From positions 12,187 through 76,186 of the forward strand of contig CAZETG010000001.1 of the NCBI GenBank assembly GCA_964514875.1: a stretch of DNA of 64,000 nt. The letters are read 5' to 3'. Both the position numbers and the translations under genes were made by a program. Positions within the stretch are counted from its first letter, which is position 1. The number at the start of each line of letters is the position of its first letter. The notes under the pieces are model-generated. The model saw only the letters and a list, made by a program, of their open reading frames with translations. It did not search any database and had not been told where the DNA came from. This DNA comes from an uncultured Candidatus Saccharibacteria bacterium. Its GTDB lineage: Bacteria > Patescibacteriota > Saccharimonadia > Saccharimonadales > Saccharimonadaceae. Positions 1-64,000 of this stretch are shown one piece after another.

Positions 1-3000
1 GCGCAGAACGCTAAGGGCCAGAAAGAAAAGCGCTTGATGAAGCGTCTGAAAGTCCTCGAGGGTATGGAATCGGCTGGAATTAAGCCAATTGATCTGATCT
101 TGTTGGTCGTGCCGGTAATCCCGCCAGATCTACGCCCGATGATTCCGCTTCCTGGCGGTCGTTTCGCGACGTCGGATTTGAACGATCTTTATCGCCGCGT
201 GATTAACCGTAATAATCGTTTGAAAAAATTGCTTGAGCTAAATGCGCCGGCAGTGATTTGCCATAATGAGATGCGCATGCTGCAAGAAGCAGTCGATGCG
301 TTGATTGACAACTCTGCTGTGCATGGTAGCCGCAGCGCTAACTCGCAAAACGGCCGTCGCAAACTCAAGAGTATTTCTGATTTGCTCAAAGGTAAGCAGG
401 GCCGCTTCCGTCAAAACTTGCTCGGTAAACGTGTCGATTATTCTGGCCGCTCGGTAATTGTCGTCGGCCCAGAGCTGAAGCTTAACGAGTGTGGTCTGCC
501 AAAGCAAATGGCGCTCGAGCTTTTCAAGCCATTCGTGATTTCTTGGTTGATTGCTAATGATCATGCTGCTAATATCCGCGCTGCGACACGCATGATCGAA
601 GCGGGCGAAGCAATTGTCTGGGATGGTCTCGATACCTGTATTAAGGGTAAATGGGTGCTCTTGAACCGCGCTCCATCACTGCACCGCTTATCGGTCCAGG
701 CTTTTCAGCCGAAGTTGATCGAAGGTAAGGCAATTCAGTTACATCCGTTGGTTGCATCCGGCTTCAACGCTGACTACGATGGTGACCAAATGGCAGTACA
801 CCTACCACTTTCCGATGCCGCGCAAGCCGAAGCTGGAGAACTGATGTCGGCTGGCAAGAACTTGCTCAAGCCAGCCGACGGCGCACCAGTACTAGCGATT
901 TATCAGGATGTTGTGCTAGGCATTTATTACCTCACCTACAATAAGCCGGGCACTGAAAGTACCGAGGTGAAGCCGTTTAGCTCGGTTTACGAAGCAGAAA
1001 TGGCCTATGACCAGGGAATTATCGCTCTGCAAACGCCAATTCGTGTCTTTGCAAAAGGCGAAATTCGTAATACGACGCTTGGTCGCGTGATCTTCAATGA
1101 AGTTCTGCCAGAGGATTATGCTTTTGATAATTCTGTCCAAACTAGCAAGCAACTGAAAAAAGTGATGGCGGACATTTTCGACCAATATGGCGCCGAAACT
1201 ACTGTGAAGACTGCCGATGCCATCAAAAATCTCGCCTTCGAATATGAGACAATTGCTTCAGTGTCGACTGCTAAAGATGACTACCCGACATATTCTGAAA
1301 TCGACGACTTTATTGCGGAAGGTGATGCTAAGACGGCATTGATTCAGGAGCAGTTCGATCAAGGGCTTGTTACTGAAGAAGAGCGCTATAACTTGACCGT
1401 CAACAACTGGCGCGATATTGATAAGAAAATTTCCGACTTCTTGAAGAGTAAACTGGCTGAAATGGATACCGATATTGCTGTCATGGTCAACTCTGGTGCT
1501 CGTGGTAGCGTTTCCAACATTAAGCTCGCATCGGCTGAAATTGGCATCATGGTTGATATTAACAACAACGAAATCGAGCTTCCGGTCAAGAGTAGCTACA
1601 AGAAGGGTCTGAATACTTTGGAATCCTTCATCGCAACGCGCGGCGCTCGCCAAGGGCAGGTCTCGACGGCACTTCGTACTGCAGACTCTGGCTATTTGAC
1701 GCGTCGTCTTGTTGATGTGGCGCAAGATGTCTTTACGACCGACGAAGAAGCGGAAGATCCTGGTTTTGCAGTTTATCGCAACGAAACCGAATATACTGGT
1801 ATTGGCTTTGCGGCGCGCATTGCTGGTCGTTATTCGGCGGAGCCAGTGCCTGGTTATGTCGGCGCCGATGAATTGATTACTCATGAAATTGCTGAGCAAA
1901 TTGAAAAAGATGAGAAAATTGATAGCGTGAAGATTCAATCCGTCTTGACGACTACGGCCGTCAATGGCGTTCCGCGCAAGGCTTATGGTGTCGACATGTC
2001 GACTCGCGCGCTCGTCGAGGCAAATCAGCCGGTCGGCGTCATCGCAGCACAATCGCTCGGTGAGCCAGGCACGCAGCTGACACTTGATACGAAACACGGC
2101 TCTGGCGTAGCTGGTTCCGGTGCAATTGCTCGTGGTCTTCCGCGCGTTGAGGAGCTTCTCGAAGCCCGCGCGCCAAAAGGTCAAGCTTACGTCGCTCCGG
2201 TCGCTGGCGTGATCGATGTTCGCGAAGAAAGCAATAAATACATCGTCCAAATCAGTCCAGATACCGGCGATACAATGCGCCTCGAGCTGAATGGCCGCAC
2301 GCCACGGATTAAAGACGGTGCTACAGTACAAGCTGGCGATGTTTTAGCTGATAAGGGTAATGGTAAAGAGCCGATTATTTCTCCGGCAGATGGTAATGCG
2401 CAGTTGACTGACGATGCAATTATCGTGGTAGCAGCGGCCGGTTCGCCAGTGAAACTTGATATTCCAGGCGATGCTGAGCTATTGGTCAAGGATGGCGACC
2501 GCGTTGAAGCTGGCGATCGCATTACGACTGGTTCGTTGAACTTGCAAGATTTGTTGAAGTATAAAGGCGCCGACGAAACCGCTCGTTACATTATGAACGA
2601 TGTAATCTCCGTTTACGCTGCGCAGGGCCACGAAATCTCTGCCAAGCACTTGGAAATCATTGTACGGCAAATGTTTAGTCGCGTCATGATTGATGATGCT
2701 GGCGATTCTTCCTTCGTTGCGGGCGATATCGTTTCGAAGGCGGCGATTCTGGCCGAGAATAAAGAGCTTGAAGCTGCCGGTAAGCAACCTGCAACCTTCG
2801 ATAGTCTGCTTCTCGGTATTACCAAGGTATCGATCTGGTCTGATTCATTCTTGTCGGCCGCTTCCTTCCAGGATACGACCCGCGTCTTGATTAACGCCGC
2901 TATCAACGGTCGCGTCGATCATCTCAACGGTCTGAAAGAAAACGTCATTATCGGTCGCAAAATTCCGGTCGGTACCGGCGTGACACCGCTTAAAATTACC

Positions 3001-3075
3001 GATGCCGAGAAGGCTGAGTTCCAAATCGAGAATGAAGATTTGCAGCCTTCGGCAGAAGATGTAGCCGAAATCTAG
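1..3075 (+). CDS. rpoC: DNA-directed RNA polymerase subunit beta' (C-terminal ~1020 aa; 5' end lies upstream of the window)
   Basis: Frame 1 is open from nt 1. Contains the catalytic NADYDGDQMAVH motif and long beta'-type conserved blocks. Stop TAG at 3073-3075. Confidence 0.95.
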   Translation, partial: AQNAKGQKEKRLMKRLKVLEGMESAGIKPIDLILLVVPVIPPDLRPMIPLPGGRFATSDLNDLYRRVINRNNRLKKLLELNAPAVICHNEMRMLQEAVDALIDNSAVHGSRSANSQNGRRKLKSISDLLKGKQGRFRQNLLGKRVDYSGRSVIVVGPELKLNECGLPKQMALELFKPFVISWLIANDHAANIRAATRMIEAGEAIVWDGLDTCIKGKWVLLNRAPSLHRLSVQAFQPKLIEGKAIQLHPLVASGFNADYDGDQMAVHLPLSDAAQAEAGELMSAGKNLLKPADGAPVLAIYQDVVLGIYYLTYNKPGTESTEVKPFSSVYEAEMAYDQGIIALQTPIRVFAKGEIRNTTLGRVIFNEVLPEDYAFDNSVQTSKQLKKVMADIFDQYGAETTVKTADAIKNLAFEYETIASVSTAKDDYPTYSEIDDFIAEGDAKTALIQEQFDQGLVTEEERYNLTVNNWRDIDKKISDFLKSKLAEMDTDIAVMVNSGARGSVSNIKLASAEIGIMVDINNNEIELPVKSSYKKGLNTLESFIATRGARQGQVSTALRTADSGYLTRRLVDVAQDVFTTDEEAEDPGFAVYRNETEYTGIGFAARIAGRYSAEPVPGYVGADELITHEIAEQIEKDEKIDSVKIQSVLTTTAVNGVPRKAYGVDMSTRALVEANQPVGVIAAQSLGEPGTQLTLDTKHGSGVAGSGAIARGLPRVEELLEARAPKGQAYVAPVAGVIDVREESNKYIVQISPDTGDTMRLELNGRTPRIKDGATVQAGDVLADKGNGKEPIISPADGNAQLTDDAIIVVAAAGSPVKLDIPGDAELLVKDGDRVEAGDRITTGSLNLQDLLKYKGADETARYIMNDVISVYAAQGHEISAKHLEIIVRQMFSRVMIDDAGDSSFVAGDIVSKAAILAENKELEAAGKQPATFDSLLLGITKVSIWSDSFLSAASFQDTTRVLINAAINGRVDHLNGLKENVIIGRKIPVGTGVTPLKITDAEKAEFQIENEDLQPSAEDVAEI

Positions 3076-3092
3076 TATATATTATATACAGC

Positions 3093-3120
3093 AAAGTTCC
3101 TCCAGAAATGGGGGAGCTTT
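3093..3120 (+). terminator. Hairpin after rpoC (no clear U-tract)
   Basis: AAAGTTCCTCC-agaaat-GGGGGAGCTTT gives an 11-bp stem with two G-U pairs, 18 nt after the rpoC stop. Confidence 0.35.
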
Positions 3121-3155
3121 GTGAATGCTACGTACTGTTTCATGTACCCATGTAT

Positions 3156-3365
3156 TACCATTATCCATACCGTACTAGACAGCGGAGGGGGAAGCCTGCC
3201 CAACGAGGGGCATCATAAGATGAGTAAGTGTTTGAACTATGAAAGTCGAGAGCAAAGATGCGTTCAAATGCTGGAGCAATATACGCGCGAGAAGACCAAG
3301 AAGTCGCACTAGTGCCAGTGAATTGACTTAGGTGACCGCCATTATAAATTGCATCGCTCCGCACA
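3156..3365 (-). repeat. PLRCLVR cassette c1 (silent CLec/FISUMP-like C-terminal coding module)
   Basis: On the minus strand: 5' TTTGTGCGGAGCGATG and 3' CCCCTCCGCTGTCTAGTACGGTATGGATAATGGTA. Length 210 nt. Frame reads VRSDAIYNGG..SWSSR..GFPLRCLVR. The TAG is mutated to TAT, so the frame stops at the TAA of GGATAA. Confidence 0.85.
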
Positions 3366-3444
3366 AATGACAAACGAACATTTCTGATGTAGAGCTGCAA
3401 AATTTAGAAAACAACTTTTTCAATTTCAGAGTAGAAAAGTGTAG

Positions 3445-3450
3445 TATAAT
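3445..3450 (+). promoter_or_regulatory. -10 box (TATAAT) 7 nt upstream of the gatC ATG; leaderless-type promoter
   Basis: Sequence is gtagTATAATaaaaaatATG with no SD in between. Confidence 0.55.
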
Positions 3451-3457
3451 AAAAAAT

Positions 3458-3745
3458 ATGGAAGTTAATCAGGAAGTTATTGCTCATCTCGCTGAGCTGT
3501 CAAATTTTGCCTTAACCGCGCAAGAAAGCGAGCACTTGGTCACGGATCTAAATGGTATCATTAATTATATTTCACAACTTGATGAGCTTGACACGAAGGG
3601 AATTGAGCCGACTTATCAAGTTTTTGAAATGGAAAATATTTGGCGCGCGGATGAAATTTTATCGCAAGAAGCTGACCGTGAGCAACTTCTGAGCTTAACT
3701 AAGCAAACTCAAGACCATCAAATTAAAGTGCCAAAAGTGCTCTAG
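3458..3745 (+). CDS. gatC: Asp/Glu-tRNA amidotransferase subunit C
   Basis: 95 aa with the GatC pattern (LAELSNFALT..ESEHL..DLNGIINYISQLDELDTKGIEPT..WRADE), directly upstream of gatA. Confidence 0.85.
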   Translation: MEVNQEVIAHLAELSNFALTAQESEHLVTDLNGIINYISQLDELDTKGIEPTYQVFEMENIWRADEILSQEADREQLLSLTKQTQDHQIKVPKVL

Positions 3746-3753
3746 GAGAAAAC

Positions 3754-5205
3754 ATGAAGATCGCAAGCAAAACCATTAGCGCGGTTTCTCTGGTGCAAGA
3801 AGCTCTGAAAAAAGCGCACAAATTCCAGGAAACGCATCATATTTTTACTTTTTTGAACGATGTCGAGGCGCTCAAAAAAGCCGCCGCTATTGACGAAAAA
3901 ATCAAGCAAGGCGAGCCAGTCGGTAAATTGGCAGGCGTGCCGTATGCCTTGAAAGATAACTTCCTCAGCCCAGAAGGTGAGACGACGGCTTCGGCGCACA
4001 TTCTCGAAGGTTTTATTAGTCCGGTGACGGCGACGGCCGTAAAAAAGCTCGAGGCTGAGGGCGCGATTATGATCGGACGTACAAATATGGATGCCTTTGC
4101 GCACGGTTCGAGTACGGAGAATAGCTATTTTGGCCCGACCAAAAATTCACGCGATCTTGAACGCGTAGCGGGCGGCTCCTCTGGTGGCTCGGCAGTGGCG
4201 GTAGCGCTCGATATTGTGCCGTTTGCGACTGGCACCGATACTGGCGGCTCGATTCGTCAGCCAGCTTCGTTCAACGGAATTTATGGCTTGAAGCCGACTT
4301 ATGGTACGGTTTCTCGCTACGGCGTCGTGGCGATGGCTTCGAGTACGGATTGCGTTGGCTTTTTCGCGCAAGCTCCTGAAGATATTGATTTACTGATGCG
4401 AATTACTGCTGGACAAGATCCGAATGATTTGACGACTCTGCCGGATTATTATGGTAAGGACACGGATAGTTTTGACGACCCAGTCAAGAAAATTGGCATT
4501 ATTAAGGATTTTGATAACGATGCGGTCTCGCCGGCGATTCAGAAAGCTCTGCATGATAAGATTGATGAGCTGAAAGCGAAGGGCCACGAAATTGTCTATC
4601 TCGACATGCCAGCTCTGAAATATGCGCTCGCAGCATATTATATTATTGTTCCAGCTGAAATTGCCAGCAATCTTTCTCGTCATGACGGTATTCGTTATGG
4701 TTTTCGAAGCGAAGATTCTGGTGATCTGAAAAAACTTTACGAAAATACGCGTAACGAAGGTTTTATGCCAGAAAATAAGCGGCGTATTATGATCGGAAAC
4801 TTCGTCTTGTCGTCCGGGTTTTACGATGCGTATTATCTGAAGGCGGCTAAAGCGCGCACATTGATTATTGAAGAATATAATCGCGCCTTTGAGAAGTGTG
4901 ATTTTATCTTGACGCCGGTTAGTCCGAATCCAGCCTTCAAACTTGGCGAAAAAGTCGACGATCCGGTGGCGATGTATCTCGAGGATATGATGTCAGTATC
5001 ATTGAACCTTGCCGGTGTGCCCGGATTAACCATTCCAGCAGGTGAGACCGCAGATGGCATTGCACTCGGCTTACAATTAGTTGGTCCGCGCCGTAGCGAT
5101 GCTGTGTTATTGAAGTTCGCCGCGGAAATGAGCGTAAATATTGATGAAGCAGCAACGGCGAGCATAGAGGATGAAAGTACGGATATCTTTGGAGGTGACG
5201 ATTAA
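3754..5205 (+). CDS. gatA: Asp/Glu-tRNA amidotransferase subunit A
   Basis: Amidase signature GGSSGGSA..GTDTGGSIRQPA; 483 aa. Confidence 0.95.
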   Translation: MKIASKTISAVSLVQEALKKAHKFQETHHIFTFLNDVEALKKAAAIDEKIKQGEPVGKLAGVPYALKDNFLSPEGETTASAHILEGFISPVTATAVKKLEAEGAIMIGRTNMDAFAHGSSTENSYFGPTKNSRDLERVAGGSSGGSAVAVALDIVPFATGTDTGGSIRQPASFNGIYGLKPTYGTVSRYGVVAMASSTDCVGFFAQAPEDIDLLMRITAGQDPNDLTTLPDYYGKDTDSFDDPVKKIGIIKDFDNDAVSPAIQKALHDKIDELKAKGHEIVYLDMPALKYALAAYYIIVPAEIASNLSRHDGIRYGFRSEDSGDLKKLYENTRNEGFMPENKRRIMIGNFVLSSGFYDAYYLKAAKARTLIIEEYNRAFEKCDFILTPVSPNPAFKLGEKVDDPVAMYLEDMMSVSLNLAGVPGLTIPAGETADGIALGLQLVGPRRSDAVLLKFAAEMSVNIDEAATASIEDESTDIFGGDD

Positions 5206-5624
5206 TGTGGCCGCCAGTAGTCTTTTTGATTATTGCAATCGTTGCTGTCGGATTGCTAGTGCTGGTCGCCATGGTGCTCAATGGCAAGCGCGGCCCTAGC
5301 TTTGATGTCCAAGATTATCAAACCCGCTGGCTCAAAATCGAAAATAGTCTCGTCAAGGGCGATCCACGTAGCTATAGTCTCGCGATTATGGATGCCGATA
5401 AGCTGCTGGATCGTGCACTGAAGGAAATGGGGCTCTCCGGTAAAACCATGGGCGAGCGCATGAAAAAAATCAATGATCATTTTTCTGATGTAAATCGCGT
5501 ATGGTATGCGCACAAAATCCGCAATCAGTTAGCACATGAACAAGATTTTGAAATAGATTATACGACGGCGAGTCGCGCTTTGACGGCGTTTCGGCAAGCA
5601 TTAAAAGATTTAGGAGCGATTTAG
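5205..5624 (+). CDS. Membrane-anchored hypothetical protein, possible DUF4145/HEPN-like domain
   Basis: N-terminal TM helix (VVFLIIAIVAVGLLVLVAMVL). C-terminal helical domain carries IRNQLAH, an Rx4H motif. TAATG overlap with gatA, and its stop abuts the gatB ATG. Confidence 0.6.
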   Translation: MWPPVVFLIIAIVAVGLLVLVAMVLNGKRGPSFDVQDYQTRWLKIENSLVKGDPRSYSLAIMDADKLLDRALKEMGLSGKTMGERMKKINDHFSDVNRVWYAHKIRNQLAHEQDFEIDYTTASRALTAFRQALKDLGAI

Positions 5625-7043
5625 ATGACAAAATATCTTCCGACTATTGGTATCGAATGCCATGTCCAACTTTCCACTAAGACGAAACTTTTTTCCGAAG
5701 TTGATAATGATGCGCGCTTGAAGGAGCCGAATTCCTGTGTTTCGCCAATTGATTATGCTTTGCCAGGCATGTTACCGCGCTTGAACGAAGCAGCGATATA
5801 TTATGCGGTCAAGGCAGGTTTGGCGCTGAATTCGGAAATTAATCTCGAATCACGGTTTGATCGCAAGCATTATTATTATCCAGACTTGCCAAAAGGTTAT
5901 CAAATTACACAAATGTTTCATCCGATCATTGGTGCTGGCTACGTTGAACTACCTGACGGCACGAAAATCCGGATTGAACATGCTCACCTCGAGGAAGACG
6001 CTGGTAAACTCAGCCATGAATCGACTTACAGCCTCGTCGACTTAAATCGTGCTGGCACGCCGCTAATCGAAATCGTCTCACAGCCAGACATCCATTCTGC
6101 TGCGCATGCGCGTGATTATACGAAGGAGCTTTGGCGTCTGATGACTTACGCAGGCGTGACTTATGGCGATTTATATAATGGTAATATGCGTTTTGATGTC
6201 AATATTAGCCTGGCGCCTGAAAATAGCAAGGAGCTCGGTACGCGCGCGGAAATTAAAAACTTAAACTCTTTCCGTAGCGTTGAGCGTGCTGTTGAATACG
6301 AGATCAAGCGTCAGACCAAGCTGCTCGACAAGGGCAAAAAAGTGCTCCAGGAAACTCGTGGCTGGAGTGATGCGACCGGAGAGACGACCAGTCAGCGCAG
6401 TAAGGAGGCCGCGCAAGATTACCGCTATATGCCCGAGCCGGATGTGCCGCCGATTCGCCTCGCGCCAGAAGTAGTCGATCAAGCTCGTGCTGAGCTGAAG
6501 AAAATGCCAGCACAGTATCGCACTGAGTTGAAAGATATACTTGGTAGCGATATCTTGGAAATTTTACTCGATTATCAGCCGCTGATGGAAAAACTCGACG
6601 AATTAGAAGACGAAAAAGCCATTAAAAAAGTCGGGAATTGGTTCTCTTCGGTGCTTCTCGCGGAAGAAAATACTAGCTTGCTTAATGATCGCTTACCGAC
6701 GAAAGAGCAATTGCTGGATCTGGTCGATATGGCCCAAAAGAATGAGCTGTCTAGTACTGGCGCTAAGGAAGTTTTTCTCAAATTCTTCGATCCGGAAATG
6801 TGTTTCAAGGAGACGCGCACGATTGCCAAAGAGTTAGGCGTAATTCAGGAAAATGATCTCGGCGCGCTCGAGCAGATCGTTGATACTGTACTAGCTAAGC
6901 CCGAGACCGCCAAAGCACAAGCTGATTACAAAGCTGGCCAAGAAAAAGTCCTCGGTTTCTTGGTTGGCCAAGTCATGAAAGAATCGAAAGGCAAGGCTAA
7001 TCCGTCCTCGGTTCAAGAAATTCTGAAAGCGAAGCTTAAATAA
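5625..7043 (+). CDS. gatB: Asp/Glu-tRNA amidotransferase subunit B
   Basis: IGIECHVQLSTKTKLF N-terminus and a GatB/YqeY C-terminal tail; 472 aa. Confidence 0.95.
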   Translation: MTKYLPTIGIECHVQLSTKTKLFSEVDNDARLKEPNSCVSPIDYALPGMLPRLNEAAIYYAVKAGLALNSEINLESRFDRKHYYYPDLPKGYQITQMFHPIIGAGYVELPDGTKIRIEHAHLEEDAGKLSHESTYSLVDLNRAGTPLIEIVSQPDIHSAAHARDYTKELWRLMTYAGVTYGDLYNGNMRFDVNISLAPENSKELGTRAEIKNLNSFRSVERAVEYEIKRQTKLLDKGKKVLQETRGWSDATGETTSQRSKEAAQDYRYMPEPDVPPIRLAPEVVDQARAELKKMPAQYRTELKDILGSDILEILLDYQPLMEKLDELEDEKAIKKVGNWFSSVLLAEENTSLLNDRLPTKEQLLDLVDMAQKNELSSTGAKEVFLKFFDPEMCFKETRTIAKELGVIQENDLGALEQIVDTVLAKPETAKAQADYKAGQEKVLGFLVGQVMKESKGKANPSSVQEILKAKLK

Positions 7044-8986
7044 TGCCGATTTTCTCCCGTGACGCAAGTTGCGGGAGAATTTTACAGGATAATGCTTACG
7101 GTAGAAATAGTTCAGATGTCGTTGATCGAAAGACCGACGTTCTGTTTACTGAAGAGGCGACAAATAGTAAGAAGAATTTTAACGATCAGCAAGATGTCGA
7201 CCTCAAAGCGCAGGTTAAAACTGTTCAAAAATGGTTTGCTGAGCATGTCACGCTCTTCGGCCAACCTTATACGCTCGACTACGATCAAGCTAAAGCGGTT
7301 TGCGATCAGCATAAAAATACTATTGTCACGGCGCGCGCCGGTTCTGGTAAAACTCGCGTCATTGTCGCCAAAATTACCTACCTTGTCGCCTCAAAGCAGG
7401 CAGATTTATCGGAAATCGCCGCGTTTATGTTTAATCGTACTGCTGCGGCCGAAGTCAACGAGCGCATCGGCGCAGTCAAAGTCGACGGCAGAACATTGCC
7501 GGAAATTAGCATACGGAGATTACGACATTCGCAACCAGATGAGTATAGTGCAGACGTATCTATTGCTGATCGATTTAGCCAATCCGACATAGGTGTGAGC
7601 GTAATTGCAGACTCTCGCAACGAGCTAAGCGGCAGTCAAAGCATTAACGTTGCCTCGACCTTTCATAAATATGCGCTAGACTTACTTAAAATTAGCGGTT
7701 TACGTCCGCAGATTCTCGGTGAGCAAGAGCATGATCAGCTAGTTTTAAAAACTATTACGCAAGTTTTGCACGAGCAAGCAGTGCACCTCAGTCCGAAAGA
7801 TCGCATTGAAATGATTCAGTTGATCAATAGCTTCATTGCGCGCGCCGGGCAACGCTATTTTGGTGAGCATGGTCTCGCGGAATTGGAGCAGACCATTCAA
7901 GATTATTGCGTTCCGCTCAGCGGCGATCCTAATTATGCTAAAAGCCTTCAATTGCATTGGCTGTCATTCCTGTCATATCAGCAATATTTACAATTTTTAC
8001 AGCCGCCTTTGATGGATTTTAATATACTTATGTCCAAAGCGATTCAACTTTTGAATGATAATATGCAAAATGTAACTACAACATCAGACTTCAATCCTGC
8101 ACAACTTCGAGTTGCACCGCTCAAATTCCTCCTTGTCGATGAATATCAAGATTTTTCGTACTTATTTTTCAGCATTATCCAGGCTATGCGTCAAATCGTG
8201 CCGGATGCACGCTTATTTGTCGTGGGTGATGACTGGCAAGCAATCAATCGATTTGCTGGGTCGGACGTGAATTATTTTATCAACTTTGCGGAATATTTTC
8301 CGGAGAATGTCATTAACATTCCGCTCATGACTAACTATCGCAGTGATCAGCGCATTGTCGAAAACGCTAATCGCTACATGTTGTTGCATTATAATCCCGA
8401 AGCTGATAAAGCTATTGCCTTTAGTTGTAAAAATGGTAAGATTTTTCGCTGCAATCCACGTAAAGTGAAATTTGATACAACCGATCTCACAGAAGACGGC
8501 CTAGGTGATGCTAAGTTTCAGAAAGTTTTAGCAGGGATCTCAGGCGGACATCCGCAGCAATACACTGCTGCGGCGCAATATCTCAAAAGTGTTTATCGGA
8601 TCATCCAGAAAAATCGTCAAGAGCAGATTATGCTGCTACATCGCCATAATTTTACGTCGTTTGCAGGCATTTCCTTGGCGCAGTTTGCGCTGGCGCTCCG
8701 TGCGTTACTTATTCAGGAAAATATCATGACGACCGAAGATTTTACGCGCAAAATCCGTATTATGACGATGCACAAGTCCAAGGGTCTCGAAGCGGATGTA
8801 GTCATTCTGCTAGAGTGCGACCGCAAAATCGTTCTCTCGCATCATCCGCACGCGACGACCTTTCCGCTGTTTGGTGATACACTTGAGGCTGAGCAAGCTG
8901 ACCAGCATCGTCTTCTCTACGTCGCGCTGACCCGCGCCAGACATAAACTATATCTACTCAGTTCCGACCCGAAGCCGCCATGTTAA
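7043..8986 (+). CDS. UvrD/Rep-family (SF1) DNA helicase
   Basis: Walker A ARAGSGKT, LLVDEYQDFS, MTMHKSKGLEADVV and LLYVALTRARHKLYLL. TAATG overlap with the gatB stop. Confidence 0.8.
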   Translation: MPIFSRDASCGRILQDNAYGRNSSDVVDRKTDVLFTEEATNSKKNFNDQQDVDLKAQVKTVQKWFAEHVTLFGQPYTLDYDQAKAVCDQHKNTIVTARAGSGKTRVIVAKITYLVASKQADLSEIAAFMFNRTAAAEVNERIGAVKVDGRTLPEISIRRLRHSQPDEYSADVSIADRFSQSDIGVSVIADSRNELSGSQSINVASTFHKYALDLLKISGLRPQILGEQEHDQLVLKTITQVLHEQAVHLSPKDRIEMIQLINSFIARAGQRYFGEHGLAELEQTIQDYCVPLSGDPNYAKSLQLHWLSFLSYQQYLQFLQPPLMDFNILMSKAIQLLNDNMQNVTTTSDFNPAQLRVAPLKFLLVDEYQDFSYLFFSIIQAMRQIVPDARLFVVGDDWQAINRFAGSDVNYFINFAEYFPENVINIPLMTNYRSDQRIVENANRYMLLHYNPEADKAIAFSCKNGKIFRCNPRKVKFDTTDLTEDGLGDAKFQKVLAGISGGHPQQYTAAAQYLKSVYRIIQKNRQEQIMLLHRHNFTSFAGISLAQFALALRALLIQENIMTTEDFTRKIRIMTMHKSKGLEADVVILLECDRKIVLSHHPHATTFPLFGDTLEAEQADQHRLLYVALTRARHKLYLLSSDPKPPC

Positions 8987-9007
8987 AAGAAGATATCTTA
9001 TCTATCT

Positions 9008-9036
9008 ATTATAGCACATGCGATCGAAAAAGTCAA
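9008..9036 (-). promoter_or_regulatory. Consensus sigma70-type promoter (TTGACT-17-TGcTATAAT) with no downstream gene on its strand
   Basis: Minus strand reads TTGACTttttcgatcgcatgTGCTATAAT. It fires toward the 3' end of the plus-strand helicase gene. Confidence 0.55.
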
Positions 9037-9234
9037 TAGTGACTATAGTATTATTGAGAAAAATACTAGATTAAGCTGAGTTATTGTATTTGTTGCAATT
9101 TTTCTCTCTACACAAGCAGCAAATTTTATGCTAAAATAAATAAAAGCTTTCTCCTCAGAGGTGTTTTAGGGTACTCATTCTAATACTCCTATTTTGGGGT
9201 GGGCGAGAAGATAATAAATTAAAGGGAAACGTTC

Positions 9235-11334
9235 ATGGCAAACGAAGTCAAAGACCTAGCAAAGCTCCGCAATATTGGCATTATTGCCCATATTGATGCT
9301 GGTAAAACCACAACGACCGAAGCAATCTTGTATCGCACCGGTCTTAAGCATAAGATTAATCTCGTGAAGGGCGGTGACGGTGGAGCGACGACCGACTGGA
9401 TGGAGCAGGAACGTGAGCGCGGTATTACGATTACTTCTGCCGCCGTTACAGCTTACTGGAAGGGGCACAAGATTAATATTATCGACACTCCAGGCCACAT
9501 CGACTTCACGGCCGAAGTGGAGCGCTCTCTGCGCGTGCTAGATGGTGCGGTGGTAGTCTTTGACGGCAAGATGGGCGTCGAGGCTCAGTCTGAGACGGTT
9601 TGGCGCCAAGCTACCAAGTACGGCGTGCCTCGCATTTGCTTCGTGAATAAGATTAATCAAATCGGTGGCGATTTTTACAAGTCGCTCGATAGCATTCACA
9701 AGCGCCTATCTAAGAACGCTGTAGCAATTCACCTGCCGATTGGCTTCGAGAAGGACGTCTGCGGCGTCGTCGATCTCGTCGATATGAAGGCATATACCTA
9801 TGATGATTATGCCGACCATGAGCTGAAGGTTGGTGAAATTCCGGCTGATATGCTCGAGAAGGCTAAGAACGCTCGGTCATTGCTGATTGAAGAGGCGGTG
9901 CAGGCTGATGAAACCCTGATGGACAAGTTCTTTAATCAAGGCGAAGAGGCGATCACGGAAGTCGAGCTCAAGGCAGCGCTTCGTAAGCGTATCCTCGATG
10001 GAGATTTCTATCTCGTCACCGGCGGCGATGGTCGTGGTGTGATAGTCGAAAAGGTTTTGGATCTTGTGGCAGACTACTTGCCAAGCCCATTGGATCGCGA
10101 TCAGGGCCAGACGGTCGGCGTCGATCCGAAGACTGGCAACCAAGTTGTCCGTAAAGCGAGTGATAGTGAGCCGCTGACGGCGCTTGCCTTTAAGATTGCG
10201 ACGGATCCATTTGTGGGTAAATTGATTTTTATTCGCGTCTATGCTGGCAAGATGACTACCGGTAGTACTGTTCTGAATGCGACAACTGGTGATAAGGAGC
10301 GCATCGGCCGTATTGTACGTATGTTTGCCGATAAGCGCGAAGAAATTTCCGAAATTACGGCTGGGGATATTGCGGCAGTAGTTGGGCTGAAAGACGTAAC
10401 GACTGGGACAACAATCTGTGATGTTGCTCATCCGATTTTGCTCGAGGATATTACCTTCCCAGATCCTCCGGTTTCGATTGCTGTTGAGCCGAAGACGAAG
10501 AGCGATCAAGAAAAAATGGGACTTGGCTTGAGTAAGCTCGCCGAAGAAGATCCGACCTTAAAGATTCACACTGATGAGGAAACCGGCCAGACAATTATTT
10601 CTGGTATGGGCGAGCTACATCTGGAGATTGCGATTGATCGTTTGCAAAAAGAGCATGGTGTCGAGGCGAATACCGGCGCTCCGCAGGTCGCCTATCGCGA
10701 AACTATTCGCGGCACCGCTGAAGCCCAAGGTAAACATATTAAGCAGTCTGGTGGTCGCGGTCAGTACGGCGATGTCTGGGTGAAATTCGAGCCCAATGAG
10801 CCGGGTAAGGGCTTCGAATTTATTGATCAAATTAAGGGTGGCGTTGTACCTCAGGAATATCGTAAGCCAGTTCAGCAGGGTATCGAAGAGACTTTGAATG
10901 GCGGCGTCATTGCCGGCTATCCGGTGGTTGATGTTAAGGCTACGCTTTATGATGGTAGTTACCACGATGTCGACTCTTCCGAACTAGCCTTTAAACTCGC
11001 CGGTAGCTTAGCTACTCGTGAGGGCATCAAGCGCGCCCAGCCAGTCTTACTTGAGCCGATCATGCGTCTTGAAATTACCACACCAGAAGAGTTTATGGGC
11101 GACGTCATCGGCGATGTCAATTCTCGCCGTGGTCGCATCGAAAGCATGGAAGATCTCACTGGCGGCGCGAAGCTGATCAAGGCATTTGCTCCGCTTGCAA
11201 ACCTCTTCGGTTATACTTCCGATCTTCGCTCAATGTCGCAAGGTCGCGCTGTCAGCTCAATGGAGATTAATGGCTACGAGGAAGTACCGCCTAACGTTGC
11301 TCAAGAAATCATCGAAAAACGAAATACGAAGTAG
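9235..11334 (+). CDS. fusA: Elongation factor G
   Basis: [12 protein letters not shown] and DTPGHIDF GTPase motifs, with EF-G domains II-V; 699 aa. Confidence 0.97.
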
Positions 11335-11403
11335 AGAATAAGCTCCGCCAGAAGCTTTCCCTACAAGTGCGATGTTTTTCTTGAAAAGAGGCATACGAAG
11401 TAA

Positions 11404-11435
11404 CACAAATAAGCCCCGCAAGGGGTTTATTTGTG
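11404..11435 (+). terminator. Long hairpin after fusA
   Basis: CACAAATAAGCCCC-gcaa-GGGGTTTATTTGTG gives a 14-bp stem with one G-U pair. Confidence 0.6.
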
Positions 11436-11480
11436 GAAATAAACTATTGAAATTCGCGATATTCGATTATGAACTTGCGC

Positions 11481-11559
11481 CAAAGCTACCATATGATAAC
11501 TTTACGTAAATTCTCACCCCTGTTACGCAAAATATCAAAGCTATCACGTGATAACTTTG
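11481..11559 (+). repeat. Double-palindrome repeat, copy X
   Basis: Two ~24-bp palindromic boxes (CAAAGCTACCATATGATAACTTT and CAAAGCTATCACGTGATAACTTTG) flank the core TCACCCCTGTTA. An inverted copy lies at 23185-23261. Confidence 0.7.
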
Positions 11560-11830
11560 TGGTTTGTTCTAATTCTGAAATATAAAGCCTTCAGTACGTA
11601 AATCTAGCGCATTATTATATATTTCCTAGCAAAACCCGCATGTTTCTCTTTTGTCTCTGTTCAATTGTAAAATCTTGTTATATACTGTAAATAGATCAAG
11701 ATTCGAGGTGAGACTAGGTTCGGCTTGCGCCGTTGTGGTGGCTGGACTATGACTTCTATACGCAATTTCTCGCTAACGATGACCGATGAGTCTGGTCCGA
11801 AGAAATCAGAAAAATGTCAGGAAAGGTGTA

Positions 11831-12799
11831 ATGACAGAAGAGAAAATCAGTGTAATCGTACCGATTTACAACGTCGAATCTCGTATTGCTCGATGTATCG
11901 AGTCTATCCAACAACAAACTTACCGCAATTTGGAAATTATCCTGGTTGATGATGGGTCGCCGGATCGCTGCGGGGAGGTTTGTGATGCTTACGGTGTGCA
12001 AGATCCGCGCATCCACGTAATCCATAAGTCGAATGGTGGCCTGTCGGACGCGCGCAATGCCGGCCTCGATATTGCGACTGGAAAATTTATTGGCTTTGTC
12101 GACGCTGATGATTGGATTGATTGCAATATGTATACGACTCTGTATCGTCTTTCGGCGCAACATCATGCTGATATTGTCGAGTGTAGCTATCGGAATATCT
12201 TTCCGTATCACATCAAAGAAGAAACGCTTTGTACTGGTGAGCTTGTTGAGGCTGATGCGGCGTTTGCCTTAGAAGGTATGTTGGATTGGAAATATTTTAA
12301 GCCGGTGGTCTTCAACAAACTTTACCTAGCGGCGACGATCGATGATTTACGCTATCCGGTCGGGCGGATTCACGAGGATGAGTTTTTCACTTACAAAGTC
12401 ATCTGCAATGCCGAAAAGCTAATTTATATAGATATATCATTATGTAATTACGATCGTACACGAGCTGATAGTATCACGAACGCTCGATTTTCCGAGAAAA
12501 ACCTTGATGCCTGCTGGGCGTTTCGCGAGCGGATTGACTATTTACGCGAGCATCATTTCGACACTCTGGAAGCAAAAGCCAATAATGCCTATTGTTGGCA
12601 GGTGCTTAATAGTCTCGAGAAATGTCGCGAATTTCACGTCACAGGCGTTCAAGTCGATACACTAATTGCGCAGGCGATTAGTGATATTCCGTATTTGGAG
12701 CAGCATCAAGTCAACCCGCAGTACTTAGAGAAATTCAAACAATTGCAGAAAGGAACAAAGACCGATGGAAAAATCCGCGACATCCGAGCAGCTCATTAG
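11831..12799 (+). CDS. Family 2 glycosyltransferase
   Basis: ISVIVPIYNVE..DDGSPD..DADD motifs. Start moved to the ATG at 11831, behind AGGAAAGG. Confidence 0.8.
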   Translation: MTEEKISVIVPIYNVESRIARCIESIQQQTYRNLEIILVDDGSPDRCGEVCDAYGVQDPRIHVIHKSNGGLSDARNAGLDIATGKFIGFVDADDWIDCNMYTTLYRLSAQHHADIVECSYRNIFPYHIKEETLCTGELVEADAAFALEGMLDWKYFKPVVFNKLYLAATIDDLRYPVGRIHEDEFFTYKVICNAEKLIYIDISLCNYDRTRADSITNARFSEKNLDACWAFRERIDYLREHHFDTLEAKANNAYCWQVLNSLEKCREFHVTGVQVDTLIAQAISDIPYLEQHQVNPQYLEKFKQLQKGTKTDGKIRDIRAAH

Positions 12800-14036
12800 T
12801 ATGATTGTGCCGGTTTATAATTCCGCACCGCATTTGGGCTATTGCCTAAATTCGATTCTGAATCAAACGTATCAAAATTTGGAAATCATCCTGATCGACG
12901 ACGGCTCGATTGATAATTCTCTGCAAATTTGCCAAAACTATGCCGCTCTTGACGCGCGAGTTCAAGTAATTGCAACGCCGCATTACGGCGTGAGCAGTGC
13001 GCGTAACACTGGTCTTGACGCCGCGCATGGCGATTATATAGTTTTTATCGATTCGGACGATGTCGCGCGCCCTGATCTTGTTACACATCTTGTGCAACTT
13101 ATCGGGACTTATAATGCCGATTTTGCGGTCTGCGGCTATCAAATTATTGCCCTCGATGCCACTGATCGGGTTGAGCGCAATATTACGGTCACCTCGCAAG
13201 AGTTAGGTGAGGAATGCGTGCTGGCACGGGAGAATTTCTTTGCACATCTTGCATCGATTCTTGTGCGAACAAGTTATTTACAAGGTCCAGTTTGCAAGAT
13301 TTTCAAACGTGATCTCATCGAACAGTATCACTTGCGTTTTCTGTGGTCGATTTCTCTGGGTGAAGATTTTTGTTTTAACATGGATTATTTTCAGTACATG
13401 AGCGGCCCGGCGGTCATTTCTAGTCGATGTTGTTATTATTACTTGCAGGCTTTGCCAGATGCGCTATCTCGGCGTTATCGCCCGGATCGGTTTGAAAATG
13501 AATTATTTCTTTTGCAACGTTTCCAACAGTTATTGTTGAGTAATTCAACGCCGTCGCCAGCGGAAGAAGCTGCATTGGCCGAATATTCTCTGTCAAAAAT
13601 CATGCAAAGCCTTTATCATCTTACCGATCCGCGTTGCGATTTAAGCGTATCGGCAAAGAAAGCCGCAATCGCGAATATTCTTAATCATTCTTTTGTGCGT
13701 CAAGCTTACGATCGTACCGAATCGATTCCTACGGTTTACGCCTGGATCCATGAGTGCATGGAATTTTGCGACGCGCAAAAGGCTTATGAATTTCTCTTTG
13801 AAAATCGCCCGCTTCATGCTGATAATCCGTTTGCACCAGTGCGTATTTCTGTGTATCCGCGCCCAGGCTTACTGAATCGTGTTCTCGTGAGCGTTTGCGA
13901 TGCCTTACTTAATATTCATCATTTTAGAGCAATCGCTCGATTTCGGCGCAGTCTCAGTTCTTCCGGCGTTAAGACCACTTCACGAAAGGTCATCTCGAAG
14001 ACTGTTTCCAAGGTCTCCGCAAAATTACTATCTTGA
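12765..14036 (+). CDS. Family 2 glycosyltransferase with extended C-terminal domain
   Basis: MIVPVYNS..DDGSIDNS..DSDD motifs. Overlaps the upstream GT2 gene; an alternative start at 12801 is possible. Confidence 0.75.
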   Translation: MEKSATSEQLISMIVPVYNSAPHLGYCLNSILNQTYQNLEIILIDDGSIDNSLQICQNYAALDARVQVIATPHYGVSSARNTGLDAAHGDYIVFIDSDDVARPDLVTHLVQLIGTYNADFAVCGYQIIALDATDRVERNITVTSQELGEECVLARENFFAHLASILVRTSYLQGPVCKIFKRDLIEQYHLRFLWSISLGEDFCFNMDYFQYMSGPAVISSRCCYYYLQALPDALSRRYRPDRFENELFLLQRFQQLLLSNSTPSPAEEAALAEYSLSKIMQSLYHLTDPRCDLSVSAKKAAIANILNHSFVRQAYDRTESIPTVYAWIHECMEFCDAQKAYEFLFENRPLHADNPFAPVRISVYPRPGLLNRVLVSVCDALLNIHHFRAIARFRRSLSSSGVKTTSRKVISKTVSKVSAKLLS

Positions 14037-14057
14037 CCGGCATGCGCCATTTCTTCC

Positions 14058-14261
14058 TACTTTTATCCCTGCCGTACTAGACAGCGGAGGGGAATAGCGT
14101 TAATTCTTCCGCTGGGTTGAGACACGATGACATTTGTATGAAACTGAAATCTATAAGAGTTACTAACCTTTATCACGAAATCTGAAGTCGCCGTAGTGTA
14201 ATAGCCATATAAACCGGCGCCATTAAGCGCGCTCGTTGTCCAAAGCCAGCCGCTCCGCACG
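14058..14261 (-). repeat. PLRCLVR cassette c2
   Basis: 5' TTTTCGTGCGGAGCGG and 3' CCCCTCCGCTGTCTAGTACGGCAGGGATAAAAGTA. Length 204 nt. TAG is mutated to CAG, so the frame stops at the TAA of GGATAA. It begins about 10 nt after the histidine kinase stop. This is the most diverged copy. Confidence 0.8.
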
Positions 14262-14271
14262 AAAAGCAATC

Positions 14272-15384
14272 TTACTCCATCCCGATCACATCAAAGAATT
14301 TATGATTTGCAAAAGTAATAGTAACGGTTGTTCCAGTGTCGACTTGTGACTGAATTGCAATCTGATGTCCAAGCTTTTCGCACAGGGAATGAGCAAGATA
14401 TAGTCCCATCCCGGTCGAGCGACCGGCTTCGGTCTGGCGGCCATTCTTACCAGTAAAGGATTTTTCGAACACGCGAGGCAAATCTTCAGCGGCAATTCCG
14501 ATACCGTTATCGCTAATACTTAATTCCACGGCGTCGCCTACCTGCTTTGCCCGCACGATAATCTGCGCACTGTGATACTTGATACTATTGGTGATAATCT
14601 GATTCAAGATAAATTCTAGCCATTTTACGTCCGTATAAACTTTTTGATCAAGCTGGCCGACCTGAAAATCAATCTGCTTTGCCTGCAGAATCTCGCGATT
14701 TCGCACTGCTACCACTTGTACAACTTGCGCGAGCTGTACTTGCTTGATAATATAATCACGCTCGGCATTCTTGGCGCGCACAAAATACAGAACCTGTTCG
14801 ATATAATTATCAAGTCGCTTCAGCTGCTCAACTGCGCGTGGATCTTTCGTGATTAAGCTGAGTGTTGCTAAAGGTGCTTTCGTCTCATGAATCCATAGCT
14901 CGATATATTCGCGAAAATCTTGTGTCTTGCTAGCATACTGCTGAATATTTTCCGCGGCGGATTTGTCTACACGCGTCAAAACTTCCTGCAAAATCCTACC
15001 ATCAAAAAAGTTCGGCCGCCCGATCGTCTCCAAGACTAAATACGCCTGATCCATTTGTGATAAATTGTCCAGTAGATGATAATAAAATCTTCGGCGCCGC
15101 CCATATTCCACCAGAAAAGTCACCGCGCCCGTCACACTCATGATAATTATAATCAAAATACTCGCCTCAAGATCTATCTTCAAGGCCGCTAAAAATAATA
15201 TCAAGATAATCATCGCCACCGCAAAACCCAAAATCTGTAAAGCATGATCGCTCACGAAAGTCGGAAAGCTGCACAAGCGCAACAAATATTTCCGTTGGTT
15301 GCTTTTATCACTCCGTCGTGTCGCTTCGTTGTCGATGGTCGTCTCAATTTCGCTATTTTTCGCGCGTTGCCTAGTCGATTTCAT
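14272..15384 (-). CDS. Sensor histidine kinase, intramembrane-sensing (BceS-like)
   Basis: Two TM helices with a very short loop. H-box ELWIHETKAPL, N-box NSIKY, and G-boxes DNGIGI and GMGLYL. Confidence 0.85.
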   Translation of the reverse strand: MKSTRQRAKNSEIETTIDNEATRRSDKSNQRKYLLRLCSFPTFVSDHALQILGFAVAMIILILFLAALKIDLEASILIIIIMSVTGAVTFLVEYGRRRRFYYHLLDNLSQMDQAYLVLETIGRPNFFDGRILQEVLTRVDKSAAENIQQYASKTQDFREYIELWIHETKAPLATLSLITKDPRAVEQLKRLDNYIEQVLYFVRAKNAERDYIIKQVQLAQVVQVVAVRNREILQAKQIDFQVGQLDQKVYTDVKWLEFILNQIITNSIKYHSAQIIVRAKQVGDAVELSISDNGIGIAAEDLPRVFEKSFTGKNGRQTEAGRSTGMGLYLAHSLCEKLGHQIAIQSQVDTGTTVTITFANHKFFDVIGME

Positions 15385-16073
15385 GTCAAAATGTATCCTA
15401 ATCCTTTGCGCGTCTCAATCAATTCGCCGGCGCCCAGCGCCTGTAACTTATTCCGCAGGCGACTCACGTTCACCGTCAAGGCATTATCATTAATATATTC
15501 TTGATTGTTCCACAGATCCGTCATCAGCGCGTCGCGCGTCACGATTTCACCTCGATGCTCAAACAAATGACGCAAGATAATCATTTCATTTTTCGTCAAA
15601 AGCACCCGATTTCTCCCATTACCGCCATTATGATCAGCTATTGTCGTAATCACTCCACGCGCCAAATCGATATTCAGTCCGTGCAGATTCGTCACTTGTG
15701 CTGGCGCTTCGATACGCCGTAAAACCGCTGCAACTCTCAGCAGTAAAACGCTTGGGCTATATGGCTTTGTAATATAATCATCTGCACCGTAGCTCATCGA
15801 CAAAACTTCATCAGCTTCCGTATCGCTACTCGTTACCATGATTACTGGTACTTCCGAATTTTTCCGTAAGACCTGCAGAAGTTGCGTACCGCTTTGATCG
15901 GGCAGATTCAAATCAAGCAGAATTAAATCCGGATGCGACGTCTGAATTTGTTGCAAAAATGCCGACTCGCTAAAAATATCAAGCACTATTGTCTCATAAT
16001 TAGCGCTCGCGAGCAACGCGCTCAGGGCTTGGCGCATTGTTGCATCATCTTCTACGATTAAAATCTTTCTCAT
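15381..16073 (-). CDS. OmpR-family response regulator (BceR-like)
   Basis: ILIVEDD and LILLDLNLPD receiver motifs, with a winged-helix C-terminus ..RKGLGYIL. ATGA overlap with the kinase gene. Confidence 0.9.
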   Translation of the reverse strand: MRKILIVEDDATMRQALSALLASANYETIVLDIFSESAFLQQIQTSHPDLILLDLNLPDQSGTQLLQVLRKNSEVPVIMVTSSDTEADEVLSMSYGADDYITKPYSPSVLLLRVAAVLRRIEAPAQVTNLHGLNIDLARGVITTIADHNGGNGRNRVLLTKNEMIILRHLFEHRGEIVTRDALMTDLWNNQEYINDNALTVNVSRLRNKLQALGAGELIETRKGLGYILT

Positions 16074-16091
16074 CGAACCTTCGTAATCCAG

Positions 16092-16772
16092 TTATGATGG
16101 CAAAATCCAAATAATCGCTTCTGGCGTCGCGTCTTGCCAATTATCGTCATATGCCACCCACCACGGATTCCCAGATTCATTGGCCATATATCCAATATTT
16201 TCGTAAGTTTTGAGCGTAATCTGGCGATCCTCCGGCGCTGCAAACCGATCGCGCGTCGAATCTTTCACAATTTGAATCTCACTTTGCTCAGTATATAATA
16301 TGTCCATCAAAATCGGATCACCTTCAACCGTGGTTTGATACAAACGTACGAACACGGGCTGATGCTTTTGATAAGCTTGCATAAACTTCGATCTTGCCTC
16401 GCGTGCCACTTGCTCCGAATCCGTCGTGCGGTCCACGACGACGCAGCCGTCACTCTTTGCTTGATCGCGATTGTAATTTTCTGGTAAATTACGCAAGTCC
16501 TGAAAGCTCGCCACTCTCGCATTGCGATAAAACTCATCTAGCGCCGAATTTAGGGATGTCTCAACGGAGACTTTACTAGTCCCTTCACTGTCGGCCTCAT
16601 CCGACGCATCAGGAAAATCCGTCACCGCCGCACCAGGCGTTGTTTTCGGTTTTTCTTGCTGCGGCAGCCAATAAGTATAAATTAACCCGCCAAAAATCAT
16701 CAAAACCAAAATCATCAACGCTCCTAAGGCGCACATGTTATCATTCGGCTGAGACGCTTGCTCGCTTGCCAT
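16092..16772 (-). CDS. Hypothetical membrane-anchored protein, first gene of the two-component operon
   Basis: Single N-terminal TM helix (LGALMILVLMIFGGLIYTYWL) followed by an acidic linker and a globular domain. No family recognised. Confidence 0.6.
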   Translation of the reverse strand: MASEQASQPNDNMCALGALMILVLMIFGGLIYTYWLPQQEKPKTTPGAAVTDFPDASDEADSEGTSKVSVETSLNSALDEFYRNARVASFQDLRNLPENYNRDQAKSDGCVVVDRTTDSEQVAREARSKFMQAYQKHQPVFVRLYQTTVEGDPILMDILYTEQSEIQIVKDSTRDRFAAPEDRQITLKTYENIGYMANESGNPWWVAYDDNWQDATPEAIIWILPS

Positions 16773-17055
16773 AATTAGCCTTCCATTGTTTACGAAACCT
16801 AACTCTATTATATCATAGTTCTTCGAACTAGAAATAACGGCGTGCTCGGAGCAGATTAATACAAATACTTCTTGTGAGAGGAATAAGACTTGGGCAAGCG
16901 CCCCGAACTATTGAGGATAGTAAACGGAAAAAGAATTCATGGATCCTTTTTCTTGAGCGACGCAAATAGCCAAGTTTCGCATTTGTGAAGCTTGGCAGCG
17001 GCCCCGAGCAAGAACGTATTTGTATTACAAGAACATAACATGATTACAGACTCTG

Positions 17056-17265
17056 CGTGCGGAGCGATGGTGTCTGGAATGATGGTCGTGTTAGACCGAA
17101 CGCGGGCACTAACGCAGTCTTCTGGTCATCTCGCGCGAACTCTACTGCGGACTTTCAGGGCGCCTTCTACCTCTACTTTAATGCTTCAGGCGTCTACCCG
17201 TCCTACCTCGGTAGCCGCTATCGCGGTTATCCCCTCCGCTGTCTAGTACGGTAGGGATAATGGTA
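17056..17265 (+). repeat. PLRCLVR cassette c3
   Basis: 5' CGTGCGGAGCGATGG and 3' CCCCTCCGCTGTCTAGTACGGTAGGGATAATGGTATGAATATGG. Length 210 nt. Frame reads VRSDGVWNDGRVRPNAGTNAVFWSSR..GYPLRCLVR. Confidence 0.9.
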
Positions 17266-17394
17266 TGAATATGGTTACTACGGCGCATTCACTCCGCTCG
17301 TGGCATTATAATCTTACAAAAATGTAAGTAAAATGTAACTTTATGCAAACGACAAATTGAAAAGTTTTATCTATAATATCTTTAAGGAGAAACA

Positions 17395-18162
17395 ATGAAT
17401 ACAATTTTAGAATTAGAGAAAGTTGAGAAATATTATGGTAATAAAACTTCTCTCACTAAAGCTATTGACAAGATTTCCTTCAAAGTCGACGAAGGGGAAT
17501 TTGTCGCTATTATGGGCGCCAGCGGTTCTGGTAAAACCACGCTACTCAACGTCATTTCCACGATCGATCGCGTGACAGCCGGGCATATTTACGTCGGCGG
17601 TGAAGATATTACGGAATTAAAAGGTGAAGCGCTAAATCGTTTTCGGCGCGAGGAACTAGGTTTTATTTTCCAAGATTTTAATCTACTTGATTCGCTGACG
17701 TCGTACGAGAATATTGCCTTGGCACTGTCGATCCAAAATCTCGCTATACCAGAAATTGAAGAGCGCGTAAATCAAGTTGCCAAAGAGTTAAATATTCAGA
17801 GTGTACTGGGTAAATTCCCGTATCAAATGTCCGGTGGCCAGAAACAACGTGTAGCTTCGGCGCGCGCTATTGTCACGAAACCGAAATTGGTTCTCGCTGA
17901 TGAACCAACCGGCGCGCTCGATTCGAAATCGTCACGCATGTTGCTCGAGCAGTTTGAAATCTTGAACCAAAAGTTACAAGCCACGATCCTTATGGTGACG
18001 CATGATGCCTTTGCCGCTTCTTATGCTACACGTGTGATTTTTATCAAAGACGGTAAGATTTTCAACGAACTGCGCCGCGGTAATCACGATCGTAAATACT
18101 TGTTCAACGAAATTATCAATGTGATGACATTGCTCGGCGGGGATATGAACGATGTGTTGTAG
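17395..18162 (+). CDS. ABC transporter ATP-binding protein (BceA-like)
   Basis: Walker A GASGSGKTT, signature MSGGQKQR, Walker B LVLADEPT. SD AAGGAG lies upstream. Confidence 0.9.
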   Translation: MNTILELEKVEKYYGNKTSLTKAIDKISFKVDEGEFVAIMGASGSGKTTLLNVISTIDRVTAGHIYVGGEDITELKGEALNRFRREELGFIFQDFNLLDSLTSYENIALALSIQNLAIPEIEERVNQVAKELNIQSVLGKFPYQMSGGQKQRVASARAIVTKPKLVLADEPTGALDSKSSRMLLEQFEILNQKLQATILMVTHDAFAASYATRVIFIKDGKIFNELRRGNHDRKYLFNEIINVMTLLGGDMNDVL

Positions 18163-18191
18163 AAAATATCTATACAGAGGGGAGCAGAATT

Positions 18192-20291
18192 ATGTTTGTT
18201 AAACTTGCACTCAAAAATATCAAACGCAGCATCAAGGATTATGCGATTTATTTTGTGACGCTCGTACTTGGCGTGGCAGTCTTCTATGTTTTCAACGCAC
18301 TCGACAGCCAAGCTGTAATGCTTAATGTTAATGATCGTGTGCGCGAAATCCTTGGCCTAGTCAACATCATCATGGGCACGGTCAGTGTTTTTATTGCCTT
18401 TATCCTTGGGTCGTTGATCGTGTATGCTTCGCGTTTTTTGATTAAACGGCGCAGCAAAGAATTCGGCATTTACCTCACGCTCGGTATGAGCAAGCGCAAA
18501 GTTTCTATGGTCTTGCTCCTCGAAACCTTCTTTATCGGCATCTTGTCGCTAGCGGTAGGATTAGTACTGGGGGTTTTGGCCTCGCAATTGACCAGCGTGT
18601 TAGTCGCTAATATGTTTGATGCAAATTTGACTGAATTTCACTTTGTTTTCTCAGCTTCTGCGTGTGTACAAACGCTGATTTACTTCGGTATCATCTATCT
18701 TGTCGTCATGATTTTTAATACGATCAATATTAGTCGTCAGAAATTGATCAACTTACTGTCTAGCCATCGCCAGAGCGAAAAAGTCAAACTTAAAAATCCT
18801 TGGTTTTGTACGATTATCTTCATTATCGCTTCCGTCATGCTTGGCATCGCTTATTATCTCGTCACTGGCGGCTTACAAAAGCTCGCGGAGGATAACGATA
18901 TGCAAGTATTGCTGATTCCGATCTCCATGGGCGTCGTAGCAACTTTTCTACTTTTCTGGTCACTCTCAGGTTTGCTATTGCGTATTTTCATGAGCTTCAA
19001 AAAGATTTATTACACGAGACTTAACTCTTTTGTCTTACGACAGTTCAGCAGTAAAATCAATACAACGGTAGTATCAATGAGTTTGATTTGTCTCATGCTG
19101 TTCGTGACCATATGTGTGCTTGGCTCTGCACTCTCAATTAATACGACATTGCACAACAATATTGAAAAGGCTCTGCCAGCTGACGTGCAAATTGATGTCA
19201 TGGGTGAAAATGCTATCAGTATCGAAGAAGCTTACGCTACGGAAGGCATTGACATTAACCAACTCCTAAAAGATGCCGTTCGCTATCGTCTGTATATCCT
19301 CAAGGATTTTTCGCTCATTGACAGCCTTGGCAGTTATGTCGCATCTACTGTAGACGGAGAAATTGTCGCGTCATCACAAAGTGAATACGCTATCAAAGCC
19401 AGCGACTATAATCGCCTTGCTGACTTATTTAAACTCCCAAAAGTCGAATTAGCAGCTAATGAATACGCCGTGATTGCAAATTATGGTCCATTAGTCACCC
19501 TGCGTAATCAAGCCTTGGCGCAAGATATTGAGATTTCTATCAACGGCGTTAAGCTAAAACCGAAGCTAGACAAATGCATTGAAGGCGCGATTGAGCTGGA
19601 AATGGCGGCCATGAACGGCGGAGTGATGATTCTACCGGATCAAGTGCTCGCAAAAGATCAAGATTCTTATGTTCGGGAAATCGTTGTGGCGAATTTTGCC
19701 GACTCCGAACGCTCTGCTGAAATCGAACAAGACCTCCTACGCCTCGATAACCGCTTCTTTAACGCCAATACTGGCAGCGATCCAGACGAAGATACCGGGC
19801 AAGCGATTTATCCGCATGGCGATGCTACCGCCGATTCCGATGAAGGTCGAGAAATCTTTTATTACAATGTTACTACAAAACAAAGTATTATCGACAATAA
19901 TGTCGGTACATCAGCGTTAGTTACCTTCGTAGGGCTATATCTCGGCATCATCTTCTTGATTTCCAGCGCTGCCATTCTCGCGCTCAAAGAACTTTCCGAA
20001 AGTAGCGACAACCGCGAAAAATACACGATTCTTCGCAAGATCGGCGCCAGCGAGAAAATGCTTAATCATGCATTGTTTTGGCAAATCTTCATCTTTTTTC
20101 TTTTCCCGCTTGCAATCGCGATTTTACATTCCGTATTCGGCCTGATGTTCTGCGACTTCCTCTTATCGACGCTTGGTGGAGTCGACCTGATGCGGACACT
20201 GCCATGGGTAGCCTGTCTTCTCGGCGGAATTTATGGTGGATATTTTATCGTCACGTATCTGTGTAGCAAAAATATCATCCGGCAGCACTAA
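18192..20291 (+). CDS. ABC transporter permease, FtsX-type with large extracellular domain (BceB-like)
   Basis: 699 aa with multiple TM helices in N- and C-terminal FtsX-like blocks. These are separated by a soluble region of about 230 aa. Confidence 0.85.
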   Translation: MFVKLALKNIKRSIKDYAIYFVTLVLGVAVFYVFNALDSQAVMLNVNDRVREILGLVNIIMGTVSVFIAFILGSLIVYASRFLIKRRSKEFGIYLTLGMSKRKVSMVLLLETFFIGILSLAVGLVLGVLASQLTSVLVANMFDANLTEFHFVFSASACVQTLIYFGIIYLVVMIFNTINISRQKLINLLSSHRQSEKVKLKNPWFCTIIFIIASVMLGIAYYLVTGGLQKLAEDNDMQVLLIPISMGVVATFLLFWSLSGLLLRIFMSFKKIYYTRLNSFVLRQFSSKINTTVVSMSLICLMLFVTICVLGSALSINTTLHNNIEKALPADVQIDVMGENAISIEEAYATEGIDINQLLKDAVRYRLYILKDFSLIDSLGSYVASTVDGEIVASSQSEYAIKASDYNRLADLFKLPKVELAANEYAVIANYGPLVTLRNQALAQDIEISINGVKLKPKLDKCIEGAIELEMAAMNGGVMILPDQVLAKDQDSYVREIVVANFADSERSAEIEQDLLRLDNRFFNANTGSDPDEDTGQAIYPHGDATADSDEGREIFYYNVTTKQSIIDNNVGTSALVTFVGLYLGIIFLISSAAILALKELSESSDNREKYTILRKIGASEKMLNHALFWQIFIFFLFPLAIAILHSVFGLMFCDFLLSTLGGVDLMRTLPWVACLLGGIYGGYFIVTYLCSKNIIRQH

Positions 20292-20322
20292 CAAATAAGT
20301 TATAAAAAGAACCGAGCTAGTC

Positions 20323-20353
20323 AACTTCTCCCGAATTAATAGCGGGAGAAGTT
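20323..20353 (+). terminator. Hairpin after the permease gene
   Basis: AACTTCTCCCG-aattaatag-CGGGAGAAGTT gives an 11-bp perfect stem with a weak T-tract. Confidence 0.55.
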
Positions 20354-20389
20354 TGATGAATGACATATTTTCTCTAAAACCTTAAATTG

Positions 20390-20398
20390 TGCTATAAT
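20390..20398 (+). promoter_or_regulatory. Extended -10 (TGCTATAAT) 9 nt upstream of the rmuC ATG
   Basis: Sequence is ttgTGCTATAATcaagcgtatATG. The box lies inside the longer ORF-track reading frame, which argues for the start at 20408. Confidence 0.6.
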
Positions 20399-20407
20399 CA
20401 AGCGTAT

Positions 20408-21595
20408 ATGGAATGGACCATTCTTGGACTAGTCGTTGTCGTCATTATCTTGCTAGTTATTTTAGTGCTACGCAAACCACAAAGTTCCGCTATTAATATT
20501 GTGCGCCTAGAAGAGCGCTTGATTCGAATCGAAAGTGAACTCGATAAGCTCGCACCGAAGATCGAAGGTGAGTTTCGCGAGAATCGTAAGGAGATCACCC
20601 AGAACCTGCAAGGCAACCGCAAAGAGATTTCTGATAATTTACAATACATTCAGCGCACTGTTGATACGCGTGTCAAAAGTCTTCAAGATGATAATGCCAA
20701 GAAGCTCGAAGAAATGCGCCAAACCGTCGACGAAAAACTACAAAAATCCGTCGAACAGCGCTTCAATGCTAGTTTTAAACAAATTTCTGGACAACTTTCC
20801 CAAGTCTATCAAGGCCTCGGCGAAATGCGCAATCTCGCTAATGGCGTCGGCGATCTGAAAAAAGTCATGGAAGGCGTCAAGACGCGCGGTATTTATGGTG
20901 AAGTCCAGCTTGGCAATATCATCGCCGATAGTCTCAGCAAAGATCAATATGCGGAGAATATTATTACGAAACATGGTAGCAATGACCGTGTCGAATTCGC
21001 GATCAAGATGCCTGGTCAAGGCGACCAGATCGTATATTTACCGATCGATTCGAAATTTCCAGTCGAAAATTACGCGCGCCTGATAGATGCTTATGACAAA
21101 AATCAAAAACCAGCCATTGACAAATATCGTAAGGCGTTGACTAATGATGTCAAGACTCAAGCAAAAAAAATTGCCGAAAAATATCTCGATCCGCCTGCGA
21201 CGACTGATTTTGGAATCATGTTTGTGCCAACTGAGAGTCTGTATGCCGAAATCATGCGTATCCCGGGATTATTTGACGAAATTCGCCAGAAGCAAAGTGT
21301 CACGATTTGCTCGCCATCGACTTTACCAGTGATTCTCTCAGGACTAACCATGGGTTTCCGTACGGTGGCTATTGAGAAACGTTCAGCCGAAGTTTGGCAG
21401 ACACTTGGCGCCGTCAAGGCTCAGTTCGGTAAATTCGGCGATTTGCTGGCCGCGACTAAGAAGAAACTTGAAGAAACCGCTAATAAAATCGGTAGCGCTG
21501 AAGTTACATCGCGTCAAATCGAGCGCAAATTAAAAAATGTCGAAACTTTACCTGAAAGCGAAAGCATTAAAATGATTGGAAATTTGGAGGTCTAA
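20408..21595 (+). CDS. rmuC: DNA recombination protein RmuC
   Basis: N-terminal TM helix, a long coiled coil and an RmuC-type C-terminal domain. Start trimmed to MEWTILG. Confidence 0.85.
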   Translation: MEWTILGLVVVVIILLVILVLRKPQSSAINIVRLEERLIRIESELDKLAPKIEGEFRENRKEITQNLQGNRKEISDNLQYIQRTVDTRVKSLQDDNAKKLEEMRQTVDEKLQKSVEQRFNASFKQISGQLSQVYQGLGEMRNLANGVGDLKKVMEGVKTRGIYGEVQLGNIIADSLSKDQYAENIITKHGSNDRVEFAIKMPGQGDQIVYLPIDSKFPVENYARLIDAYDKNQKPAIDKYRKALTNDVKTQAKKIAEKYLDPPATTDFGIMFVPTESLYAEIMRIPGLFDEIRQKQSVTICSPSTLPVILSGLTMGFRTVAIEKRSAEVWQTLGAVKAQFGKFGDLLAATKKKLEETANKIGSAEVTSRQIERKLKNVETLPESESIKMIGNLEV

Positions 21596-21596
21596 A

Positions 21597-22403
21597 ATGC
21601 ACGCCATCAAACAATATCGTGATGAATGGAGAATTCAAGAATACCTACTCATTACGTTTTTTATTTCCTGGCTAAGCTGGGGCATTCTCTGCATGCTCAC
21701 AAATTTGCAAGTCATTAGTTTCAATAGTCCGCTCGGTATCATTTTGTTTGTGCTCGGCGGGTTTGGGCCGACCATTTCCGCAATTATGTGCATTGAAGGA
21801 AAGATTACTTTTAAGAAAATCCGCGAATTCATCTTTAGTCGTAAGAAACGCACGATTTTATACTTTCTCGCGCTCGCGATTATTATGATCGCAATCGTGA
21901 TGCTTTCATCGTCTATGCAGACAAACCCGGATATGCCGTGGTATGTGTTGCCGATTGTTCTCTTGGTATGCACATTTGTGGGTGGCGGCAATGAAGAGCT
22001 GGGTTGGCGTGGTACCCTGCAGCCGATTATGGAGCGCGTCATTGGCAGAAAAGCTAAACATCCGATCATGGGGTTTATGGTTGCGACACTTATCGTTGGC
22101 GTAATTTGGGCGATTTGGCATTTGCCGCTGTGGTTCGTGGTTGGCTCGACACAGCAGAATTTGCCGTTCTTTCTCTTTGCTGCCGCCGCGATTGCCGAGA
22201 GCTTCTGGCTGGCCTATATTTTTCGCACGACACATTCGGTTTTCTATTGTATGCTGATTCATGGTTTGACCAATGTCCTGATGAGCTTCTTTGTCATTGA
22301 AGTGAATTGGATTTTGGTCGCTGGCTATCTCGCCACAACGATTGCCACAATTTTCATAGGTGCTCGATCAACGCCTAAGAAAGTAACTTATGAGCACGAT
22401 TAA
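21597..22403 (+). CDS. CPBP-family intramembrane metalloprotease
   Basis: GGGNEELGWRG (EExxxR), WAIWHLP and HGLTN motifs. Start chosen at the ATG 6 nt after GGAGG. Confidence 0.75.
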   Translation: MHAIKQYRDEWRIQEYLLITFFISWLSWGILCMLTNLQVISFNSPLGIILFVLGGFGPTISAIMCIEGKITFKKIREFIFSRKKRTILYFLALAIIMIAIVMLSSSMQTNPDMPWYVLPIVLLVCTFVGGGNEELGWRGTLQPIMERVIGRKAKHPIMGFMVATLIVGVIWAIWHLPLWFVVGSTQQNLPFFLFAAAAIAESFWLAYIFRTTHSVFYCMLIHGLTNVLMSFFVIEVNWILVAGYLATTIATIFIGARSTPKKVTYEHD

Positions 22404-23175
22404 CTTCCTTGCTACTTGGTTTACTATTTTTATTATCTATTCTTTCATTGGCTGGGTAATGGAGCTATGCGTCATGTATCTCGAAAAGCGCCGCATCGGC
22501 AACCGCGGGTTTTTGATCGGTCCAGTTATTCCGATCTATGGTTTTGGCGCAATCCTAATTACAATCCTGCTTAATCGTACCGAAAATGTCTTTGCAATTT
22601 TCTGTGTTTCCGTCATTGGCAGTGGGATCCTAGAGTACCTTACGAGCTATATCATGGAAAAGCTATTCCATGTGCGCTGGTGGGATTATAGTCACGACGC
22701 CTTCAACATTAACGGACGTGTTTGCTTGCGTACACTCGTCTGCTTCGGAATTTTCGGGATTATTATTCTGAATTTTACTAACCCATTTCTCCTCTGGCTA
22801 CTCGGTAAGCTTAACCCAGTGTTTTTAGATATCATAGCTTTAATTTTGCTGATCGTTTTTATTTCGGATATTTTTGGCTCACTCTACTTAATTACGCGTT
22901 TTCGCGTCGCCGCCGGAACAGTTGAGAAAGATGCCACCGAAGAAATTTCTGAGCGGATTCGTGAAATTATTATGCAGCGTGGCCGCCTCAGTCGACGCTT
23001 AGTTAAGGCGTTTCCAGATCTCGAAGTCAAAAAGACGTCCACCCGCAAACGTAAAAGTACGACGCATAGTCGTACTAAAGCTAGTAAGCGGACCAACAAT
23101 CATAACCAACCAGAGACTTCTAGCGCTCAAACTTCTGAAAAACCGACCTCTCCGAAACCAAAGTCTCGTCAGTGA
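22390..23175 (+). CDS. Polytopic membrane protein (PF06541-like, by recollection) with a basic low-complexity tail
   Basis: YSFIGWVMELCVMYLEKRRIGNRGFLIGPVIPIYGFG block. The C-terminus is rich in K/R/S/T. Confidence 0.6.
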   Translation: MSTINFLATWFTIFIIYSFIGWVMELCVMYLEKRRIGNRGFLIGPVIPIYGFGAILITILLNRTENVFAIFCVSVIGSGILEYLTSYIMEKLFHVRWWDYSHDAFNINGRVCLRTLVCFGIFGIIILNFTNPFLLWLLGKLNPVFLDIIALILLIVFISDIFGSLYLITRFRVAAGTVEKDATEEISERIREIIMQRGRLSRRLVKAFPDLEVKKTSTRKRKSTTHSRTKASKRTNNHNQPETSSAQTSEKPTSPKPKSRQ

Positions 23176-23184
23176 CAAAACTCT

Positions 23185-23261
23185 CAAAGCTATCATGTGA
23201 TAGCTTTGACATGATACCTAACAGGGGTGAAATTTTGCACAAAGTTGTCACGTGATAGCTT
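23185..23261 (-). repeat. Double-palindrome repeat, copy Y (inverted relative to X)
   Basis: CAAAGCTATCATGTGATAGCTTTG .. TAACAGGGGTGA .. AAGTTGTCACGTGATAGCTT. Its reverse complement aligns with 11481-11559 at roughly four-fifths identity by eye. Confidence 0.7.
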
Positions 23262-23334
23262 AGTATGTTTTCATGGTAGAATGGCAAAGCTAAAAACTGC
23301 CTAAAATCTTGCACGGCAGTACATCGCAAAACTA

Positions 23335-23343
23335 TGCTATAAT
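23335..23343 (+). promoter_or_regulatory. Extended -10 (TGCTATAAT) 6 nt upstream of the ATG; leaderless-type
   Basis: Sequence is actaTGCTATAATatagctATG. Confidence 0.6.
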
Positions 23344-23349
23344 ATAGCT

Positions 23350-24351
23350 ATGGACAAGACATTGCTAGACTTTCTGAAAGACAAGAAACGTATCTGTATT
23401 ATTCAGGCGGAAAATCCCGATGGCGACTCGCTCGGCTCGGCGATTGCCCTTGATTATATTTTGCAAGATTCCGAGAATCATTTGTATTGTCCGGTCGATA
23501 TTCCGCACTATTTGCATTATTTTCCCGATTGGTCGCGCGTCGATATTGAGTTTGACTATCGTGCCGATGGATATATTATTGTCGATACTGCCGCGGGTAT
23601 TTTATTGTCAAAATTGCTCGATGATACGGCAATCCGGAATTGTTTATATACTAAGCCAGTTTTGGTGATTGATCATCATGAGACTGAAGACGATCTTGAT
23701 TTTCCGCACGAAGCAATTATTGAACCGCGTCCGGCTTGCGCAGATGTAATTTATCACGTTGCGAAAACGGCAGGGCTCGCGATTCCGCGTGAAGCAGCCG
23801 ATGCGATCTATGCGGCGATTTCTTCAGATACACTGGGGTTAGTTAGCGCTTCGGTCACCGCTGACACGATGCGTACGATGGCGGAATTGATCGATCTCGG
23901 CGCTAATCCAGCCGAACTTGAGGAGCGTCGTCGCGAATTTATGAAAAAATCTGCGCGAATTCTCGATTATAAAGCTGATCTGATTAAACGGATTGAGTAT
24001 TCGCTTGGTGGGGCACTGGCCACAATTCACATTCCATTTGAAGAAATTCAAGCTTATTCCAATGAGTATAATCCGAATGTTTTAATTCTTGAGGAAATGC
24101 GCCTGGTCGAAGGAGTAATTCTGGCAGTTGCGATTAAAACTTATCCCGATGGCAAGGTTACCGGCAAGGTCCGCGCCAGCGAGCCGATCGCTGAGCAAGT
24201 TGCGGGTTATTTCGGTGGCGGCGGACATCCATATGCGGCTGGTTTTCGGACTTATGATATGAGCTATAATGATGTGGTAGCCGATTTAGTCGAAATTATG
24301 CCTAGATTGTTAGCAGAAAGTCGCCAAGATGCTCAGCCGCAAGATTTATAA
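23350..24351 (+). CDS. DHH/DHHA1 phosphoesterase (NrnA-like)
   Basis: DGDSLGS, DHHET and GGGGHPYAAG motifs. Confidence 0.85.
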   Translation: MDKTLLDFLKDKKRICIIQAENPDGDSLGSAIALDYILQDSENHLYCPVDIPHYLHYFPDWSRVDIEFDYRADGYIIVDTAAGILLSKLLDDTAIRNCLYTKPVLVIDHHETEDDLDFPHEAIIEPRPACADVIYHVAKTAGLAIPREAADAIYAAISSDTLGLVSASVTADTMRTMAELIDLGANPAELEERRREFMKKSARILDYKADLIKRIEYSLGGALATIHIPFEEIQAYSNEYNPNVLILEEMRLVEGVILAVAIKTYPDGKVTGKVRASEPIAEQVAGYFGGGGHPYAAGFRTYDMSYNDVVADLVEIMPRLLAESRQDAQPQDL

Positions 24352-25186
24352 CGGTCTGACTTGGGTTTGGCATCGGTTTTTGCATGTTCCGATTTATCTG
24401 AAGGCAACCTTTGATGATAGGCGCAAGAATCCAGCGCTCACCGTCGTCTTTTTGCATGGTATTTCGGCGACGTCCGATACTTGGCGGAGTACAATTCGGA
24501 ACTTGGAACGGAATCATGATTTCGATCAAGTGCGATTCATTGCGCTGGATTTACTTGGATTTGGTCAATCTCTACAGGCAGATTGGCTGGATTATAGTTA
24601 CCAAGAGTATCATATGGCGCTAAATCGCACGCTCAGAAAATTAAAAGTTACAGGTCCAGTCGTGATCATTGGGCATTCGATGGGTTCACTAATTGCCGCG
24701 GATTATGTTGTGAATTTCCATCCAGTGGCCGATATTATTCATTTAATTCTAGTTTCGCCACCAGTCTTAATGGCGGCCGAATTGGCGCGTTTACCAGACC
24801 AAGTTTATACCAAATCTTATGCTTCCTTACATAAAATTGCCACTGACGTTCCGGCTGCAGAAGTTTTAGCGAAACTGATTCAGAAATTTAGCAGTTTTCG
24901 AAGTGATTATATCAAGACGAGCGCGTTTGCGAAATCAATGGAAAATATTATTCTGAATCGTCAAAATTATCAAACTTATACCAAAATCCGCACGCCAACT
25001 TTATTGCTGCACGGACATTTTGATCCGCTTGTTCTGGGCTCAAATTTGCGTCGTGCCGCCAAGCAAAACCCGAAATATCTGCAATATAAAAGTGTCATCG
25101 GTCAGCACGATATGTCGGCGGGGAAACGTGCTAGAATAGAACAAGAACTAAAGAAGGTACTGCAAAATGAAAGTAAAACTTTATAA
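24329..25186 (+). CDS. Alpha/beta-fold hydrolase
   Basis: VVFLHGI, the nucleophile elbow GHSMGS, and a C-terminal HD. Confidence 0.7.
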   Translation: MLSRKIYNGLTWVWHRFLHVPIYLKATFDDRRKNPALTVVFLHGISATSDTWRSTIRNLERNHDFDQVRFIALDLLGFGQSLQADWLDYSYQEYHMALNRTLRKLKVTGPVVIIGHSMGSLIAADYVVNFHPVADIIHLILVSPPVLMAAELARLPDQVYTKSYASLHKIATDVPAAEVLAKLIQKFSSFRSDYIKTSAFAKSMENIILNRQNYQTYTKIRTPTLLLHGHFDPLVLGSNLRRAAKQNPKYLQYKSVIGQHDMSAGKRARIEQELKKVLQNESKTL

Positions 25187-26546
25187 TACACTTGATCGCA
25201 AACTTGAAACTTTTACACCGTTTAATCCCGAGGCGGTCAAAATTTATACTTGTGGTCCGACGGTTTATAGCCAGCCGCACGTTGGTAATTTCGCTGCGTA
25301 TATTTATTGGGATTTACTTGTGCGTACTTTACGCGCGAATGGTTATGGCGTGAAGCGTGTCCTCAATCTGACCGATGTCGGACATCTGACTTCTGACGAT
25401 GACGACGGTGAAGACAAAATGGAAAAAGGCGCTCGGCAAGCTCAGAAAACCGTCTGGGAAGTAGCAGATTATTATATTGAGCAGTTTTTGACGGATTATC
25501 GGAAACTAAAGTTATCTGAGCCGGAAGTAATCGCGCGAGCTACGGATTATATTGAGCAAGATATAGCGCTAGTTGATTTATTGACGGAGAAAGGCTATAC
25601 CTACGAAACGCTAGACGGAATTTACTTCGATACCAGTAAATTTCCGAAGTACGCTGACTTTGCCAAGCTCGATCTTGCCAATCTAAAGGCCGGTGCACGG
25701 GTTACATTTTCGCAGGAAAAGCGCAACATTACTGATTTTGCGGTCTGGAAATTTATTCAACCCAGTGAAAACCACGCCATGCGCTGGAACTATCGTGGTC
25801 GTCCTGGCTATCCGGGCTGGCACCTTGAGTGCTCAACTATTATCCATGAAATACTCGGCGAGACAATCGATATTCACTGTGGTGGCATCGACCATATTCC
25901 AGTGCATCATACGAACGAAATTGCGCAGAGTGAAGCCGCGTTTGATAAACTGCTAGCAAAATATTGGCTACATTGCAATCATCTCACGATCGATAAGCAA
26001 AAGATTTCTAAGTCAATCGGCAATGTCTGGACACTTCAAGATCTGCGAGATAAAGGTTATGCGCCGATGGATTTCAAAATGTGGGTGCTGCAGGGGCATT
26101 ATCAATCGGAACGTGATTTTAATTTTGATAATCTCGAAGCGGCGCGTTTGCGTCGGCTAGAGTGGCGCCGTCGCATCGGTTTTGCGCGTTATCAAGCGCC
26201 TGCCGAAGTTCAGCGCGTTCAGGAAGATGTTGCGCGAGAAGTTTGGATGCGGGTTTTGGAAGCCGCGTCCAATAATTTGAATTCTCCGATGGCGTTTGCG
26301 GTGATTGATTCGGCTAACTTCATCGATCTTGATACTTGGGAGAAAATCGATCAGTTGTTTGGCCTTGATTTATTCCAAGATACGCCAGATATTACCGACG
26401 AACAAAAAGATCTACTCAAGCAGCGTTATCAAGCCAAGCTGAACCAAGATTACGCAGCGGCCGATGCGATTCGCGATACTCTAGCTACGCAGGCTATCGG
26501 CGTCGTCGATACTAAAGATGGCTATGCGTGGACGTATCTAAAGTGA
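25167..26546 (+). CDS. cysS: Cysteine--tRNA ligase
   Basis: HVGNF (HIGH-type) and KISKS (KMSKS-type) motifs, plus the Cys/His zinc ligand context; 459 aa. Confidence 0.95.
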   Translation: MKVKLYNTLDRKLETFTPFNPEAVKIYTCGPTVYSQPHVGNFAAYIYWDLLVRTLRANGYGVKRVLNLTDVGHLTSDDDDGEDKMEKGARQAQKTVWEVADYYIEQFLTDYRKLKLSEPEVIARATDYIEQDIALVDLLTEKGYTYETLDGIYFDTSKFPKYADFAKLDLANLKAGARVTFSQEKRNITDFAVWKFIQPSENHAMRWNYRGRPGYPGWHLECSTIIHEILGETIDIHCGGIDHIPVHHTNEIAQSEAAFDKLLAKYWLHCNHLTIDKQKISKSIGNVWTLQDLRDKGYAPMDFKMWVLQGHYQSERDFNFDNLEAARLRRLEWRRRIGFARYQAPAEVQRVQEDVAREVWMRVLEAASNNLNSPMAFAVIDSANFIDLDTWEKIDQLFGLDLFQDTPDITDEQKDLLKQRYQAKLNQDYAAADAIRDTLATQAIGVVDTKDGYAWTYLK

Positions 26547-26581
26547 TTACAATCTAAGCAAAGTTATGGTAAAATAATAAA

Positions 26582-27337
26582 ATGAAAAAAGTGATCGAGG
26601 TAAAAAATCTGGTCAAAGTTTATGGAAAGCGCGAGACTGCTTTTGAAGCTTTGAAGGGGATTGATCTAGATATTTATGAGGGCGAATCGGTTGCCATTGT
26701 TGGGAAATCTGGTTCTGGCAAGTCGACTTTAATGCATCTTCTAGCCTTGTTAGACAAACCGACGAGCGGTACAATTAAAATCGACGGGATTGATTCGACC
26801 AAGCTTAGTAATCGCGAACTGAATAAACTGCGTAATCGGACTTTTGGGTTTGTGTTTCAGCAGTTTTTCATGAATCCGAACGATACGGTGTTGGAAAATG
26901 TGGTTCTACCACTAAAAATTGCTGGCGTCGGGAGTAGAGAGCGTAAAAAACTAGCTGAGGACGCTCTACGCACAGTCGATCTTGGCGCGCGCATGAAATT
27001 CCGTGCCAATGACCTTTCTGGCGGGCAGAAGCAGCGCGTCTGTATTGCTCGTGCTATCGTTAATAATCCGAAGATTCTTTTTGCCGACGAGCCAACTGGC
27101 AATCTCGACTCGACCACAGGAGACAGAATCATTGATCTGTTATTCGGGCTCAACAAAGGAAAAAGGGTAACTTTAATTATCGTTACGCACGATGAAGATC
27201 TAGCTAGTCTATGTCAGCGTCAAATCCACATTTCAGACGGCGAAATTGTCAAAATTACCGAAAATGGCCCGAAGGGGGAATGGGTTGATGGCAAATGGAA
27301 AATGGTAGTTCCGGAGGAGGAAGATGGGAATCTTTGA
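26582..27337 (+). CDS. ABC transporter ATP-binding protein (MacB/LolD-type)
   Basis: GKSGSGKST, LSGGQKQR and ILFADEPT motifs. A TAAAAT box lies 6 nt upstream of the ATG. Confidence 0.9.
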   Translation: MKKVIEVKNLVKVYGKRETAFEALKGIDLDIYEGESVAIVGKSGSGKSTLMHLLALLDKPTSGTIKIDGIDSTKLSNRELNKLRNRTFGFVFQQFFMNPNDTVLENVVLPLKIAGVGSRERKKLAEDALRTVDLGARMKFRANDLSGGQKQRVCIARAIVNNPKILFADEPTGNLDSTTGDRIIDLLFGLNKGKRVTLIIVTHDEDLASLCQRQIHISDGEIVKITENGPKGEWVDGKWKMVVPEEEDGNL

Positions 27338-28616
27338 TATTATCGTTAGCGCAAATCGTAATCTTTTGCGTAACAAAGTGCGAACTTTTCTGACGATTTT
27401 GGCGATTTTTGTTGGTAGTTTTACGATTTGTCTTAATGTAGCGATTAATTCCGGCGTAAATGAATTTATTGATCAGCAGACCGAAAGTCTCGGTGGCGAA
27501 GATTATATTATGGTTATGCCCGGCGGATCGGCTGAGATGGTCAGCTCGATGATGATGTCTTCAAACGAGCCGACAGAATATAGTCCCGACCGTACTGCTT
27601 CCATGATGTCCAAGGAGCAAATTGAAAAGCTGAAAAAAGTTGACGGTATTGATGGTGATAGTATCTATGTCGTCAAGCAGGTCGCTGTTGATTACATTGG
27701 TAGTGATTATACTGATAAAAAATATACGATCAATCTTGGCTCGATGCCACCAGGCGATTTTAACATTGCGCTGACTGCTGGCAGTTTGCCAGATCGCGAA
27801 GCGAAAGACTATCAGATTACGCTTGAGCCGGGCTATCCAAAAGTTCTTGGTCTCGGTTCCGACGAAGAAGCAATTGGCAAGACAGTTACAGTTACGTTTA
27901 TCGATCCGAATACAAAGAAGGCTACGAACTATGACGTTAAAGTCGTTGGCGTACAGGCTCAGGGCGTAGTCGCCGTGAATGGTTCAGTGATCAATTTAGC
28001 GCTAGAAGACGCCATTTTTAACGAAGCGACCAAAAATTATCCGCCGGAATACGCCGAGCAGGCTTACGTTGTTCAAGCGCGCTACGACAACGAGAAATAT
28101 ACCGAAGACGAAATTAAGCAACTTCTTGAAGATAACGATTTTTACGGTATTACCGTTTCTGATATGATGGGCACGATTCGAACATTCTTTGACGTGATTA
28201 TGGTCGTGTTTACGATCTTCGGTGGCATCGCTCTACTTGCAGCGGCAATCGGTATTATCAATACCTTGCTAATGTCCGTCGAAGAGCGTACGCGCGAAAT
28301 CGGCCTCGACAAAGCTCTTGGCATGTCCTCGACGAAGATTTTCTTAAGTTTCTCGCTTGAAGCAATTGCACTCGGCTTCTGGGGCTCCGCGTTTGGCGTC
28401 GGCGTCGCACTATTAGTCGGCAATATTGCAAATACCGCCTTACATCAGCCGGGTGCGCTGCTCGAAGTATTCCCGACCTTTAATCTGTTTGATTTTTCTA
28501 TTAATAATATGCTGCCGATCGTACTTATCGTCATGGTAATTGCCTTCGTCGCCGGTACCGCTCCGGCCTGGAAAGCGGCACATAAGAATCCAATCGATGC
28601 ATTGCGGTATGAATAG
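27324..28616 (+). CDS. ABC transporter permease, MacB/FtsX-type
   Basis: TM1, a large extracytoplasmic domain, then three C-terminal TM helices of FtsX type. Overlaps the ATPase gene. Confidence 0.85.
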   Translation: MGIFDIIVSANRNLLRNKVRTFLTILAIFVGSFTICLNVAINSGVNEFIDQQTESLGGEDYIMVMPGGSAEMVSSMMMSSNEPTEYSPDRTASMMSKEQIEKLKKVDGIDGDSIYVVKQVAVDYIGSDYTDKKYTINLGSMPPGDFNIALTAGSLPDREAKDYQITLEPGYPKVLGLGSDEEAIGKTVTVTFIDPNTKKATNYDVKVVGVQAQGVVAVNGSVINLALEDAIFNEATKNYPPEYAEQAYVVQARYDNEKYTEDEIKQLLEDNDFYGITVSDMMGTIRTFFDVIMVVFTIFGGIALLAAAIGIINTLLMSVEERTREIGLDKALGMSSTKIFLSFSLEAIALGFWGSAFGVGVALLVGNIANTALHQPGALLEVFPTFNLFDFSINNMLPIVLIVMVIAFVAGTAPAWKAAHKNPIDALRYE

Positions 28617-28621
28617 ACATT

Positions 28622-29815
28622 ATGGCTAGAGTGGCGGCAAAAAATACGGTAGAAGAAGTACGCATTCAGAAGCTCATCCCCGGCGGGCAGGCGCTTGGTG
28701 AGCTGAGTAGCGGTAAAAAGATCTTTCTTTGGAATGCTCTGCCTGGCGAAATTATTACTGAGTTGCAAATTACGCAAGAAAAAAGTAGCTACGCCGAGGG
28801 AATTGCATTAGAAATTGCAGAAACTTCGCGTTTTCGCGTGGAGCCGAAGGACAATTGCTATCTCTCGACATCACCTTGGCAAATTCTGCAATATAAATAC
28901 GAATTGCAGCAAAAGACGGAGATATTACGGGAGATTTTCCGTCAGCATAAGTTAGATCTAGCGGAGGTCGAAATTTGGCCGGTGCAAACTGATCATCAAG
29001 ACTATTTTTACCGCAATAAAATGGAATATTCGCTCTATTTTAGCCATGAAGATCAGCTAATTCATCCAGCTTTTCATAGTCGTGGTTCTCATCGCAAAGT
29101 ACCGGTTGATTCTTCGAGCCTCGAACGACCAGAAATTTGGCAAGCCGCGCAGAAAATTATTACGCAGCTTAATCACGACCAAGCCGATGCACGTCAGTTT
29201 CAATCTTTATTGCTCAGAGCGAATCGCCAAGGTGTGGTCGAAGGTGGTCTTTTTGTCAATCACCAGCCACGTCCACGCCTCCAAAATTTGAGCGACGAGA
29301 TTTTAGGCTATAAGTATTCCTACTCGCCAAATGGCTTCTTTCAAATTAATTTACCAGTTTACGAGATGGCTCTGCGCGAGATCCGTCCATGGATCAAAAC
29401 GCAGCAAGTGCTAGACTTATACGCTGGAGTTGGCACGATTGGCCTTGCCGTGGCGCGCGAACATGATTTGACGCTTGTCGAATGCGACAAGTCAGCTTAT
29501 CGCGAGCTCGAACGCAACTGCCAAAATACTACTGCGAAGGCAGTGCTAGCTAAATCTGAGGAAGCATTAGAATATATTCAATCTGACCAGACGGTTATTC
29601 TTGATCCGCCTCGCGCCGGCATTCGGCCAGAATTGGTCGAGAAGCTATTAGGTGTTACGCCGCCGACGATCATTTATCTTTCTTGCAATCCTGTAACGCA
29701 AGCACGCGATGTAAAAATGCTCTCAGAAAAATATCAGATTAAAAAAATTGTGCCGTATAATTTTTTCCCGCACACCCCGCATCTCGAAAACTTAATGATT
29801 TTGGAGCTAACATAA
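28622..29815 (+). CDS. RNA (uracil-5)-methyltransferase, RlmD/TrmA family
   Basis: TRAM-like N-terminus, SAM motif LDLYAGVGTIGL and DPPRAG. Confidence 0.8.
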   Translation: MARVAAKNTVEEVRIQKLIPGGQALGELSSGKKIFLWNALPGEIITELQITQEKSSYAEGIALEIAETSRFRVEPKDNCYLSTSPWQILQYKYELQQKTEILREIFRQHKLDLAEVEIWPVQTDHQDYFYRNKMEYSLYFSHEDQLIHPAFHSRGSHRKVPVDSSSLERPEIWQAAQKIITQLNHDQADARQFQSLLLRANRQGVVEGGLFVNHQPRPRLQNLSDEILGYKYSYSPNGFFQINLPVYEMALREIRPWIKTQQVLDLYAGVGTIGLAVAREHDLTLVECDKSAYRELERNCQNTTAKAVLAKSEEALEYIQSDQTVILDPPRAGIRPELVEKLLGVTPPTIIYLSCNPVTQARDVKMLSEKYQIKKIVPYNFFPHTPHLENLMILELT

Positions 29816-32800
29816 ATGCCGCTGAACACCGAACAAAAACGTGCCGTAGAATATTTAGCAGGCCCGCTATTAGTCTTGGCTGGTCCCGGTACTGGCAAAA
29901 CTCAGCTACTTTCTGCTAAAGTCGCTTACATTCTCGAACAGACCGACGCAAACCCTGAGAATATTCTGTGTCTGACTTTCACGGAGGCTGGCGCGCGAAA
30001 CATGCGCGATCGCTTGCAGTCTATGATCGGCAAGGCGGCGCAAGACGTGAATATTTATACCTATCATGCTTTTAGCAAAGATCTACTTGATCGCTATCAA
30101 AACTACGCTGAGAGCATGGATCGCAAAATCGAAAGTACAATTGACGATACGCTTCAGTACAAAATCGTGGCCGAAATTCAGAACAAACTCCCCGCGATGG
30201 ATATTTTACGCAATGCACCAATTAAGGACATTATTAGTACAATCGGAAATGCGAAGTCTGCTCGCTTATCTAGCGCGGATCTGCAAAAGATTGCCGAACA
30301 AAATATTCAGGATAGTAATGATATTAGCCTAGAGATTTCGCCAATTCTCGAAACTGCGCCAAAACGTTGTAAATTTAACATTGCAGTTGAGCAGATTTAT
30401 CAACCGATTTTAGCGATACTCGCGAAATATATTAGCGCACAACCGATTGTTGGTAATATCGAGCGTATTGCGAATGCTTTGACGCGCGAGCTTAATCAGA
30501 TCATCGAGAAAGAATCCGCCGTAACGAGGCCGAGCGTTAGCGTTTTAACGAAATGGCGCGACAAACGCTTCGAAAAAGATAGCGACGGCAATTACCGCCT
30601 CAAAGATCACATCGCCAACAAAAAGTTGCTTTCTCTAGCGCAAATTATGCAGAAGTATGATGCGCGCTTGCAACAGGACGGCCTGTATGATTTCGACGAT
30701 ATGATTGAATGGACGATTCAATATTTGAAGCAGGATCGCGGTTTTCGTCTCAGTTTATCAGAATTATTCCAATATATTTTGCTCGATGAATTTCAAGATA
30801 CAAATACCTCGCAGTTTGAGCTAATTAAGCTTTTGACCGATTACGAGCGGCCAGCCGTCATGGCCGTCGGCGACGATGATCAGGCGATTTATGCTTTTCA
30901 AGGTGCGAACGCTTCGAATTTAATGGATTTTCAGGAACATTATCGAGCCGAAATCATTAGTCTAGTGAAAAATTATCGTAGTACGGGCGAAATCTTGAGT
31001 TTATCGCGCAAAATTGCCGATCAAATCGTTGATAGTTTTGCAAATAGTTATGATAATGTCGACAAAACTTTAGTATCGATGCAAGATGAAATGAATGGTG
31101 TAACGGACAAATCTAGTATTTCACGCCACGAATTTGCCTGTCCGGAAGCAGAATACTATTGGGTAGCGAAACAGATTAGAACACTAGTAAAATCTGGCGA
31201 AGACCCCTCCGAAATCGCCATCCTGGCGCCAAAACATAAGAATCTTGTCGCGATTGTTCCATATTTGAAGGCGCAAAATCTTGAAATTGCTTACGAGAAA
31301 CGCGAAAACTTATTGCAAGATACGCAATTGCAGATGATTATTAAACTAGCAGAATTCGTCCAGCAGCTCGCAGAAGGAAAACAACCAGCGCATCAAGTTC
31401 TAGAACTTTTATCTTTTGAATTTTGGAATTTTCCGGCGCTGGAGGTTGTAGGGCTATTTAACGAGCGTCGAATTAGTCAAAATATTTTAAAACTACTGGA
31501 AAGTAACGAAAATTTTACTCCATTAGCACAATTTCTGGCGGATTTAGTTGTAAAATCTACGACCGCCCCGCTCGAACTAATGCTGGACTATTTGATTGGA
31601 AATCTAGAACTGAATGGTTATACTTCGCCGTTTTTGCAATATTATCAAGCCAAGTTTAGCGACGCTGAACTCTTGGAATTTTACGAAAGTTTAGCGACTT
31701 TTCGGCAAACTGTCCTGAGCCACGCACACACATTACATCCAGAACAAAGTAATTTTGCGCCGAAGCTGGCCGATTTTGTCGCGACGATCAGGGATTACGA
31801 AAACGCCGAAGCCGAAATTATGCGTATCAGTAATTACCGAGATAGTAGTAGCGCTATACAAGTTATGACAGCCTTCAAGAGTAAAGGTCTCGAATTTAAA
31901 CATGTTTTTCTGACTTCGGTCGACGATACGGCTTGGGGTAAAGCCAAAGGCAACAATAATTTGCTCGCTCTGCCTTGCAACTTAATCCAGATTCGCCATA
32001 CTGGTATTAGCGACGACGAAAAGTTACGCTTGCTCTTCGTCGCCATGACGCGTGCCAAACAAAGCCTCACGATGACGAACTCGCAACTGACTAGCGACGG
32101 CAAAAATATTAACCGGTTGAGTTATTTGCACGAATCTAGTCCCGAGGACGTTGCACAATTATCTACTTTCTTGCCTGAAGCCGCGCAAGAGATTCATATG
32201 CATTGCGATGAACTGAGTACAGAACAAAAGATCGAAACACTGCGCACGGATTGGGTTTCACACTATCAACAACAAATTCCTGCCGTCGCCGAAATTCTCA
32301 AGGCGCGCGTTGAGAATTACCGCATGACTGCGACGACTCTGACTAGTTTTATCGATTTGGTTTACGCTGGTCCGCGCACAATCTATGCACGCAATATCTT
32401 GCATTCTCCTGATGAGCCCGCGACTCCCAGCGAATGCTATGGCACACTAGTACACCGCGTTTTTGAGCAGATCACAAGTCAGGCAATTGACGACCAGACC
32501 GCACTTGACCAATTTCGTAATGCTGTACCGCAAACGGTTTTAGACTATGATGATCAACAGAAACTACTTGAAGCTGGATTGCATAATCTTAAGATTGCTT
32601 TGCGCGAGTTTGGCCCGATTTTGCGCCACGGTCATGCGAAAGCCGAAGTTAATCTCTCGCCCGAACACCCAACACTCAATGGAATCCCCCTTGCAGGTAC
32701 GCTCGATCATATTCATATCGATTCCGCCAATAAAACCATTGAGATTTACGATTTCAAAACTGGTAAATACCGCTCTGAAAAATGGGATCGACATCCATCT

Positions 32801-33121
32801 TTATATAAATACCGTTTGCAGCTCGGGTTCTATAAGCTGCTGCTAAATCTTTCGCCAAGTTATCAAAAATACAAAGTCACACACGGACATATCTTGTTCG
32901 TCACGCCCGATAATGACGGTAAAGTTTATGATAAACTTTATGAATTTAATGACGAAGACGAGAAAGAGCTGAAACAATTAATTGAAAAGGTCTACTGGCA
33001 GATCACGAGCTTGAATTTCGTCCAAGACCCAGACGTCTTTTTACCGAGTGATGCCAATAATGGCATGAAGCAAATTCGCGAGTTTGTTACCAAAATACTC
33101 GAAACACCAATGTCAGAATAA
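29816..33121 (+). CDS. UvrD-like helicase fused to a C-terminal PD-(D/E)XK nuclease (AddA/RecB-like)
   Basis: AGPGTGKT, ILLDEFQDTN, AFKSKGLEFKHVFL and LLFVAMTRAKQSL motifs. C-terminal GTLDHIHID..IEIYDFKTGK; 1101 aa. Confidence 0.85.
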   Translation: MPLNTEQKRAVEYLAGPLLVLAGPGTGKTQLLSAKVAYILEQTDANPENILCLTFTEAGARNMRDRLQSMIGKAAQDVNIYTYHAFSKDLLDRYQNYAESMDRKIESTIDDTLQYKIVAEIQNKLPAMDILRNAPIKDIISTIGNAKSARLSSADLQKIAEQNIQDSNDISLEISPILETAPKRCKFNIAVEQIYQPILAILAKYISAQPIVGNIERIANALTRELNQIIEKESAVTRPSVSVLTKWRDKRFEKDSDGNYRLKDHIANKKLLSLAQIMQKYDARLQQDGLYDFDDMIEWTIQYLKQDRGFRLSLSELFQYILLDEFQDTNTSQFELIKLLTDYERPAVMAVGDDDQAIYAFQGANASNLMDFQEHYRAEIISLVKNYRSTGEILSLSRKIADQIVDSFANSYDNVDKTLVSMQDEMNGVTDKSSISRHEFACPEAEYYWVAKQIRTLVKSGEDPSEIAILAPKHKNLVAIVPYLKAQNLEIAYEKRENLLQDTQLQMIIKLAEFVQQLAEGKQPAHQVLELLSFEFWNFPALEVVGLFNERRISQNILKLLESNENFTPLAQFLADLVVKSTTAPLELMLDYLIGNLELNGYTSPFLQYYQAKFSDAELLEFYESLATFRQTVLSHAHTLHPEQSNFAPKLADFVATIRDYENAEAEIMRISNYRDSSSAIQVMTAFKSKGLEFKHVFLTSVDDTAWGKAKGNNNLLALPCNLIQIRHTGISDDEKLRLLFVAMTRAKQSLTMTNSQLTSDGKNINRLSYLHESSPEDVAQLSTFLPEAAQEIHMHCDELSTEQKIETLRTDWVSHYQQQIPAVAEILKARVENYRMTATTLTSFIDLVYAGPRTIYARNILHSPDEPATPSECYGTLVHRVFEQITSQAIDDQTALDQFRNAVPQTVLDYDDQQKLLEAGLHNLKIALREFGPILRHGHAKAEVNLSPEHPTLNGIPLAGTLDHIHIDSANKTIEIYDFKTGKYRSEKWDRHPSLYKYRLQLGFYKLLLNLSPSYQKYKVTHGHILFVTPDNDGKVYDKLYEFNDEDEKELKQLIEKVYWQITSLNFVQDPDVFLPSDANNGMKQIREFVTKILETPMSE

Positions 33122-33129
33122 GGTAATGC

Positions 33130-33158
33130 TTGCAGTTTTGTATGCGACGTAGTAAAAT
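33130..33158 (+). promoter_or_regulatory. Promoter TTGCAG-17-TAAAAT
   Basis: TTGCAGttttgtatgcgacgtagTAAAAT, immediately after the helicase-nuclease stop. Confidence 0.45.
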
Positions 33159-33317
33159 ACAGACATACCGAGCGATATCAGACGAATAAACACTTGGTTG
33201 TTGTACCCATTTCCACGAGCAGCACTCTAAGAGGTGATGGCTAAACAAAAAACTGTTTTTCCGTAATATGTCGATTCGGTAGTAATTTAGTGGATTTACA
33301 CGAAGGGGGTGACATGA

Positions 33318-33491
33318 TTGGCAACTACGTACAATGACAAGTTTGGACGGCCGCATTTGACGGAAGACGAAGCGCGTTTAGCGTCTTACAGCACCGCTCA
33401 CGGTCAATACACCGCCAATGACGGAAGGGTATTTACGACTGAGCGTGAGCTGCAGGAATATTATCTGAAGAAAGAACGCGGCCTCGCCTAA
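33318..33491 (+). CDS. Small hypothetical protein (57 aa, TTG start)
   Basis: Strong SD GAAGGGGGTGA 5 nt upstream of the TTG. Open frame ..TEDEARLASYSTAHGQYTANDGRVFTTERELQEYYLKKERGLA. A terminator lies downstream. This ORF is below the ORF-track size cut-off. Confidence 0.3.
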   Translation: MATTYNDKFGRPHLTEDEARLASYSTAHGQYTANDGRVFTTERELQEYYLKKERGLA

Positions 33492-33575
33492 GGACGAGCG
33501 CTAACCGCGCCGTACAATCAACAATCCCAAGGGACATCGGGTTCCATATTTAAAATTCACTCATTTACTGACCTC

Positions 33576-33601
33576 GGGGCGACTTTATGTCGCCCCATTT
33601 T
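33576..33601 (+). terminator. Rho-independent terminator
   Basis: GGGGCGAC-tttat-GTCGCCCC followed by ATTTT. Confidence 0.7.
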
Positions 33602-33689
33602 CAAGATCCTAGAGACCACGCCATAGGAGAAGAGACGGCATGCAGCCAGTGAGTCTCATATAGTTGTACATACGTCTATTCTATCTTCT

Positions 33690-33899
33690 TACCATTATCC
33701 CTATCGTACTAGACAGCGGAGGGGAATATTCATCCAACGCTGATCAATACTAATAGGATAAACATTTGTAGCATTAAAATAAAGGCTGGACGCACTTTGG
33801 AAATCTGCGTTAGGTAACGCACGCGACGACCAAAAAACCGCATGTGTACCGGTATTTTGACCAATCCACCCCACTTCCCAAACCGCATCGCCCCGCACT
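33690..33899 (-). repeat. PLRCLVR cassette c4
   Basis: 5' AGTGCGGGGCGATG (one A>G change) and 3' CCCCTCCGCTGTCTAGTACGATAGGGATAATGGTAAGAAG. Length 210 nt. Frame reads VRGDAVWEVGWIGQNTGTHAVFWSSR..IPLRCLVR. Confidence 0.9.
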
Positions 33900-33971
33900 A
33901 GGTGACAGAAAAATTTGGTAAAATACTCATCGATTCTTACGTAACCTTAATCTATGCATAAAAAATCCGAA

Positions 33972-34011
33972 ATACCAAAAAACGCCGAATAAACTCGGCG
34001 GATTTTGGTAT
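33972..34011 (-). terminator. Rho-independent terminator of rpmE2
   Basis: The minus-strand RNA folds as AUACCAAAAUCCGCCGA-guuuau-UCGGCGUUUUUUGGUAU, with a U-run. Confidence 0.65.
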
Positions 34012-34018
34012 GATACGA

Positions 34019-34357
34019 TTATTTTTCGTCAACAGATTTAGCAGCCTTCTTGGCAGCTTCTTTCTCGGCTTTCTTCGTTTTATTACCGAGCGAAGCGCGC
34101 AACGTGGCGGCTCTTTCGGCGCGAGCCTTGAAGCGATCGACACGCCCCTCAGTATCGATAATCTTTTCTTCACCGGTAAAGAATGGGTGCGAAGCGGACG
34201 AAATCTGGATCTTGACCAAAGGATATTCATTGCCATCTTCCCACTTGATAGTCTCCTCACTCTTAGCCATAGATCGCGTCAAGAACGAAAAATTCGCTGC
34301 CTCATCCATAAAGACGACATAGCGATAATCTTGTGGTTGTGAAACTTTATTACTCAT
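34019..34357 (-). CDS. rpmE2: 50S ribosomal protein L31 type B with a Lys/Ala-rich tail
   Basis: [39 protein letters not shown] pattern, with no CxxC zinc motif. Confidence 0.85.
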
Positions 34358-34457
34358 ATCTTGAATCAGTTTACCACAGATTCAATGAACTGTAAACCCT
34401 GTTTTCTGGAAAATACATCCTACGAGGCTTACGATGCCTAACGTACCCAGACTCCCC

Positions 34458-34486
34458 TTGACTATCATCGAGCAGCATGCTAAAAT
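34458..34486 (+). promoter_or_regulatory. Promoter TTGACT-17-TGcTAAAAT upstream of rpsB
   Basis: TTGACTatcatcgagcagcaTGCTAAAAT. Confidence 0.65.
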
Positions 34487-34581
34487 GAAAGCATCAATTT
34501 AATTTAAACGAAGCAGCTATAGGCAATTTCCTGGATTAGGCTTAGGTCGCATCCTCGTCTATAGCAAAGAGAAAGGAAAAT

Positions 34582-35289
34582 ATGACAATCGATCCAAAAA
34601 ATGTCGATATCAAGGCTTTATTAGAAGCTGGTGCTCATTTTGGGCACAAGACTAGCCGTTGGCACCCTAAAATGGCTCCATACATTCATAGCAAACGCCA
34701 GGGCGGACATATCATCAATCTTGAAAAAACAGTCGAGGCTCTTGAGACCGCTTTGCCGGCATTGACCTCCATTGCTGCTAGCGGCAAGAAAATCCTCTTC
34801 GTCGGCACAAAGAAGCAACTAAAGGACATTACGAAAGAAGCCGCCGAATCTGTCAATATGCCTTACGTTACGGTGCGTTGGGTTGGTGGTATTTTAACTA
34901 ATGTTGAGACTATCAACAAACAGATCAAGAAGCTGAAAGATCTCGAACGCCGCATGGCTTCTGGCGAGCTCGAGGCGCGGTACTCTAAGCTCGAAGTGCA
35001 GCGCTTCCAGGAAGAAATCGACACCCTGAATGAACGTTACGGTGGCGTCAAAGACATGAATGAGCGTCCAGCTGCTGTGATTGTGACCGATGCCGTTCAA
35101 GACAAAAATGCTATCAAAGAGGTTAATATTCTTAAGATTCCAGTCTTTGCAATTTGCGATACAAATGTTGACCCAACCAATATTGATTACGTAATTCCGG
35201 CTAATGATGATGCAATCAAATCTGTCAACCTCATCCTTGATTATATGGTTGCAGCCATTAAGGAAGGTCAGACCAAGCAAAACGCATAA
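34582..35289 (+). CDS. rpsB: 30S ribosomal protein S2
   Basis: LLEAGAHFGHKTSRWHPKM signature; 235 aa. Confidence 0.95.
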   Translation: MTIDPKNVDIKALLEAGAHFGHKTSRWHPKMAPYIHSKRQGGHIINLEKTVEALETALPALTSIAASGKKILFVGTKKQLKDITKEAAESVNMPYVTVRWVGGILTNVETINKQIKKLKDLERRMASGELEARYSKLEVQRFQEEIDTLNERYGGVKDMNERPAAVIVTDAVQDKNAIKEVNILKIPVFAICDTNVDPTNIDYVIPANDDAIKSVNLILDYMVAAIKEGQTKQNA

Positions 35290-35329
35290 TATCGAAGTAT
35301 TATAGTAACTTTTAATTAGGAGGCTTACA

Positions 35330-35953
35330 ATGAGCGAAGAATTCAACGATAAAGCTGGCGAGGTTAAAAATATCTCTATCGAGTTAATTAAAAAACTAAA
35401 AGAGCTTTCTGGCGTCGGTCTGACCGATGCAAAGCAAGCACTCGTAGAAGCGAAAGGAAATTTCGATAAGGCTCTAGAAGCTATGCGTAAAAAGGGCATG
35501 ACCAAAGCTGAGAAGCGCGGTGATCGCGAAACGCGCGAGGGAATTATTGAGACTTATGTCCACGACGGACGTCTTGGCGCGATTGTCGAAGTTAACTGTG
35601 AGACAAGTTTCGTTGCTCATACTGAAGAATTTAAAAATTTGGCACACAAAATTGCTATGCAAGTTGCTTCCATGAATCCGATTTATGTCAGTATGGACAA
35701 CATACCTGATAAGGAGCTTGAAGCTAAGAAAAAGGAGTTCGAAAGCAACTTTAAGGGTCCGGAAAATATGAAGGACCAGATCATTGGCGGTCAGCTCAAA
35801 AAAGCCTTTTCCGATAAGGTCCTTATGGAGCAGCCTTATATTCTTGACGACGGCCTGACAGTCGCCCAATTTATCAAAGAAGCTATCGCAAAGACCGGTG
35901 AAAATATTACGGTCCGTCAGTTTAAGCGTCTTGAGCTTGGCGTAACTGAATAA
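35330..35953 (+). CDS. tsf: Elongation factor Ts (short form)
   Basis: UBA-like N-terminus IKKLKELSGVGLTDAKQALVEAKGNFDKALEAMRKKG and the dimerisation core. Confidence 0.9.
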   Translation: MSEEFNDKAGEVKNISIELIKKLKELSGVGLTDAKQALVEAKGNFDKALEAMRKKGMTKAEKRGDRETREGIIETYVHDGRLGAIVEVNCETSFVAHTEEFKNLAHKIAMQVASMNPIYVSMDNIPDKELEAKKKEFESNFKGPENMKDQIIGGQLKKAFSDKVLMEQPYILDDGLTVAQFIKEAIAKTGENITVRQFKRLELGVTE

Positions 35954-35981
35954 AAATGTAGTAAGTTGTAAGGAGGCATAA

Positions 35982-36524
35982 ATGTTTGACGATACCGAAT
36001 ATCGCAAAGCAATGGAGACGGTAATTTCGCGCTTTCAGGATGAGATGAAAAAGGTACGCACCGGACGTGCGCATCCAGACATGCTCGCCAATATCAAAGT
36101 CGAAGCGTATGGACAATTTATGCCTCTTAATCAAGTTGCTAATGTCACTACATCCGGAGCCAGTCTTTTGCAAGTCACGCCTTTTGATCCCAGTACTCTT
36201 CAGGCGATCGCTGCAGCAATTCGTAATGATGCTGCGCTCGGGCTTAATCCTACCGACGACGGGCATATCGTACGTGTGCCCGTTCCGCCGCTTACCGAGG
36301 AGCGTCGCAAGGAGATTGTCAAAAACGCCTCTAGCAAAGTCGAGGAAGCAAAAATCGCCATTCGTAATGTGCGTGAGGATGCCCGTAAAGAGCTAAAAGT
36401 GGCCGAATTACCCGAAGATACTAAGAAAAAATCTGAAAAAAGTGTCGACGAATTAACGAAGGCTTTTACCGACAAGATTGATGTGCTCTTCAAAGAGAAG
36501 TCTGCGGAGATTATGGCGATTTAA
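35982..36524 (+). CDS. frr: Ribosome recycling factor
   Basis: VRTGRAHPDML..PLTEERRKE.. pattern; 180 aa. Confidence 0.95.
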   Translation: MFDDTEYRKAMETVISRFQDEMKKVRTGRAHPDMLANIKVEAYGQFMPLNQVANVTTSGASLLQVTPFDPSTLQAIAAAIRNDAALGLNPTDDGHIVRVPVPPLTEERRKEIVKNASSKVEEAKIAIRNVREDARKELKVAELPEDTKKKSEKSVDELTKAFTDKIDVLFKEKSAEIMAI

Positions 36525-37204
36525 TGTCTAAAAAACTCAAGCATTTAGGCTTCATTGTTGATGGCAATCGGCGCTGGGCGCGTGAACGGCATTTGCCGAC
36601 GCTAGAAGGTCATCGTCGTGGCATGAACCAAGTTGAAGCGGTCGTTGATGCTTTGCAAAATACAGAAGTTGAGTATGCCACCTTTTTCCTTTTTAGTGTC
36701 GAAAATTGGAATCGCTCACCCGAAGAAGTTGACTATCTAATGGATCTAGCCTGGACGTCGATCGATCGCTTAGCTAAAAAACTCCACAAACATAATGGTA
36801 GATTACTGATTTTGGGCCGCCAAGAGCATGTTGATCCCAAACTTTGGCAAAAAATCGAATCCGCCCAGGATTTAACCAAAAATAATACCGGGTTGAAAGT
36901 CAGCATTTGTTTTAATTATAGTGGTCATTGGGAAATCGTTGATGCAGCACGTAAAGCGCACGAAGCCAACGAGGAGACGTGGACTCCAGAAACATTTCGG
37001 AAGTACCTGTATTATCCGGAAGTTCCAGATCTCGATATGATCGTGCGCACCAGTGGTGAAAATCGGCTCTCTGGATTTATGCTATGGCGCGCAAGCTATG
37101 CAGAGTTTCTCTTTGTGCAAAAGTATTTCCCCGACATCGCAGAGCAGGATGTGACGGACATTATTGAAGAGTATCATCGCCGCGATCGCCGTTTCGGGAA
37201 ATAG
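36524..37204 (+). CDS. uppS: Di-trans,poly-cis-undecaprenyl-diphosphate synthase
   Basis: GFIVDGNRRWA, RTSGENRLSGFMLWR and RRFG motifs. TAATG overlap with frr. Confidence 0.9.
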   Translation: MSKKLKHLGFIVDGNRRWARERHLPTLEGHRRGMNQVEAVVDALQNTEVEYATFFLFSVENWNRSPEEVDYLMDLAWTSIDRLAKKLHKHNGRLLILGRQEHVDPKLWQKIESAQDLTKNNTGLKVSICFNYSGHWEIVDAARKAHEANEETWTPETFRKYLYYPEVPDLDMIVRTSGENRLSGFMLWRASYAEFLFVQKYFPDIAEQDVTDIIEEYHRRDRRFGK

Positions 37205-37333
37205 TAAGCAAGCTGACGCGAAAAACTAATGTTAAACATTCCCGAGACAATAAACCTAGGCAATTATTAAAACTTCGCATAATTTTGACATTTAGTCCGC
37301 ACGTTTTTCTTAATGTATAGTATAATAAAAGAT

Positions 37334-38572
37334 ATGGGAAGTTTAAATTTAATCTTGGGTATTATTGTTGGTTTATTTATTTTAATGTTCTTAGTGATCG
37401 TGCATGAATTTGGTCACTTTATCATGGCACGTCGCAATGGTGTAAAAGTTAACGAATTCGGAATTGGCTTTCCGCCTCGAGCAATTGCATGGGTGAAAAA
37501 AACAGTCGAAACCAAAGACGCTGACAACAATACCATTACGAAAGAAAAATGGGTGAAGATTCCCAAAAGCGAATGGGATAAGTCGCAAGACTCACTGATC
37601 TTTAGTATCAACTGGCTACCAATCGGCGGATTTTGTTCTATGGACGGCGAATCCGATTCCGATACGCGCAAAGGCACTTTTGGTGCAGCCAGTTTTGCTG
37701 CAAAAACCAAAATTCTTTTCGGCGGCGTTGCTATGAACTGGCTAGTCGCCATAGTTATTCTGACGATACTAGCCTTAACTGGTATGCCGCAATTTCTTGA
37801 CAATCAGTTTAATATCCCATCCGACGCAACTCGAATCGGCGGTGGAGTTTCTGTTGCAGATGTCGTGGCCGATTCGCCCGCACAAGCTGCCGGATTTCAG
37901 AATGGCGATAAAATCATTAAAGCGGGCGATGTCGAAATCGTCTATCCGAGTGACATTACATCTTACGGCAAATCGCATGCCGGCGAAAAAGTTACTTATA
38001 TTGTTGAACGTGAAGGCGTCGGCGAACAAGCACTAGTTGCAACACTAAATGAAGAAGACGCCGAATATTCGCTTGGTATTGAAATGAGCTACGGTCAAAG
38101 CTACGTTCGCTCGACTTGGTCGGCACCGATCGTCGGCATCGGTACGACTTTACAACTAACAACCGAGACCTTCAAAGGCCTTGGCGAAATGATCTGGAAT
38201 CTAATTTCTGGAGTTGCTAGGCAGTTTAGCTTTGACTCTAGCGTCCGCGAGGAAGGACAGCAAGCAATAGGTACCGCAGGCGACGCTGTCTCTGGCCCTG
38301 TCGGCATTGTCGGCGTTATTTTTCCGGCCTTTACTACCATGGGGCTACCTAGTCTCGCGTTTCTAGCCGCTCTAATCTCCGTATCGCTCGCTTGCATGAA
38401 CGTTTTGCCAATTCCAGCGCTCGACGGCGGCCGTTGGCTTCTCATCGCTATTTATAAATTACGCAAGAAAAAGCTCACGAAAGAAACAGAAGAAAAAATC
38501 GTTTCACGCGCTTTTATGGTCCTAATTTTATTAATTGTTTTGGTTACCATTCTTGATATTAGCAGGTTGTAG
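37334..38572 (+). CDS. rseP: Site-2 (M50) zinc metalloprotease, RseP-like
   Basis: HEFGHF, a central PDZ-like segment and NVLPIPALDGG. Start trimmed to 37334 because a TATAAT box (37321-37326) lies inside the longer ORF. Confidence 0.85.
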   Translation: MGSLNLILGIIVGLFILMFLVIVHEFGHFIMARRNGVKVNEFGIGFPPRAIAWVKKTVETKDADNNTITKEKWVKIPKSEWDKSQDSLIFSINWLPIGGFCSMDGESDSDTRKGTFGAASFAAKTKILFGGVAMNWLVAIVILTILALTGMPQFLDNQFNIPSDATRIGGGVSVADVVADSPAQAAGFQNGDKIIKAGDVEIVYPSDITSYGKSHAGEKVTYIVEREGVGEQALVATLNEEDAEYSLGIEMSYGQSYVRSTWSAPIVGIGTTLQLTTETFKGLGEMIWNLISGVARQFSFDSSVREEGQQAIGTAGDAVSGPVGIVGVIFPAFTTMGLPSLAFLAALISVSLACMNVLPIPALDGGRWLLIAIYKLRKKKLTKETEEKIVSRAFMVLILLIVLVTILDISRL

Positions 38573-38580
38573 GGAACTCC

Positions 38581-39375
38581 ATGTCTACCGCACATACAAA
38601 AAAACTCAATCAAAAAACTAAATTCAATATTGGTTACGTTACTTTTCTAGCCGTTTGGACTTTTCTGGTGATGTTTGCGAGTCAGATGATACTGCAGTTT
38701 ACCATGTTTAAAGTTTTACGACTCAGTCCGGGCATTGCTTTCTGGATGTTAGTGTATTATGTGCTGAATTATGCGATAGACTTGGCGGTGTTAATCTTAA
38801 TTACGCCACGCTTGATTAAGACGTATCAGAAAATCTTCAAAATTAAACCAACCACGGACAGCAAGCAACTTAGCACTGAACTTCAGACCAACGTCAATGA
38901 AATTGGCATGCGAGACTGGCCAACTTTAACCGATATCGGGCTAGCGCCAGTAGGTTTCCTGCTTTATGTGATCTTGGCGCAGCTAGCGACTACGATCGTC
39001 TCCGGCATTTTTCCTAACTTTAACGGAAGTCAAGCGCAGGATCTTGGTTTCGCTTACTTCCCAAACGGTTTTTCGAAAATATGTGGCATGTTAGCGCTGA
39101 TTATTGTCGCTCCAATCGCCGAAGAAATCATCATGCGCGGCTGGCTGTACGGTAAAGTTCGTAACAAACTGAAAGTTGTGCCAGCAGTTATTGTCGTTTC
39201 GCTACTATTTGGTGCTATGCATGGACAATGGAATGCCGCTATTGTAACTTTTATTCTCAGTTGCATTCTGTGCTCTTTGCGTGAAGTTACCGGTACAATC
39301 TGGAGTGGGGTACTATTGCACATGATAGTGAATGCAGTAGCATTTTATGTGAATTACACTATGATCGGATTATAG
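38581..39375 (+). CDS. CPBP-family intramembrane metalloprotease
   Basis: PIAEEIIMRGWLY, FGAMHG and HMIVNA motifs. Confidence 0.7.
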   Translation: MSTAHTKKLNQKTKFNIGYVTFLAVWTFLVMFASQMILQFTMFKVLRLSPGIAFWMLVYYVLNYAIDLAVLILITPRLIKTYQKIFKIKPTTDSKQLSTELQTNVNEIGMRDWPTLTDIGLAPVGFLLYVILAQLATTIVSGIFPNFNGSQAQDLGFAYFPNGFSKICGMLALIIVAPIAEEIIMRGWLYGKVRNKLKVVPAVIVVSLLFGAMHGQWNAAIVTFILSCILCSLREVTGTIWSGVLLHMIVNAVAFYVNYTMIGL

Positions 39376-39392
39376 TAATCTCAGAACGAGTG

Positions 39393-39401
39393 TGTTATAA
39401 T
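39393..39401 (+). promoter_or_regulatory. Extended -10 (TGTTATAAT) 10 nt upstream of the proS ATG
   Basis: Sequence is gtgTGTTATAATataagtcattATG. Confidence 0.55.
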
Positions 39402-39411
39402 ATAAGTCATT

Positions 39412-40650
39412 ATGAGATTTAGTAAATCGTTTATCAAAACTCTGCGTAACGCACCCAAAGACGAGACAGCCCGCGGAGCTCAGTTCCTAAATCGTGCCGG
39501 ATATGTCCACAAAGAAATGGCCGGCGTTTACGACTATTTACCGCTAGGTTTACGCGTACTTGAAAATATTAAAAATATTATTCGCGAAGAGCTTAATCAG
39601 ATCGGTGCGCAAGAATTACTGCTTTCGACTTTACAACGTCCAGAGCCATGGCAAAAGACTGACCGCTGGGATATCGAAAAAATGGATATTTGGTTTCGGA
39701 CTCAGCTGGCAGCTGGCGGTGAACTAGGATTAGCTCCAACCCACGAAGAGCCAGTCACGGAAATGCTCAAGACTTACCTTACCAGTTACAAAGATTACCC
39801 CGTTTCAGTCTATCAGTTCCAGACTAAATTTCGTAATGAACTCCGCGCTAAATCTGGCATTCTCCGCACGCGTGAATTCATTATGAAAGATTTGTATAGT
39901 TTCTCCGCGACGATTGAAGACCACGAGAAGTTCTATCACGAAGCCGAGCTTGCCTACAAGAAAATCTACGAGCGCCTCGGTATCGGCAATTGTACCTTTC
40001 AGACTTTTGCAAGTGGCGGTGTCTTCGCCAAGTATAGTCATGAATTTCAGACAATTACCGAAGTTGGCGAAGATACGATTTATTATAATAAAGACAAATC
40101 CATCGTACTCAATAAGGAAGTGTTGACTGACGACGTACTTCAGCAGCTAGGCGTTAAGCGTGACGAGCTAGAAAGCACTCGAGCCGCCGAAGTCGGCAAC
40201 ATCTTCACCTTAAAAGATAAATATAGTACGCCGCTCGAGCTTGAGTTTACCGATCAAGACGGACAGCGTAAACCGGCGCTTATGGGCTGCTACGGCATCG
40301 GCGTTTCGCGCGTGATGGGTGTAATTGCCGAGAAATTCGCCGACGACAAAGGCCTGGTCTGGCCCGTATCCATTGCCCCTTACAAAGTCTATCTCATTGC
40401 AATTGGCGATGAAGCAAGCAAAATTGCCGAGCAATTGTACGAAAAGAACGGCGAAAACATCTTGTATGACGATCGTGATTTACGCCCCGGAGAGAAGTTT
40501 GCTGACGCCGAGCTCATGGGCATTCCATACCGCGTTGTCATTAGTGATAAAACTTTAGCAAATAATTCTGCAGAAGTCGCGGCTCGTTCTACCGGAAAAG
40601 TAATTAACATGCCAATAGATCAACTAAATATTGAAACTATTGACATTTAA
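39412..40650 (+). CDS. proS: Proline--tRNA ligase (short form without an editing insertion)
   Basis: Class II motif 2 FRNELRAKSGILRTREFIMKDLYSF and an anticodon-binding C-terminal domain; 412 aa. Confidence 0.9.
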   Translation: MRFSKSFIKTLRNAPKDETARGAQFLNRAGYVHKEMAGVYDYLPLGLRVLENIKNIIREELNQIGAQELLLSTLQRPEPWQKTDRWDIEKMDIWFRTQLAAGGELGLAPTHEEPVTEMLKTYLTSYKDYPVSVYQFQTKFRNELRAKSGILRTREFIMKDLYSFSATIEDHEKFYHEAELAYKKIYERLGIGNCTFQTFASGGVFAKYSHEFQTITEVGEDTIYYNKDKSIVLNKEVLTDDVLQQLGVKRDELESTRAAEVGNIFTLKDKYSTPLELEFTDQDGQRKPALMGCYGIGVSRVMGVIAEKFADDKGLVWPVSIAPYKVYLIAIGDEASKIAEQLYEKNGENILYDDRDLRPGEKFADAELMGIPYRVVISDKTLANNSAEVAARSTGKVINMPIDQLNIETIDI

Positions 40651-40677
40651 GCATATAGGTAATAAACTTTAAGAATT

Positions 40678-41121
40678 ATGAAAAAAACGATCAATCTCAC
40701 ACCGGCAGGATATGCCGAATTGGAAAAGGAATTAAATGAATTAATTGCGCAACGCCCTGCGATCGCTGAGCGCCTAGCAACTGCGCGCGCTTTTGGCGAC
40801 TTGTCCGAAAATCAGGAATATACTGACGCTCGCGCCGAGCAAAAAACTGTCGAAAACCGCATTTTGGAAATTCAAGATACACTTAAAAACGCCGTTTTGA
40901 TCAAAGCGAACAAAGGCGGCAAAGTCTCCATCGGCTCCACAGTCAAAATCAAAATGAACGGCAAGGAGTTTATTTACGTTATTGTTGGTCCAGTCGAGAC
41001 CAATCCTCTCGAAGGTAAAATTTCCCACGAATCACCTATCGGCAAAGAGCTTTTAGGGCGCAAAGCTGGTGACGAGTTCGATTTCAACGGCAAAAAGGTG
41101 AGTATTGAAAGCATAAACTAA
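40678..41121 (+). CDS. greA: Transcription elongation factor GreA
   Basis: ARAFGDLSENQEYTDARAEQ coiled-coil tip and an FKBP-like C-terminal domain. Confidence 0.9.
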   Translation: MKKTINLTPAGYAELEKELNELIAQRPAIAERLATARAFGDLSENQEYTDARAEQKTVENRILEIQDTLKNAVLIKANKGGKVSIGSTVKIKMNGKEFIYVIVGPVETNPLEGKISHESPIGKELLGRKAGDEFDFNGKKVSIESIN

Positions 41122-41133
41122 GGTAAAACATCC

Positions 41134-42585
41134 ATGACTACCCTCAACGACTATCGCGACGAAAGATTGCGCAAACTTTCCGAAATTAAAGCACGTAGTA
41201 TTAATCCTTATCCTGCTAAATCCCATCGTAATACAAAGATTTCAACCATTCTGAACCATTTTGACGAAAAAGACGGTCAGGAAGTCTGCGTAGCGGGGCG
41301 CATTATCGCGATTCGTAGTTTTGGCAAAATTGCTTTCGTCAAGATTCGTGATTACTTTGGTGAAATTCAGATCTTCATGCAAAAAAGCGATGAAGTTTTA
41401 CCCGATCAATTTGGAATCAAAGATTTGAAATTACTTGATACCGGCGATTTTATCGAAGCTAAGGGACAAGTTGGTCGATCCAGTACGGGTGAAATTTCCG
41501 TTTTTGCAAATACAGTAAGATTATTAACGAAGGCGTTGCGCCCTCTACCGGGCTACGACGGCTTAACCAACAAAGAAGAACGCTATCGCCGTCGTTACGT
41601 CGATATGAATGTCAATCCAGAAGTGCGTGCACGTCTTGTACGTCGCTCAAAATTTTGGCAAGCAACACGCGATTTCATGAATCGACATGGTTTTATTGAA
41701 ATTAATGTACCGGTACTTGAGCTTACGACTGGTGGTGCTGATGCTAATCCGTTTGTGACACATATGGACGCGCTGGATACAGATTATTATCTGCGCATCT
41801 CGCATGAATTACCGCTCAAGCGTTTGCTCGGCGGCGGATTCGAAAAAGTTTATGATATTGGCCCGCGTTTTCGTAATGAAGGTGTCGATGACGAACATTT
41901 ACCAGAGCATATCGCCTTTGAAAGCTATGCCGCTTACGAAAATTACGAAGATGGCATGGATTTATATGAAGAAATGATCAAATACGTTGCCAAGGAGACT
42001 TGGGGTACGCTACAATTTGAAGTTAGTGGTTTTAAAGTCAATTTAGATTGTGAATGGCCGCGCATTAAGTATGCTGATTTGCTGAAAGAAAAGTTTGACA
42101 TTAATGTTTTTCAGCTTGATCGCGATAAAGCTATTGGTATTTTGAAACAAGGCAACGTGCAAAAGCCTGAAGAAATGAATGATGCACGCCTGCTTGATAA
42201 TTTATGGAAACTCATTCGCAAAACTTCTGCTGGTCCATACTGGCTAATTGAAGAGCCGCTAAGTTTAAGCCCACTTGCTAAGGTTGTCGAAGATAATCCA
42301 CTCGTTACGCAGCGATTCCATCCGATTATTGCCGGTACCGAAATGGGTAATGGCTACAGCGAGCTCAATGATCCGCTCGACCAGCTCGCGCGTTTTCGGG
42401 AGCAACAAGCTATGCGCGACGCTGGAGACGACGAAGCGCAAATGCTCGACATGGATTTTGTCGAAATGTTGGAGTATGGTATGCCACCTGCCTGCGGCTG
42501 GGGCAATAGCGAGCGCAATTTCTGGCTGCTCGAAGGCGTCAGTGGCCGTGAAGCTGTCCCATTCCCGATTATTCGTGCAAAATAA
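41134..42585 (+). CDS. lysS: Lysine--tRNA ligase (class II)
   Basis: OB-fold N-terminus plus class II motifs (..GPRFRNEG.., ..GWGNSERNF..). Confidence 0.95.
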   Translation: MTTLNDYRDERLRKLSEIKARSINPYPAKSHRNTKISTILNHFDEKDGQEVCVAGRIIAIRSFGKIAFVKIRDYFGEIQIFMQKSDEVLPDQFGIKDLKLLDTGDFIEAKGQVGRSSTGEISVFANTVRLLTKALRPLPGYDGLTNKEERYRRRYVDMNVNPEVRARLVRRSKFWQATRDFMNRHGFIEINVPVLELTTGGADANPFVTHMDALDTDYYLRISHELPLKRLLGGGFEKVYDIGPRFRNEGVDDEHLPEHIAFESYAAYENYEDGMDLYEEMIKYVAKETWGTLQFEVSGFKVNLDCEWPRIKYADLLKEKFDINVFQLDRDKAIGILKQGNVQKPEEMNDARLLDNLWKLIRKTSAGPYWLIEEPLSLSPLAKVVEDNPLVTQRFHPIIAGTEMGNGYSELNDPLDQLARFREQQAMRDAGDDEAQMLDMDFVEMLEYGMPPACGWGNSERNFWLLEGVSGREAVPFPIIRAK

Positions 42586-42613
42586 ACGATTTTACTCCGC
42601 TAGTTTTAAAGCG

Positions 42614-42622
42614 TGCTACAAT
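42614..42622 (+). promoter_or_regulatory. Extended -10 (TGCTACAAT) 9 nt upstream of the ldh ATG
   Basis: Sequence is gcgTGCTACAATaggattaatATG. Confidence 0.55.
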
Positions 42623-42631
42623 AGGATTAAT

Positions 42632-43546
42632 ATGAGTGGAAAAATAATGATTGTGGGCACGGGCAATGTTGGATCGAGTATTGCTTATGCATTATTAAAT
42701 CAACGTACGCCAGTCAAAGAACTGGTTTTGACCGATATTAACCGCGAAGATGCCGAAGGCGAAGTCATGGATCTGGCGGACGCACTGGCGGTCGCGCCGA
42801 GTTACATGCGTCTCAAAGCTGGCAATTATTCCGACGCCAAAGATTGTGATATCTGCATTATCACCGCCGGCGTCAATCAAAAAGACGGTGAATCGCGCAC
42901 TAATCTTGTACAAAAAAACGCCAATATTATGCGAGATATTATCTCGAGCGTAATGGAATCAGGCTTTGACGGTATTTTTCTCATCGTGTCGAATCCAGTC
43001 GATACGCTAAGCTTGTTAGCTTGGAATTATTCTCAGCTTCCGCCCGAACGCGTAATTGGTAGCGGTACAGTACTTGATTCCGCACGTTTACGTTATCGAT
43101 TATCCGAAAAACTTGGCGTTCATCCGAAGTCCGTCCACGCCTATCAAGTCGGTGAGCATGGCGATAGCGAGTTCGCGCTCTGGTCTACAGCCAATTTAGG
43201 CGGCCAGCGCATTATTAGTATGCTGCCACGCGCTGAGCTAATGAAAATTGAATCTGACGTCCGCGACAAAGCTTATCAGATCATCAAAAAGAAAGGTGCG
43301 ACATATTACGGTATCGGCTCTTGCGTTGTTCAGATAATTAACTCCATTTTGAATGACGAGCGCCGCGTGCTGACGGTTTCTAGCTACGATGACAACACTG
43401 GCGTTTACTATGGATTTCCAGCCGTAGTCGGTCGAGAAGGCATCATTCGTCGCCTCGAGTACAAAATGACCGAAAAAGAGGGGATTAAATTACAACAATC
43501 CGTCAACGTCATCAAAGCCACCATTAAAGAGGTGCGGGATGTTTAG
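42632..43546 (+). CDS. ldh: L-lactate dehydrogenase
   Basis: IVGTGNVGSS Rossmann motif and GEHGDS. The ORF-track start at 42275 is an in-frame run overlapping lysS, so the start is trimmed to MSGKIMIVG. Confidence 0.9.
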   Translation: MSGKIMIVGTGNVGSSIAYALLNQRTPVKELVLTDINREDAEGEVMDLADALAVAPSYMRLKAGNYSDAKDCDICIITAGVNQKDGESRTNLVQKNANIMRDIISSVMESGFDGIFLIVSNPVDTLSLLAWNYSQLPPERVIGSGTVLDSARLRYRLSEKLGVHPKSVHAYQVGEHGDSEFALWSTANLGGQRIISMLPRAELMKIESDVRDKAYQIIKKKGATYYGIGSCVVQIINSILNDERRVLTVSSYDDNTGVYYGFPAVVGREGIIRRLEYKMTEKEGIKLQQSVNVIKATIKEVRDV

Positions 43547-45488
43547 TACGCTCCGCAAAACTATTGCAGTTGTGCTACTTGCGGTTTTTTGCGGTTTAGC
43601 ATCATGTCGTAATGTCACCCATGCCGCTAACGTCAATAACTTCTATTTCAAAGATTTTACCGCTGATTATTACCTCAGCCGTGACAATGATGGCATGAGT
43701 CGGCTACGTGTGGTCGAACACTTATTGATTGAGTTTCCAAATTATAATCAAAATCATGGTTTTACGCGCATTATTCCATTTACGAATAACGACGGCAAGA
43801 CTCTGACTATGGCAAGCGATCGTAAATTAAATATTCAAATTGAGCATAATGGCGTTGAAGAAGCTCCGGCTAATATCGAAGCTGGTGACGGCTATTTTAT
43901 AGTTTATGTTGGCGATGGAGACAAATACGTTCACGGTGAACAATCTTACACTTTGACGTACGAATTCCAGAACGTAATACTGTCTTTTACAGAAGACGAT
44001 GAAAGCTGGCAAGAGCTATATTGGGATACGAACGGCAATGATTCCTCGCAGCGTTTTGATAGCGTTACTGCACGTTTACATATTGATCCAGACATTCAAG
44101 ATAATTTCGACGGTCGCGTAGCCTGCTATGTTGGCAACTACGGTGCAGACGGTTCTGATCGATGCGACATTAGCGCCGGAGACGACTATATCGAGTTTAG
44201 TGCACAAGATTTAACGAGCTACGAAGGTTTGACTTTTGCCCTTGGATTTGATGCTGACACTTTCGCCAAGCCAAAACTTCATTATAATTATGCGCCGTTA
44301 ATTTTCTTGGTTATAGAAATTTTATCAAGCAGTGTTTTAATTATTTTAATAATTTTAGCAGTCAAATCCACCAACGAAAAGCGCCATTATTATAAAAACT
44401 TATTTATTAAACCAGAATATACTCCTCCGCACGGTTATACGGTCGCGGAAATGCTCGAAAATTATATCGGTAGCGGCGTCAAAGGTAATTCAAAAGTCGC
44501 CACACTACTTGAGCTTGCCACTAGCCATAAAATTGAGCTCATCAAAGACGAAAGTCAAAGTGCCCTAGGTCGCAAAAAAACAAAATGGCAGCTGCGCATT
44601 TTGTCAACCGAAGACTTATCTAAGGAACAAGTTATCGTACTTAAAATTCTTGCCGGTAGCGCTACGGAGCTGGAAGAAAACCAGACCATTACTATCAAAT
44701 CACGCACAGCTAATAGTACCTTGATCAGCCTCGCCGAAAAATATCAAAAAGAAATCGAAAAAAGTTTAATCGCCAAAGGCCTTTCCGAAGACTTCAAATC
44801 GAAAGCTTCAACCGGAAATATGTCAAAATCAAAACGTCAACCCAACTATCCCTCCGGTCTTGCGGTCGCTACGGCAATTTGGATGATACTGATAATTATT
44901 GCTCTTCTAGCACTAGAGGACATCTTCTACACACCTCCGTATCTAGTCGATATTGGCGCCGAATACTTTTTGCTCGCCAGCATCATCTATGCAATCGTAA
45001 TAATTATTACATCATTTATGATTTCGATCAAGACCCACAAGTATTATCATCCGACCATGAAAGGACTCGATTATTCCCGATATCTTGACGGGCTAAAAAT
45101 GTACATTAAAATGGCCGAAGCTGAACGCTTACAATTCCTACAGAGCGTCGATGGTGCCGATCTAAGTAACACAGGCGTGGTCAAACTTTACGAAAAACTT
45201 TTGCCTTATGCTACTGCTTTTGGACTCGAAAAATCTTGGCTTGCAGAAATGGGCAAATATTACGAACTCGACGACGTTCCAGCTCCAGACTGGTATCTCG
45301 GCGCCAGCGTCTTCTCAGCCGCAGAATTTAGCCGTGCACTTAACTCTATGACCATGGCCGCTAGTAGCAGCATTGCCCACTCCACGACTAGTAGCTCCAG
45401 CTCCAGTAGCTCCGGTTTTTCTGGCGGCGGAGGCGGAGGCGGTTTTTCTGGTGGAGGCGGTGGTGGCGGCGGCTTCGGCGGCTGGTAA
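43539..45488 (+). CDS. DUF2207-like membrane protein with a Ser/Gly-rich C-terminal tail
   Basis: Signal or TM N-terminus, a beta-rich ectodomain, several TM helices, and the tail SSSSSSSSGFSGGGGGGGFSGGGGGGGGFGGW. Confidence 0.7.
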   Translation: MFSTLRKTIAVVLLAVFCGLASCRNVTHAANVNNFYFKDFTADYYLSRDNDGMSRLRVVEHLLIEFPNYNQNHGFTRIIPFTNNDGKTLTMASDRKLNIQIEHNGVEEAPANIEAGDGYFIVYVGDGDKYVHGEQSYTLTYEFQNVILSFTEDDESWQELYWDTNGNDSSQRFDSVTARLHIDPDIQDNFDGRVACYVGNYGADGSDRCDISAGDDYIEFSAQDLTSYEGLTFALGFDADTFAKPKLHYNYAPLIFLVIEILSSSVLIILIILAVKSTNEKRHYYKNLFIKPEYTPPHGYTVAEMLENYIGSGVKGNSKVATLLELATSHKIELIKDESQSALGRKKTKWQLRILSTEDLSKEQVIVLKILAGSATELEENQTITIKSRTANSTLISLAEKYQKEIEKSLIAKGLSEDFKSKASTGNMSKSKRQPNYPSGLAVATAIWMILIIIALLALEDIFYTPPYLVDIGAEYFLLASIIYAIVIIITSFMISIKTHKYYHPTMKGLDYSRYLDGLKMYIKMAEAERLQFLQSVDGADLSNTGVVKLYEKLLPYATAFGLEKSWLAEMGKYYELDDVPAPDWYLGASVFSAAEFSRALNSMTMAASSSIAHSTTSSSSSSSSGFSGGGGGGGFSGGGGGGGGFGGW

Positions 45489-45544
45489 AACAGCCCCCTG
45501 ACATTACAGATATAAAATCTAAAGGAATGTGATAGAATAATAAT

Positions 45545-46789
45545 ATGTTAGATATAAACTTCATTCGGAATAACCAGGAACTAGTCGAAAAATCTACTCG
45601 CGAAAAAGGATACAAAGTCGACATTCCCGAATTACTTAAATTGGACGACGAACGCAAAAGCATCTTACGCACCGTCGAAAATCTGCGCCAACAACGCAAC
45701 GAAATTACTAGCCAGATGAAAAACGGTCAACCCGATCCGAAGCTCATCGCTCGGGCAAAAAAAATCAAAGCCGAGCTATCTGAAGCCGAAGATAAACTCA
45801 GCGAAGCCGAAACAACTACAAAAGCGTTGATTGTCAAAGTCCCTAATATTATCCTCGAAGACGTACCGCTAGGCGGGGAAGAATGTAGCGTTGAAATCGA
45901 AAAATGGGGCGATTGCAAGCCGGATGGCGTCGACCATCTAGATTACGCCGTCTCGCGTGATTGGCTCGATTTTGAACGCGGTGCAAAAGTGGCTGGCGCT
46001 AAGTTCTACTATCTAAAAAATGAATTAGCCTTACTTGAAAATGCCTTATTACAATTCGGCCTCAAGAAAATGCAGCAGCATGGCCTGACCTATATGACCG
46101 TCCCCGATATGGTTTCCAGCAAAATCCTCGAGGGCTGCGGGTTCAATCCACGTAGCAGCGAGCAGAGTGATGAATACTATATTGAAGGTGAAGATCTTGC
46201 CATGATTGCGACCGCCGAGATGCCATTAACTGGCTATCATATGGACGAAATCCTCGACGAAGCCGATCTACCATTATATTATGCTGGCTACAGTGCTTGT
46301 TTCCGCAAGGAAGCCGGCACTTACGGTAAACACACTCGCGGTCTTTTCCGTGTCCATCAGTTTAATAAGCTCGAAATGTATGTTTTTTGCCTCCCTGAGC
46401 AATCCGCCGAAATTCACGAAAAACTATTAGCCATCGAAAAAGAAATTTGGCAAGAGCTCGAAATTCCGTACCATGTTATTAATATTGCAGCTGGCGATCT
46501 TGGTGCGCCAGCGGCCAAAAAATACGATATTGAATATTGGTCACCTATTGATCAAAAATATCGCGAAATCACCAGCTGCTCTAACTGCACTGATTTTCAA
46601 GCACGCAGTCTGAATATCCGTGTGCGTCGCGAGAGTGGTAAAATCGAGGTCGTCCACACACTGAATGGCACTGCGATCTCACTTGCTCGTGCTCTTGTCG
46701 CCATGATCGAAAACCACGCTGTTAAAGACGGCAAGCTCCAGCTGCCGGAACCATTACGCCAATATTTCAATGGAGCTACTGAGATCTGA
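45545..46789 (+). CDS. serS: Serine--tRNA ligase
   Basis: N-terminal coiled-coil arm and class II motif FRKEAGTYGKHTRGLFRVHQFNKLE. A TAGAAT box lies 6 nt upstream of the ATG. Confidence 0.95.
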   Translation: MLDINFIRNNQELVEKSTREKGYKVDIPELLKLDDERKSILRTVENLRQQRNEITSQMKNGQPDPKLIARAKKIKAELSEAEDKLSEAETTTKALIVKVPNIILEDVPLGGEECSVEIEKWGDCKPDGVDHLDYAVSRDWLDFERGAKVAGAKFYYLKNELALLENALLQFGLKKMQQHGLTYMTVPDMVSSKILEGCGFNPRSSEQSDEYYIEGEDLAMIATAEMPLTGYHMDEILDEADLPLYYAGYSACFRKEAGTYGKHTRGLFRVHQFNKLEMYVFCLPEQSAEIHEKLLAIEKEIWQELEIPYHVINIAAGDLGAPAAKKYDIEYWSPIDQKYREITSCSNCTDFQARSLNIRVRRESGKIEVVHTLNGTAISLARALVAMIENHAVKDGKLQLPEPLRQYFNGATEI

Positions 46790-48447
46790 TGCCAGAAGAA
46801 GAGGAAAAAACCAAAAAAAGACCTCGGCTCAAATTCGGCTCAGTCGTCGCCATGGCCAATCGCAAATTACCCGTCAAGGCCGCCGCAGTCATTTTGGCCA
46901 GCTCAACGCTAGTTTCAGCATTGCTTGGAATTTTTCGTGATCGCTTATTAAACTCTTACTATCTCGACACCTACCCGACTGGCATCGATGCTTATACAGC
47001 CGCCTTTACGATTCCGGATTTCATGTTTTTTCTATTAACCTCCGGTGCTCTAGCGGTTAGTTTTATCCCTGTTTTTAATCAAAGATTGTCTTCCGGCAAC
47101 AAAAAATCTGCGTGGGAGCTGTCCTCTAGCATCTTAAATCTCATGGCCCTCATGACCCTAGCGGCGTCAATCCTAATCATGATTTTCGCTGGACCGCTCG
47201 TACGCTACGTCGTTGGTCCGGGACTCGACGAAGCTGGCACAATTCTCGCGATCAACATGATGCGAGTCATTGCAATCAATCCTTTCTTAATGTCGATTGC
47301 GACCATTTTTTCCAGCATTCAGCAAGCGGTAGGACGCTTTGTGTTTTATGCGCTAGCGCCAGCACTATATAACGTCGGAATATTGATCGGTATTGTCTGG
47401 TTTACAGGTGGAATAAATCTTTTTGGTTGGCAAATCTTCGAAGGCGGCATCATGGGTGTAGCGCTTGGCGTTGTACTCGGCGCCATTATGCAGGTTGCAG
47501 TTAGTCTCATCGGCCTCGTAGGACTAGGCTTTGATTATGAATTCAAAATTCACTGGCGCAACCAGGGCTTTCGAGCTGTTCTCAAACTGCTCCCTACTAG
47601 ATCATTAGATCAAGGAATTGATTACGTCAACACTCTTGTTACAACTAATCTTTCCTCACGCATGGGCGCAGGCGCTCTACGTTCTTATCAACAAGCGAGT
47701 AGTCTTTCACAGATGCCCGTTAATCTCATTGGCGTTGCAATTTCGACCGCTTTTTTTCCGCAACTTACCGAAGAAATTGGAGAAGGGAAAGAAGAAAAAT
47801 TTCGCCAAACTTTTCGCACTGCTCTAAGTACAATCATCTGGATCGCCATGCCGGTCTCGCTCATAGCATTTTTTGCTCGCGGCTATGTCGTCAGCTTCAT
47901 TAAAAATGGAGGCGATCAGCTTATTTCGTCCATCCTCGCCACATTGATTCTGTCAATTTTTGCAAACTCAGTGTTCCATATCGCTACTCGCGGCTTTTAT
48001 GCGCGCCAGGACACTAAAACGCCGTTTATAGTCTCGATCATTTCCATCAGTGCTACCATTGGGTTAGCAATTATCCTAGCTATCCTAGACTGCGGCCCAG
48101 AAGGTCTCGGCTGGGCGCAATCCATTGGCGCCATGCTTGAAGTAGCCATCCTGCTGACCCTACTCCAGAAACAATCCAAACGGCAACTTTTTGATCGAAA
48201 ATTCTGGCGAAGTTGCCTAAAAATTATCGCAGCAACATTCATTATGAGTCTCGTTACCTATTCAATGACTAAATTCTTCCCGCTACTGGCTAGTGACGAT
48301 TCGATTTTTAGCACTCTCCCAAAATTCTGCCTTATTACCATAGTCTCACTAGTTGCTTATATTCTTGCTGGATATTTTCTTAATATCGAACAAGTGCGTC
48401 CTATTACCGACAAGATCAAGAAAATTTTGTTCCGCAATTTAGAATAA
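46789..48447 (+). CDS. murJ: Lipid II flippase MurJ
   Basis: A 552-aa polytopic protein with an MviN/MurJ-type N-terminal pattern. TGATG overlap with serS. Confidence 0.85.
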   Translation: MPEEEEKTKKRPRLKFGSVVAMANRKLPVKAAAVILASSTLVSALLGIFRDRLLNSYYLDTYPTGIDAYTAAFTIPDFMFFLLTSGALAVSFIPVFNQRLSSGNKKSAWELSSSILNLMALMTLAASILIMIFAGPLVRYVVGPGLDEAGTILAINMMRVIAINPFLMSIATIFSSIQQAVGRFVFYALAPALYNVGILIGIVWFTGGINLFGWQIFEGGIMGVALGVVLGAIMQVAVSLIGLVGLGFDYEFKIHWRNQGFRAVLKLLPTRSLDQGIDYVNTLVTTNLSSRMGAGALRSYQQASSLSQMPVNLIGVAISTAFFPQLTEEIGEGKEEKFRQTFRTALSTIIWIAMPVSLIAFFARGYVVSFIKNGGDQLISSILATLILSIFANSVFHIATRGFYARQDTKTPFIVSIISISATIGLAIILAILDCGPEGLGWAQSIGAMLEVAILLTLLQKQSKRQLFDRKFWRSCLKIIAATFIMSLVTYSMTKFFPLLASDDSIFSTLPKFCLITIVSLVAYILAGYFLNIEQVRPITDKIKKILFRNLE

Positions 48448-48453
48448 GACTTA

Positions 48454-48462
48454 TGCTATAAT
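48454..48462 (+). promoter_or_regulatory. Extended -10 (TGCTATAAT) 6 nt upstream of the uppP ATG; leaderless-type
   Basis: Sequence is cttaTGCTATAATaatattATG. Confidence 0.6.
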
Positions 48463-48468
48463 AATATT

Positions 48469-49275
48469 ATGAATTTAATCCAGGCAATTATTTTAGGTTT
48501 CATTCAAGGTATTACCGAATTTATTCCAGTCTCCTCATCTGGTCACCTTGAGCTTGCGCGCTATATTCTTAATCTTCCTGCCGATAATTATCATCTTTTT
48601 TTAGAATTTATTAACCTCGGCACACTACTAGCACTTTTGATCTATTTTCGCAAGCGCATCTGGAAAATTCTCAAAAACGTTTTTTCAGAGCGTAACTACA
48701 AGCTCGCAATCAACATCGTCATCACCAGCATTCCAGCTGGGTTAGTCGGTTTACTTCTCGGCGGTTTTATCGAGGACAATCCATTTTTTGGCTCTTTATA
48801 TACAGTTAGTATTGCAATGGGCATCGTCGGTCTAATCATGATTGCCATTGATAAAATACCGCACCTATCCAAGCTCAAAAATGAAAATGAGCTGACGCCT
48901 GGGCGAGCCCTCGCCATTGGTTTATGTCAAATTTTCGCCCTCATTCCTGGTACTTCCCGTTCTGGCACGACTATCATTACCGGTCGCCTCGTCGGTCTCG
49001 ATTCCGAATCAGCCGCCGAATACTCATTTCTCGCTTCAATTCCAATTATGTGCGGCGTTTGTCTCAAAATGTTCCTTTCGTCGACGGGGCGAACCTACTT
49101 CATCGATAACCTCGGCATTTTACTAATAGGGAACCTAGTTGCTTTCGTCGTTGGTCTATTTGCGTTGCATACGCTCCTCGCCTATCTCAAAAAACCTAAG
49201 TCTCTACAGACTTTTGGTAAATACCGCGTTATCCTCGCTTGTATCGTTTTGGGCACACTGCTCATACTTGCGTGA
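48469..49275 (+). CDS. uppP: Undecaprenyl-diphosphatase (BacA)
   Basis: GFIQGITEFIPVSSSGHL and PGTSRSGTTI motifs. Confidence 0.9.
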   Translation: MNLIQAIILGFIQGITEFIPVSSSGHLELARYILNLPADNYHLFLEFINLGTLLALLIYFRKRIWKILKNVFSERNYKLAINIVITSIPAGLVGLLLGGFIEDNPFFGSLYTVSIAMGIVGLIMIAIDKIPHLSKLKNENELTPGRALAIGLCQIFALIPGTSRSGTTIITGRLVGLDSESAAEYSFLASIPIMCGVCLKMFLSSTGRTYFIDNLGILLIGNLVAFVVGLFALHTLLAYLKKPKSLQTFGKYRVILACIVLGTLLILA

Positions 49276-49466
49276 GGAAGCCGATCTGACGTATATCTCA
49301 TTTTACACCGGCACTCTCCGACACTTTTCTAGGCAGTCAACTAGTTAGTGTTACTCAATAGTCTCCTCTGAAGACATTTCACATGATAAAATCAGACAAA
49401 AACGTATAAATCGCCCCAAATAATGGTATATTAGTTGAGATATCGTAGTTTTTAGCAAAAACGTTA

Positions 49467-49495
49467 TTGACTTTTTAGATAAAGTATGCTACAAT
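49467..49495 (+). promoter_or_regulatory. Consensus promoter TTGACT-17-TGcTACAAT
   Basis: TTGACTttttagataaagtaTGCTACAAT, about 115 nt upstream of the small membrane-protein gene. Confidence 0.65.
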
Positions 49496-49611
49496 AGTCA
49501 GAGGATAGTGTATGAATGAAGCCAATTCTGACCAAATTATCCACCGTCCAACCTCACACCGTTCTTTCATAGCCTGACCACCACATTCTGAAAACAAAAG
49601 GAGTTGTCTGT

Positions 49612-49854
49612 ATGTTCCTGTTTCTTTTCAACGTCATAGGCGTTATCGCCGAGTTCATCATCTATATTTACTGTAGCAAGTTTCGGCAGGACAAGCGCAG
49701 CGGGCCTCAAAAGTTCGGGCTCAAGATCGCGCAATATGTGATCTACACTGTACTTATTATGATCCCGCCATACCTTTTCTATCCCAACGAGACAGCCGGT
49801 GTTCCACTCGTTATTGGCGCCATATTCTTCTTGGTATTGTCGCACAGAGGGTAA
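49612..49854 (+). CDS. Small hypothetical membrane protein (80 aa, 2-3 TM helices)
   Basis: SD AAGGAG 8 nt upstream, hydrophobic segments, and its own promoter and terminator. Confidence 0.5.
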   Translation: MFLFLFNVIGVIAEFIIYIYCSKFRQDKRSGPQKFGLKIAQYVIYTVLIMIPPYLFYPNETAGVPLVIGAIFFLVLSHRG

Positions 49855-49889
49855 ATTCTCACAAGACACGAGGTCAGGTTATCATTTTT

Positions 49890-49925
49890 GCCGCCACCAA
49901 TCCGTGTGGCGGTTTCCCTTTTCTT
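49890..49925 (+). terminator. Rho-independent terminator
   Basis: CCGCCAC-caatccgt-GTGGCGG followed by TTTCCCTTTTCTT. Confidence 0.6.
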
Positions 49926-50109
49926 CAACAGTACTATATGCTTGCTCTTCTGTCACTTCATGTCAGAAATATCTACACATCCTCCAAAAGTAAGAGTCAT
50001 ATCCTTGCTTCTCTCTGGTACTTGCCTCTTTTGTTATCTCGTACCGAGAATAACCGTATATCCTCAAGCATCAGAGTAATATTCTCATTATGATGGATAT
50101 TTACCATTG

Positions 50110-50322
50110 CGTGCGGAGCGGTTGTATGCATTATCTCCCCGGATCAGCCTTCCCCGGAATAGACGCAAGAATTTGGTCATCCCGTGCAATACTCACCGGT
50201 GAAGACTACGAAAATGCAAGCTATGATTTCTTCTTCAATCTCCTTAGCCTAGACTCACGACATTACAATCCACGCAATATGGCCTTTCCCCTCCGCTGTC
50301 TAGTACGGTAGGGATAATAGTA
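50110..50322 (+). repeat. PLRCLVR cassette c5
   Basis: 5' CGTGCGGAGCGG and 3' CCCCTCCGCTGTCTAGTACGGTAGGGATAATAGTAGGAAGG. Length 213 nt. Frame reads VRSGCMHYLPG..IWSSR..AFPLRCLVR. Confidence 0.9.
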
Positions 50323-50366
50323 GGAAGGAAGCAAACAAAAACACATTGAACGTAAGCGTTATTCTT

Positions 50367-50579
50367 CGTGCGGAGCGGAACCATCCTATACACCGGTAAA
50401 TCCAACGGTTACACTGGCGAGCAGGCCTTCTTTTCGTCGTCCCGTGTTGGTACCGACGCCAGTTTTCAGTACAGTATTAACTTATTCTTTAACGCTTCAA
50501 CTATTCACTCGTCTAATCCCGGCAATCTCCGGTATTGGGGCTACCCCCTCCGCTGTCTAGTACGGTAGGGATAATGGTA
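50367..50579 (+). repeat. PLRCLVR cassette c6 (tandem with c5, 44-nt spacer)
   Basis: 5' TTCGTGCGGAGCGG and 3' CCCCTCCGCTGTCTAGTACGGTAGGGATAATGGTAGGAAC. Length 213 nt. Frame reads VRSGTILYTGK..FFSSSR..GYPLRCLVR. Confidence 0.9.
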
Positions 50580-50732
50580 GGAACCATAAACATCATTGAT
50601 CGTCATTCAAGATTTAAACTGGTCAAGCTTGCTATTTTACTGGCATTTTGATAAACTAGAGTAGTTGTAAGGGGTAAGGTCGATTAGCCGCTGTTGCTAC
50701 CCTGCGCAACGCAGTCTTAAATAGGAGAATTA

Positions 50733-50828
50733 ATGCGTAGCAAAACAAAACGTCCTAGTATGCGCCGGGAAAAGCCTTTTCCGCCAGCGCCATGGCAAGA
50801 ATTTATTCAAATTGAACCTAAATTCTAG
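50733..50828 (+). CDS. Very small basic ORF (31 aa), speculative
   Basis: SD AGGAG 5 nt upstream. Frame reads MRSKTKRPSMRREKPFPPAPWQEFIQIEPKF. A strong terminator lies 18 nt downstream. Confidence 0.25.
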   Translation: MRSKTKRPSMRREKPFPPAPWQEFIQIEPKF

Positions 50829-50846
50829 TTTTATTTATACGCGCCA

Positions 50847-50882
50847 GCCTCATGATATGCCACATATGATGAGGCTTTTTCG
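50847..50882 (+). terminator. Rho-independent terminator
   Basis: AGCCTCATGATATG-cca-CATATGATGAGGCT (one mismatch) followed by TTTTT. Confidence 0.7.
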
Positions 50883-50977
50883 TTCTCAAAAACTAAACAC
50901 CCCAGCCGTTTAAGGTTTTTTGAAATATAAACGTCAAGAAGTCAGGTACGTAGGATATCCCGTTTACCGCACCTTCA

Positions 50978-51187
50978 TACCATTATCCCTACCGTACTAG
51001 ACAGCGGAGGGGAAAACCGTACCAACGGCCAGCGTCATTAAGAGATGGCGTAACAGACACACCATTGAAACGTAGATAGAAGCCAGTAGAAACGCTATCA
51101 TTTGGAGTGGTACGAACCGACCAATAGCAACCATCATTACCAGGCCACCGAGTTCTGCTATCGTAATGAGTATGTCCGCTCCGCACG
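50978..51187 (-). repeat. PLRCLVR cassette c7
   Basis: 5' TTGCGTGCGGAGCGG and 3' CCCCTCCGCTGTCTAGTACGGTAGGGATAATGGTATGAAGG. Length 210 nt. Frame reads VRSGHTHYDSR..YWSVR..GFPLRCLVR. Confidence 0.9.
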
Positions 51188-51327
51188 CAATATTAGGCAT
51201 CCAAGAATATGCAGACTTTTCTAGCATACGGCAATAAAAACAGACATCCAGGAAACTTGTAGACACTTATAGTACGAAACATCAAAAAGAACAAATACCG
51301 GATGTCATTATTATAAATCATTGGACT

Positions 51328-51540
51328 CGTGCGGAGCGGATTTAGTCACGACGAAGGAAAATTGTATGCTCTTGGCGATCAAGGTTACTTATGGTCATCT
51401 AAAACGGGTATAGGCGACACTCTGCAGAGTAACTGGTATTTTATATTCAATTCGGAGACTACCTATACTTCGATTCTAGGTCAGACAAGCCGCTATTACG
51501 GTTTTTCCCTCCGCTGTCTAGTACGGTAGGGATAATGGTA
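51328..51540 (+). repeat. PLRCLVR cassette c8
   Basis: 5' CTCGTGCGGAGCGG and 3' TCCCTCCGCTGTCTAGTACGGTAGGGATAATGGTATGAATAG. Length 213 nt. Frame reads VRSGFSHDEGK..LWSSK..GFSLRCLVR. Confidence 0.9.
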
Positions 51541-51577
51541 TGAATAGAAGATTTAATGCTCAATCAAAGAAATAGCG

Positions 51578-52309
51578 CTATTTCTTCTCCTCTTTCTTGT
51601 CTACCTTAATCCCTTGAGCGTCAAGCTCGGCATCGATTTTTTCGCGCAAATTGTCTATGAATTGGTCGCGTGTAATATCACGCTGCGAAATCAGCTCCCC
51701 CTTAAACATAATATAAGGCGTCCATTCCACTTTTGCCAACTCAGAGACTTTCTGATCAAAACTAATCTTCTTGGACACTTCTTTACTCTGCATATCCTGA
51801 CGAAACTTCTCGATATCGCCCTTGTTATCAGAGACCTGCATAAAATATTCTTCAAAAATCGGCTGGCGTTGCTCCGCACTAGCATAAAACCAATCATCAA
51901 GATTCGTATACATCAAATCCTTCATTTCTTTCCAATAGCCCTGATTATAGGCCGCCAAGGCCGCCGAGGCCGCCGCCACGCCATTGCTATGATAAGACAT
52001 AATCATCGTACGAAAGATAATTGCCACTTTTCCATCATATTCGTCTAACAATTCATTCAAATGCGGATTCAATGGCGCACATGCATCACACTGATAATCA
52101 CCGTATTCAATCAACTTGACCGGCGCATCCGGATCGCCAACGATCATTTCTGGAAAATCACCGCTATACTCGCTCGCCGGGATTTCCTGATTAATATCAT
52201 GCTCCTTAATCCAAGCCAACGCCGAATCTTGCTGCATTAAGCTAATTCCGACTAACGCCGCAAACACCACGACCAGCGCCGCAATGATCCCAATAGTTTT
52301 TTTGTCCAT
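51578..52309 (-). CDS. Membrane-anchored DsbA-like thiol:disulfide oxidoreductase
   Basis: N-terminal TM helix and the CxxC motif YQCDACAP in a thioredoxin-fold context. Confidence 0.8.
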   Translation of the reverse strand: MDKKTIGIIAALVVVFAALVGISLMQQDSALAWIKEHDINQEIPASEYSGDFPEMIVGDPDAPVKLIEYGDYQCDACAPLNPHLNELLDEYDGKVAIIFRTMIMSYHSNGVAAASAALAAYNQGYWKEMKDLMYTNLDDWFYASAEQRQPIFEEYFMQVSDNKGDIEKFRQDMQSKEVSKKISFDQKVSELAKVEWTPYIMFKGELISQRDITRDQFIDNLREKIDAELDAQGIKVDKKEEKK

Positions 52310-52372
52310 ATTTCCTCCGTTCGCGCTACCACTTCTGGCAGACTTTATACTTATACTAAACTAGCGCTTTTA

Positions 52373-52381
52373 TGCTATAAT
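52373..52381 (+). promoter_or_regulatory. Extended -10 (TGCTATAAT) 8 nt upstream of the ATG
   Basis: Sequence is tttaTGCTATAATtatatcatATG. Confidence 0.6.
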
Positions 52382-52389
52382 TATATCAT

Positions 52390-53379
52390 ATGAACGCCGC
52401 AAAGCCTAAGAGTTCATCCAGCAATTTCGTCGAACGTCTGCGTCATTTGGCCCAGGCCCTGCTCCAACGCTTGCAAAACCTCGGCAAATTCCTACGCAAA
52501 GCTTTCAAACAAATTTTTAAGACTCTTCGGCGCAGTTTTCGCAGAATTGGCACCTTTTTGCGCAAATCTTGGCAAAAATTCATGCGCAAATTCACGCGTT
52601 GGATTGATCCACACCTTGAAAAATATCGCCCGATTTCGCGCCCAGCGACCGTGAATCTCTCCACTGAAGAGCCGAAAGTCCGCTTTTCCCGCCAAGCTTC
52701 ACCCGAAGATACTCCTACAGAACGAACCATTCAAACTCCTATCATAGCCATATCATCGCCAAAACCAATCTCCCCCTCACCCGAAGTTCCGCAGACGCGC
52801 GCTGATCTTCTAGAAATTATCCAAAGCGCTCCTCTAGGCATTTTCGACCGTCATGAGCGTGAATTAATGGCCGCCGCGCTCAATCTTCCGACTGTCCAGG
52901 CCTCCGAAATCATGCAACCGAAATCCAAAATCGTCTATGTCAAAAAAGACGAAGTCCTCGGCCCGCTCACGCTGGATCGACTTTATCGCTCCGGTTTCGC
53001 ACATTTCCCAGTCAAAGATGAAAGGGGCGATATTATCGGCGCTATTCATACTACGCATCTCAATAATCTCGACATCCGCGAGTCCAGTACTGCCGCCGAA
53101 ATTCTCGATCCAGGCATATATTATATTCGTGCCGACTACAGTCTCGAGGAGGTTTTGAACACTTTTTTGCGCACTAATAGCTATTTCTTCCTCGTCGTTG
53201 ATAAATTCGGTAGTATTATCGGTATTCTCACCTTCAAAGATTTTTGCCGTTATCTGTTTGGCGAGCGCCCGCATGATAGTTTTGAACGCGATAATGATAA
53301 TCTCGCCGTCGCTAAGCGCAGTTTACCCTTACATGTCTCGAATCAGCCCCAGACTTGGCCTAGAAGGGAAAATAATTAA
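52390..53379 (+). CDS. CBS-pair domain protein with a very basic repetitive N-terminal region
   Basis: The C-terminal ~170 aa have a CBS-pair pattern (ASEIMQPK..VLGPL..GFAHFPV; ..FFLVVDKFGSIIGILTFKD). The N-terminus carries K/R/F-rich repeats. Confidence 0.75.
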   Translation: MNAAKPKSSSSNFVERLRHLAQALLQRLQNLGKFLRKAFKQIFKTLRRSFRRIGTFLRKSWQKFMRKFTRWIDPHLEKYRPISRPATVNLSTEEPKVRFSRQASPEDTPTERTIQTPIIAISSPKPISPSPEVPQTRADLLEIIQSAPLGIFDRHERELMAAALNLPTVQASEIMQPKSKIVYVKKDEVLGPLTLDRLYRSGFAHFPVKDERGDIIGAIHTTHLNNLDIRESSTAAEILDPGIYYIRADYSLEEVLNTFLRTNSYFFLVVDKFGSIIGILTFKDFCRYLFGERPHDSFERDNDNLAVAKRSLPLHVSNQPQTWPRRENN

Positions 53380-54737
53380 TGGCTAAATCTCACGTTCAAT
53401 TCACTTGTCAGCAATGCGGCGCTATTTACAAAAACTGGACCGGACGTTGCACAGCTTGCGGAGCCTGGAGTTCCCTAATCCAACAATTCGATGAAAGCAG
53501 TCGCGACGAAAAATCCGCCGTCGGGCGCGGACAAGTTTCCGGTAAACCCCTAGATTACGTCTCGATTAACGACCTCGAAGCTTCCGACAAACGCGAACGC
53601 TTACGTACCGGCTTCGATGATCTCGATACTGTACTTGGTGGTGGCATCTTGCTCGGCTCCGTTGCCGTCCTCGCCGGTCAGCCCGGCATCGGCAAGTCAA
53701 CTCTCCTCATGCAAATTTGCGCTAAAATCGCTCAGACCCGCCACGTCCTCTACGTTTCTGGCGAGGAATCCGCCGGTCAGATCAAAATGCGCTCCATTCG
53801 CCTCGGTGCCGAGTCCGAAAACCTCAAATTCGCCAGCTCCACCAGCGCCAACGACATCGCCAAGACCATCGAAGGCGGGGAATTTGACCTCGTGATTGTC
53901 GATTCCATTCAGACCTTGACCATCGCCGAAATTGCCTCTGCTCCTGGTGGCGTCTCCCAAGTCACGAATTGCGGCAATCTCATTATCCGCGCCGCCAAAC
54001 TTTCCGGTACCGCCGTCATTATCGTCGGCCACGTCACCAAAGAGGGAACTTTAGCCGGTCCGAAAGTCCTCGAACATCTCGTTGACGTCGTCTTACAATT
54101 CGAAGGCGATCGCTATGGCGGATTCAAAATCGTCCGTGCCGTTAAAAATCGTTTCGGCTCAACCACCGAAGCTGCCATTTTCGAAATGAATCAGCAAGGC
54201 CTCTGTGAAGTCGAAAATCCCTCCGCTGCCCTCCTCGCCGAGCGCCAAAACACCGACGGCTCAATTATTCTCGCCACCCTCGAAGGCACGCGCCCGATCC
54301 TCGTCGAGATTCAAGCTCTCGTTACCCCGACAAATTTCGGCTACCCCAAGCGCACCGCTTCCGGCTTCGATCTTAATCGTCTAAATTTGTTGATCGCCGT
54401 CGTCGAACGCCGCACCAAGCTGAAGCTCAACGATAAAGACGTGTTTATTAATGTCGTCGGCGGCTTGCGCCTGCAAGATTCCGCAGCCGACCTCGCAATT
54501 TGCCTCGCCATTGCTTCTGCTGTCGCTGGGCGCAAACTTGCCGAAGATTTCGTCGTCTTTGGCGAAGTCGGGCTAGGCGGCGAAGTGCGCTCCGCCTTCC
54601 GTCCCGATCAACGCATCGCCGAAGCCAAGAAGCTCGGTTTCGCTCACGCTATCGCCCCTGCCACTGTCCACGATGATTTCGTCATCCCTGTCCGCGACCT
54701 CCGCAGCACTCTCATTGAATACGTCAACGAAAGGTGA
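53379..54737 (+). CDS. radA: DNA repair protein RadA
   Basis: Zinc finger CQQCGAIYKNWTGRCTACGAW, Walker A GQPGIGKST, KNRFG and a Lon-like C-terminal domain. Confidence 0.95.
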   Translation: MAKSHVQFTCQQCGAIYKNWTGRCTACGAWSSLIQQFDESSRDEKSAVGRGQVSGKPLDYVSINDLEASDKRERLRTGFDDLDTVLGGGILLGSVAVLAGQPGIGKSTLLMQICAKIAQTRHVLYVSGEESAGQIKMRSIRLGAESENLKFASSTSANDIAKTIEGGEFDLVIVDSIQTLTIAEIASAPGGVSQVTNCGNLIIRAAKLSGTAVIIVGHVTKEGTLAGPKVLEHLVDVVLQFEGDRYGGFKIVRAVKNRFGSTTEAAIFEMNQQGLCEVENPSAALLAERQNTDGSIILATLEGTRPILVEIQALVTPTNFGYPKRTASGFDLNRLNLLIAVVERRTKLKLNDKDVFINVVGGLRLQDSAADLAICLAIASAVAGRKLAEDFVVFGEVGLGGEVRSAFRPDQRIAEAKKLGFAHAIAPATVHDDFVIPVRDLRSTLIEYVNER

Positions 54738-54739
54738 CT

Positions 54740-55222
54740 ATGCGCATCCTCGGTATCGATCCGGGCACGGGTATTTGCGGCTTTGGCGTAATCGAAGGTC
54801 GCAAAGCTCTCGATTATGGCGTCATTGCCACGCCCGCACACACACCTCTCCCCGATCGCCTCGAAGATATTTATAATTCGCTCCACGAAATTATCGAATT
54901 AAACCGGCCTCATGTAATGTCGATCGAAAAGCTCTTCTTCAAGCAAAACATCACCACCGGCATTTCCGTCGCCGAAGCCCGCGGCGTTTGCCTACTTGTC
55001 GCCAAACAGCATCATCTGCCAATTTTTGAGTATAGCCCTAATCAGATCAAAAGTGCTATTTGCGGCTACGGCATGGCTCATAAGCCCCAAATTCAGGAAA
55101 TGGTCCGCCTCCATCTGAATCTCGAGACCGCCCCACAGCCCGACGACGCCGCCGACGCTCTCGCCGCCGCTATCGTCCACTCTCTGATCGGTCGTCACGG
55201 CCAAGAGACGGCCTACAAGTAA
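54740..55222 (+). CDS. ruvC: Holliday junction resolvase RuvC
   Basis: MRILGIDPGTG.. N-terminus and the catalytic acidic pattern (..DAADALA..). The ATG at 54740 sits behind AAAGGTGA. Confidence 0.9.
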   Translation: MRILGIDPGTGICGFGVIEGRKALDYGVIATPAHTPLPDRLEDIYNSLHEIIELNRPHVMSIEKLFFKQNITTGISVAEARGVCLLVAKQHHLPIFEYSPNQIKSAICGYGMAHKPQIQEMVRLHLNLETAPQPDDAADALAAAIVHSLIGRHGQETAYK

Positions 55223-55329
55223 AACACATGGCTATTGAAGCAAATTGTTAAAAACATCACAAAACATTGTAAAAATCACAACAAAATAGGCGGACTATAT
55301 TTGAAAGTGCCAATTTTCTCGCCAAACTA

Positions 55330-55358
55330 TTGACTTTTCTACAAAATTGTGCTACAAT
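55330..55358 (+). promoter_or_regulatory. Consensus promoter TTGACT-17-TGcTACAAT
   Basis: TTGACTtttctacaaaattgTGCTACAAT. It reads through the antisense strand of cassette c9 toward the gene at 55662. Confidence 0.65.
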
Positions 55359-55390
55359 AGAAAAATAAGAGTACCTTCTCAACTCTTCGC

Positions 55391-55603
55391 TACCATTATC
55401 CCTACCGTACTAGACAGCGGAGGGGGAAACCGAGCCAGCGTTGATCCCGAAAGGACGGATTTACAGTACCTGAATCAGGAAAATCAAGCCCGAAAGCATC
55501 ATGAAAGCCTTCATCATAGACCGTACGTGAAGACCAAGCGACGATAATAGCGCCAGCATTCGGACTAACACGGCCAACATCCCACACTGAAGCGCTCCGC
55601 ACG
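55391..55603 (-). repeat. PLRCLVR cassette c9
   Basis: 5' TTTTCGTGCGGAGCGC and 3' CCCCTCCGCTGTCTAGTACGGTAGGGATAATGGTAGCGAAG. Length 213 nt. Frame reads VRSASVWDVGRVSPNAGAIIVAWSSR..GFPLRCLVR. Confidence 0.9.
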
Positions 55604-55661
55604 AAAATCTCACTTTTTCCAATATTCATGATAAAATAAATAAAAGAATAAGGAGAAATCT

Positions 55662-56057
55662 ATGCACAAAAACGCCATTCTAAAACTTAGCGCTATCATT
55701 TTTGGGTTTGCACTAATAGTCAGCGGCAGCTCACAATCGGTTTACGCTATCGTCGAATGCCCTAATGGGCAAACCGCCGAAGCTTTAGAATATTGCCCTG
55801 AACCGCTCAACGAAGAAGACGATATTACGCCGACTTCCGACGAGGATGCCGTTGTCACCTCTGACGAAGACAATCAAGATGACCAAAACAGCGAAGGCGC
55901 TGGTGATCAACAGCCTAACGATCCTAGCAAAGAGCCTCCGATCGAAGATGACGAAGAAGAGGCAGAAGCTTGGCCTATGTACGTCGCTTTCGGCGCACTC
56001 GGCATAACACTTGTGCTAGTTATTATCATTAATTTGCTTGGTCGAAAGAAAAAATAA
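55662..56057 (+). CDS. Hypothetical secreted/anchored acidic protein
   Basis: SD AAGGAG. Signal-like N-terminus, a D/E-rich middle, and a C-terminal TM helix followed by KKK. Its stop abuts the ruvA ATG. Confidence 0.6.
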   Translation: MHKNAILKLSAIIFGFALIVSGSSQSVYAIVECPNGQTAEALEYCPEPLNEEDDITPTSDEDAVVTSDEDNQDDQNSEGAGDQQPNDPSKEPPIEDDEEEAEAWPMYVAFGALGITLVLVIIINLLGRKKK

Positions 56058-56639
56058 ATGATCGCGCATCTCCTCGGCACCATTACCGAAAAACTCGACA
56101 CTTCCGTGATTATCGACGTCCAAGGAGTAGGATACGAAGTTTCTATCTCTGCTCCTGATGCCGAGGCGATCAATCTCAACGACTGCATTAAATTCTATAC
56201 TTATCATGCTCTTCGCGAGAATTCCGAAGAGCTCTACGGTTTCTCCAGTCTCGCCGCCAAAAAAATGTTCGAAATGCTTATTTCAGTCAATGGTATTGGT
56301 CCAAAAGCCGCAATGAATATTCTTAGCCTCGGCACGCCCGAAGAAGTGCGTAATGCTATCGCTAATACCGATGCAGCCTTTATTTCCAAAGCCAGCGGCG
56401 TCGGCAAAAAATCCGCTGAACGTGTCATTGTCGATTTGCGAGACAAAGTTGGCATTCCTTCACATTACGGCGCCACCACTACGAAATTCTCCATTTCCGC
56501 TGCTCCACCCCACGACGAAGCCCTTGACGCCTTAATTGCTCTCGGTTTTCCGCTCAAAGAAGCTACCGCCGCCCTCGCCGATATCGATCCAAACCTTTCC
56601 GTCGAAGATCGCATCCGTCAAGCCTTGAAACAAAGGTAA
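56058..56639 (+). CDS. ruvA: Holliday junction DNA helicase subunit RuvA
   Basis: MIAHLLGTI..VIIDVQGVGYEV.. OB domain and two HhH motifs (VNGIGPKAA, ASGVGKKSAERV). Confidence 0.9.
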   Translation: MIAHLLGTITEKLDTSVIIDVQGVGYEVSISAPDAEAINLNDCIKFYTYHALRENSEELYGFSSLAAKKMFEMLISVNGIGPKAAMNILSLGTPEEVRNAIANTDAAFISKASGVGKKSAERVIVDLRDKVGIPSHYGATTTKFSISAAPPHDEALDALIALGFPLKEATAALADIDPNLSVEDRIRQALKQR

Positions 56640-56716
56640 TTCTGACAGATAACCCCTTCTCAAAATCAAAAAAGTATGCTAAAATAATGAGAGATTGTAA
56701 ATATAAAGGTTAAATT

Positions 56717-57151
56717 ATGAGTTCCATAGATTTGAAAAAGATTGGCGACGCCCAGAAGAAACCAGCCGTTGTTGATGTACGCTCTGGAGATACCGTTCGC
56801 GTTACCCAAAAAATTAAAGAAGGCGAGAAGTTTCGTTCTCAGGTTTTTGAAGGGGTTGTTCTTCGCACTGATCGTAAGAATTCCCATACCGCACGCATTA
56901 CGGTCCGCAAAGTCACATCTGGCGTTGGCGTAGAAAAATCATTCTTAATCCACAGCCCGCTTGTCGAAAAAATCGAGATCATTCACCGCGCTAAAGTCCG
57001 CCGCAAGAATCTCACCTTCCTGCGCGAGCGCTCTGGTAAATCCGCTCGTCTCGTCAATAAGGCAATCGATCGCGCTACCTTGAACGCTTTACCAGAAGCT
57101 AAACCTGCCGCAGAAGCCGTTGCTCAGCCGGAAACAGTCGCTGCCGAATAA
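56717..57151 (+). CDS. rplS: 50S ribosomal protein L19 with a C-terminal extension
   Basis: VRSGDTVRVTQKIKEGEKFRSQVFEGVVL..RKVTSGVGVEKSF pattern. Confidence 0.95.
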   Translation: MSSIDLKKIGDAQKKPAVVDVRSGDTVRVTQKIKEGEKFRSQVFEGVVLRTDRKNSHTARITVRKVTSGVGVEKSFLIHSPLVEKIEIIHRAKVRRKNLTFLRERSGKSARLVNKAIDRATLNALPEAKPAAEAVAQPETVAAE

Positions 57152-57154
57152 TTC

Positions 57155-58315
57155 GTGACAACACAGTATTTACTTGGTATTGACGAAGTTGGACGTGGCT
57201 CTTGGGCGGGGCCACTTGTCATAGGCGCTGTCATTTTAGGAGGAAAATTTGCAAATTTTACTGAGCTTAAAACACGGCTCGAGCGGATATCATTAGCCTC
57301 GCAAGGCGATGGAACTTCTTCCGATCAAAATGCTAAGCGGGCAAAATTAACGCCGGCCCAGCAGCAAGCAATTTTCCTGCAATCCGACCTCTTTTGTGAT
57401 TCCGAACAAGTCAAACTTTACCAAAACTGGCTCAAGCTCACTGATTCCAAAAAACTCACGGAAAAGAAACGCCAAGAGCTCAATAATTTCATTCTTGATA
57501 ACGCCGCCGCAACCGCACTTGGCTGGGTTACCGCTAGCGAAATCGATCTCTACGGTCTCAGTGCCGCGCTCAAACTCGCCGCTCGCCGTGCCGTCGAGCA
57601 GATTATCGCTCAAAATCACGAAATTACCAAAATCGTCATTGACGGCACGATTAACTTCCTCGACAAAACTCCGCTTAGTGACCGCGTAACCCTACTCCCA
57701 AAAGCCGACTTTCTCGTCAAAGAAGTCAGCGCTGCTTCCATTACCGCCAAAGTCGCGCGCGACAATTACATGAAAAACTTAGCGTCACAATATCCAAACT
57801 ATGGCTTCGATAGGCACGTCGGCTACGGCACTGCCGCGCATAAGCGAGCCCTGCTAGATTACGGCATTTGTCCTGAGCACCGTTTAAGTTTTCGTCCAGT
57901 GCAAACCATCGCGCAAGACCCCCTTGATTCCAGCATCAAGAATCACAACACCGCCACTTTGAGTAATAACCACGTTAAACAGGGGAGCTTAGCGGAGAAT
58001 CTTGTCGCTGATTATCTCGTCCGTCAGGGTCACGAAATTGTTGCACAAAATTTCAAGACCAAAATCTGCGAAATCGACATCATTTCGCGGCAGGGCAATA
58101 ATATTATCTTTACAGAAGTAAAATACCGACTCAATCATCAACACGGCACCGCGCTCGAGCAAATTACCCCTCAAAAACGCCAGCAAATGCAGCGCGCCGC
58201 TGAGATTTATCTCGCTCTACATCCCGTATATCACAATCTTCAACCCCTACTCGCCGCCGCCAGCGTCTCCGGCTTACAACCCAGACTCGAAGATTGGTTC
58301 ATTATAACTGACTAA
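57155..58315 (+). CDS. rnhB: Ribonuclease HII fused to a YraN (UPF0102) endonuclease-like domain
   Basis: GTG start. The N-terminal part has GIDEVGRGSWAGPLV and DSKKLTEKKR. The C-terminal ~110 aa have LAENLVADYLVRQGHEIVAQNFKTKICEIDIISRQGNNIIFTEVKYR. Confidence 0.8.
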   Translation: MTTQYLLGIDEVGRGSWAGPLVIGAVILGGKFANFTELKTRLERISLASQGDGTSSDQNAKRAKLTPAQQQAIFLQSDLFCDSEQVKLYQNWLKLTDSKKLTEKKRQELNNFILDNAAATALGWVTASEIDLYGLSAALKLAARRAVEQIIAQNHEITKIVIDGTINFLDKTPLSDRVTLLPKADFLVKEVSAASITAKVARDNYMKNLASQYPNYGFDRHVGYGTAAHKRALLDYGICPEHRLSFRPVQTIAQDPLDSSIKNHNTATLSNNHVKQGSLAENLVADYLVRQGHEIVAQNFKTKICEIDIISRQGNNIIFTEVKYRLNHQHGTALEQITPQKRQQMQRAAEIYLALHPVYHNLQPLLAAASVSGLQPRLEDWFIITD

Positions 58316-58408
58316 CGGTCATTTTTATAGCCAGAGTCTAGACTAACAGAGATACGTAACCTCCTAAAATTGACCGTTGGTCATTTATATATTACCCATC
58401 CATATTCA

Positions 58409-58621
58409 TACCATTATCCCTACCGTACTAGACAGCGGAGGGGAAAACCGCTAAAGCGATATGTATTGTAATCAGACGGATTAAGTGCTGTAGCACTCAA
58501 AACAAGGCGATATGCGAACATAGCACTGACCACCGGCCCGCTTCGCGATGACCAGACCGCAGTCTCGCGACCAGTCTCTTGACCTACATGGCCGTCGATT
58601 CTAATATATCCGCTCCGCACG
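58409..58621 (-). repeat. PLRCLVR cassette c10
   Basis: 5' GTTCGTGCGGAGCGG and 3' CCCCTCCGCTGTCTAGTACGGTAGGGATAATGGTATGAATATGG. Length 213 nt. Frame reads VRSGYIRIDGH..VWSSR..GFPLRCLVR. Confidence 0.9.
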
Positions 58622-58743
58622 AACGCAAAACGCAAAACGCAATTCGCGTAATCCTATTTACAAATTAAAATTTTATAGTATAATTACACAAAGTGGGCGT
58701 ACTTTAACTCCCCAAATTCTTCTGAAAGGCAGGCTAAAATGCA

Positions 58744-60126
58744 ATGCAAAAACTCTCACATTGGCGGATAATAGTCCGAGTTTTACTCGGAACCATCGGT
58801 GCCGGTGTCATCATCCTAGGCTGCAGACATGTGATCATGGCAAGAAAGCTCAGTGCACTCAAAGACCAACCGAAAACCCTCATTTACGAAATGTACCCAT
58901 CTAGTTGGGAAGGCGGATTCCCAGCCATGACCGAACATTTATCGCGACTCGAGCAACTTCAAGTCGATTATGTCTGGCTGGCACCATGCTATCCCAGCGG
59001 AGGTATCGACGGAGGCTACGATGTAACCGATTATGAAGCGATTGATCCGCGCTATGGTACCCTGGAAGATTTCGACGTTTTCGTGCAAACTGCCAACGCC
59101 AAGGGTATCGACGTCATCATGGATCTCGTGCTCAACCACACTTCTGATCAGCACCCGTGGTTTCTGAAATCACTCCTCAGCCAAGCGCCCTATCGCGACT
59201 ATTATTTATGGTCCGACGCTGATCTTGGCTGGGGCACCATGTTCGACGGCAGTTCCGCTTTCGAGTGGAGCCCCAATCGCCAGCAATACTATTGTCATAT
59301 CTATCACAAGAATCAGCCCGATCTCAATTGGAACAACCCTGCCGTTGTAGCAGAATTTCAACAGATCATCGACTTTTGGACGCTCGAACACGGCCTCAAG
59401 GGTTTCCGCGTCGACAGCGCACAACTGATTGGCAAAGACTTCTCGGCAACACTTTTGCCACGCAACAATCTCGGCACCGCCGCGGGTTTACTCAAGTATT
59501 ATCAAAAATCTGAAACTCCCCAGATTTTGCATCAGCTCTTTGATGGCCGAGACCTGTTCACATTCGGCGAAATGACCGCACTTAACACTGATATGTTTAA
59601 TCAGATGGTTGCGCCAGACGGGCCATTGACCGCCGGATTAAATCTCACCGCTTCGAACGCATTTGATAAAAGATTCGGCTTCATTGACGCTTCACCCGAT
59701 CTCAATCGTCTCAAAAAGTCTTTGCATCACTGGAGCAAACATCCTAGCTTCGTCGCTATGCTCGAATCGCATGACGTACCGCGTTTCACCTCCCGCGCCG
59801 GAATCGATGGCAAGGAAGCATTGCAAATCCTTTTCGGCGTCAATCCGCGAATCGTTTGCCTTTATCAAGGTCAGGAAATCGGCACCATTAACACCGAGCT
59901 CAGTAATAATATTGACGATTATCGCGACATTCAAACCATCATGCGCTATGAAACCGCCATCAAAAACGGCCAAAATCCGCAAGACGCAATGGAAATCGCC
60001 AAAACCACCTCTCGCGACAATGCTCGGCAGCCCATCGATCTGCAAGAATATAGCAGACAAGAACAGCAAACCGATAGTTGTCTCAAGTACGCAATCAACC
60101 TTATTCAAGAATGGAAGGAACAATAA
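58744..60126 (+). CDS. GH13 alpha-glucosidase / oligo-1,6-glucosidase-like enzyme with an N-terminal TM anchor
   Basis: GH13 regions DVIMDLVLNHTS, GFRVDSAQLI, FGEMT and LESHDVPR. Confidence 0.85.
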   Translation: MQKLSHWRIIVRVLLGTIGAGVIILGCRHVIMARKLSALKDQPKTLIYEMYPSSWEGGFPAMTEHLSRLEQLQVDYVWLAPCYPSGGIDGGYDVTDYEAIDPRYGTLEDFDVFVQTANAKGIDVIMDLVLNHTSDQHPWFLKSLLSQAPYRDYYLWSDADLGWGTMFDGSSAFEWSPNRQQYYCHIYHKNQPDLNWNNPAVVAEFQQIIDFWTLEHGLKGFRVDSAQLIGKDFSATLLPRNNLGTAAGLLKYYQKSETPQILHQLFDGRDLFTFGEMTALNTDMFNQMVAPDGPLTAGLNLTASNAFDKRFGFIDASPDLNRLKKSLHHWSKHPSFVAMLESHDVPRFTSRAGIDGKEALQILFGVNPRIVCLYQGQEIGTINTELSNNIDDYRDIQTIMRYETAIKNGQNPQDAMEIAKTTSRDNARQPIDLQEYSRQEQQTDSCLKYAINLIQEWKEQ

Positions 60127-60132
60127 ACTCTC

Positions 60133-60160
60133 AGACCCAGACTTAACTCTGGGTCTTTTC
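60133..60160 (+). terminator. Rho-independent terminator of the GH13 gene
   Basis: AGACCCAGA-cttaac-TCTGGGTCT followed by TTTCTT. It abuts the 3' end of cassette c11. Confidence 0.7.
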
Positions 60161-60161
60161 T

Positions 60162-60368
60162 TACCATTATCCCTACCGTACTAGACAGCGGAGGGAAATG
60201 CCGAAGTAGCGGTCACTATTGATAGACGGATTAACTCCTGAAGCAGTAAAACCGAGGTTGAAACTACCTCGCAAGAGAGTATTGGAATAAGCAAGAGAAG
60301 ACCAGCTGAGTTCATCAATACCGGACCATAAAATATGAGCGTCAGGGTATATACGCCCGCTCCGCACG
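60162..60368 (-). repeat. PLRCLVR cassette c11
   Basis: 5' GTTCGTGCGGAGCGG and 3' TCCCTCCGCTGTCTAGTACGGTAGGGATAATGGTAAGAAAAG. Length 207 nt. Frame reads VRSGRIYPDAH..SWSSL..GISLRCLVR. Confidence 0.9.
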
Positions 60369-60476
60369 AACAGAAACCTAGGCATGGATCCCTATATCAG
60401 ATCATAGCACAGAATATCTATCAAAATCTTAGCCAAGAAAAGCCCGGCCAAATGACCGGGCAAAGTGTTTCCTGAA

Positions 60477-61121
60477 TTAGGAATCAAATTGATGCTGATT
60501 TGCAGAATCGTCGTGCGACGTCAGCTCACCAAGATCGTTCATGTTTTCTCCGGAGCGCAAATCATTACGAAGTATATCGGCTCCTGCGCCAAAAGCCTTG
60601 CAAACAATGCGAGCCTCGGCACGCCTAGCGTTTTCTTTCTTCTTTTCCGCGATCACCAAATCAGCCACAACATGACACATCTGACGATGTAACGGCTCAA
60701 ACAAAGCCTTGCAATACCTACCAGCTTTAAAATAAGCCATCATATAACCATAAACAAACGCCTCACGCAGTAGCTTGGGGTTATTATCAGGCAGAAGCAG
60801 GGAGCCAACCAGATATTTCCAAGCAATCTGTTCAATAGTCGTAGGTAACAAGTTGTCGAAGTTACTATCAACAAGGCTACGTCGACACTCGTCATGGGTC
60901 ATAAACAGAAGAGGTGACAAAACGCCCCGGTTATGCAATCCGTAAATATAACCGTCCACAACAGCCGTGTTGCAAGTAAGCGTCTCATAACATGCCATAT
61001 CGCCAACTCTCCAATAAGTCCGCCAGTGAGCCTTCGTATTAGGATATTCAGGCTCCATCATTTCGGCGTCAGTACGTGCCGCCTTAGCCTCCTCGTCGTG
61101 TTTCTGAAATTGCATACTCAT
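60477..61121 (-). CDS. Hypothetical protein (214 aa), no family recognised
   Basis: A long ORF with its own consensus promoter (61265-61293). The coding-like composition is the only other support. Confidence 0.55.
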   Translation of the reverse strand: MSMQFQKHDEEAKAARTDAEMMEPEYPNTKAHWRTYWRVGDMACYETLTCNTAVVDGYIYGLHNRGVLSPLLFMTHDECRRSLVDSNFDNLLPTTIEQIAWKYLVGSLLLPDNNPKLLREAFVYGYMMAYFKAGRYCKALFEPLHRQMCHVVADLVIAEKKKENARRAEARIVCKAFGAGADILRNDLRSGENMNDLGELTSHDDSANQHQFDS

Positions 61122-61264
61122 GGTTTTATCTTCCTTTCATTCAAGTCTCGTCTGCTCACCATGAATGAGCAAACGGTTCCTTGAATCAAAGAAAATTCCA
61201 CAAAATTACACGTATTTCAACATCAACATCTTAAAATTCCAGGCCATCTCCAGCCTATCTTCTC

Positions 61265-61293
61265 ATTATAGCACATATTACGCCAAAAATCAA
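61265..61293 (-). promoter_or_regulatory. Promoter TTGATT-17-TGcTATAAT for the gene at 60477-61121
   Basis: Minus strand reads TTGATTtttggcgtaatatgTGCTATAAT. Confidence 0.65.
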
Positions 61294-61562
61294 TATATTT
61301 TATGATATTTTTGCTTAAATAGCAAAAAATCAGTAATTATACCGTTTTACGCCTTCATCCCAGTTTTTCTCCTTTAAAACTAGCAGAAAATATGATAAAA
61401 TTATTACAAGAAAAGTTGTCCTTTGAAGATCAGCAAAAATCGTGCGAGTTGTAGCAGAAAAGGTCGTAGCAGCTCCGTTAGAAGCTACTGTTTACGGTAG
61501 AATTCCAATTTTAAAAGGAATTGGCAATGGTTTAATCAATTTTAACAAAAACGAAGGAAAGG

Positions 61563-62561
61563 TTGGGTTTGAACTTAAAGATTGGAATCATCGGGCTACC
61601 AAACGTCGGTAAATCGACGCTTTTCAACGCGCTAACTAACGCTGGCGCGCTCGCCGCCAATTATCCTTTTGCGACGATCGAGCCGAACGTCGGCATTGTG
61701 CCAGTGCCAGATTCGCGCTTGGAAGTTTTGGGCAAGATGTACGATACAGAAAAAATTATCCCTGCGACGGTCGAGTTTGTCGATATTGCTGGGCTAGTCG
61801 AGGGTGCTTCGAAAGGCGAAGGTCTGGGCAACAAATTCCTCGCTCACATCCGCGAATGTCAGATTATTTGCCACGTCGTGCGCGTTTTCCAGGACGACGA
61901 TGTCATTCGCGCCGAGGGATCAAAAGATCCTGAGCATGATATTGCTATTATTCAGACCGAGCTTGAGCTCGCCGACCTCGAAACCCGCAAGAAGGCCGAA
62001 GTCAAACGCAAGAAAAACTCTGGCAAAAACACTACCGAAGAAATTATTCCGTATCTCACCGACAAACCGACGATTTTTATATTCAATGTCGACGAAAACG
62101 AGCTCACCGACCAAAGTTTACAGCAAAAATTATCCGCTATGGTCGCACCACATCGAGCTATTTTTATCAACGCCAAGCTTGAGGCCGAAATGTCTGGCAT
62201 GTCCGCCGCCGAACGCAAAGAATTCCTCAAAGAGTACGGCGTTGCAGAAGATGCACTCAGTGAGCTCATCAAAGCCACTTATGATACACTTGGTCTACAA
62301 AGCTTCCTTACCGCCGGTAAGAAAGAAGTCCGCGCCTGGACCATCAAAAAAGGCTCCACCGCCCCGCAAGCCGCCGGCACAATTCACACGGATTTCGAGC
62401 GCGGATTCATCGCCGCCGAGGTCATGAAATATAACGATCTCGTCGAACTCGGCTCCGAGCAAGCCGTCAAAGCCGCCGGCAAACTCCGCACCGAAGGCAA
62501 AACTTACATTATGCAAGACGGCGACATCGTCGAATTCAAATTTAACGTCACCAAAAAATAA
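61563..62561 (+). CDS. ychF: Ribosome-binding ATPase YchF (short form, TTG start)
   Basis: [19 protein letters not shown]1 motif and a C-terminal TGS-like block [39 protein letters not shown]. Confidence 0.9.
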
Positions 62562-62563
62562 TT

Positions 62564-62776
62564 CGTGCGGAGCGGAAGCGCTAATCGTGACGGTTGTGTT
62601 GGTGACTCTGGTCGAGATGGTCATTATCCATCTGATCGAGCAACGGTGATTGAGACGACATTTCCTAGTAGATATGGTATGATGGTCGGAAAATCCAACA
62701 TTTATAGCTCATATTACTGGGCCGACCGTTGGTTCGGTATTCCCCTCCGCTGTCTAGTACGGTAGGGATAATGGTG
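62564..62776 (+). repeat. PLRCLVR cassette c12
   Basis: Begins 3 nt after the ychF TAA, in the same frame. 5' TTCGTGCGGAGCGG and 3' CCCCTCCGCTGTCTAGTACGGTAGGGATAATGGTG. Length 213 nt. Frame reads VRSGSANRDG..GIPLRCLVR. Confidence 0.9.
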
Positions 62777-62856
62777 TGGATAGATCGATCAAACAATACG
62801 GCAAAAGGCCGCCATTTCTGACGACCTTTCATCTACCTCTTCGGTGTAATTCTGGA

Positions 62857-63693
62857 CTACTCTTCTCGCAATAGCCCTTGTGTAACCAAAGCTCTCGTAT
62901 ATGCGCCGAGATAATGCACAAAGTCTGCATGCTGTGCATCGATAGTTAAACATGAACAACAATGACCCAAGGCTTGCTCCACCACTTCAACATCGGTCAA
63001 TTGATCATATTCGCTCAAAATCACGTGCGACTTTTCCTGCAGAAGCTGCGATACAGGCGTAACTGAATCTGCTATGGCCCGCAATTCAGACACAAACTCC
63101 GCCGCAGAATGTCCACGCAGTAGTCGTCGCGGGCGACAAATATTCAAACCGCACCCATAGACCACCAACATGAGACTAGCTGTTAGAAATTCCAACAATC
63201 CCGCCGGAAAATGTCGCCCCAGTATCATGACGTGCTCAGCGCCCAGACAAGGGTTAATCAAAAACAAACGCACTTGCCGGAAATATAATGGCCAAGCAGC
63301 TTTCAATGCCACTCTCGCCCCGCTTGAAATGCCGACCAAACTAATCGGAATCTCTTCAGGAAGAGTTTTTGAGAACGATGTATCTACATAACAATCAATC
63401 CTCAAATAACAAACAGTCGCCTCGACCAAAGCACCCTCATCGTAACGACCCCTACCGCGCACTAGCACAACCCTGCCCGGAAATTTCAAATATAATTCCC
63501 GAAACAGATGCTCCTCACCCAACAGCCCTAAATACAAGAACATTATACCGTCAGCAAGGTCACCATTTTTTAGCACAACAGTATCCGCCATATTAGTCTT
63601 ACCTTCCTCAGCGAAACGCCAGCGTGTATGATTAATTACAAACCAACCAAGAATCGAACACAACACTAATAAGAGAGCATTCACGCTCCACAC
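62857..63693 (-). CDS. Hypothetical membrane-anchored protein, possible alpha/beta hydrolase
   Basis: N-terminal TM helix and a GxSxG-like elbow VGISSGA. It has its own consensus promoter. Confidence 0.55.
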   Translation of the reverse strand: MWSVNALLLVLCSILGWFVINHTRWRFAEEGKTNMADTVVLKNGDLADGIMFLYLGLLGEEHLFRELYLKFPGRVVLVRGRGRYDEGALVEATVCYLRIDCYVDTSFSKTLPEEIPISLVGISSGARVALKAAWPLYFRQVRLFLINPCLGAEHVMILGRHFPAGLLEFLTASLMLVVYGCGLNICRPRRLLRGHSAAEFVSELRAIADSVTPVSQLLQEKSHVILSEYDQLTDVEVVEQALGHCCSCLTIDAQHADFVHYLGAYTRALVTQGLLREE

Positions 63694-63768
63694 CTCCTAA
63701 AGAACTAGTTTTCGCCTCATGCGCCCCTCCAATCAGCACATGTATGAATTAGCGAAGTCTTATCTCTT

Positions 63769-63797
63769 CATTATAGCACACATTACCTAAAAAGTCA
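63769..63797 (-). promoter_or_regulatory. Consensus promoter TTGACT-17-TGcTATAAT for the gene at 62857-63693
   Basis: Minus strand reads TTGACTttttaggtaatgtgTGCTATAAT. Confidence 0.65.
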
Positions 63798-64000
63798 ATA
63801 GTTACATATTAACTCACCACCTTGGCAACAAATAATTTGCATTTATCAAAAATCCATGCTAAACTAGAAAAGTACTTTAATAGAAAGGAAGTGAATTTAT
63901 AGTCGATACTCATGGTCAGATGCCTTAACATCAGGCCACGCATTGTTCAGCATTGATGATAATCAAGAGAGGGGATTACCATATGTCAATCAGGCACCAG

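Follow-up and report, generated by a model that had tools for sequence, protein, structure and literature searches.

Gene-less cassettes of the FISUMP domain tail in Candidatus Saccharibacteria and their link to diversity-generating retroelements

Twelve cassettes between the genes of one contig

We analysed 64,000 nt of contig CAZETG010000001.1 (assembly GCA_964514875.1) from an uncultured Candidatus Saccharibacteria bacterium, positions 12,187 to 76,186 of the forward strand, and refer to this whole stretch as the window. It contains twelve short coding cassettes (Table 1), for which an earlier note had given positions, strands and lengths (213 nt in six copies, 210 nt in four, 207 nt and 204 nt in one each). 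All of these were confirmed. The 17-mer CTCCGCTGTCTAGTACG occurs 12 times in the window, as against 0.09 occurrences expected by chance, and a six-frame HMM scan of the entire window returned the same 12 cassettes only, with no degenerate copy and no full-length cassette-bearing gene.

Table 1. Cassettes in the window (positions are those of the window)
Cassette	Position	Strand	Coding part	Remarks
c1	3156..3365	-	3170-3364	VRSD...PLRCLVR; TAG changed to TAT; between rpoC and gatA
c2	14058..14261	-	14072-14260	shortest, 63 codons; stop changed to CAG; between convergent genes
c3	17056..17265	+	17057-17251	divergent intergenic region
c4	33690..33899	-	33704-33898	5' box GTGCGGGGCG (one change); between addA and rpmE/rpsB
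c5	50110..50322	+	50111-50308	first of the four clustered cassettes that separate bacA from a DsbA-like gene
c6	50367..50579	+	50368-50565	tandem with c5
c7	50978..51187	-	50992-51186	
c8	51328..51540	+	51329-51526	
c9	55391..55603	-	55405-55602	
c10	58409..58621	-	58423-58620	preceded by three GCGTTTT copies
c11	60162..60368	-	60176-60367	
c12	62564..62776	+	62565-62762	begins in the codon right after the stop of a 332-aa ORF

When the 12 cassettes are aligned, their ends prove conserved and the column identity averages 54%. The interiors are about 50% identical, and the ends are identical at the nucleotide level apart from the exceptions given next. The ends had been described as uniform; they are indeed conserved, but there are exceptions in the start of c1 (TGTGCGG), the 5' box of c4, the lost stop codons of c1 and c2 (both ORFs end two codons further on, at TAA) and the 3' tails of c2, c4, c5 and c12, which have single-base variants. 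The uninterrupted frame claimed for every copy is open in all 12 (multiplied over the copies, the chance estimated with shuffled interiors comes to 5e-15), and the remaining two frames of each cassette contain 1-8 stops each. Since the stop-to-stop ORFs at the cassettes are only 67-85 aa long, an in-frame stop lies about 1-20 codons upstream.

The cassettes lie in any orientation relative to the neighbouring genes. c2 sits 11 nt past the stop of a histidine-kinase gene, the conserved unit of c6 begins 44 nt past the end of the c5 unit, and c12 follows an ORF (61563-62561) whose C-terminus looks YchF-like. In related genomes, the site syntenic to c4 is occupied by a FISUMP-type gene that is full-length (431 aa) and lies on the opposite strand. 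Only c11 has an exact counterpart among database proteins (P0005), owing to a chance upstream ATG.

We found a Shine-Dalgarno (SD) motif at one of the 12 cassettes, compared with 18 of 42 genes in the window, and no TGnTATAAT promoter within 100 nt upstream of any cassette; most window genes carry either an SD or a leaderless-type promoter. The earlier claim that both signals are missing holds for the promoter in all copies, and for the SD in all but one. Together with the ORF scan, these results support the proposal that the cassettes are 5'-truncated coding segments rather than genes.

A domain tail with the 5' boundary of a retroelement unit

A profile built from the cassettes matches 5795 proteins and, where inspected, the match lies at the C-terminal end of Fib_succ_major domains. 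By homology, each cassette is the C-terminal third of this lectin-like domain (FISUMP, PF09603). Full-length Saccharibacteria-type proteins have the C-terminus FF[TA]RSG...GYYWSSRAY...GFSVRCVAR and score 66-92 bits against PF09603 (gathering cut-off 33.9). Both searches bear out the assignment to the end of a lectin fold made in the earlier note. The PF09603 check itself is passed by the full-length proteins, whereas single cassettes match weakly, at profile positions 130-186 of 187.

Diversity-generating retroelements (DGRs) make adenine-specific errors while copying a template repeat (TR) into a variable region (VR), and the cassettes had been claimed to be the segment that DGRs mutate. This was borne out by L013, a canonical DGR from Candidatus Saccharibacteria that consists of the 3' end of a target, an accessory ORF, an RVT_1 reverse transcriptase (RT) and a TR. 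VR and TR of L013 differ at 17 of 219 nt, all 17 at TR adenines; their homology starts 5 nt upstream of the GTG in F-V-R-S-G and extends beyond the stop codon. The 5' edges of the cassettes and of this TR/VR unit agree within about 3 nt, and the 3' extents are unequal. Judged from the sequences, the module comprises the final ~65 codons of the Fib_succ_major domain together with ~15-18 nt past the stop. The RT type is common, with 6260 matches at E<=1e-20, and all named entries among the best 120 of these are Candidatus Saccharibacteria.

We read the 5' box TTCGTGCGGAGCG, which encodes F-V-R-S-G, as the 5' homology boundary of the DGR module, and the 3' box CCCCTCCGCTGTCTAGTACGGTAGGGATAATGGTA as an IMH-like 3' boundary (a VR ends in the IMH, the site for initiation of mutagenic homing, of which IMH* is the variant in the TR). 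Both boxes are conserved as DNA and not as protein, because scaffold codons such as those of W-S-S-R differ synonymously among the 12 copies, unlike the near-identical termini, and because the 3' box (...AGTACnGTA...GGGAT...) is common to the window lineage (PLRCLVR type) and a sister lineage (PLRCLSTVLxM type) in different frames, as LVR* and LSTVLGM*, respectively.

The adenine bias described in the following belongs to the sister lineage and not to the window lineage. There, we see Asn-rich TR-class cassettes with a distinct IMH*-like 3' tail (L116, L055 and L012/L050), and the VR of the protein P0040 differs from the L055 TR at Asn codons exclusively. In the closest orphan (gene-less) cassettes, adenines of the TR account for 40-52% of the mismatches and for 19-20% of the TR sequence (p down to 3.5e-7), and the bias is 3-5-fold asymmetric. 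Three orphans have 10-11 mismatches at TR adenines and 3-4 elsewhere in their 3' ~130 nt; the 5' ~75 nt of these orphans are of a different subtype. On this pattern, the 3' halves of several gene-less sister-lineage cassettes are adenine-mutagenised TR copies. In both lineages the variable codon columns are NNY and encode mostly N, Y, D, H, S and G; the ratio of NAY to NAR amino acids is 4.4 in the window cassettes and 1.0 in the housekeeping genes of the window.

The cassette family in Candidatus Saccharibacteria

Cassettes of this family occur widely in Candidatus Saccharibacteria. Related contigs totalling 1.1 Mb contain 263 copies, of which about 97% are gene-less, about 96% are intact and only about five are attached to a long ORF; 140 of 170 copies have a start within 6 aa of FVRSG. 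When each distinct site is counted once (198 sites), the intact share is about 96% and the decayed share about 4%, and every length is a multiple of 3. A related genome contains tandem arrays, with at least 11 cassettes in 15 kb of L014 and 17 in L015. In relatives whose ribosomal protein S2 is 88% identical, 49.5 kb of sequence contain no orphan cassette, as against 12 in the 64-kb window. We were not able to find a filled/empty site pair for the orphan cassettes, nor did we see a target-site duplication at cassettes. Common 5' subtypes are joined to differing 3' parts, that is, the cassettes are mosaic. Between samples, orthologous orphans show 95-100% identity and no adenine bias, and are therefore not hypermutating now; their pN/pS of about 0.36, on only 26 substitutions, hints at protein-level constraint.

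The earlier note had expected a full-length gene with both conserved ends. Such surface-protein genes exist in the sister lineage: P0236 (at L016) has the same DNA as the cassettes at both ends, and another full-length gene, at L127, meets an assembly break right at the cassette. We found no expression locus with window-type ends, neither in the window nor among 114 word-based database matches (all <=117 aa). P0026 and P0040 have different 5' cassette subtypes but share an identical N-terminal stretch of ~50 aa, which may make them alleles of a single locus. For P0026 and P0069, the position after gyrA is an orthologous locus.

A plain DGR does not account for all of these data. The window has no RT, TR-class cassette or full-length target, and database searches returned no RT, TR or full-length target with window-type ends. 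Cassettes from a single genome differ from one another at 30-46% of the non-adenine positions and also by indels, and the ratio of adenine to non-adenine mismatches is already 1.4-1.5 with any cassette as reference and only 1.75-1.9 with the TR class. Most cassette diversity is at non-adenine sites and beyond the reach of a single TR. Furthermore, the orphans bear the VR-type and not the TR-type 3' box, so that a simple insertion of TR-derived cDNA does not explain their spread.

Possible explanations

A structured non-coding RNA or a MITE-like DNA transposon, in which the coding appearance would be incidental, is barely credible. The 5' GCGGAG and the 3' CTCCGC are complementary, and a G-rich tail can pair with the C-rich 3' box in several lineages, but there is no match to an Rfam family, the window hairpin is weak (-4.6 kcal/mol, z -0.9) and absent at L016, and synonymous changes in the 5' box of the related CAZSPU genome (CGG to CGT, AGC to AGT) break the pairing without a compensating change; neither a terminal inverted repeat nor a target-site duplication was seen, and codon periodicity, lengths in multiples of 3 and a frame open in every copy speak against this reading. 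Independent small genes, each making a ~65-aa protein that starts at the invariant GTG of V-R-S-G or at an ATG that happens to lie upstream, seem highly improbable as well. Scaffold residues show protein-level conservation, ORF finders and gene callers do list cassettes, and the Val codon is GTG in 45 of 45 window-lineage and 164 of 169 sister-lineage copies. However, the expression signals of most window genes are lacking in all but one cassette, an open in-frame ATG occurs at just 6 of 22 array junctions (chance level), and the 3' box extends beyond the stop and is shared in a different reading frame. The peptide would be one third of a domain, and a single cassette modelled alone shows no fold (mean pLDDT 52, pTM 0.24).

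The model of the earlier note, a silent donor library from which whole or partial cassettes are copied by gene conversion into a single expressed gene for a FISUMP-type adhesin, at its 3' end (any DGR in the lineage being a separate layer), has analogues in Neisseria pilS, Borrelia vls and M. genitalium MgPar. Its architecture stands: a variable interior between conserved flanks, cassettes without expression signals, tandem arrays, and between-strain stability and intactness as donors should show. There are candidate recipients in the sister lineage, and the P0026/P0040 and P0026/P0069 pairs and the mosaic cassettes hint at exchange. The conversion part is not supported, and we consider the model fairly unlikely: a window-type expression locus was not found, the 5' homology is just ~13 nt, no cassette-to-gene transfer was observed, and reciprocal exchange between cassettes on both strands among housekeeping genes would rearrange the chromosome. 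The sole directional signature, being specific to adenines, favours reverse transcription over recombination. Alternatively, the cassettes may be selfish or inert by-products, duplicated or retro-copied VR units without a function of their own that expanded in this lineage and survive because of their young age or because of continual partial overwriting by the DGR of whatever lies between the two boxes. The lineage-specific expansion, a sharp 5' edge coincident with the TR edge, the 3'-anchored partial overwriting in the sister lineage, the decayed copies and the arbitrary orientation all fit, yet we regard this as decidedly unlikely, given that interiors ~50% diverged and with many indels keep lengths in multiples of 3 and, nearly always, an open frame, that scaffold residues are retained through synonymous changes, and that pN/pS is low. 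Open, in-frame, scaffold-keeping cassettes are hard to obtain without selection or frequent rewriting, and the divergence at non-adenine sites argues against the latter.

The explanation we favour, with about even confidence, is that the cassettes are orphan VR-type acceptor or archive units in a DGR-based system for diversifying the binding face of a host-attachment protein. In related Saccharibacteria, a DGR copies the TR, with adenine-specific errors, into a VR with which a surface-protein gene ends; the cassettes would serve as acceptors or as an archive for binding-face variants and would have no translation of their own. Their open frame could have either or both of two reasons: they would be written at least partly from a stop-free template in which AAY codons turn into NNY, or the exchange of a closed cassette with the expressed gene would do harm. 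We infer that the window's own genome has an RT, a TR and an expressed gene, and that the window cassettes are still in use; the direction of information flow is likewise inferred.

In contrast to the gene conversion of Neisseria pilS and Borrelia vls, the evidence for sequence flow, seen in the sister-lineage cassettes, has the adenine signature of a DGR. Our results suggest that a bacterium with a tiny genome maintains a dispersed library of binding-site variants, by a route that has not yet been described.

Anatomy of the twelve cassettes

The 17-mer CTCCGCTGTCTAGTACG occurs 12 times in the window, where 0.09 occurrences would be expected by chance, and a search with it confirmed the twelve copies that an earlier note on this DNA had claimed, together with their positions and strands. 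Six cassettes are 213 nt long, four are 210 nt, and one each is 207 nt and 204 nt. An alignment of the 12 copies with their flanks gives a sharp 5' box, (T)TCGTGCGGAGCG, and a 3' box, CCCCTCCGCTGTCTAGTACGGTAGGGATAATGGTA, which passes into a looser nGAAnA, and there are few conserved columns inside the cassettes. The ends described in the note are therefore shared in so far as both boxes are conserved; they are not identical in all copies, since a few carry single-base box variants, and c1 and c2 have no TAG stop and an ORF that is two codons longer. The claim of an uninterrupted frame in every copy stands: one frame is open in 12 of 12 cassettes for 63-66 codons, with a joint chance of 5e-15 when the interiors are shuffled, and the remaining two frames contain 1-8 stops each. 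Neither a decayed copy nor a longer gene was found by a six-frame HMM scan of the window, which returned the 12 cassettes alone. At the termini there is no synonymous variation within the window; the scaffold codons vary: in W-S-S-R, for instance, Ser is encoded by TCT, TCA, TCG or TCC.

The cassettes occur at a density of about one per 5 kb and make up ~4% of the window. Their neighbours are housekeeping genes, namely those for RpoC, GatA, GatB, a UvrD-like helicase, EF-G, glycosyltransferases and a histidine kinase with its response regulator, as well as AddA, ribosomal protein S2, BacA, a DsbA-like and a RadA-like protein, RNase HII and an amylase; Pfam scans of 20 window ORFs gave housekeeping functions only. 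No tRNA was found near the cassettes of the window. Three tandem copies of GCGTTTT directly precede c10, and the flanks of the c5-c8 cluster (835 and 399 nt) contain no convincing ORF, tRNA or Rfam match.

Single cassettes match the last ~57 positions of the Fib_succ_major/FISUMP family (PF09603, TIGR02145) weakly, with E ~0.04. The best of them reaches 14.6 bits against PF09603, below the cut-off of 33.9, and covers profile positions 130-186 of 187. An exhaustive search with a cassette profile gave 5795 proteins, and the matches that we inspected were of two kinds: multi-domain FISUMP proteins, aligned at the C-terminal end of their domains, and proteins such as P0128, P0192, P0231 and P0238, which end in FF[TA]RSG...GYYWSSRAY...AYNLYF...R..GFSVRCVAR. 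Full-length relatives of the latter type score 66-92 bits against the same PF09603 cut-off. These relatives and the profile matches bear out the FISUMP-tail identity that the note had proposed for the cassettes. The profile alignments show the cassette to be a fragment, the C-terminal third of a FISUMP domain, rather than a domain-bearing protein, and in this it differs from the family that it otherwise resembles. We take PF09603 to belong with the C-type-lectin-like folds. The AF2 model of a full-length protein, P0236, is confident only for an N-terminal beta-sandwich (the lectin-like part has a pLDDT of ~30), and sequence searches of the PDB found no detectable relative.

Distribution and full-length relatives

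Among the species-representative genomes, true members of the family were found in one Ca. Saccharibacteria MAG only, GCA_964608555.1 (CAZSPU); eight other matches to the 17-mer are chance matches. CAZSPU is also the only other genome found with the window-type 3' box, and its 5' box, GTGCGTAGTG, carries synonymous changes that keep F-V-R-S-G. In CAZSPU the cassettes form tandem arrays: 15 kb of one locus (L014) contain no fewer than 11 copies, and another locus (L015) has 17. A spacer module of ~100 nt recurs between the cassettes of these arrays (see table); it starts with the 5'-box-like TTCGTGC and holds the hairpin GAAATAATAGTAAACTATTATTTC. The window-type tail gave zero exact matches when JGI metagenome contigs were scanned for it, and two scans of viral contigs, carried out with a phage origin in mind, gave zero matches as well.

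The window lineage ends in PLRCLVR. A sister form, which ends in PLRCLSTVL[GD]M and a stop, is very common in metagenome contigs (over 120 stretches, as a lower bound), and we take these contigs as Saccharibacteria because they are linked to L012, a locus with sister-form cassettes, and to the RT family described below. One assembly, ERZ777305, has 37 or more copies in which the 3' block is identical. Over 138 loci and 1.1 Mb we count 263 cassette domains, of which ~5 are joined to long ORFs. The in-frame upstream extension has a median of 10 aa in 242 family members, and the 5' edge is sharp, with a start within 6 aa of FVRSG in 140 of 170 copies. At 183 of the 198 distinct sites the cassette is strictly intact, at ~6 it is intact but has a variant 5' box, and at ~8 (4%) it is decayed; every length is divisible by 3.

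Relatives with an 88% identical S2 have zero orphan cassettes in 49.5 kb. The gene order addA - x - rpmE - rpsB - tsf - frr - uppS - rseP is common to the window and to four related loci (L139-L142). In the latter, x is a full-length FISUMP-type protein of 431 aa with a signal peptide, ending in SVRCVAR before the stop. In the window, x is a stretch of 830 nt which contains only the orphan c4 on the opposite strand, and no trace of the 431-aa gene was found there. Downstream of gyrA in two species (L012 and L138) we see remnants of a full-length FISUMP gene that are 5'-truncated to different extents; the cassette is intact in them, so the VR unit can outlast the decay of the gene body. In other lineages, several ORFs (P0117, P0118, P0122, P0129 and P0131) consist of nothing but 2-10 cassettes, head to tail and in frame. 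The five copies of P0118 differ mainly at sites of the Y/H/N/D/S type, which looks like DGR-type variation between tandem VRs.

Coordinates of features in the window and in related database loci.
Feature	Locus	Position (nt)	Strand
TGnTATAAT	window	23335-23343	
TGnTATAAT	window	39393-39401	
TGnTATAAT	window	48454-48462	
TGnTATAAT	window	52373-52381	
Region of the addA synteny with interval x and c4	window	33121-34019	
Flank of c5-c8 cluster, 835 nt	window	49275-50110	
Flank of c5-c8 cluster, 399 nt	window	50579-50978	
Three GCGTTTT copies before c10	window	~58622-58645	minus
Region with 431-aa FISUMP-type gene at x	L139-L142	~1700-4420	
Complete DGR	L013	1-3110	
TR-class cassette	L116	5297-5560	
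Region with TR-class cassette	L055	1-1500	minus
TR-class cassette	L012 (L012/L050)	3967-4185	
FISUMP-gene remnant after gyrA	L012	9944-10345	
FISUMP-gene remnant after gyrA	L138	~9900-10348	
CAZSPU spacer module	L008	6586-6689	
CAZSPU spacer module	L014	8538-8622	
CAZSPU spacer module	L014	10705-10806	
IS200-type TnpA insertion (compared with L096)	L018	2500-3208	

Relation to diversity-generating retroelements

In a Ca. Saccharibacteria locus (L013, GCA_017515125.1), the 3' end of a target gene, whose cut C-terminus is P0100, is followed by an ORF of 269 aa, an RVT_1 reverse transcriptase (RT) and a second copy of the cassette on the other strand. Over 219 nt there are 17 differences between the two copies. 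Since all 17 are at adenines of the second copy, the copies are a canonical pair of template repeat (TR) and variable region (VR) of a diversity-generating retroelement (DGR). The homology of TR and VR starts 5 nt before the GTG of F-V-R-S-G, which means that the window cassettes begin within ~3 nt of the start of the DGR unit. It also passes the stop codon, and here the 3' extents differ: ~57 nt in L013, 15-18 nt of conserved block in the window cassettes. The accessory ORF of 269 aa has no Pfam match and is thus not recognisably Avd. The L013 type of RT is very common: searches with it gave 6260 matches at E<=1e-20, and the named entries among the best 120 are all Ca. Saccharibacteria. The DGR of L013 is complete, with the TR downstream of the RT on the opposite strand, and for its homology past the stop a strong hairpin is predicted (-14 kcal/mol, z -2.6).

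Footprints of such elements are found in the sister lineage. In locus L137, an RT and an accessory ORF lie 1.2 kb from a cassette end, and the 100-nt tail of this cassette is identical to the tail of the 5'-extended cassette after gyrA in L012. A cassette of the TR class would have the 5' box, Asn-rich AAY codons and CCCCTCCGCTG, followed by a tail other than TCTAGTACGGTAGGG. TR-class cassettes that are Asn-rich occur in L116, L055 and L012/L050, with a common upstream leader of ~130 nt and a different 3' tail, ...CGCTGC-TTTGCCGCGGTGGGTGCCGATCTT; they diverge from the others directly after CCCCTCCGCTG. A tail of the form TTTGCCGCGGTGGGTGCCGATCTT is as expected of a putative IMH*, the 3' end of a TR. 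No RT adjoins these three cassettes within the DNA examined, and a tRNA-like sequence can be seen by eye after the one in L055.

The VR of P0040 differs from the L055 TR at Asn codons only. Adenines account for 19-20% of the TR bases, yet 40-52% of the mismatches in the orphans nearest to these TRs fall on them (p down to 3.5e-7), and the adenine bias in the sister-lineage orphans is 3-5-fold asymmetric. Three orphans show 10-11 adenine mismatches and 3-4 elsewhere over their 3' ~130 nt when compared with the TR, and the 5' ~75 nt come from another subtype. In work on BPP-1, DGR homing reportedly has its anchor at the 3' end and can cross over within the unit on the 5' side, and the pattern of the three orphans is the trace that such a process would leave.

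The variable codon columns of both lineages are NNY, mainly N, Y, D, H, S and G, as adenine mutagenesis of AAY codons gives; K and E are depleted, and the ratio of NAY to NAR is 4.4 in the cassettes against 1.0 in housekeeping genes of the window. Selection on the composition of a binding site could also explain this pattern. Only small indels separate the window's 3' box, CT-AGTACGGTA---GGGATAATGG, from the sister box CTGAGTACTGTATTAGGGATGTGA, so the reading frame differs and the bases are kept. Compared in this way, the cassette ends are under constraint at the DNA level. The window's 3' box may be IMH-like, that is, similar to the 3' end of a VR, and its IMH function is putative; a hairpin of this box was rejected as a candidate, since it is weak in the window and the full-length gene L016 lacks it.

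Several observations do not fit a plain DGR. A phmmer search of the six-frame translated window with the L013 RT gave no match at E<=1e-3, no RT, TR or full-length target was found in the window, and the stop-to-stop ORFs that enclose its cassettes have 67-85 aa, so no VR lies within a gene there. Because the window has neither an RT nor a TR/VR pair nor a VR within a gene, we file the twelve copies as DGR-linked and not as DGR targets. With any cassette as the reference, the ratio of adenine to non-adenine mismatches is 1.4-1.5 at baseline; TR-class cassettes have the highest values in their genomes, yet reach only 1.75-1.9, and no TR emerged among the 12 cassettes of the window (1.30-1.48, no outlier). 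Cassettes of one genome differ by indels and at 30-46% of the non-adenine positions. Between different samples, orthologous orphans keep an identity of 95-100% and show no adenine bias; in four informative pairs with 26 substitutions pN/pS is ~0.36, and the pairs diverge somewhat faster than their flanks. In the window lineage there were no recent duplicates that are informative on copy divergence. The orphans carry the 3' box of the VR type, so their spread cannot be put down to TR-derived cDNA simply being inserted. We saw no target-site duplication by eye and, among loci of at least 85% identity, no pair of filled and empty sites; the six indels found are all unrelated to cassettes, one of them being an IS200-type TnpA. 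An insertion polymorphism of IS200-type TnpA was seen between L018 and L096, contigs that are otherwise 96-98% identical.

Known systems, competing explanations and significance

In the way it works, the system comes closest to a DGR with many remote VRs, and the class that it resembles is that of DGRs with C-type-lectin-fold targets (BPP-1 Mtd, Treponema TvpA, Legionella LdtA, Patescibacteria/CPR), among them DGRs whose VRs are several or remote. It shares with them the 5' edge at the TR/VR start, the lectin-like C-terminal segment, the NNY codons, a 3' box that is conserved as DNA and passes the stop codon as an IMH does and, in the sister-lineage orphans, adenine-biased differences from TR-class cassettes. 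On the other hand, the cassettes have no gene body, start codon or promoter, they are as dense as about one per 5 kb, most of their differences are outside adenines, and the window has no RT or TR. DGRs can have up to about a dozen targets per element. A DGR survey found mostly one to few VRs per element (PMC11661182), and remote targets were not detectable by the approach of a large survey (PMC8144416). The silent-cassette systems of antigenic variation, Neisseria pilS/pilE, Borrelia vls/vlsE, M. genitalium MgPar and Treponema tprK, share with the cassettes promoter-less partial segments with conserved flanks and a variable interior, stable cassettes, tandem arrays (in the related genome) and a surface target of the adhesin type. 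The differences are that no expression site was found for the window type and no conversion tracts were shown, that the 5' flank is only ~13 nt, and that the cassettes lie on both strands across the chromosome. To our knowledge, these systems have no counterpart to the reverse-transcription link. The orphans of cdiA-CT and rhs-CT are 5'-truncated C-terminal modules with a conserved junction motif and no start codon, which recombination probably swaps into the main gene. Our cassettes resemble them in truncation, junction and missing start codon; they differ in that no immunity gene follows, there is no clustering behind a main gene, and the module is a binding domain and not a toxin. In a full-text literature search, no paper was found to connect Saccharibacteria with cassettes of this kind.

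We would give about an even chance to the explanation that the cassettes are orphan units of VR type which belong to a DGR-based system of adhesin diversification. The two boxes would then be the homing boundaries of this system, and the cassettes would act as acceptors or as an archive, not as genes. That they are instead the donor library of a homologous recombination system like pilS or vls, as the earlier note had proposed, seems rather unlikely to us. The architecture supports it, sister-lineage full-length genes (L016, L127) have both cassette ends, and P0026 and P0040, the only hint of mosaic variants, have an identical N-terminus with different cassette 5' subtypes; however, no transfer from a cassette to a gene was demonstrated. 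No expression locus with window-type ends was found in the window, and the word-based database matches are all of 117 aa or less. It is improbable that the cassettes are inert or selfish by-products, which would fit their lineage-specific expansion, since deeply diverged copies remain intact.

Independent small proteins we consider very unlikely, as there are few expression signals, junction ATGs at chance level and no fold of the lone cassette. A Shine-Dalgarno motif is found before 1 of 12 cassettes but before 18 of 42 genes of the window. The motif TGnTATAAT occurs 11 times against 2.8 expected in the window. In most cases an ATG follows at a distance of 6-8 nt, so that a large proportion of the window genes look leaderless; the other genes use the Shine-Dalgarno motif. 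None of the 12 cassettes has a TGnTATAAT within 100 nt upstream, in agreement with the description of the copies as lacking promoters and ribosome-binding sites. Translational coupling in the arrays of the related genome was rejected, with an in-frame open ATG at 6 of 22 junctions (chance level), and AF2 gives no fold for a lone cassette (pLDDT 51.7, pTM 0.24). The features of an independent small gene, start signals and an autonomous fold, are thus absent from the cassettes. That the copies are a non-coding RNA or a MITE is scarcely credible: a search of Rfam at the gathering score gave no family for them, and pairing of the termini (5' GCGGAG with 3' CTCCGC) is not maintained, being broken in CAZSPU with no compensating change.

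Saccharibacteria are obligate epibionts, and their survival hinges on attachment to specific host bacteria. By sequence and boundaries, the cassette family is tied to the DGR VR of a lectin-like surface protein. Its anatomy is solid and unusual; the function and the mechanism of spread are unproven. As a more speculative reading, which we regard as doubtful, the epibiont, with its reduced genome, may hold a heritable, genome-wide library of more than 100 gene-less binding-site cassettes with a two-way coupling to the DGR. The RT would write adenine-mutagenised sequence into the cassettes, and these would be exchanged with the TR or with the 3' end of the adhesin gene, so that random hypermutation would be joined to a stored "memory" of earlier receptor-binding variants. 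As two short DNA boxes identify every copy, population sequencing could test homing and exchange directly. If the family is functional, its many VR units, which lack a gene but are stable and stay open, would add a new layer to programmed variation, and the concept of a DGR target would widen, because current surveys seek only VRs within genes next to an RT. The finding bears on how a genome of ~1 Mb keeps pace with changing hosts.

Follow-up and report, generated by a model that had tools for sequence, protein, structure and literature searches.

Start-less FISUMP-type cassettes with uniform ends and protein-constrained interiors in a Saccharibacteria chromosome: possible stand-alone repeats of the DGR type

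We analysed a window of 64,000 nucleotides (the whole stretch of DNA under study) from a Saccharibacteria chromosome. Its 48 larger ORFs comprise 44 of housekeeping type and 4 without a Pfam match, and interspersed among the housekeeping genes we found 12 start-less units of about 210 bp each. A profile search of the window returned exactly these 12 units and no degenerate copies; the resulting density of 12 per 64 kb is even higher in the MAG loci considered below. The 17-mer CTCCGCTGTCTAGTACG, which the original prediction had described as identical in every copy, occurs 12 times in the window without a single mismatch, 5 times on the plus and 7 times on the minus strand, against a mean of 0.01 in shuffled sequence. 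The units, numbered here c1 to c12, measure 206, 209, 212 or 215 nt, so that all indels between them are whole codons.

Cassette c1 (3153-3364, minus strand) lies in the rpoC/gatC intergenic region and has its stop moved by two codons (TAT GGA TAA). Cassette c2 (14055-14260, minus) begins 12 nt past the stop of a histidine-kinase gene; its ends are the most decayed of all (3 changes) and its interior is old. Cassette c4 (33687-33898, minus) was located between an addA-like helicase-nuclease gene and rpsB. Cassettes c5 (50111-50325, plus) and c6 (50368-50582, plus) form a tandem pair, 257 nt apart from start to start, and are followed by c7 (50975-51186, minus), which is convergent with c6 and divergent from c8 (51329-51543, plus). 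Cassette c9 (55388-55602, minus) has ruvC on one side and a small ORF upstream of ruvA on the other, c10 (58406-58620, minus) is found between an RNase HII gene and an alpha-amylase gene, and c11 (60159-60367, minus) lies downstream of the alpha-amylase gene. The last unit, c12 (62565-62779, plus), begins 3 nt past the ychF stop codon.

The anatomy of the unit is best described for c3 (17057-17268, plus strand), the cassette of the original observation. Its open frame, GTG CGG AGC ... CTA GTA CGG TAG, translates as VRSDGVWNDG...GYPLRCLVR followed by the stop. A frozen 5' arm, GTGCGGAGCG (17057-17066, plus), carries the V-R-S codons and usually has TTC just before it. It is followed by a variable interior (17067-17230, plus) in which a protein framework, G..WSSR..F.L.F..S.V.PS..R..G, is kept. 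The frozen 3' arm, CCCCTCCGCTGTCTAGTACGGTAGGGATAATGGTA (17231-17265, plus), consists of the P-L-R-C-L-V-R codons, the TAG stop at 17252-17254 and 11 nt further. [quoted passage not shown] In the 12 window copies the 35-nt 3' block, whose first letters are CCCCTCCGC, follows directly on the last variable codon and shows either no difference or 1-3 changed nucleotides. Most of the substitutions listed for this block in the original prediction were found again (TCC in c8 and c11, CGA in c4, TAT in c1, CAG in c2, and one post-stop change each in c5 and c12), but c2 has two post-stop changes where only one had been counted.

Ends and interiors of the cassettes were found to evolve in very different ways. 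When codon pairs encoding the same amino acid were compared, the two codons differed in 498 of 805 interior pairs (62%) versus 11 of 629 at the ends (1.7%). Third-position entropy was 0 at V1, R2, S3 and P64-V69 in the 12 units, and it was 1.33, 1.58 and 1.63 bits at three interior residues, the invariant G17 and R59 and the nearly invariant S24. Between pairs of interiors, which are about 42% identical to each other overall, identity at the three codon positions was 0.43/0.48/0.34; the ends are 96-98% identical. As had been noted, the AVFWSSRA segments of c3 and c4 differ at 6 of 8 third positions, and GRV(R/S)PNAG in c3 and c9 at three synonymous sites and one replacement. The cassette frame contains no stop in 783 codons, against 25-61 stops in each of the other five frames. 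In the interiors pS (0.75) exceeds pN (0.53), a relation seen in 64 of 66 pairs; for the closest pairs we obtained an omega of about 0.2-0.4. The open frame, the codon-multiple indels and the excess of pS over pN all agree with the earlier claim that the interior is, or was, under selection for the peptide. The contrast in nucleotide entropy between ends and interior likewise came out as expected, with far less variable ends, and omega is below 1 in the closest pairs.

We used a second Saccharibacteria genome, MAG CAZSPU01, to compare the ends between genomes. Its cassettes begin GTG CGT AGT, where those of the window have GTG CGG AGC, and their 3' end reads CCT CTC CGC TGC, where the window has CCC CTC CGC TGT. 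The four synonymous differences are carried by 29-30 of 30 MAG copies at the 5' sites and by 28-30 of 32 at the 3' sites, and the window state was found in 12 of 12 copies; all four fall within the region that a template would supply. Since these genome-specific synonymous variants are fixed in nearly all copies, the comparison supports a DNA-level process, rather than the peptide, as what holds the ends. This had been proposed in the original prediction, and of the options given there continual end homogenisation fits. Within each genome the cassette ends evolve in concert. End substitutions also increase with the 'age' of the interior (Spearman 0.59, p 0.04). An exact scan for the 17-mer in one genome per species returned only one Saccharibacteria MAG and chance matches. 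Degenerate PLRCLVR patterns gave no matches, or chance matches only, in JGI metagenomes and viral contigs, tblastn against phage records matched nothing, and our literature search did not find such cassettes described in Saccharibacteria.

What the cassettes encode was addressed by profile comparison. We found matches to Pfam PF09603 (Fib_succ_major; profile positions 130-186 of 187, E 0.039) and to TIGR02145 (positions 128-174 of 176, E 0.045), both weak and below the curated cut-offs. In a profile search of 1.84 billion proteins the unit found its counterpart in large surface proteins that contain a complete FISUMP domain, among them P0024, P0154 and those encoded by the genes of the relative L017; it aligned there to the C-terminal third of the domain, with the pattern ...P[LM]YF[VT]R[SG]G...G.S[VI]RC.... 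These alignments indicate that the unit corresponds to the last ~63 codons of a FISUMP surface-protein domain (C-type-lectin-like, CLec2 class). Fib_succ_major/DUF1566 is the CLec2 class of DGR variable regions, which have constant ends and a variable centre and in which the IMH encodes the 3' constant residues (PMC5758913; PMC4159848). The unit is the ligand-binding segment that DGRs rewrite. The original prediction had missed both the FISUMP identity and the DGR-repeat anatomy. AlphaFold modelled a lone cassette as one hairpin and a strand (pLDDT 71, pTM 0.48), Foldseek of this model against the PDB gave nothing at E <= 0.001, and a PDB sequence search with the profile returned chance-level matches only. 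The model is not decisive, though the peptide does not look like an autonomous domain.

An array with the same unit boundaries was found in a related candidate-phyla lineage, at locus L016 (GCA_018263615.1; protein P0019). It contains an Asn-rich template repeat at 4366-4554, VRGGNVNLNTGSLRNAGNN...NRFNGFSVRCIAQ, which runs to a stop codon. One of its variable repeats ends a FISUMP gene, and six more are free-standing tandem units. In the five of eight aligned repeats that were taken into a binomial test, 25/31, 23/26, 16/19, 20/26 and 15/21 mismatches were at template adenines (p 3e-5 to 8e-11); the other three counts were 25/40, 19/25 and 23/66. The unit boundaries in L016 (V-R-G-G ... G-F-S-V-R) are those of the window cassettes, and the 3' arm of the window has the extent of the arm that is common to template and variable repeat in L016. 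These features identify the L016 repeats as those of a bona fide DGR with the unit boundaries of the cassettes. An alternative genetic code for L016 was considered and rejected, as codes 4 and 25 hardly lengthen its ORFs.

A template-like unit was also detected in the PLRCLV clade itself. Protein P0023, encoded on a 1,961-nt contig in public data, is Asn-rich up to ...FQNSFNLNFNASGVNPSNNNNRFWGFPLRCLV and divergent afterwards; the N-terminal half of c7 resembles it (VRSGHTHYD.RT.W). We compared cassettes with P0023 at the protein level over the C-terminal half, counting changes at template-Asn positions and at other positions separately. Two MAG cassettes were changed almost exclusively at the Asn positions (L012_10046, 7/9 versus 0/21 others; L012_9314, 8/9 versus 1/21). 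In the window, c3 was changed at 8/9 Asn positions and 4/21 others (p 6e-4), c9 at 8/9 and 5/21, and c5 at 6/9 and 13/21. For the 12 window units pooled, changes were found at 89 of 108 Asn positions and 103 of 251 others (p 1e-13). Part of this bias could arise if templates place Asn at naturally hypervariable positions. Four MAG copies form a clique with 79-96% third-position identity in the C-terminal half, where the differences fall mainly at the first two positions of NNY codons. Similarity in this clique fades towards the 5' end, as would fit cDNA that is primed from the 3' side and ends at a variable 5' boundary. In the interiors 70% of codons are NNY, versus 60% in ordinary genes, and K, E and Q are depleted. 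The adenine content of the cassettes is lowered only mildly, and adenine depletion was dropped as a DGR footprint for this reason.

We put at about even odds (roughly 0.5) the reading that the cassettes are stand-alone DGR-type repeats, with ends that consist of a 5' arm of homology and a 3' arm resembling an IMH, both renewed by copying from a master template. Each cassette would then be a free-standing copy of a DGR-family repeat unit. Its 5' arm (TTC GTG CGG AGC GG) would mark the upstream limit of homology to the template repeat, and its 3' arm (CCC CTC CGC TGT CTA GTA CGG TAG GGATAATGGTA) would occupy the IMH position, covering the last codons, the stop and the sequence beyond. Retrohoming, or some equivalent templated conversion, would copy both arms anew from a single master, the template repeat. 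On this proposal the recopying is what keeps them alike in any one genome and makes them change together from one genome to the next. The master is expected to be Asn-rich, with the arms GTGCGGAGCG ... CCCCTCCGCTGT. The interior would be randomised at Asn (AAY) codons and later drift under protein-level constraint, so that cassettes would range from 'fresh', such as c3 and c9, to 'old'. Retrohoming would be what homogenises the arms, and the gene-less copies most likely serve as a reservoir for, or arise as by-products of, rewriting the C-terminus of FISUMP adhesin-like proteins. A scan of all 48 larger ORFs in the 64-kb window revealed neither a reverse transcriptase nor Avd, and the window has no Asn-rich template either; in about 54 kb of MAG loci, inspected as precomputed Pfam calls and an ORF list, none of the three was recognised. 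On the DGR reading the reverse transcriptase and the template would lie elsewhere in the source genome. Several findings speak against a DGR. In the majority of window interiors all codon positions differ and third positions have reached saturation; these interiors have therefore long escaped being overwritten from a single template. The 5' arm is uniform despite old interiors; full-length retrohoming also rewrites the interior, so the DGR model does not account for a uniform 5' arm on such units. Canonical DGR targets are expressed genes, whereas the window units are gene-less.

The uniform ends may be explained in other ways, each of which leaves part of the data unaccounted for. The cassettes could be non-autonomous mobile or cassette elements (MITE-, REP- or integron-like), their ends being transposase or recombinase sites and the ORF a passenger. 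Their location between housekeeping genes, the lack of cassettes in the syntenic region of the relative L020, and tight arrays in which a 3' arm adjoins the next 5' arm, like repeat-spacer layouts, would suit such elements, as would the short inverted complementarity of the 5' and 3' blocks, with a 10-bp junction hairpin in L014. We nevertheless regard this as improbable. A passenger ORF would not stay open with codon-multiple indels in all 42 complete window and MAG copies, no target-site duplications were seen in the flanks, no recombinase, transposase or integrase is encoded in the window, and the inverted repeat is not conserved across lineages. Interior identity is at most 69% between any two of 37 aligned copies, giving no sign of recent transposition, and recent duplication of a MITE was rejected on the same value. 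The original prediction had taken the complementarity to mean that the two ends can pair, and a structure in RNA or single-stranded DNA could then be what is conserved. Although 7-8 of 9 positions are pairable in the source genome, 6 of the 9 pairs are dictated by the R-S-G codons (CGN AGY GGN), which are the reverse complement of P-L-R (CCN CTN CGN). Helix position 4 is paired in the window and L031 alone, the pair being broken in the MAG, L017, L015 and L014; position 7 is unpaired throughout, position 1 is lost solely in L014, and two of the three wobble-defined pairs show no covariation across lineages. The 3' hairpin is no more stable than shuffled sequence would be (z = -1.9 for the window and about 0 for the MAG), and Rfam at gathering thresholds gave 0 matches in the window. 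A conserved helix is very improbable on these grounds, and the pairing that had been predicted is a by-product of the R-S-G and P-L-R codons. A 3' hairpin or terminator was rejected as well, being neither stable nor conserved and having no T-run. Similarly improbable to the mobile elements is the explanation that every cassette is a small gene in its own right, of 63-66 codons with a GTG start, whose end codons are kept constant by signals for expression, for example the context of the start or stop codon or the mRNA 3' end. Every copy does have GTG at its start and TAG or a back-up TAA at its end, the interior is under purifying selection, and public annotations call several cassettes as 56-107-aa proteins. 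An SD-like motif precedes only 1 of 37 cassettes versus 28 of 48 genes (p 2e-8). The 42% of window genes without the motif, some of which look leaderless, would ease this difficulty, but no leaderless-type -10 box was found at the right distance and promoter-like sites are not enriched at cassettes. The peptide is also one third of a larger fold, as the AlphaFold and fold-search results above suggest, and expression signals leave the 11 conserved post-stop nucleotides and the genome-specific synonymous variants unexplained.

The cassettes might instead be silent donors for segmental gene conversion of the C-terminus of an expressed FISUMP adhesin, producing antigenic or host-range variation. 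The frozen ends would then be homology anchors, also present at the expression site and homogenised as each exchange passes there. We found promoter-less, start-less and partial copies with a conserved frame and segmental mosaicism, features shared with silent cassettes. They lack SD-like motifs, lie on both strands, both dispersed and in tandem, and their ORFs are kept under purifying selection. Mosaic segments were detected between cassettes (19 pairs score at least 14; null mean 9.6), the window encodes RuvABC, RadA, an AddA-like enzyme and RmuC, and the relative L017 has two cassettes that are flanked by a full-length FISUMP gene on either side. Those full-length genes, however, have different codons at both ends, and the 5' anchor would be only 11-20 nt. 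A protein combining a FISUMP N-terminal part with a PLRCLVR end was found neither in a word-indexed search of 5.8 billion proteins nor among the 150 best listed matches of a profile search of 1.84 billion representatives. With a chimeric query, the best 120 listed full-length homologues end in ...[SPA][VIL]RC[LVI]A[RK]-like sequences, none of them in PLRCLVR. A CPxGWRLP-type N-terminal FISUMP part, as expected of an acceptor gene, is absent from the window and the MAG loci, and no expression locus with both arms in frame was found in the window or related loci. A stop lies 1-97 codons upstream of each of 37 cassettes, the longer open stretches being read-through from a neighbouring cassette or spacer, and none of the 37 continues a long upstream ORF or a FISUMP N-terminal part. 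Gene conversion from silent donors also leaves the Asn-position-specific differences and the Asn-rich template-like unit unexplained, and we consider it unlikely. A combination of both processes is distinctly unlikely: a selected, two-tier system in which a DGR hypermutates about a hundred promoter-less cassettes (a number extrapolated from 12 per 64 kb), which are then transferred whole or in part into adhesin genes. In a variant of this arrangement the cassettes could act as alternative templates.

Among described systems, the CLec2-class DGR repeats (DUF1566/Fib_succ_major; Legionella LdtA, Patescibacteria DGR clade) comprise the same segment, at the C-terminus and ending at the stop codon. 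They share with the cassettes the constant 5' and 3' ends and variable centre; the cassette 3' arm is IMH-like, GC-rich at its start and extends past the stop, and the variable positions of the cassettes tend to coincide with Asn codons of the template-like unit. Unlike these repeats, the window units lack the N-terminal two thirds of the domain, a start signal and an SD, they are very numerous (12 in 64 kb), most have diverged at all codon positions instead of only the adenine-derived ones, and no RT, Avd or template accompanies them in the window. DGR targets distant from the reverse transcriptase are known (PMC5758913, PMC8144416, PMC10907252). The L016 array has the same unit boundaries, is likewise detached from the rest of the FISUMP gene and includes tandem and dispersed copies, but its units are 75-80% identical, and nearly all their differences from the nearby template are at its adenines. 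The functional pseudogene or silent cassette systems of Anaplasma (msp2/msp3), Neisseria (pilS), Borrelia (vls) and Mycoplasma genitalium (MgPar) are likewise made of partial copies that lack a promoter, with a hypervariable centre between conserved flanks; they can occupy both strands of a small genome and show mosaicism, and in pilS the conserved 3' sequence can run past the stop (Sma/Cla repeat). The window differs from these systems in its much shorter anchors, in that no matching expression site was found in the window, related loci or the database matches listed, and in the Asn-template signature, which suggests an RNA-templated route. Chromosomal integrons (attC, CALINs) resemble the cassettes in having variable ORFs between species-uniform repeats, and clusters or solitary copies without a nearby integrase; in contrast to them, the window interiors are all homologous, orientations are mixed, and a conserved attC-like palindrome and an integrase are absent from the window. 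An integron gene cassette was rejected as a candidate, as the hairpin is neither stable nor conserved, both strands are used and the window has no integrase.

Saccharibacteria are obligate epibionts, and surface adhesins determine their host range. A library of the ligand-binding third of a lectin domain that is dense, under selection and placed among the core genes of a very small genome would represent a large investment in varying host recognition. If the cassettes are indeed DGR-type repeats, large numbers of variable repeats can occur and be maintained outside target genes, many of them long not fully rewritten and yet with arms kept in register with the master copy, and comparing genomes shows directly how the arms evolve in concert. 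Should the two-tier arrangement apply, the pairing of a template-driven mutator with a cassette library would be new both for DGRs and for bacterial antigenic variation. The cassettes also matter for annotation, as such units are now called as dozens of unrelated 'hypothetical' proteins of 56-107 aa and assemblies are broken by them. Two window cassettes have entered public data in this way, c9 as the 61-aa protein P0042 and c11 as P0003.

We found the 17-mer of the cassettes 12 times in the window with no mismatches (0.01 copies expected from shuffled sequence), and a nucleotide profile built from these copies matched exactly the same 12 units (c1-c12), with no decayed units in the window. 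Units are 206-215 nt long, start with GTGCGG[A/G]GCG, mostly with TTC just before, and end in CCCCTCCGCTGTCTAGTACGGTAGGGATAATGGTA. One frame is open in all of them, from GTG (V-R-S-[GDA]) to P-L-R-C-L-V-R-stop. Length differences among the units are always whole codons, and no stop occurs in the 783 codons of this frame, compared with 25-61 in each of the other five. The original prediction held that the ends are frozen at the nucleotide level and that the interiors evolve under selection for the peptide, and both parts were borne out. The ends were 96-98% identical among window copies, while mean pairwise identity of the interiors was 0.43 at first, 0.48 at second and 0.34 at third codon positions. 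Different codons were used in 62% of same-amino-acid codon pairs in the interior vs 1.7% at the ends, and third-position entropy was zero at end codons vs 1.3-1.6 bits at three interior residues, the invariant G17 and R59 and the nearly invariant S24. pS (0.75, saturated) exceeded pN (0.53) in 64 of 66 pairs, with omega of ~0.2-0.4 in the closest pairs. All individual substitutions listed earlier were found again, except that c2 carries two post-stop changes, not one.

The gene content of the window is that of a core Saccharibacteria chromosome (rpoC, gatCAB, fusA, two UvrD-type helicases, rpsB-tsf-frr-uppS, several tRNA synthetases, murJ, ruvABC, radA, rnhB, rplS and ychF), and its amylase homologues carry Candidatus Saccharibacteria annotation. 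The cassettes occupy intergenic gaps between these core genes on both strands; c5-c8 form a cluster at 50.1-51.5 kb, and the others (c1-c4, c9-c12) stand alone. In L020, a relative that shares this gene order, there are none. Between bacA and c5, ~400 nt (49467-49913) are enclosed by a terminator-like hairpin followed by a T-run and by a sigma-70-like promoter of good quality (TTGACT-17-TACAAT, TG upstream). This stretch holds only short, overlapping ORFs (49612-49854 on the plus strand, 49567-49869 on the minus strand) and has no Rfam match; it may represent a small gene or else an RNA that is not yet classified.

Single cassettes weakly matched the extreme C-terminus of Fib_succ_major/FISUMP. 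When the 12 peptides were combined into a profile, it matched 1,694 proteins among 1.84 billion representatives. One group of matches consists of large surface proteins with complete FISUMP-like domains (...CWM.QNL...Y[YN]W...CP.GWRLP...) that finish with the cassette sequence (...P[LM]YF[VT]R[SG]G...WSS...G.S[VI]RC..); the other comprises numerous short 'proteins', each made up of one cassette or of several in tandem. Because the complete domains end in this way, the cassette is the C-terminal third of a FISUMP domain, cut at the same point in all lineages. The N-terminal FISUMP-like part is absent from the window, and no cassette has a long upstream ORF running into it. An SD-like motif was found upstream of 1/37 cassettes vs 28/48 genes (p = 2e-8), and promoter-like sites were not enriched at cassettes.

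In the species-representative set, the only other genome with the 17-mer inside a cassette was a Saccharibacteria MAG (CAZSPU01), whose fetched loci contain ~40 copies, many of them in tandem. Its arms, TTCGTGCGTAGTG and CCTCTCCGCTGCCTAGTACGGTAGGGATAATGGTAATGGA, differ from those of the window by four synonymous changes (CGG>CGT, AGC>AGT, CCC>CCT, TGT>TGC). Among MAG copies, 29-30 of 30 have the MAG variants at the 5' sites and 28-30 of 32 have them at the 3' sites, and all 12 window copies have the window variants; a third genome (L031) has a mixed arm haplotype. Since these differences are nearly fixed in each genome, the arms are not simply immutable but are kept alike by a copying process within the genome, in line with the continual end homogenisation suggested before. 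Interiors are equally different within and between genomes (best pair 69% identical; best cross-genome pair 66%).

An end-to-end helix, also suggested before, was rejected. The 5' block codes for R-S-G (CGN AGY GGN) and the 3' block for P-L-R (CCN CTN CGN), codon sets that are reverse complements at 6/9 positions whatever the third bases. Of the other three pairs, one is kept except in L014, one forms only in the window and L031, and one never forms; no compensatory changes were seen in the MAG, L014, L015 or L017. Folding energies of the 3' block lay within the shuffle range, and the predicted 3' hairpin is not conserved. The strings CTAGTACG and TAGGGATAA in the 3' arms (17245-17262 and all others) seem to resemble conserved stretches of 23S rRNA, one around the sarcin-ricin loop and one containing the I-SceI site TAGGGATAACAGGGTAAT, probably by coincidence.

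Fib_succ_major/DUF1566 domains form the 'CLec2' class of variable regions of diversity-generating retroelements (DGRs), which have constant ends and a variable centre, with the initiation of mutagenic homing (IMH) site encoding the 3' constant residues (PMC5758913; PMC4159848). A match to a multi-unit protein (P0019) led to locus L016 of GCA_018263615.1, which is a textbook DGR case. Its Asn-rich template repeat stands alone (4366-4554; VRGGNVNLNTGSLRNAGNNSNYWSATTYPNATNAYNLNFNSTNVNPSNYNNRFNGFSVRCIAQ*). One variable repeat closes a FISUMP gene and has 43 nt of 3' arm in common with the template; six others make up a free-standing tandem array. In five repeats 25/31, 23/26, 16/19, 20/26 and 15/21 mismatches fell at template adenines (p = 3e-5 to 8e-11, for these five only); the remaining three aligned repeats gave 25/40, 19/25 and 23/66. 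The L016 units (V-R-G-G ... G-F-S-V-R-C-x-x-x-stop plus ~20 nt) begin and end where the window cassettes do. Gene calls in L016 are fragmented into many 30-100 aa ORFs on one strand, codes 4 or 25 hardly improve the translation, and one nucleotide is deleted from the variable repeat at 7406-7225. The broken calls and the deletion indicate either that the assembly is poor or that the region around an active-looking DGR is decaying.

A template-like unit was also found in the PLRCLV-end clade to which the window belongs. P0023 holds the Asn-rich unit VRSGHTHYDGRTEWSGINGYNWSSRAYTNAGFQNSFNLNFNASGVNPSNNNNRFWGFPLRCLV, downstream of which it diverges from the cassette arm, as would be expected for a template's IMH*. 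We compared C-terminal halves only, at the protein level, scoring nine template-Asn positions against 21 others. The cassettes formed a continuum of divergence: 7/9 Asn and 0/21 other positions were changed in MAG L012_10046, 8/9 and 1/21 in L012_9314, 8/9 and 3/21 in L012_3228, 8/9 and 4/21 in c3 (p = 6e-4), 8/9 and 5/21 in c9, and 6/9 and 13/21 in c5. Pooling the 12 window units gave 89/108 vs 103/251 (p = 1e-13). In the C-terminal half, the four 'freshest' MAG copies have 79-96% of third positions in common, and most of their differences lie at positions 1 and 2 of NNY codons. Their N-terminal halves are far more divergent, a polarity expected if cDNA synthesis starts at the 3' end and the 5' point of resolution varies. 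NNY codons (70% in interiors vs 60% in ordinary genes) were enriched in all interiors, and K, E and Q were depleted. In the window, end substitutions rise with interior age (rho = 0.59, p = 0.04).

The simplest account is that the cassettes are stand-alone repeats of the DGR family and that the frozen ends are its two arms (this reading as a whole, with the arms recopied from a master template, had been given a probability of about 0.5). It explains the length of the 3' arm, its GC-rich start and its extension at least 11 nt past the stop, the fact that each genome has arms of its own, and the match between variable positions and the Asn codons of the template. The four substitutions fixed between genomes all lie in the part that would be copied from the template, so a single change in the master copy could spread to all repeats. 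Against this account, no RT, Avd or template was found in the window or in the MAG loci examined, and the template-like P0023 lies on a 1,961-nt contig that is not tied to this genome. In most window interiors, synonymous sites depart from any single template, and any full rewriting thus lies far in the past. A 5' arm that is uniform despite old interiors fits poorly; short tracts of conversion at the 3' end could suffice to keep the 3' arm uniform, but not the 5' arm.

Nor can adenine mutagenesis of AAY codons alone guarantee intact frames once ordinary mutations are saturated, and all 42 complete units extracted from the window and the MAG have intact frames. The copies thus appear to be under selection, whether as translated peptides or because they serve an expressed FISUMP gene as donors or templates. 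Given these intact copies and the misfits of the DGR account, a recombinational 'silent cassette' model was kept as the main rival. However, no acceptor FISUMP gene with matching arms was present among the listed matches of large protein collections, and in L017 the end codons differ between two cassettes and the full-length genes on either side of them. A combination of the DGR and silent-cassette models is possible. DGRs, CLec2 targets and remote targets are already known (PMC5758913, PMC8144416, PMC10907252). Our literature search found no description of gene-less variable-repeat cassettes this dense across a Saccharibacterium core genome and combining mostly ancient interiors with concertedly evolving arms.

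Each unit is flanked by a short direct repeat, V-R, encoded by GTG CGG at its start and by GTA CGG at its end, and in L016 (10130-10320) the end of one unit overlaps the start of the next in GGTTTCTCGGTGCGCGGCGGG. This suggests that tandem arrays arise when the 5' end of a cDNA is resolved within the 3' arm of a unit already in place. In tight MAG arrays (L012 9750-9792, L004 5556-5570, L032 5510-5521) the 3' arm abuts the next 5' arm directly. The TAATGG motif in MAG array tails is present in two or three copies, a variation that suggests slippage.

A 589-aa large serine recombinase (Resolvase, Recombinase and Zn ribbon) lies just upstream of ychF in the relative L017 (13623-15392), in an insertion that also brings several unannotated ORFs and is absent from the window; it is probably an integrated element. 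In the window, a TATAAT-like box lies 5-9 nt before the ATG at 3458, 23350, 26582, 39412, 48469 and 52390 with no SD-like motif, which suggests that leaderless mRNAs are common in this genome. Finally, a lactate/malate dehydrogenase ORF (42275-43546, TTG at 42275) overlaps a lysyl/asparaginyl-type tRNA synthetase gene (41134-42585) by ~300 nt and matches Pfam only from residue 123 onward, so its true start is probably much further downstream.
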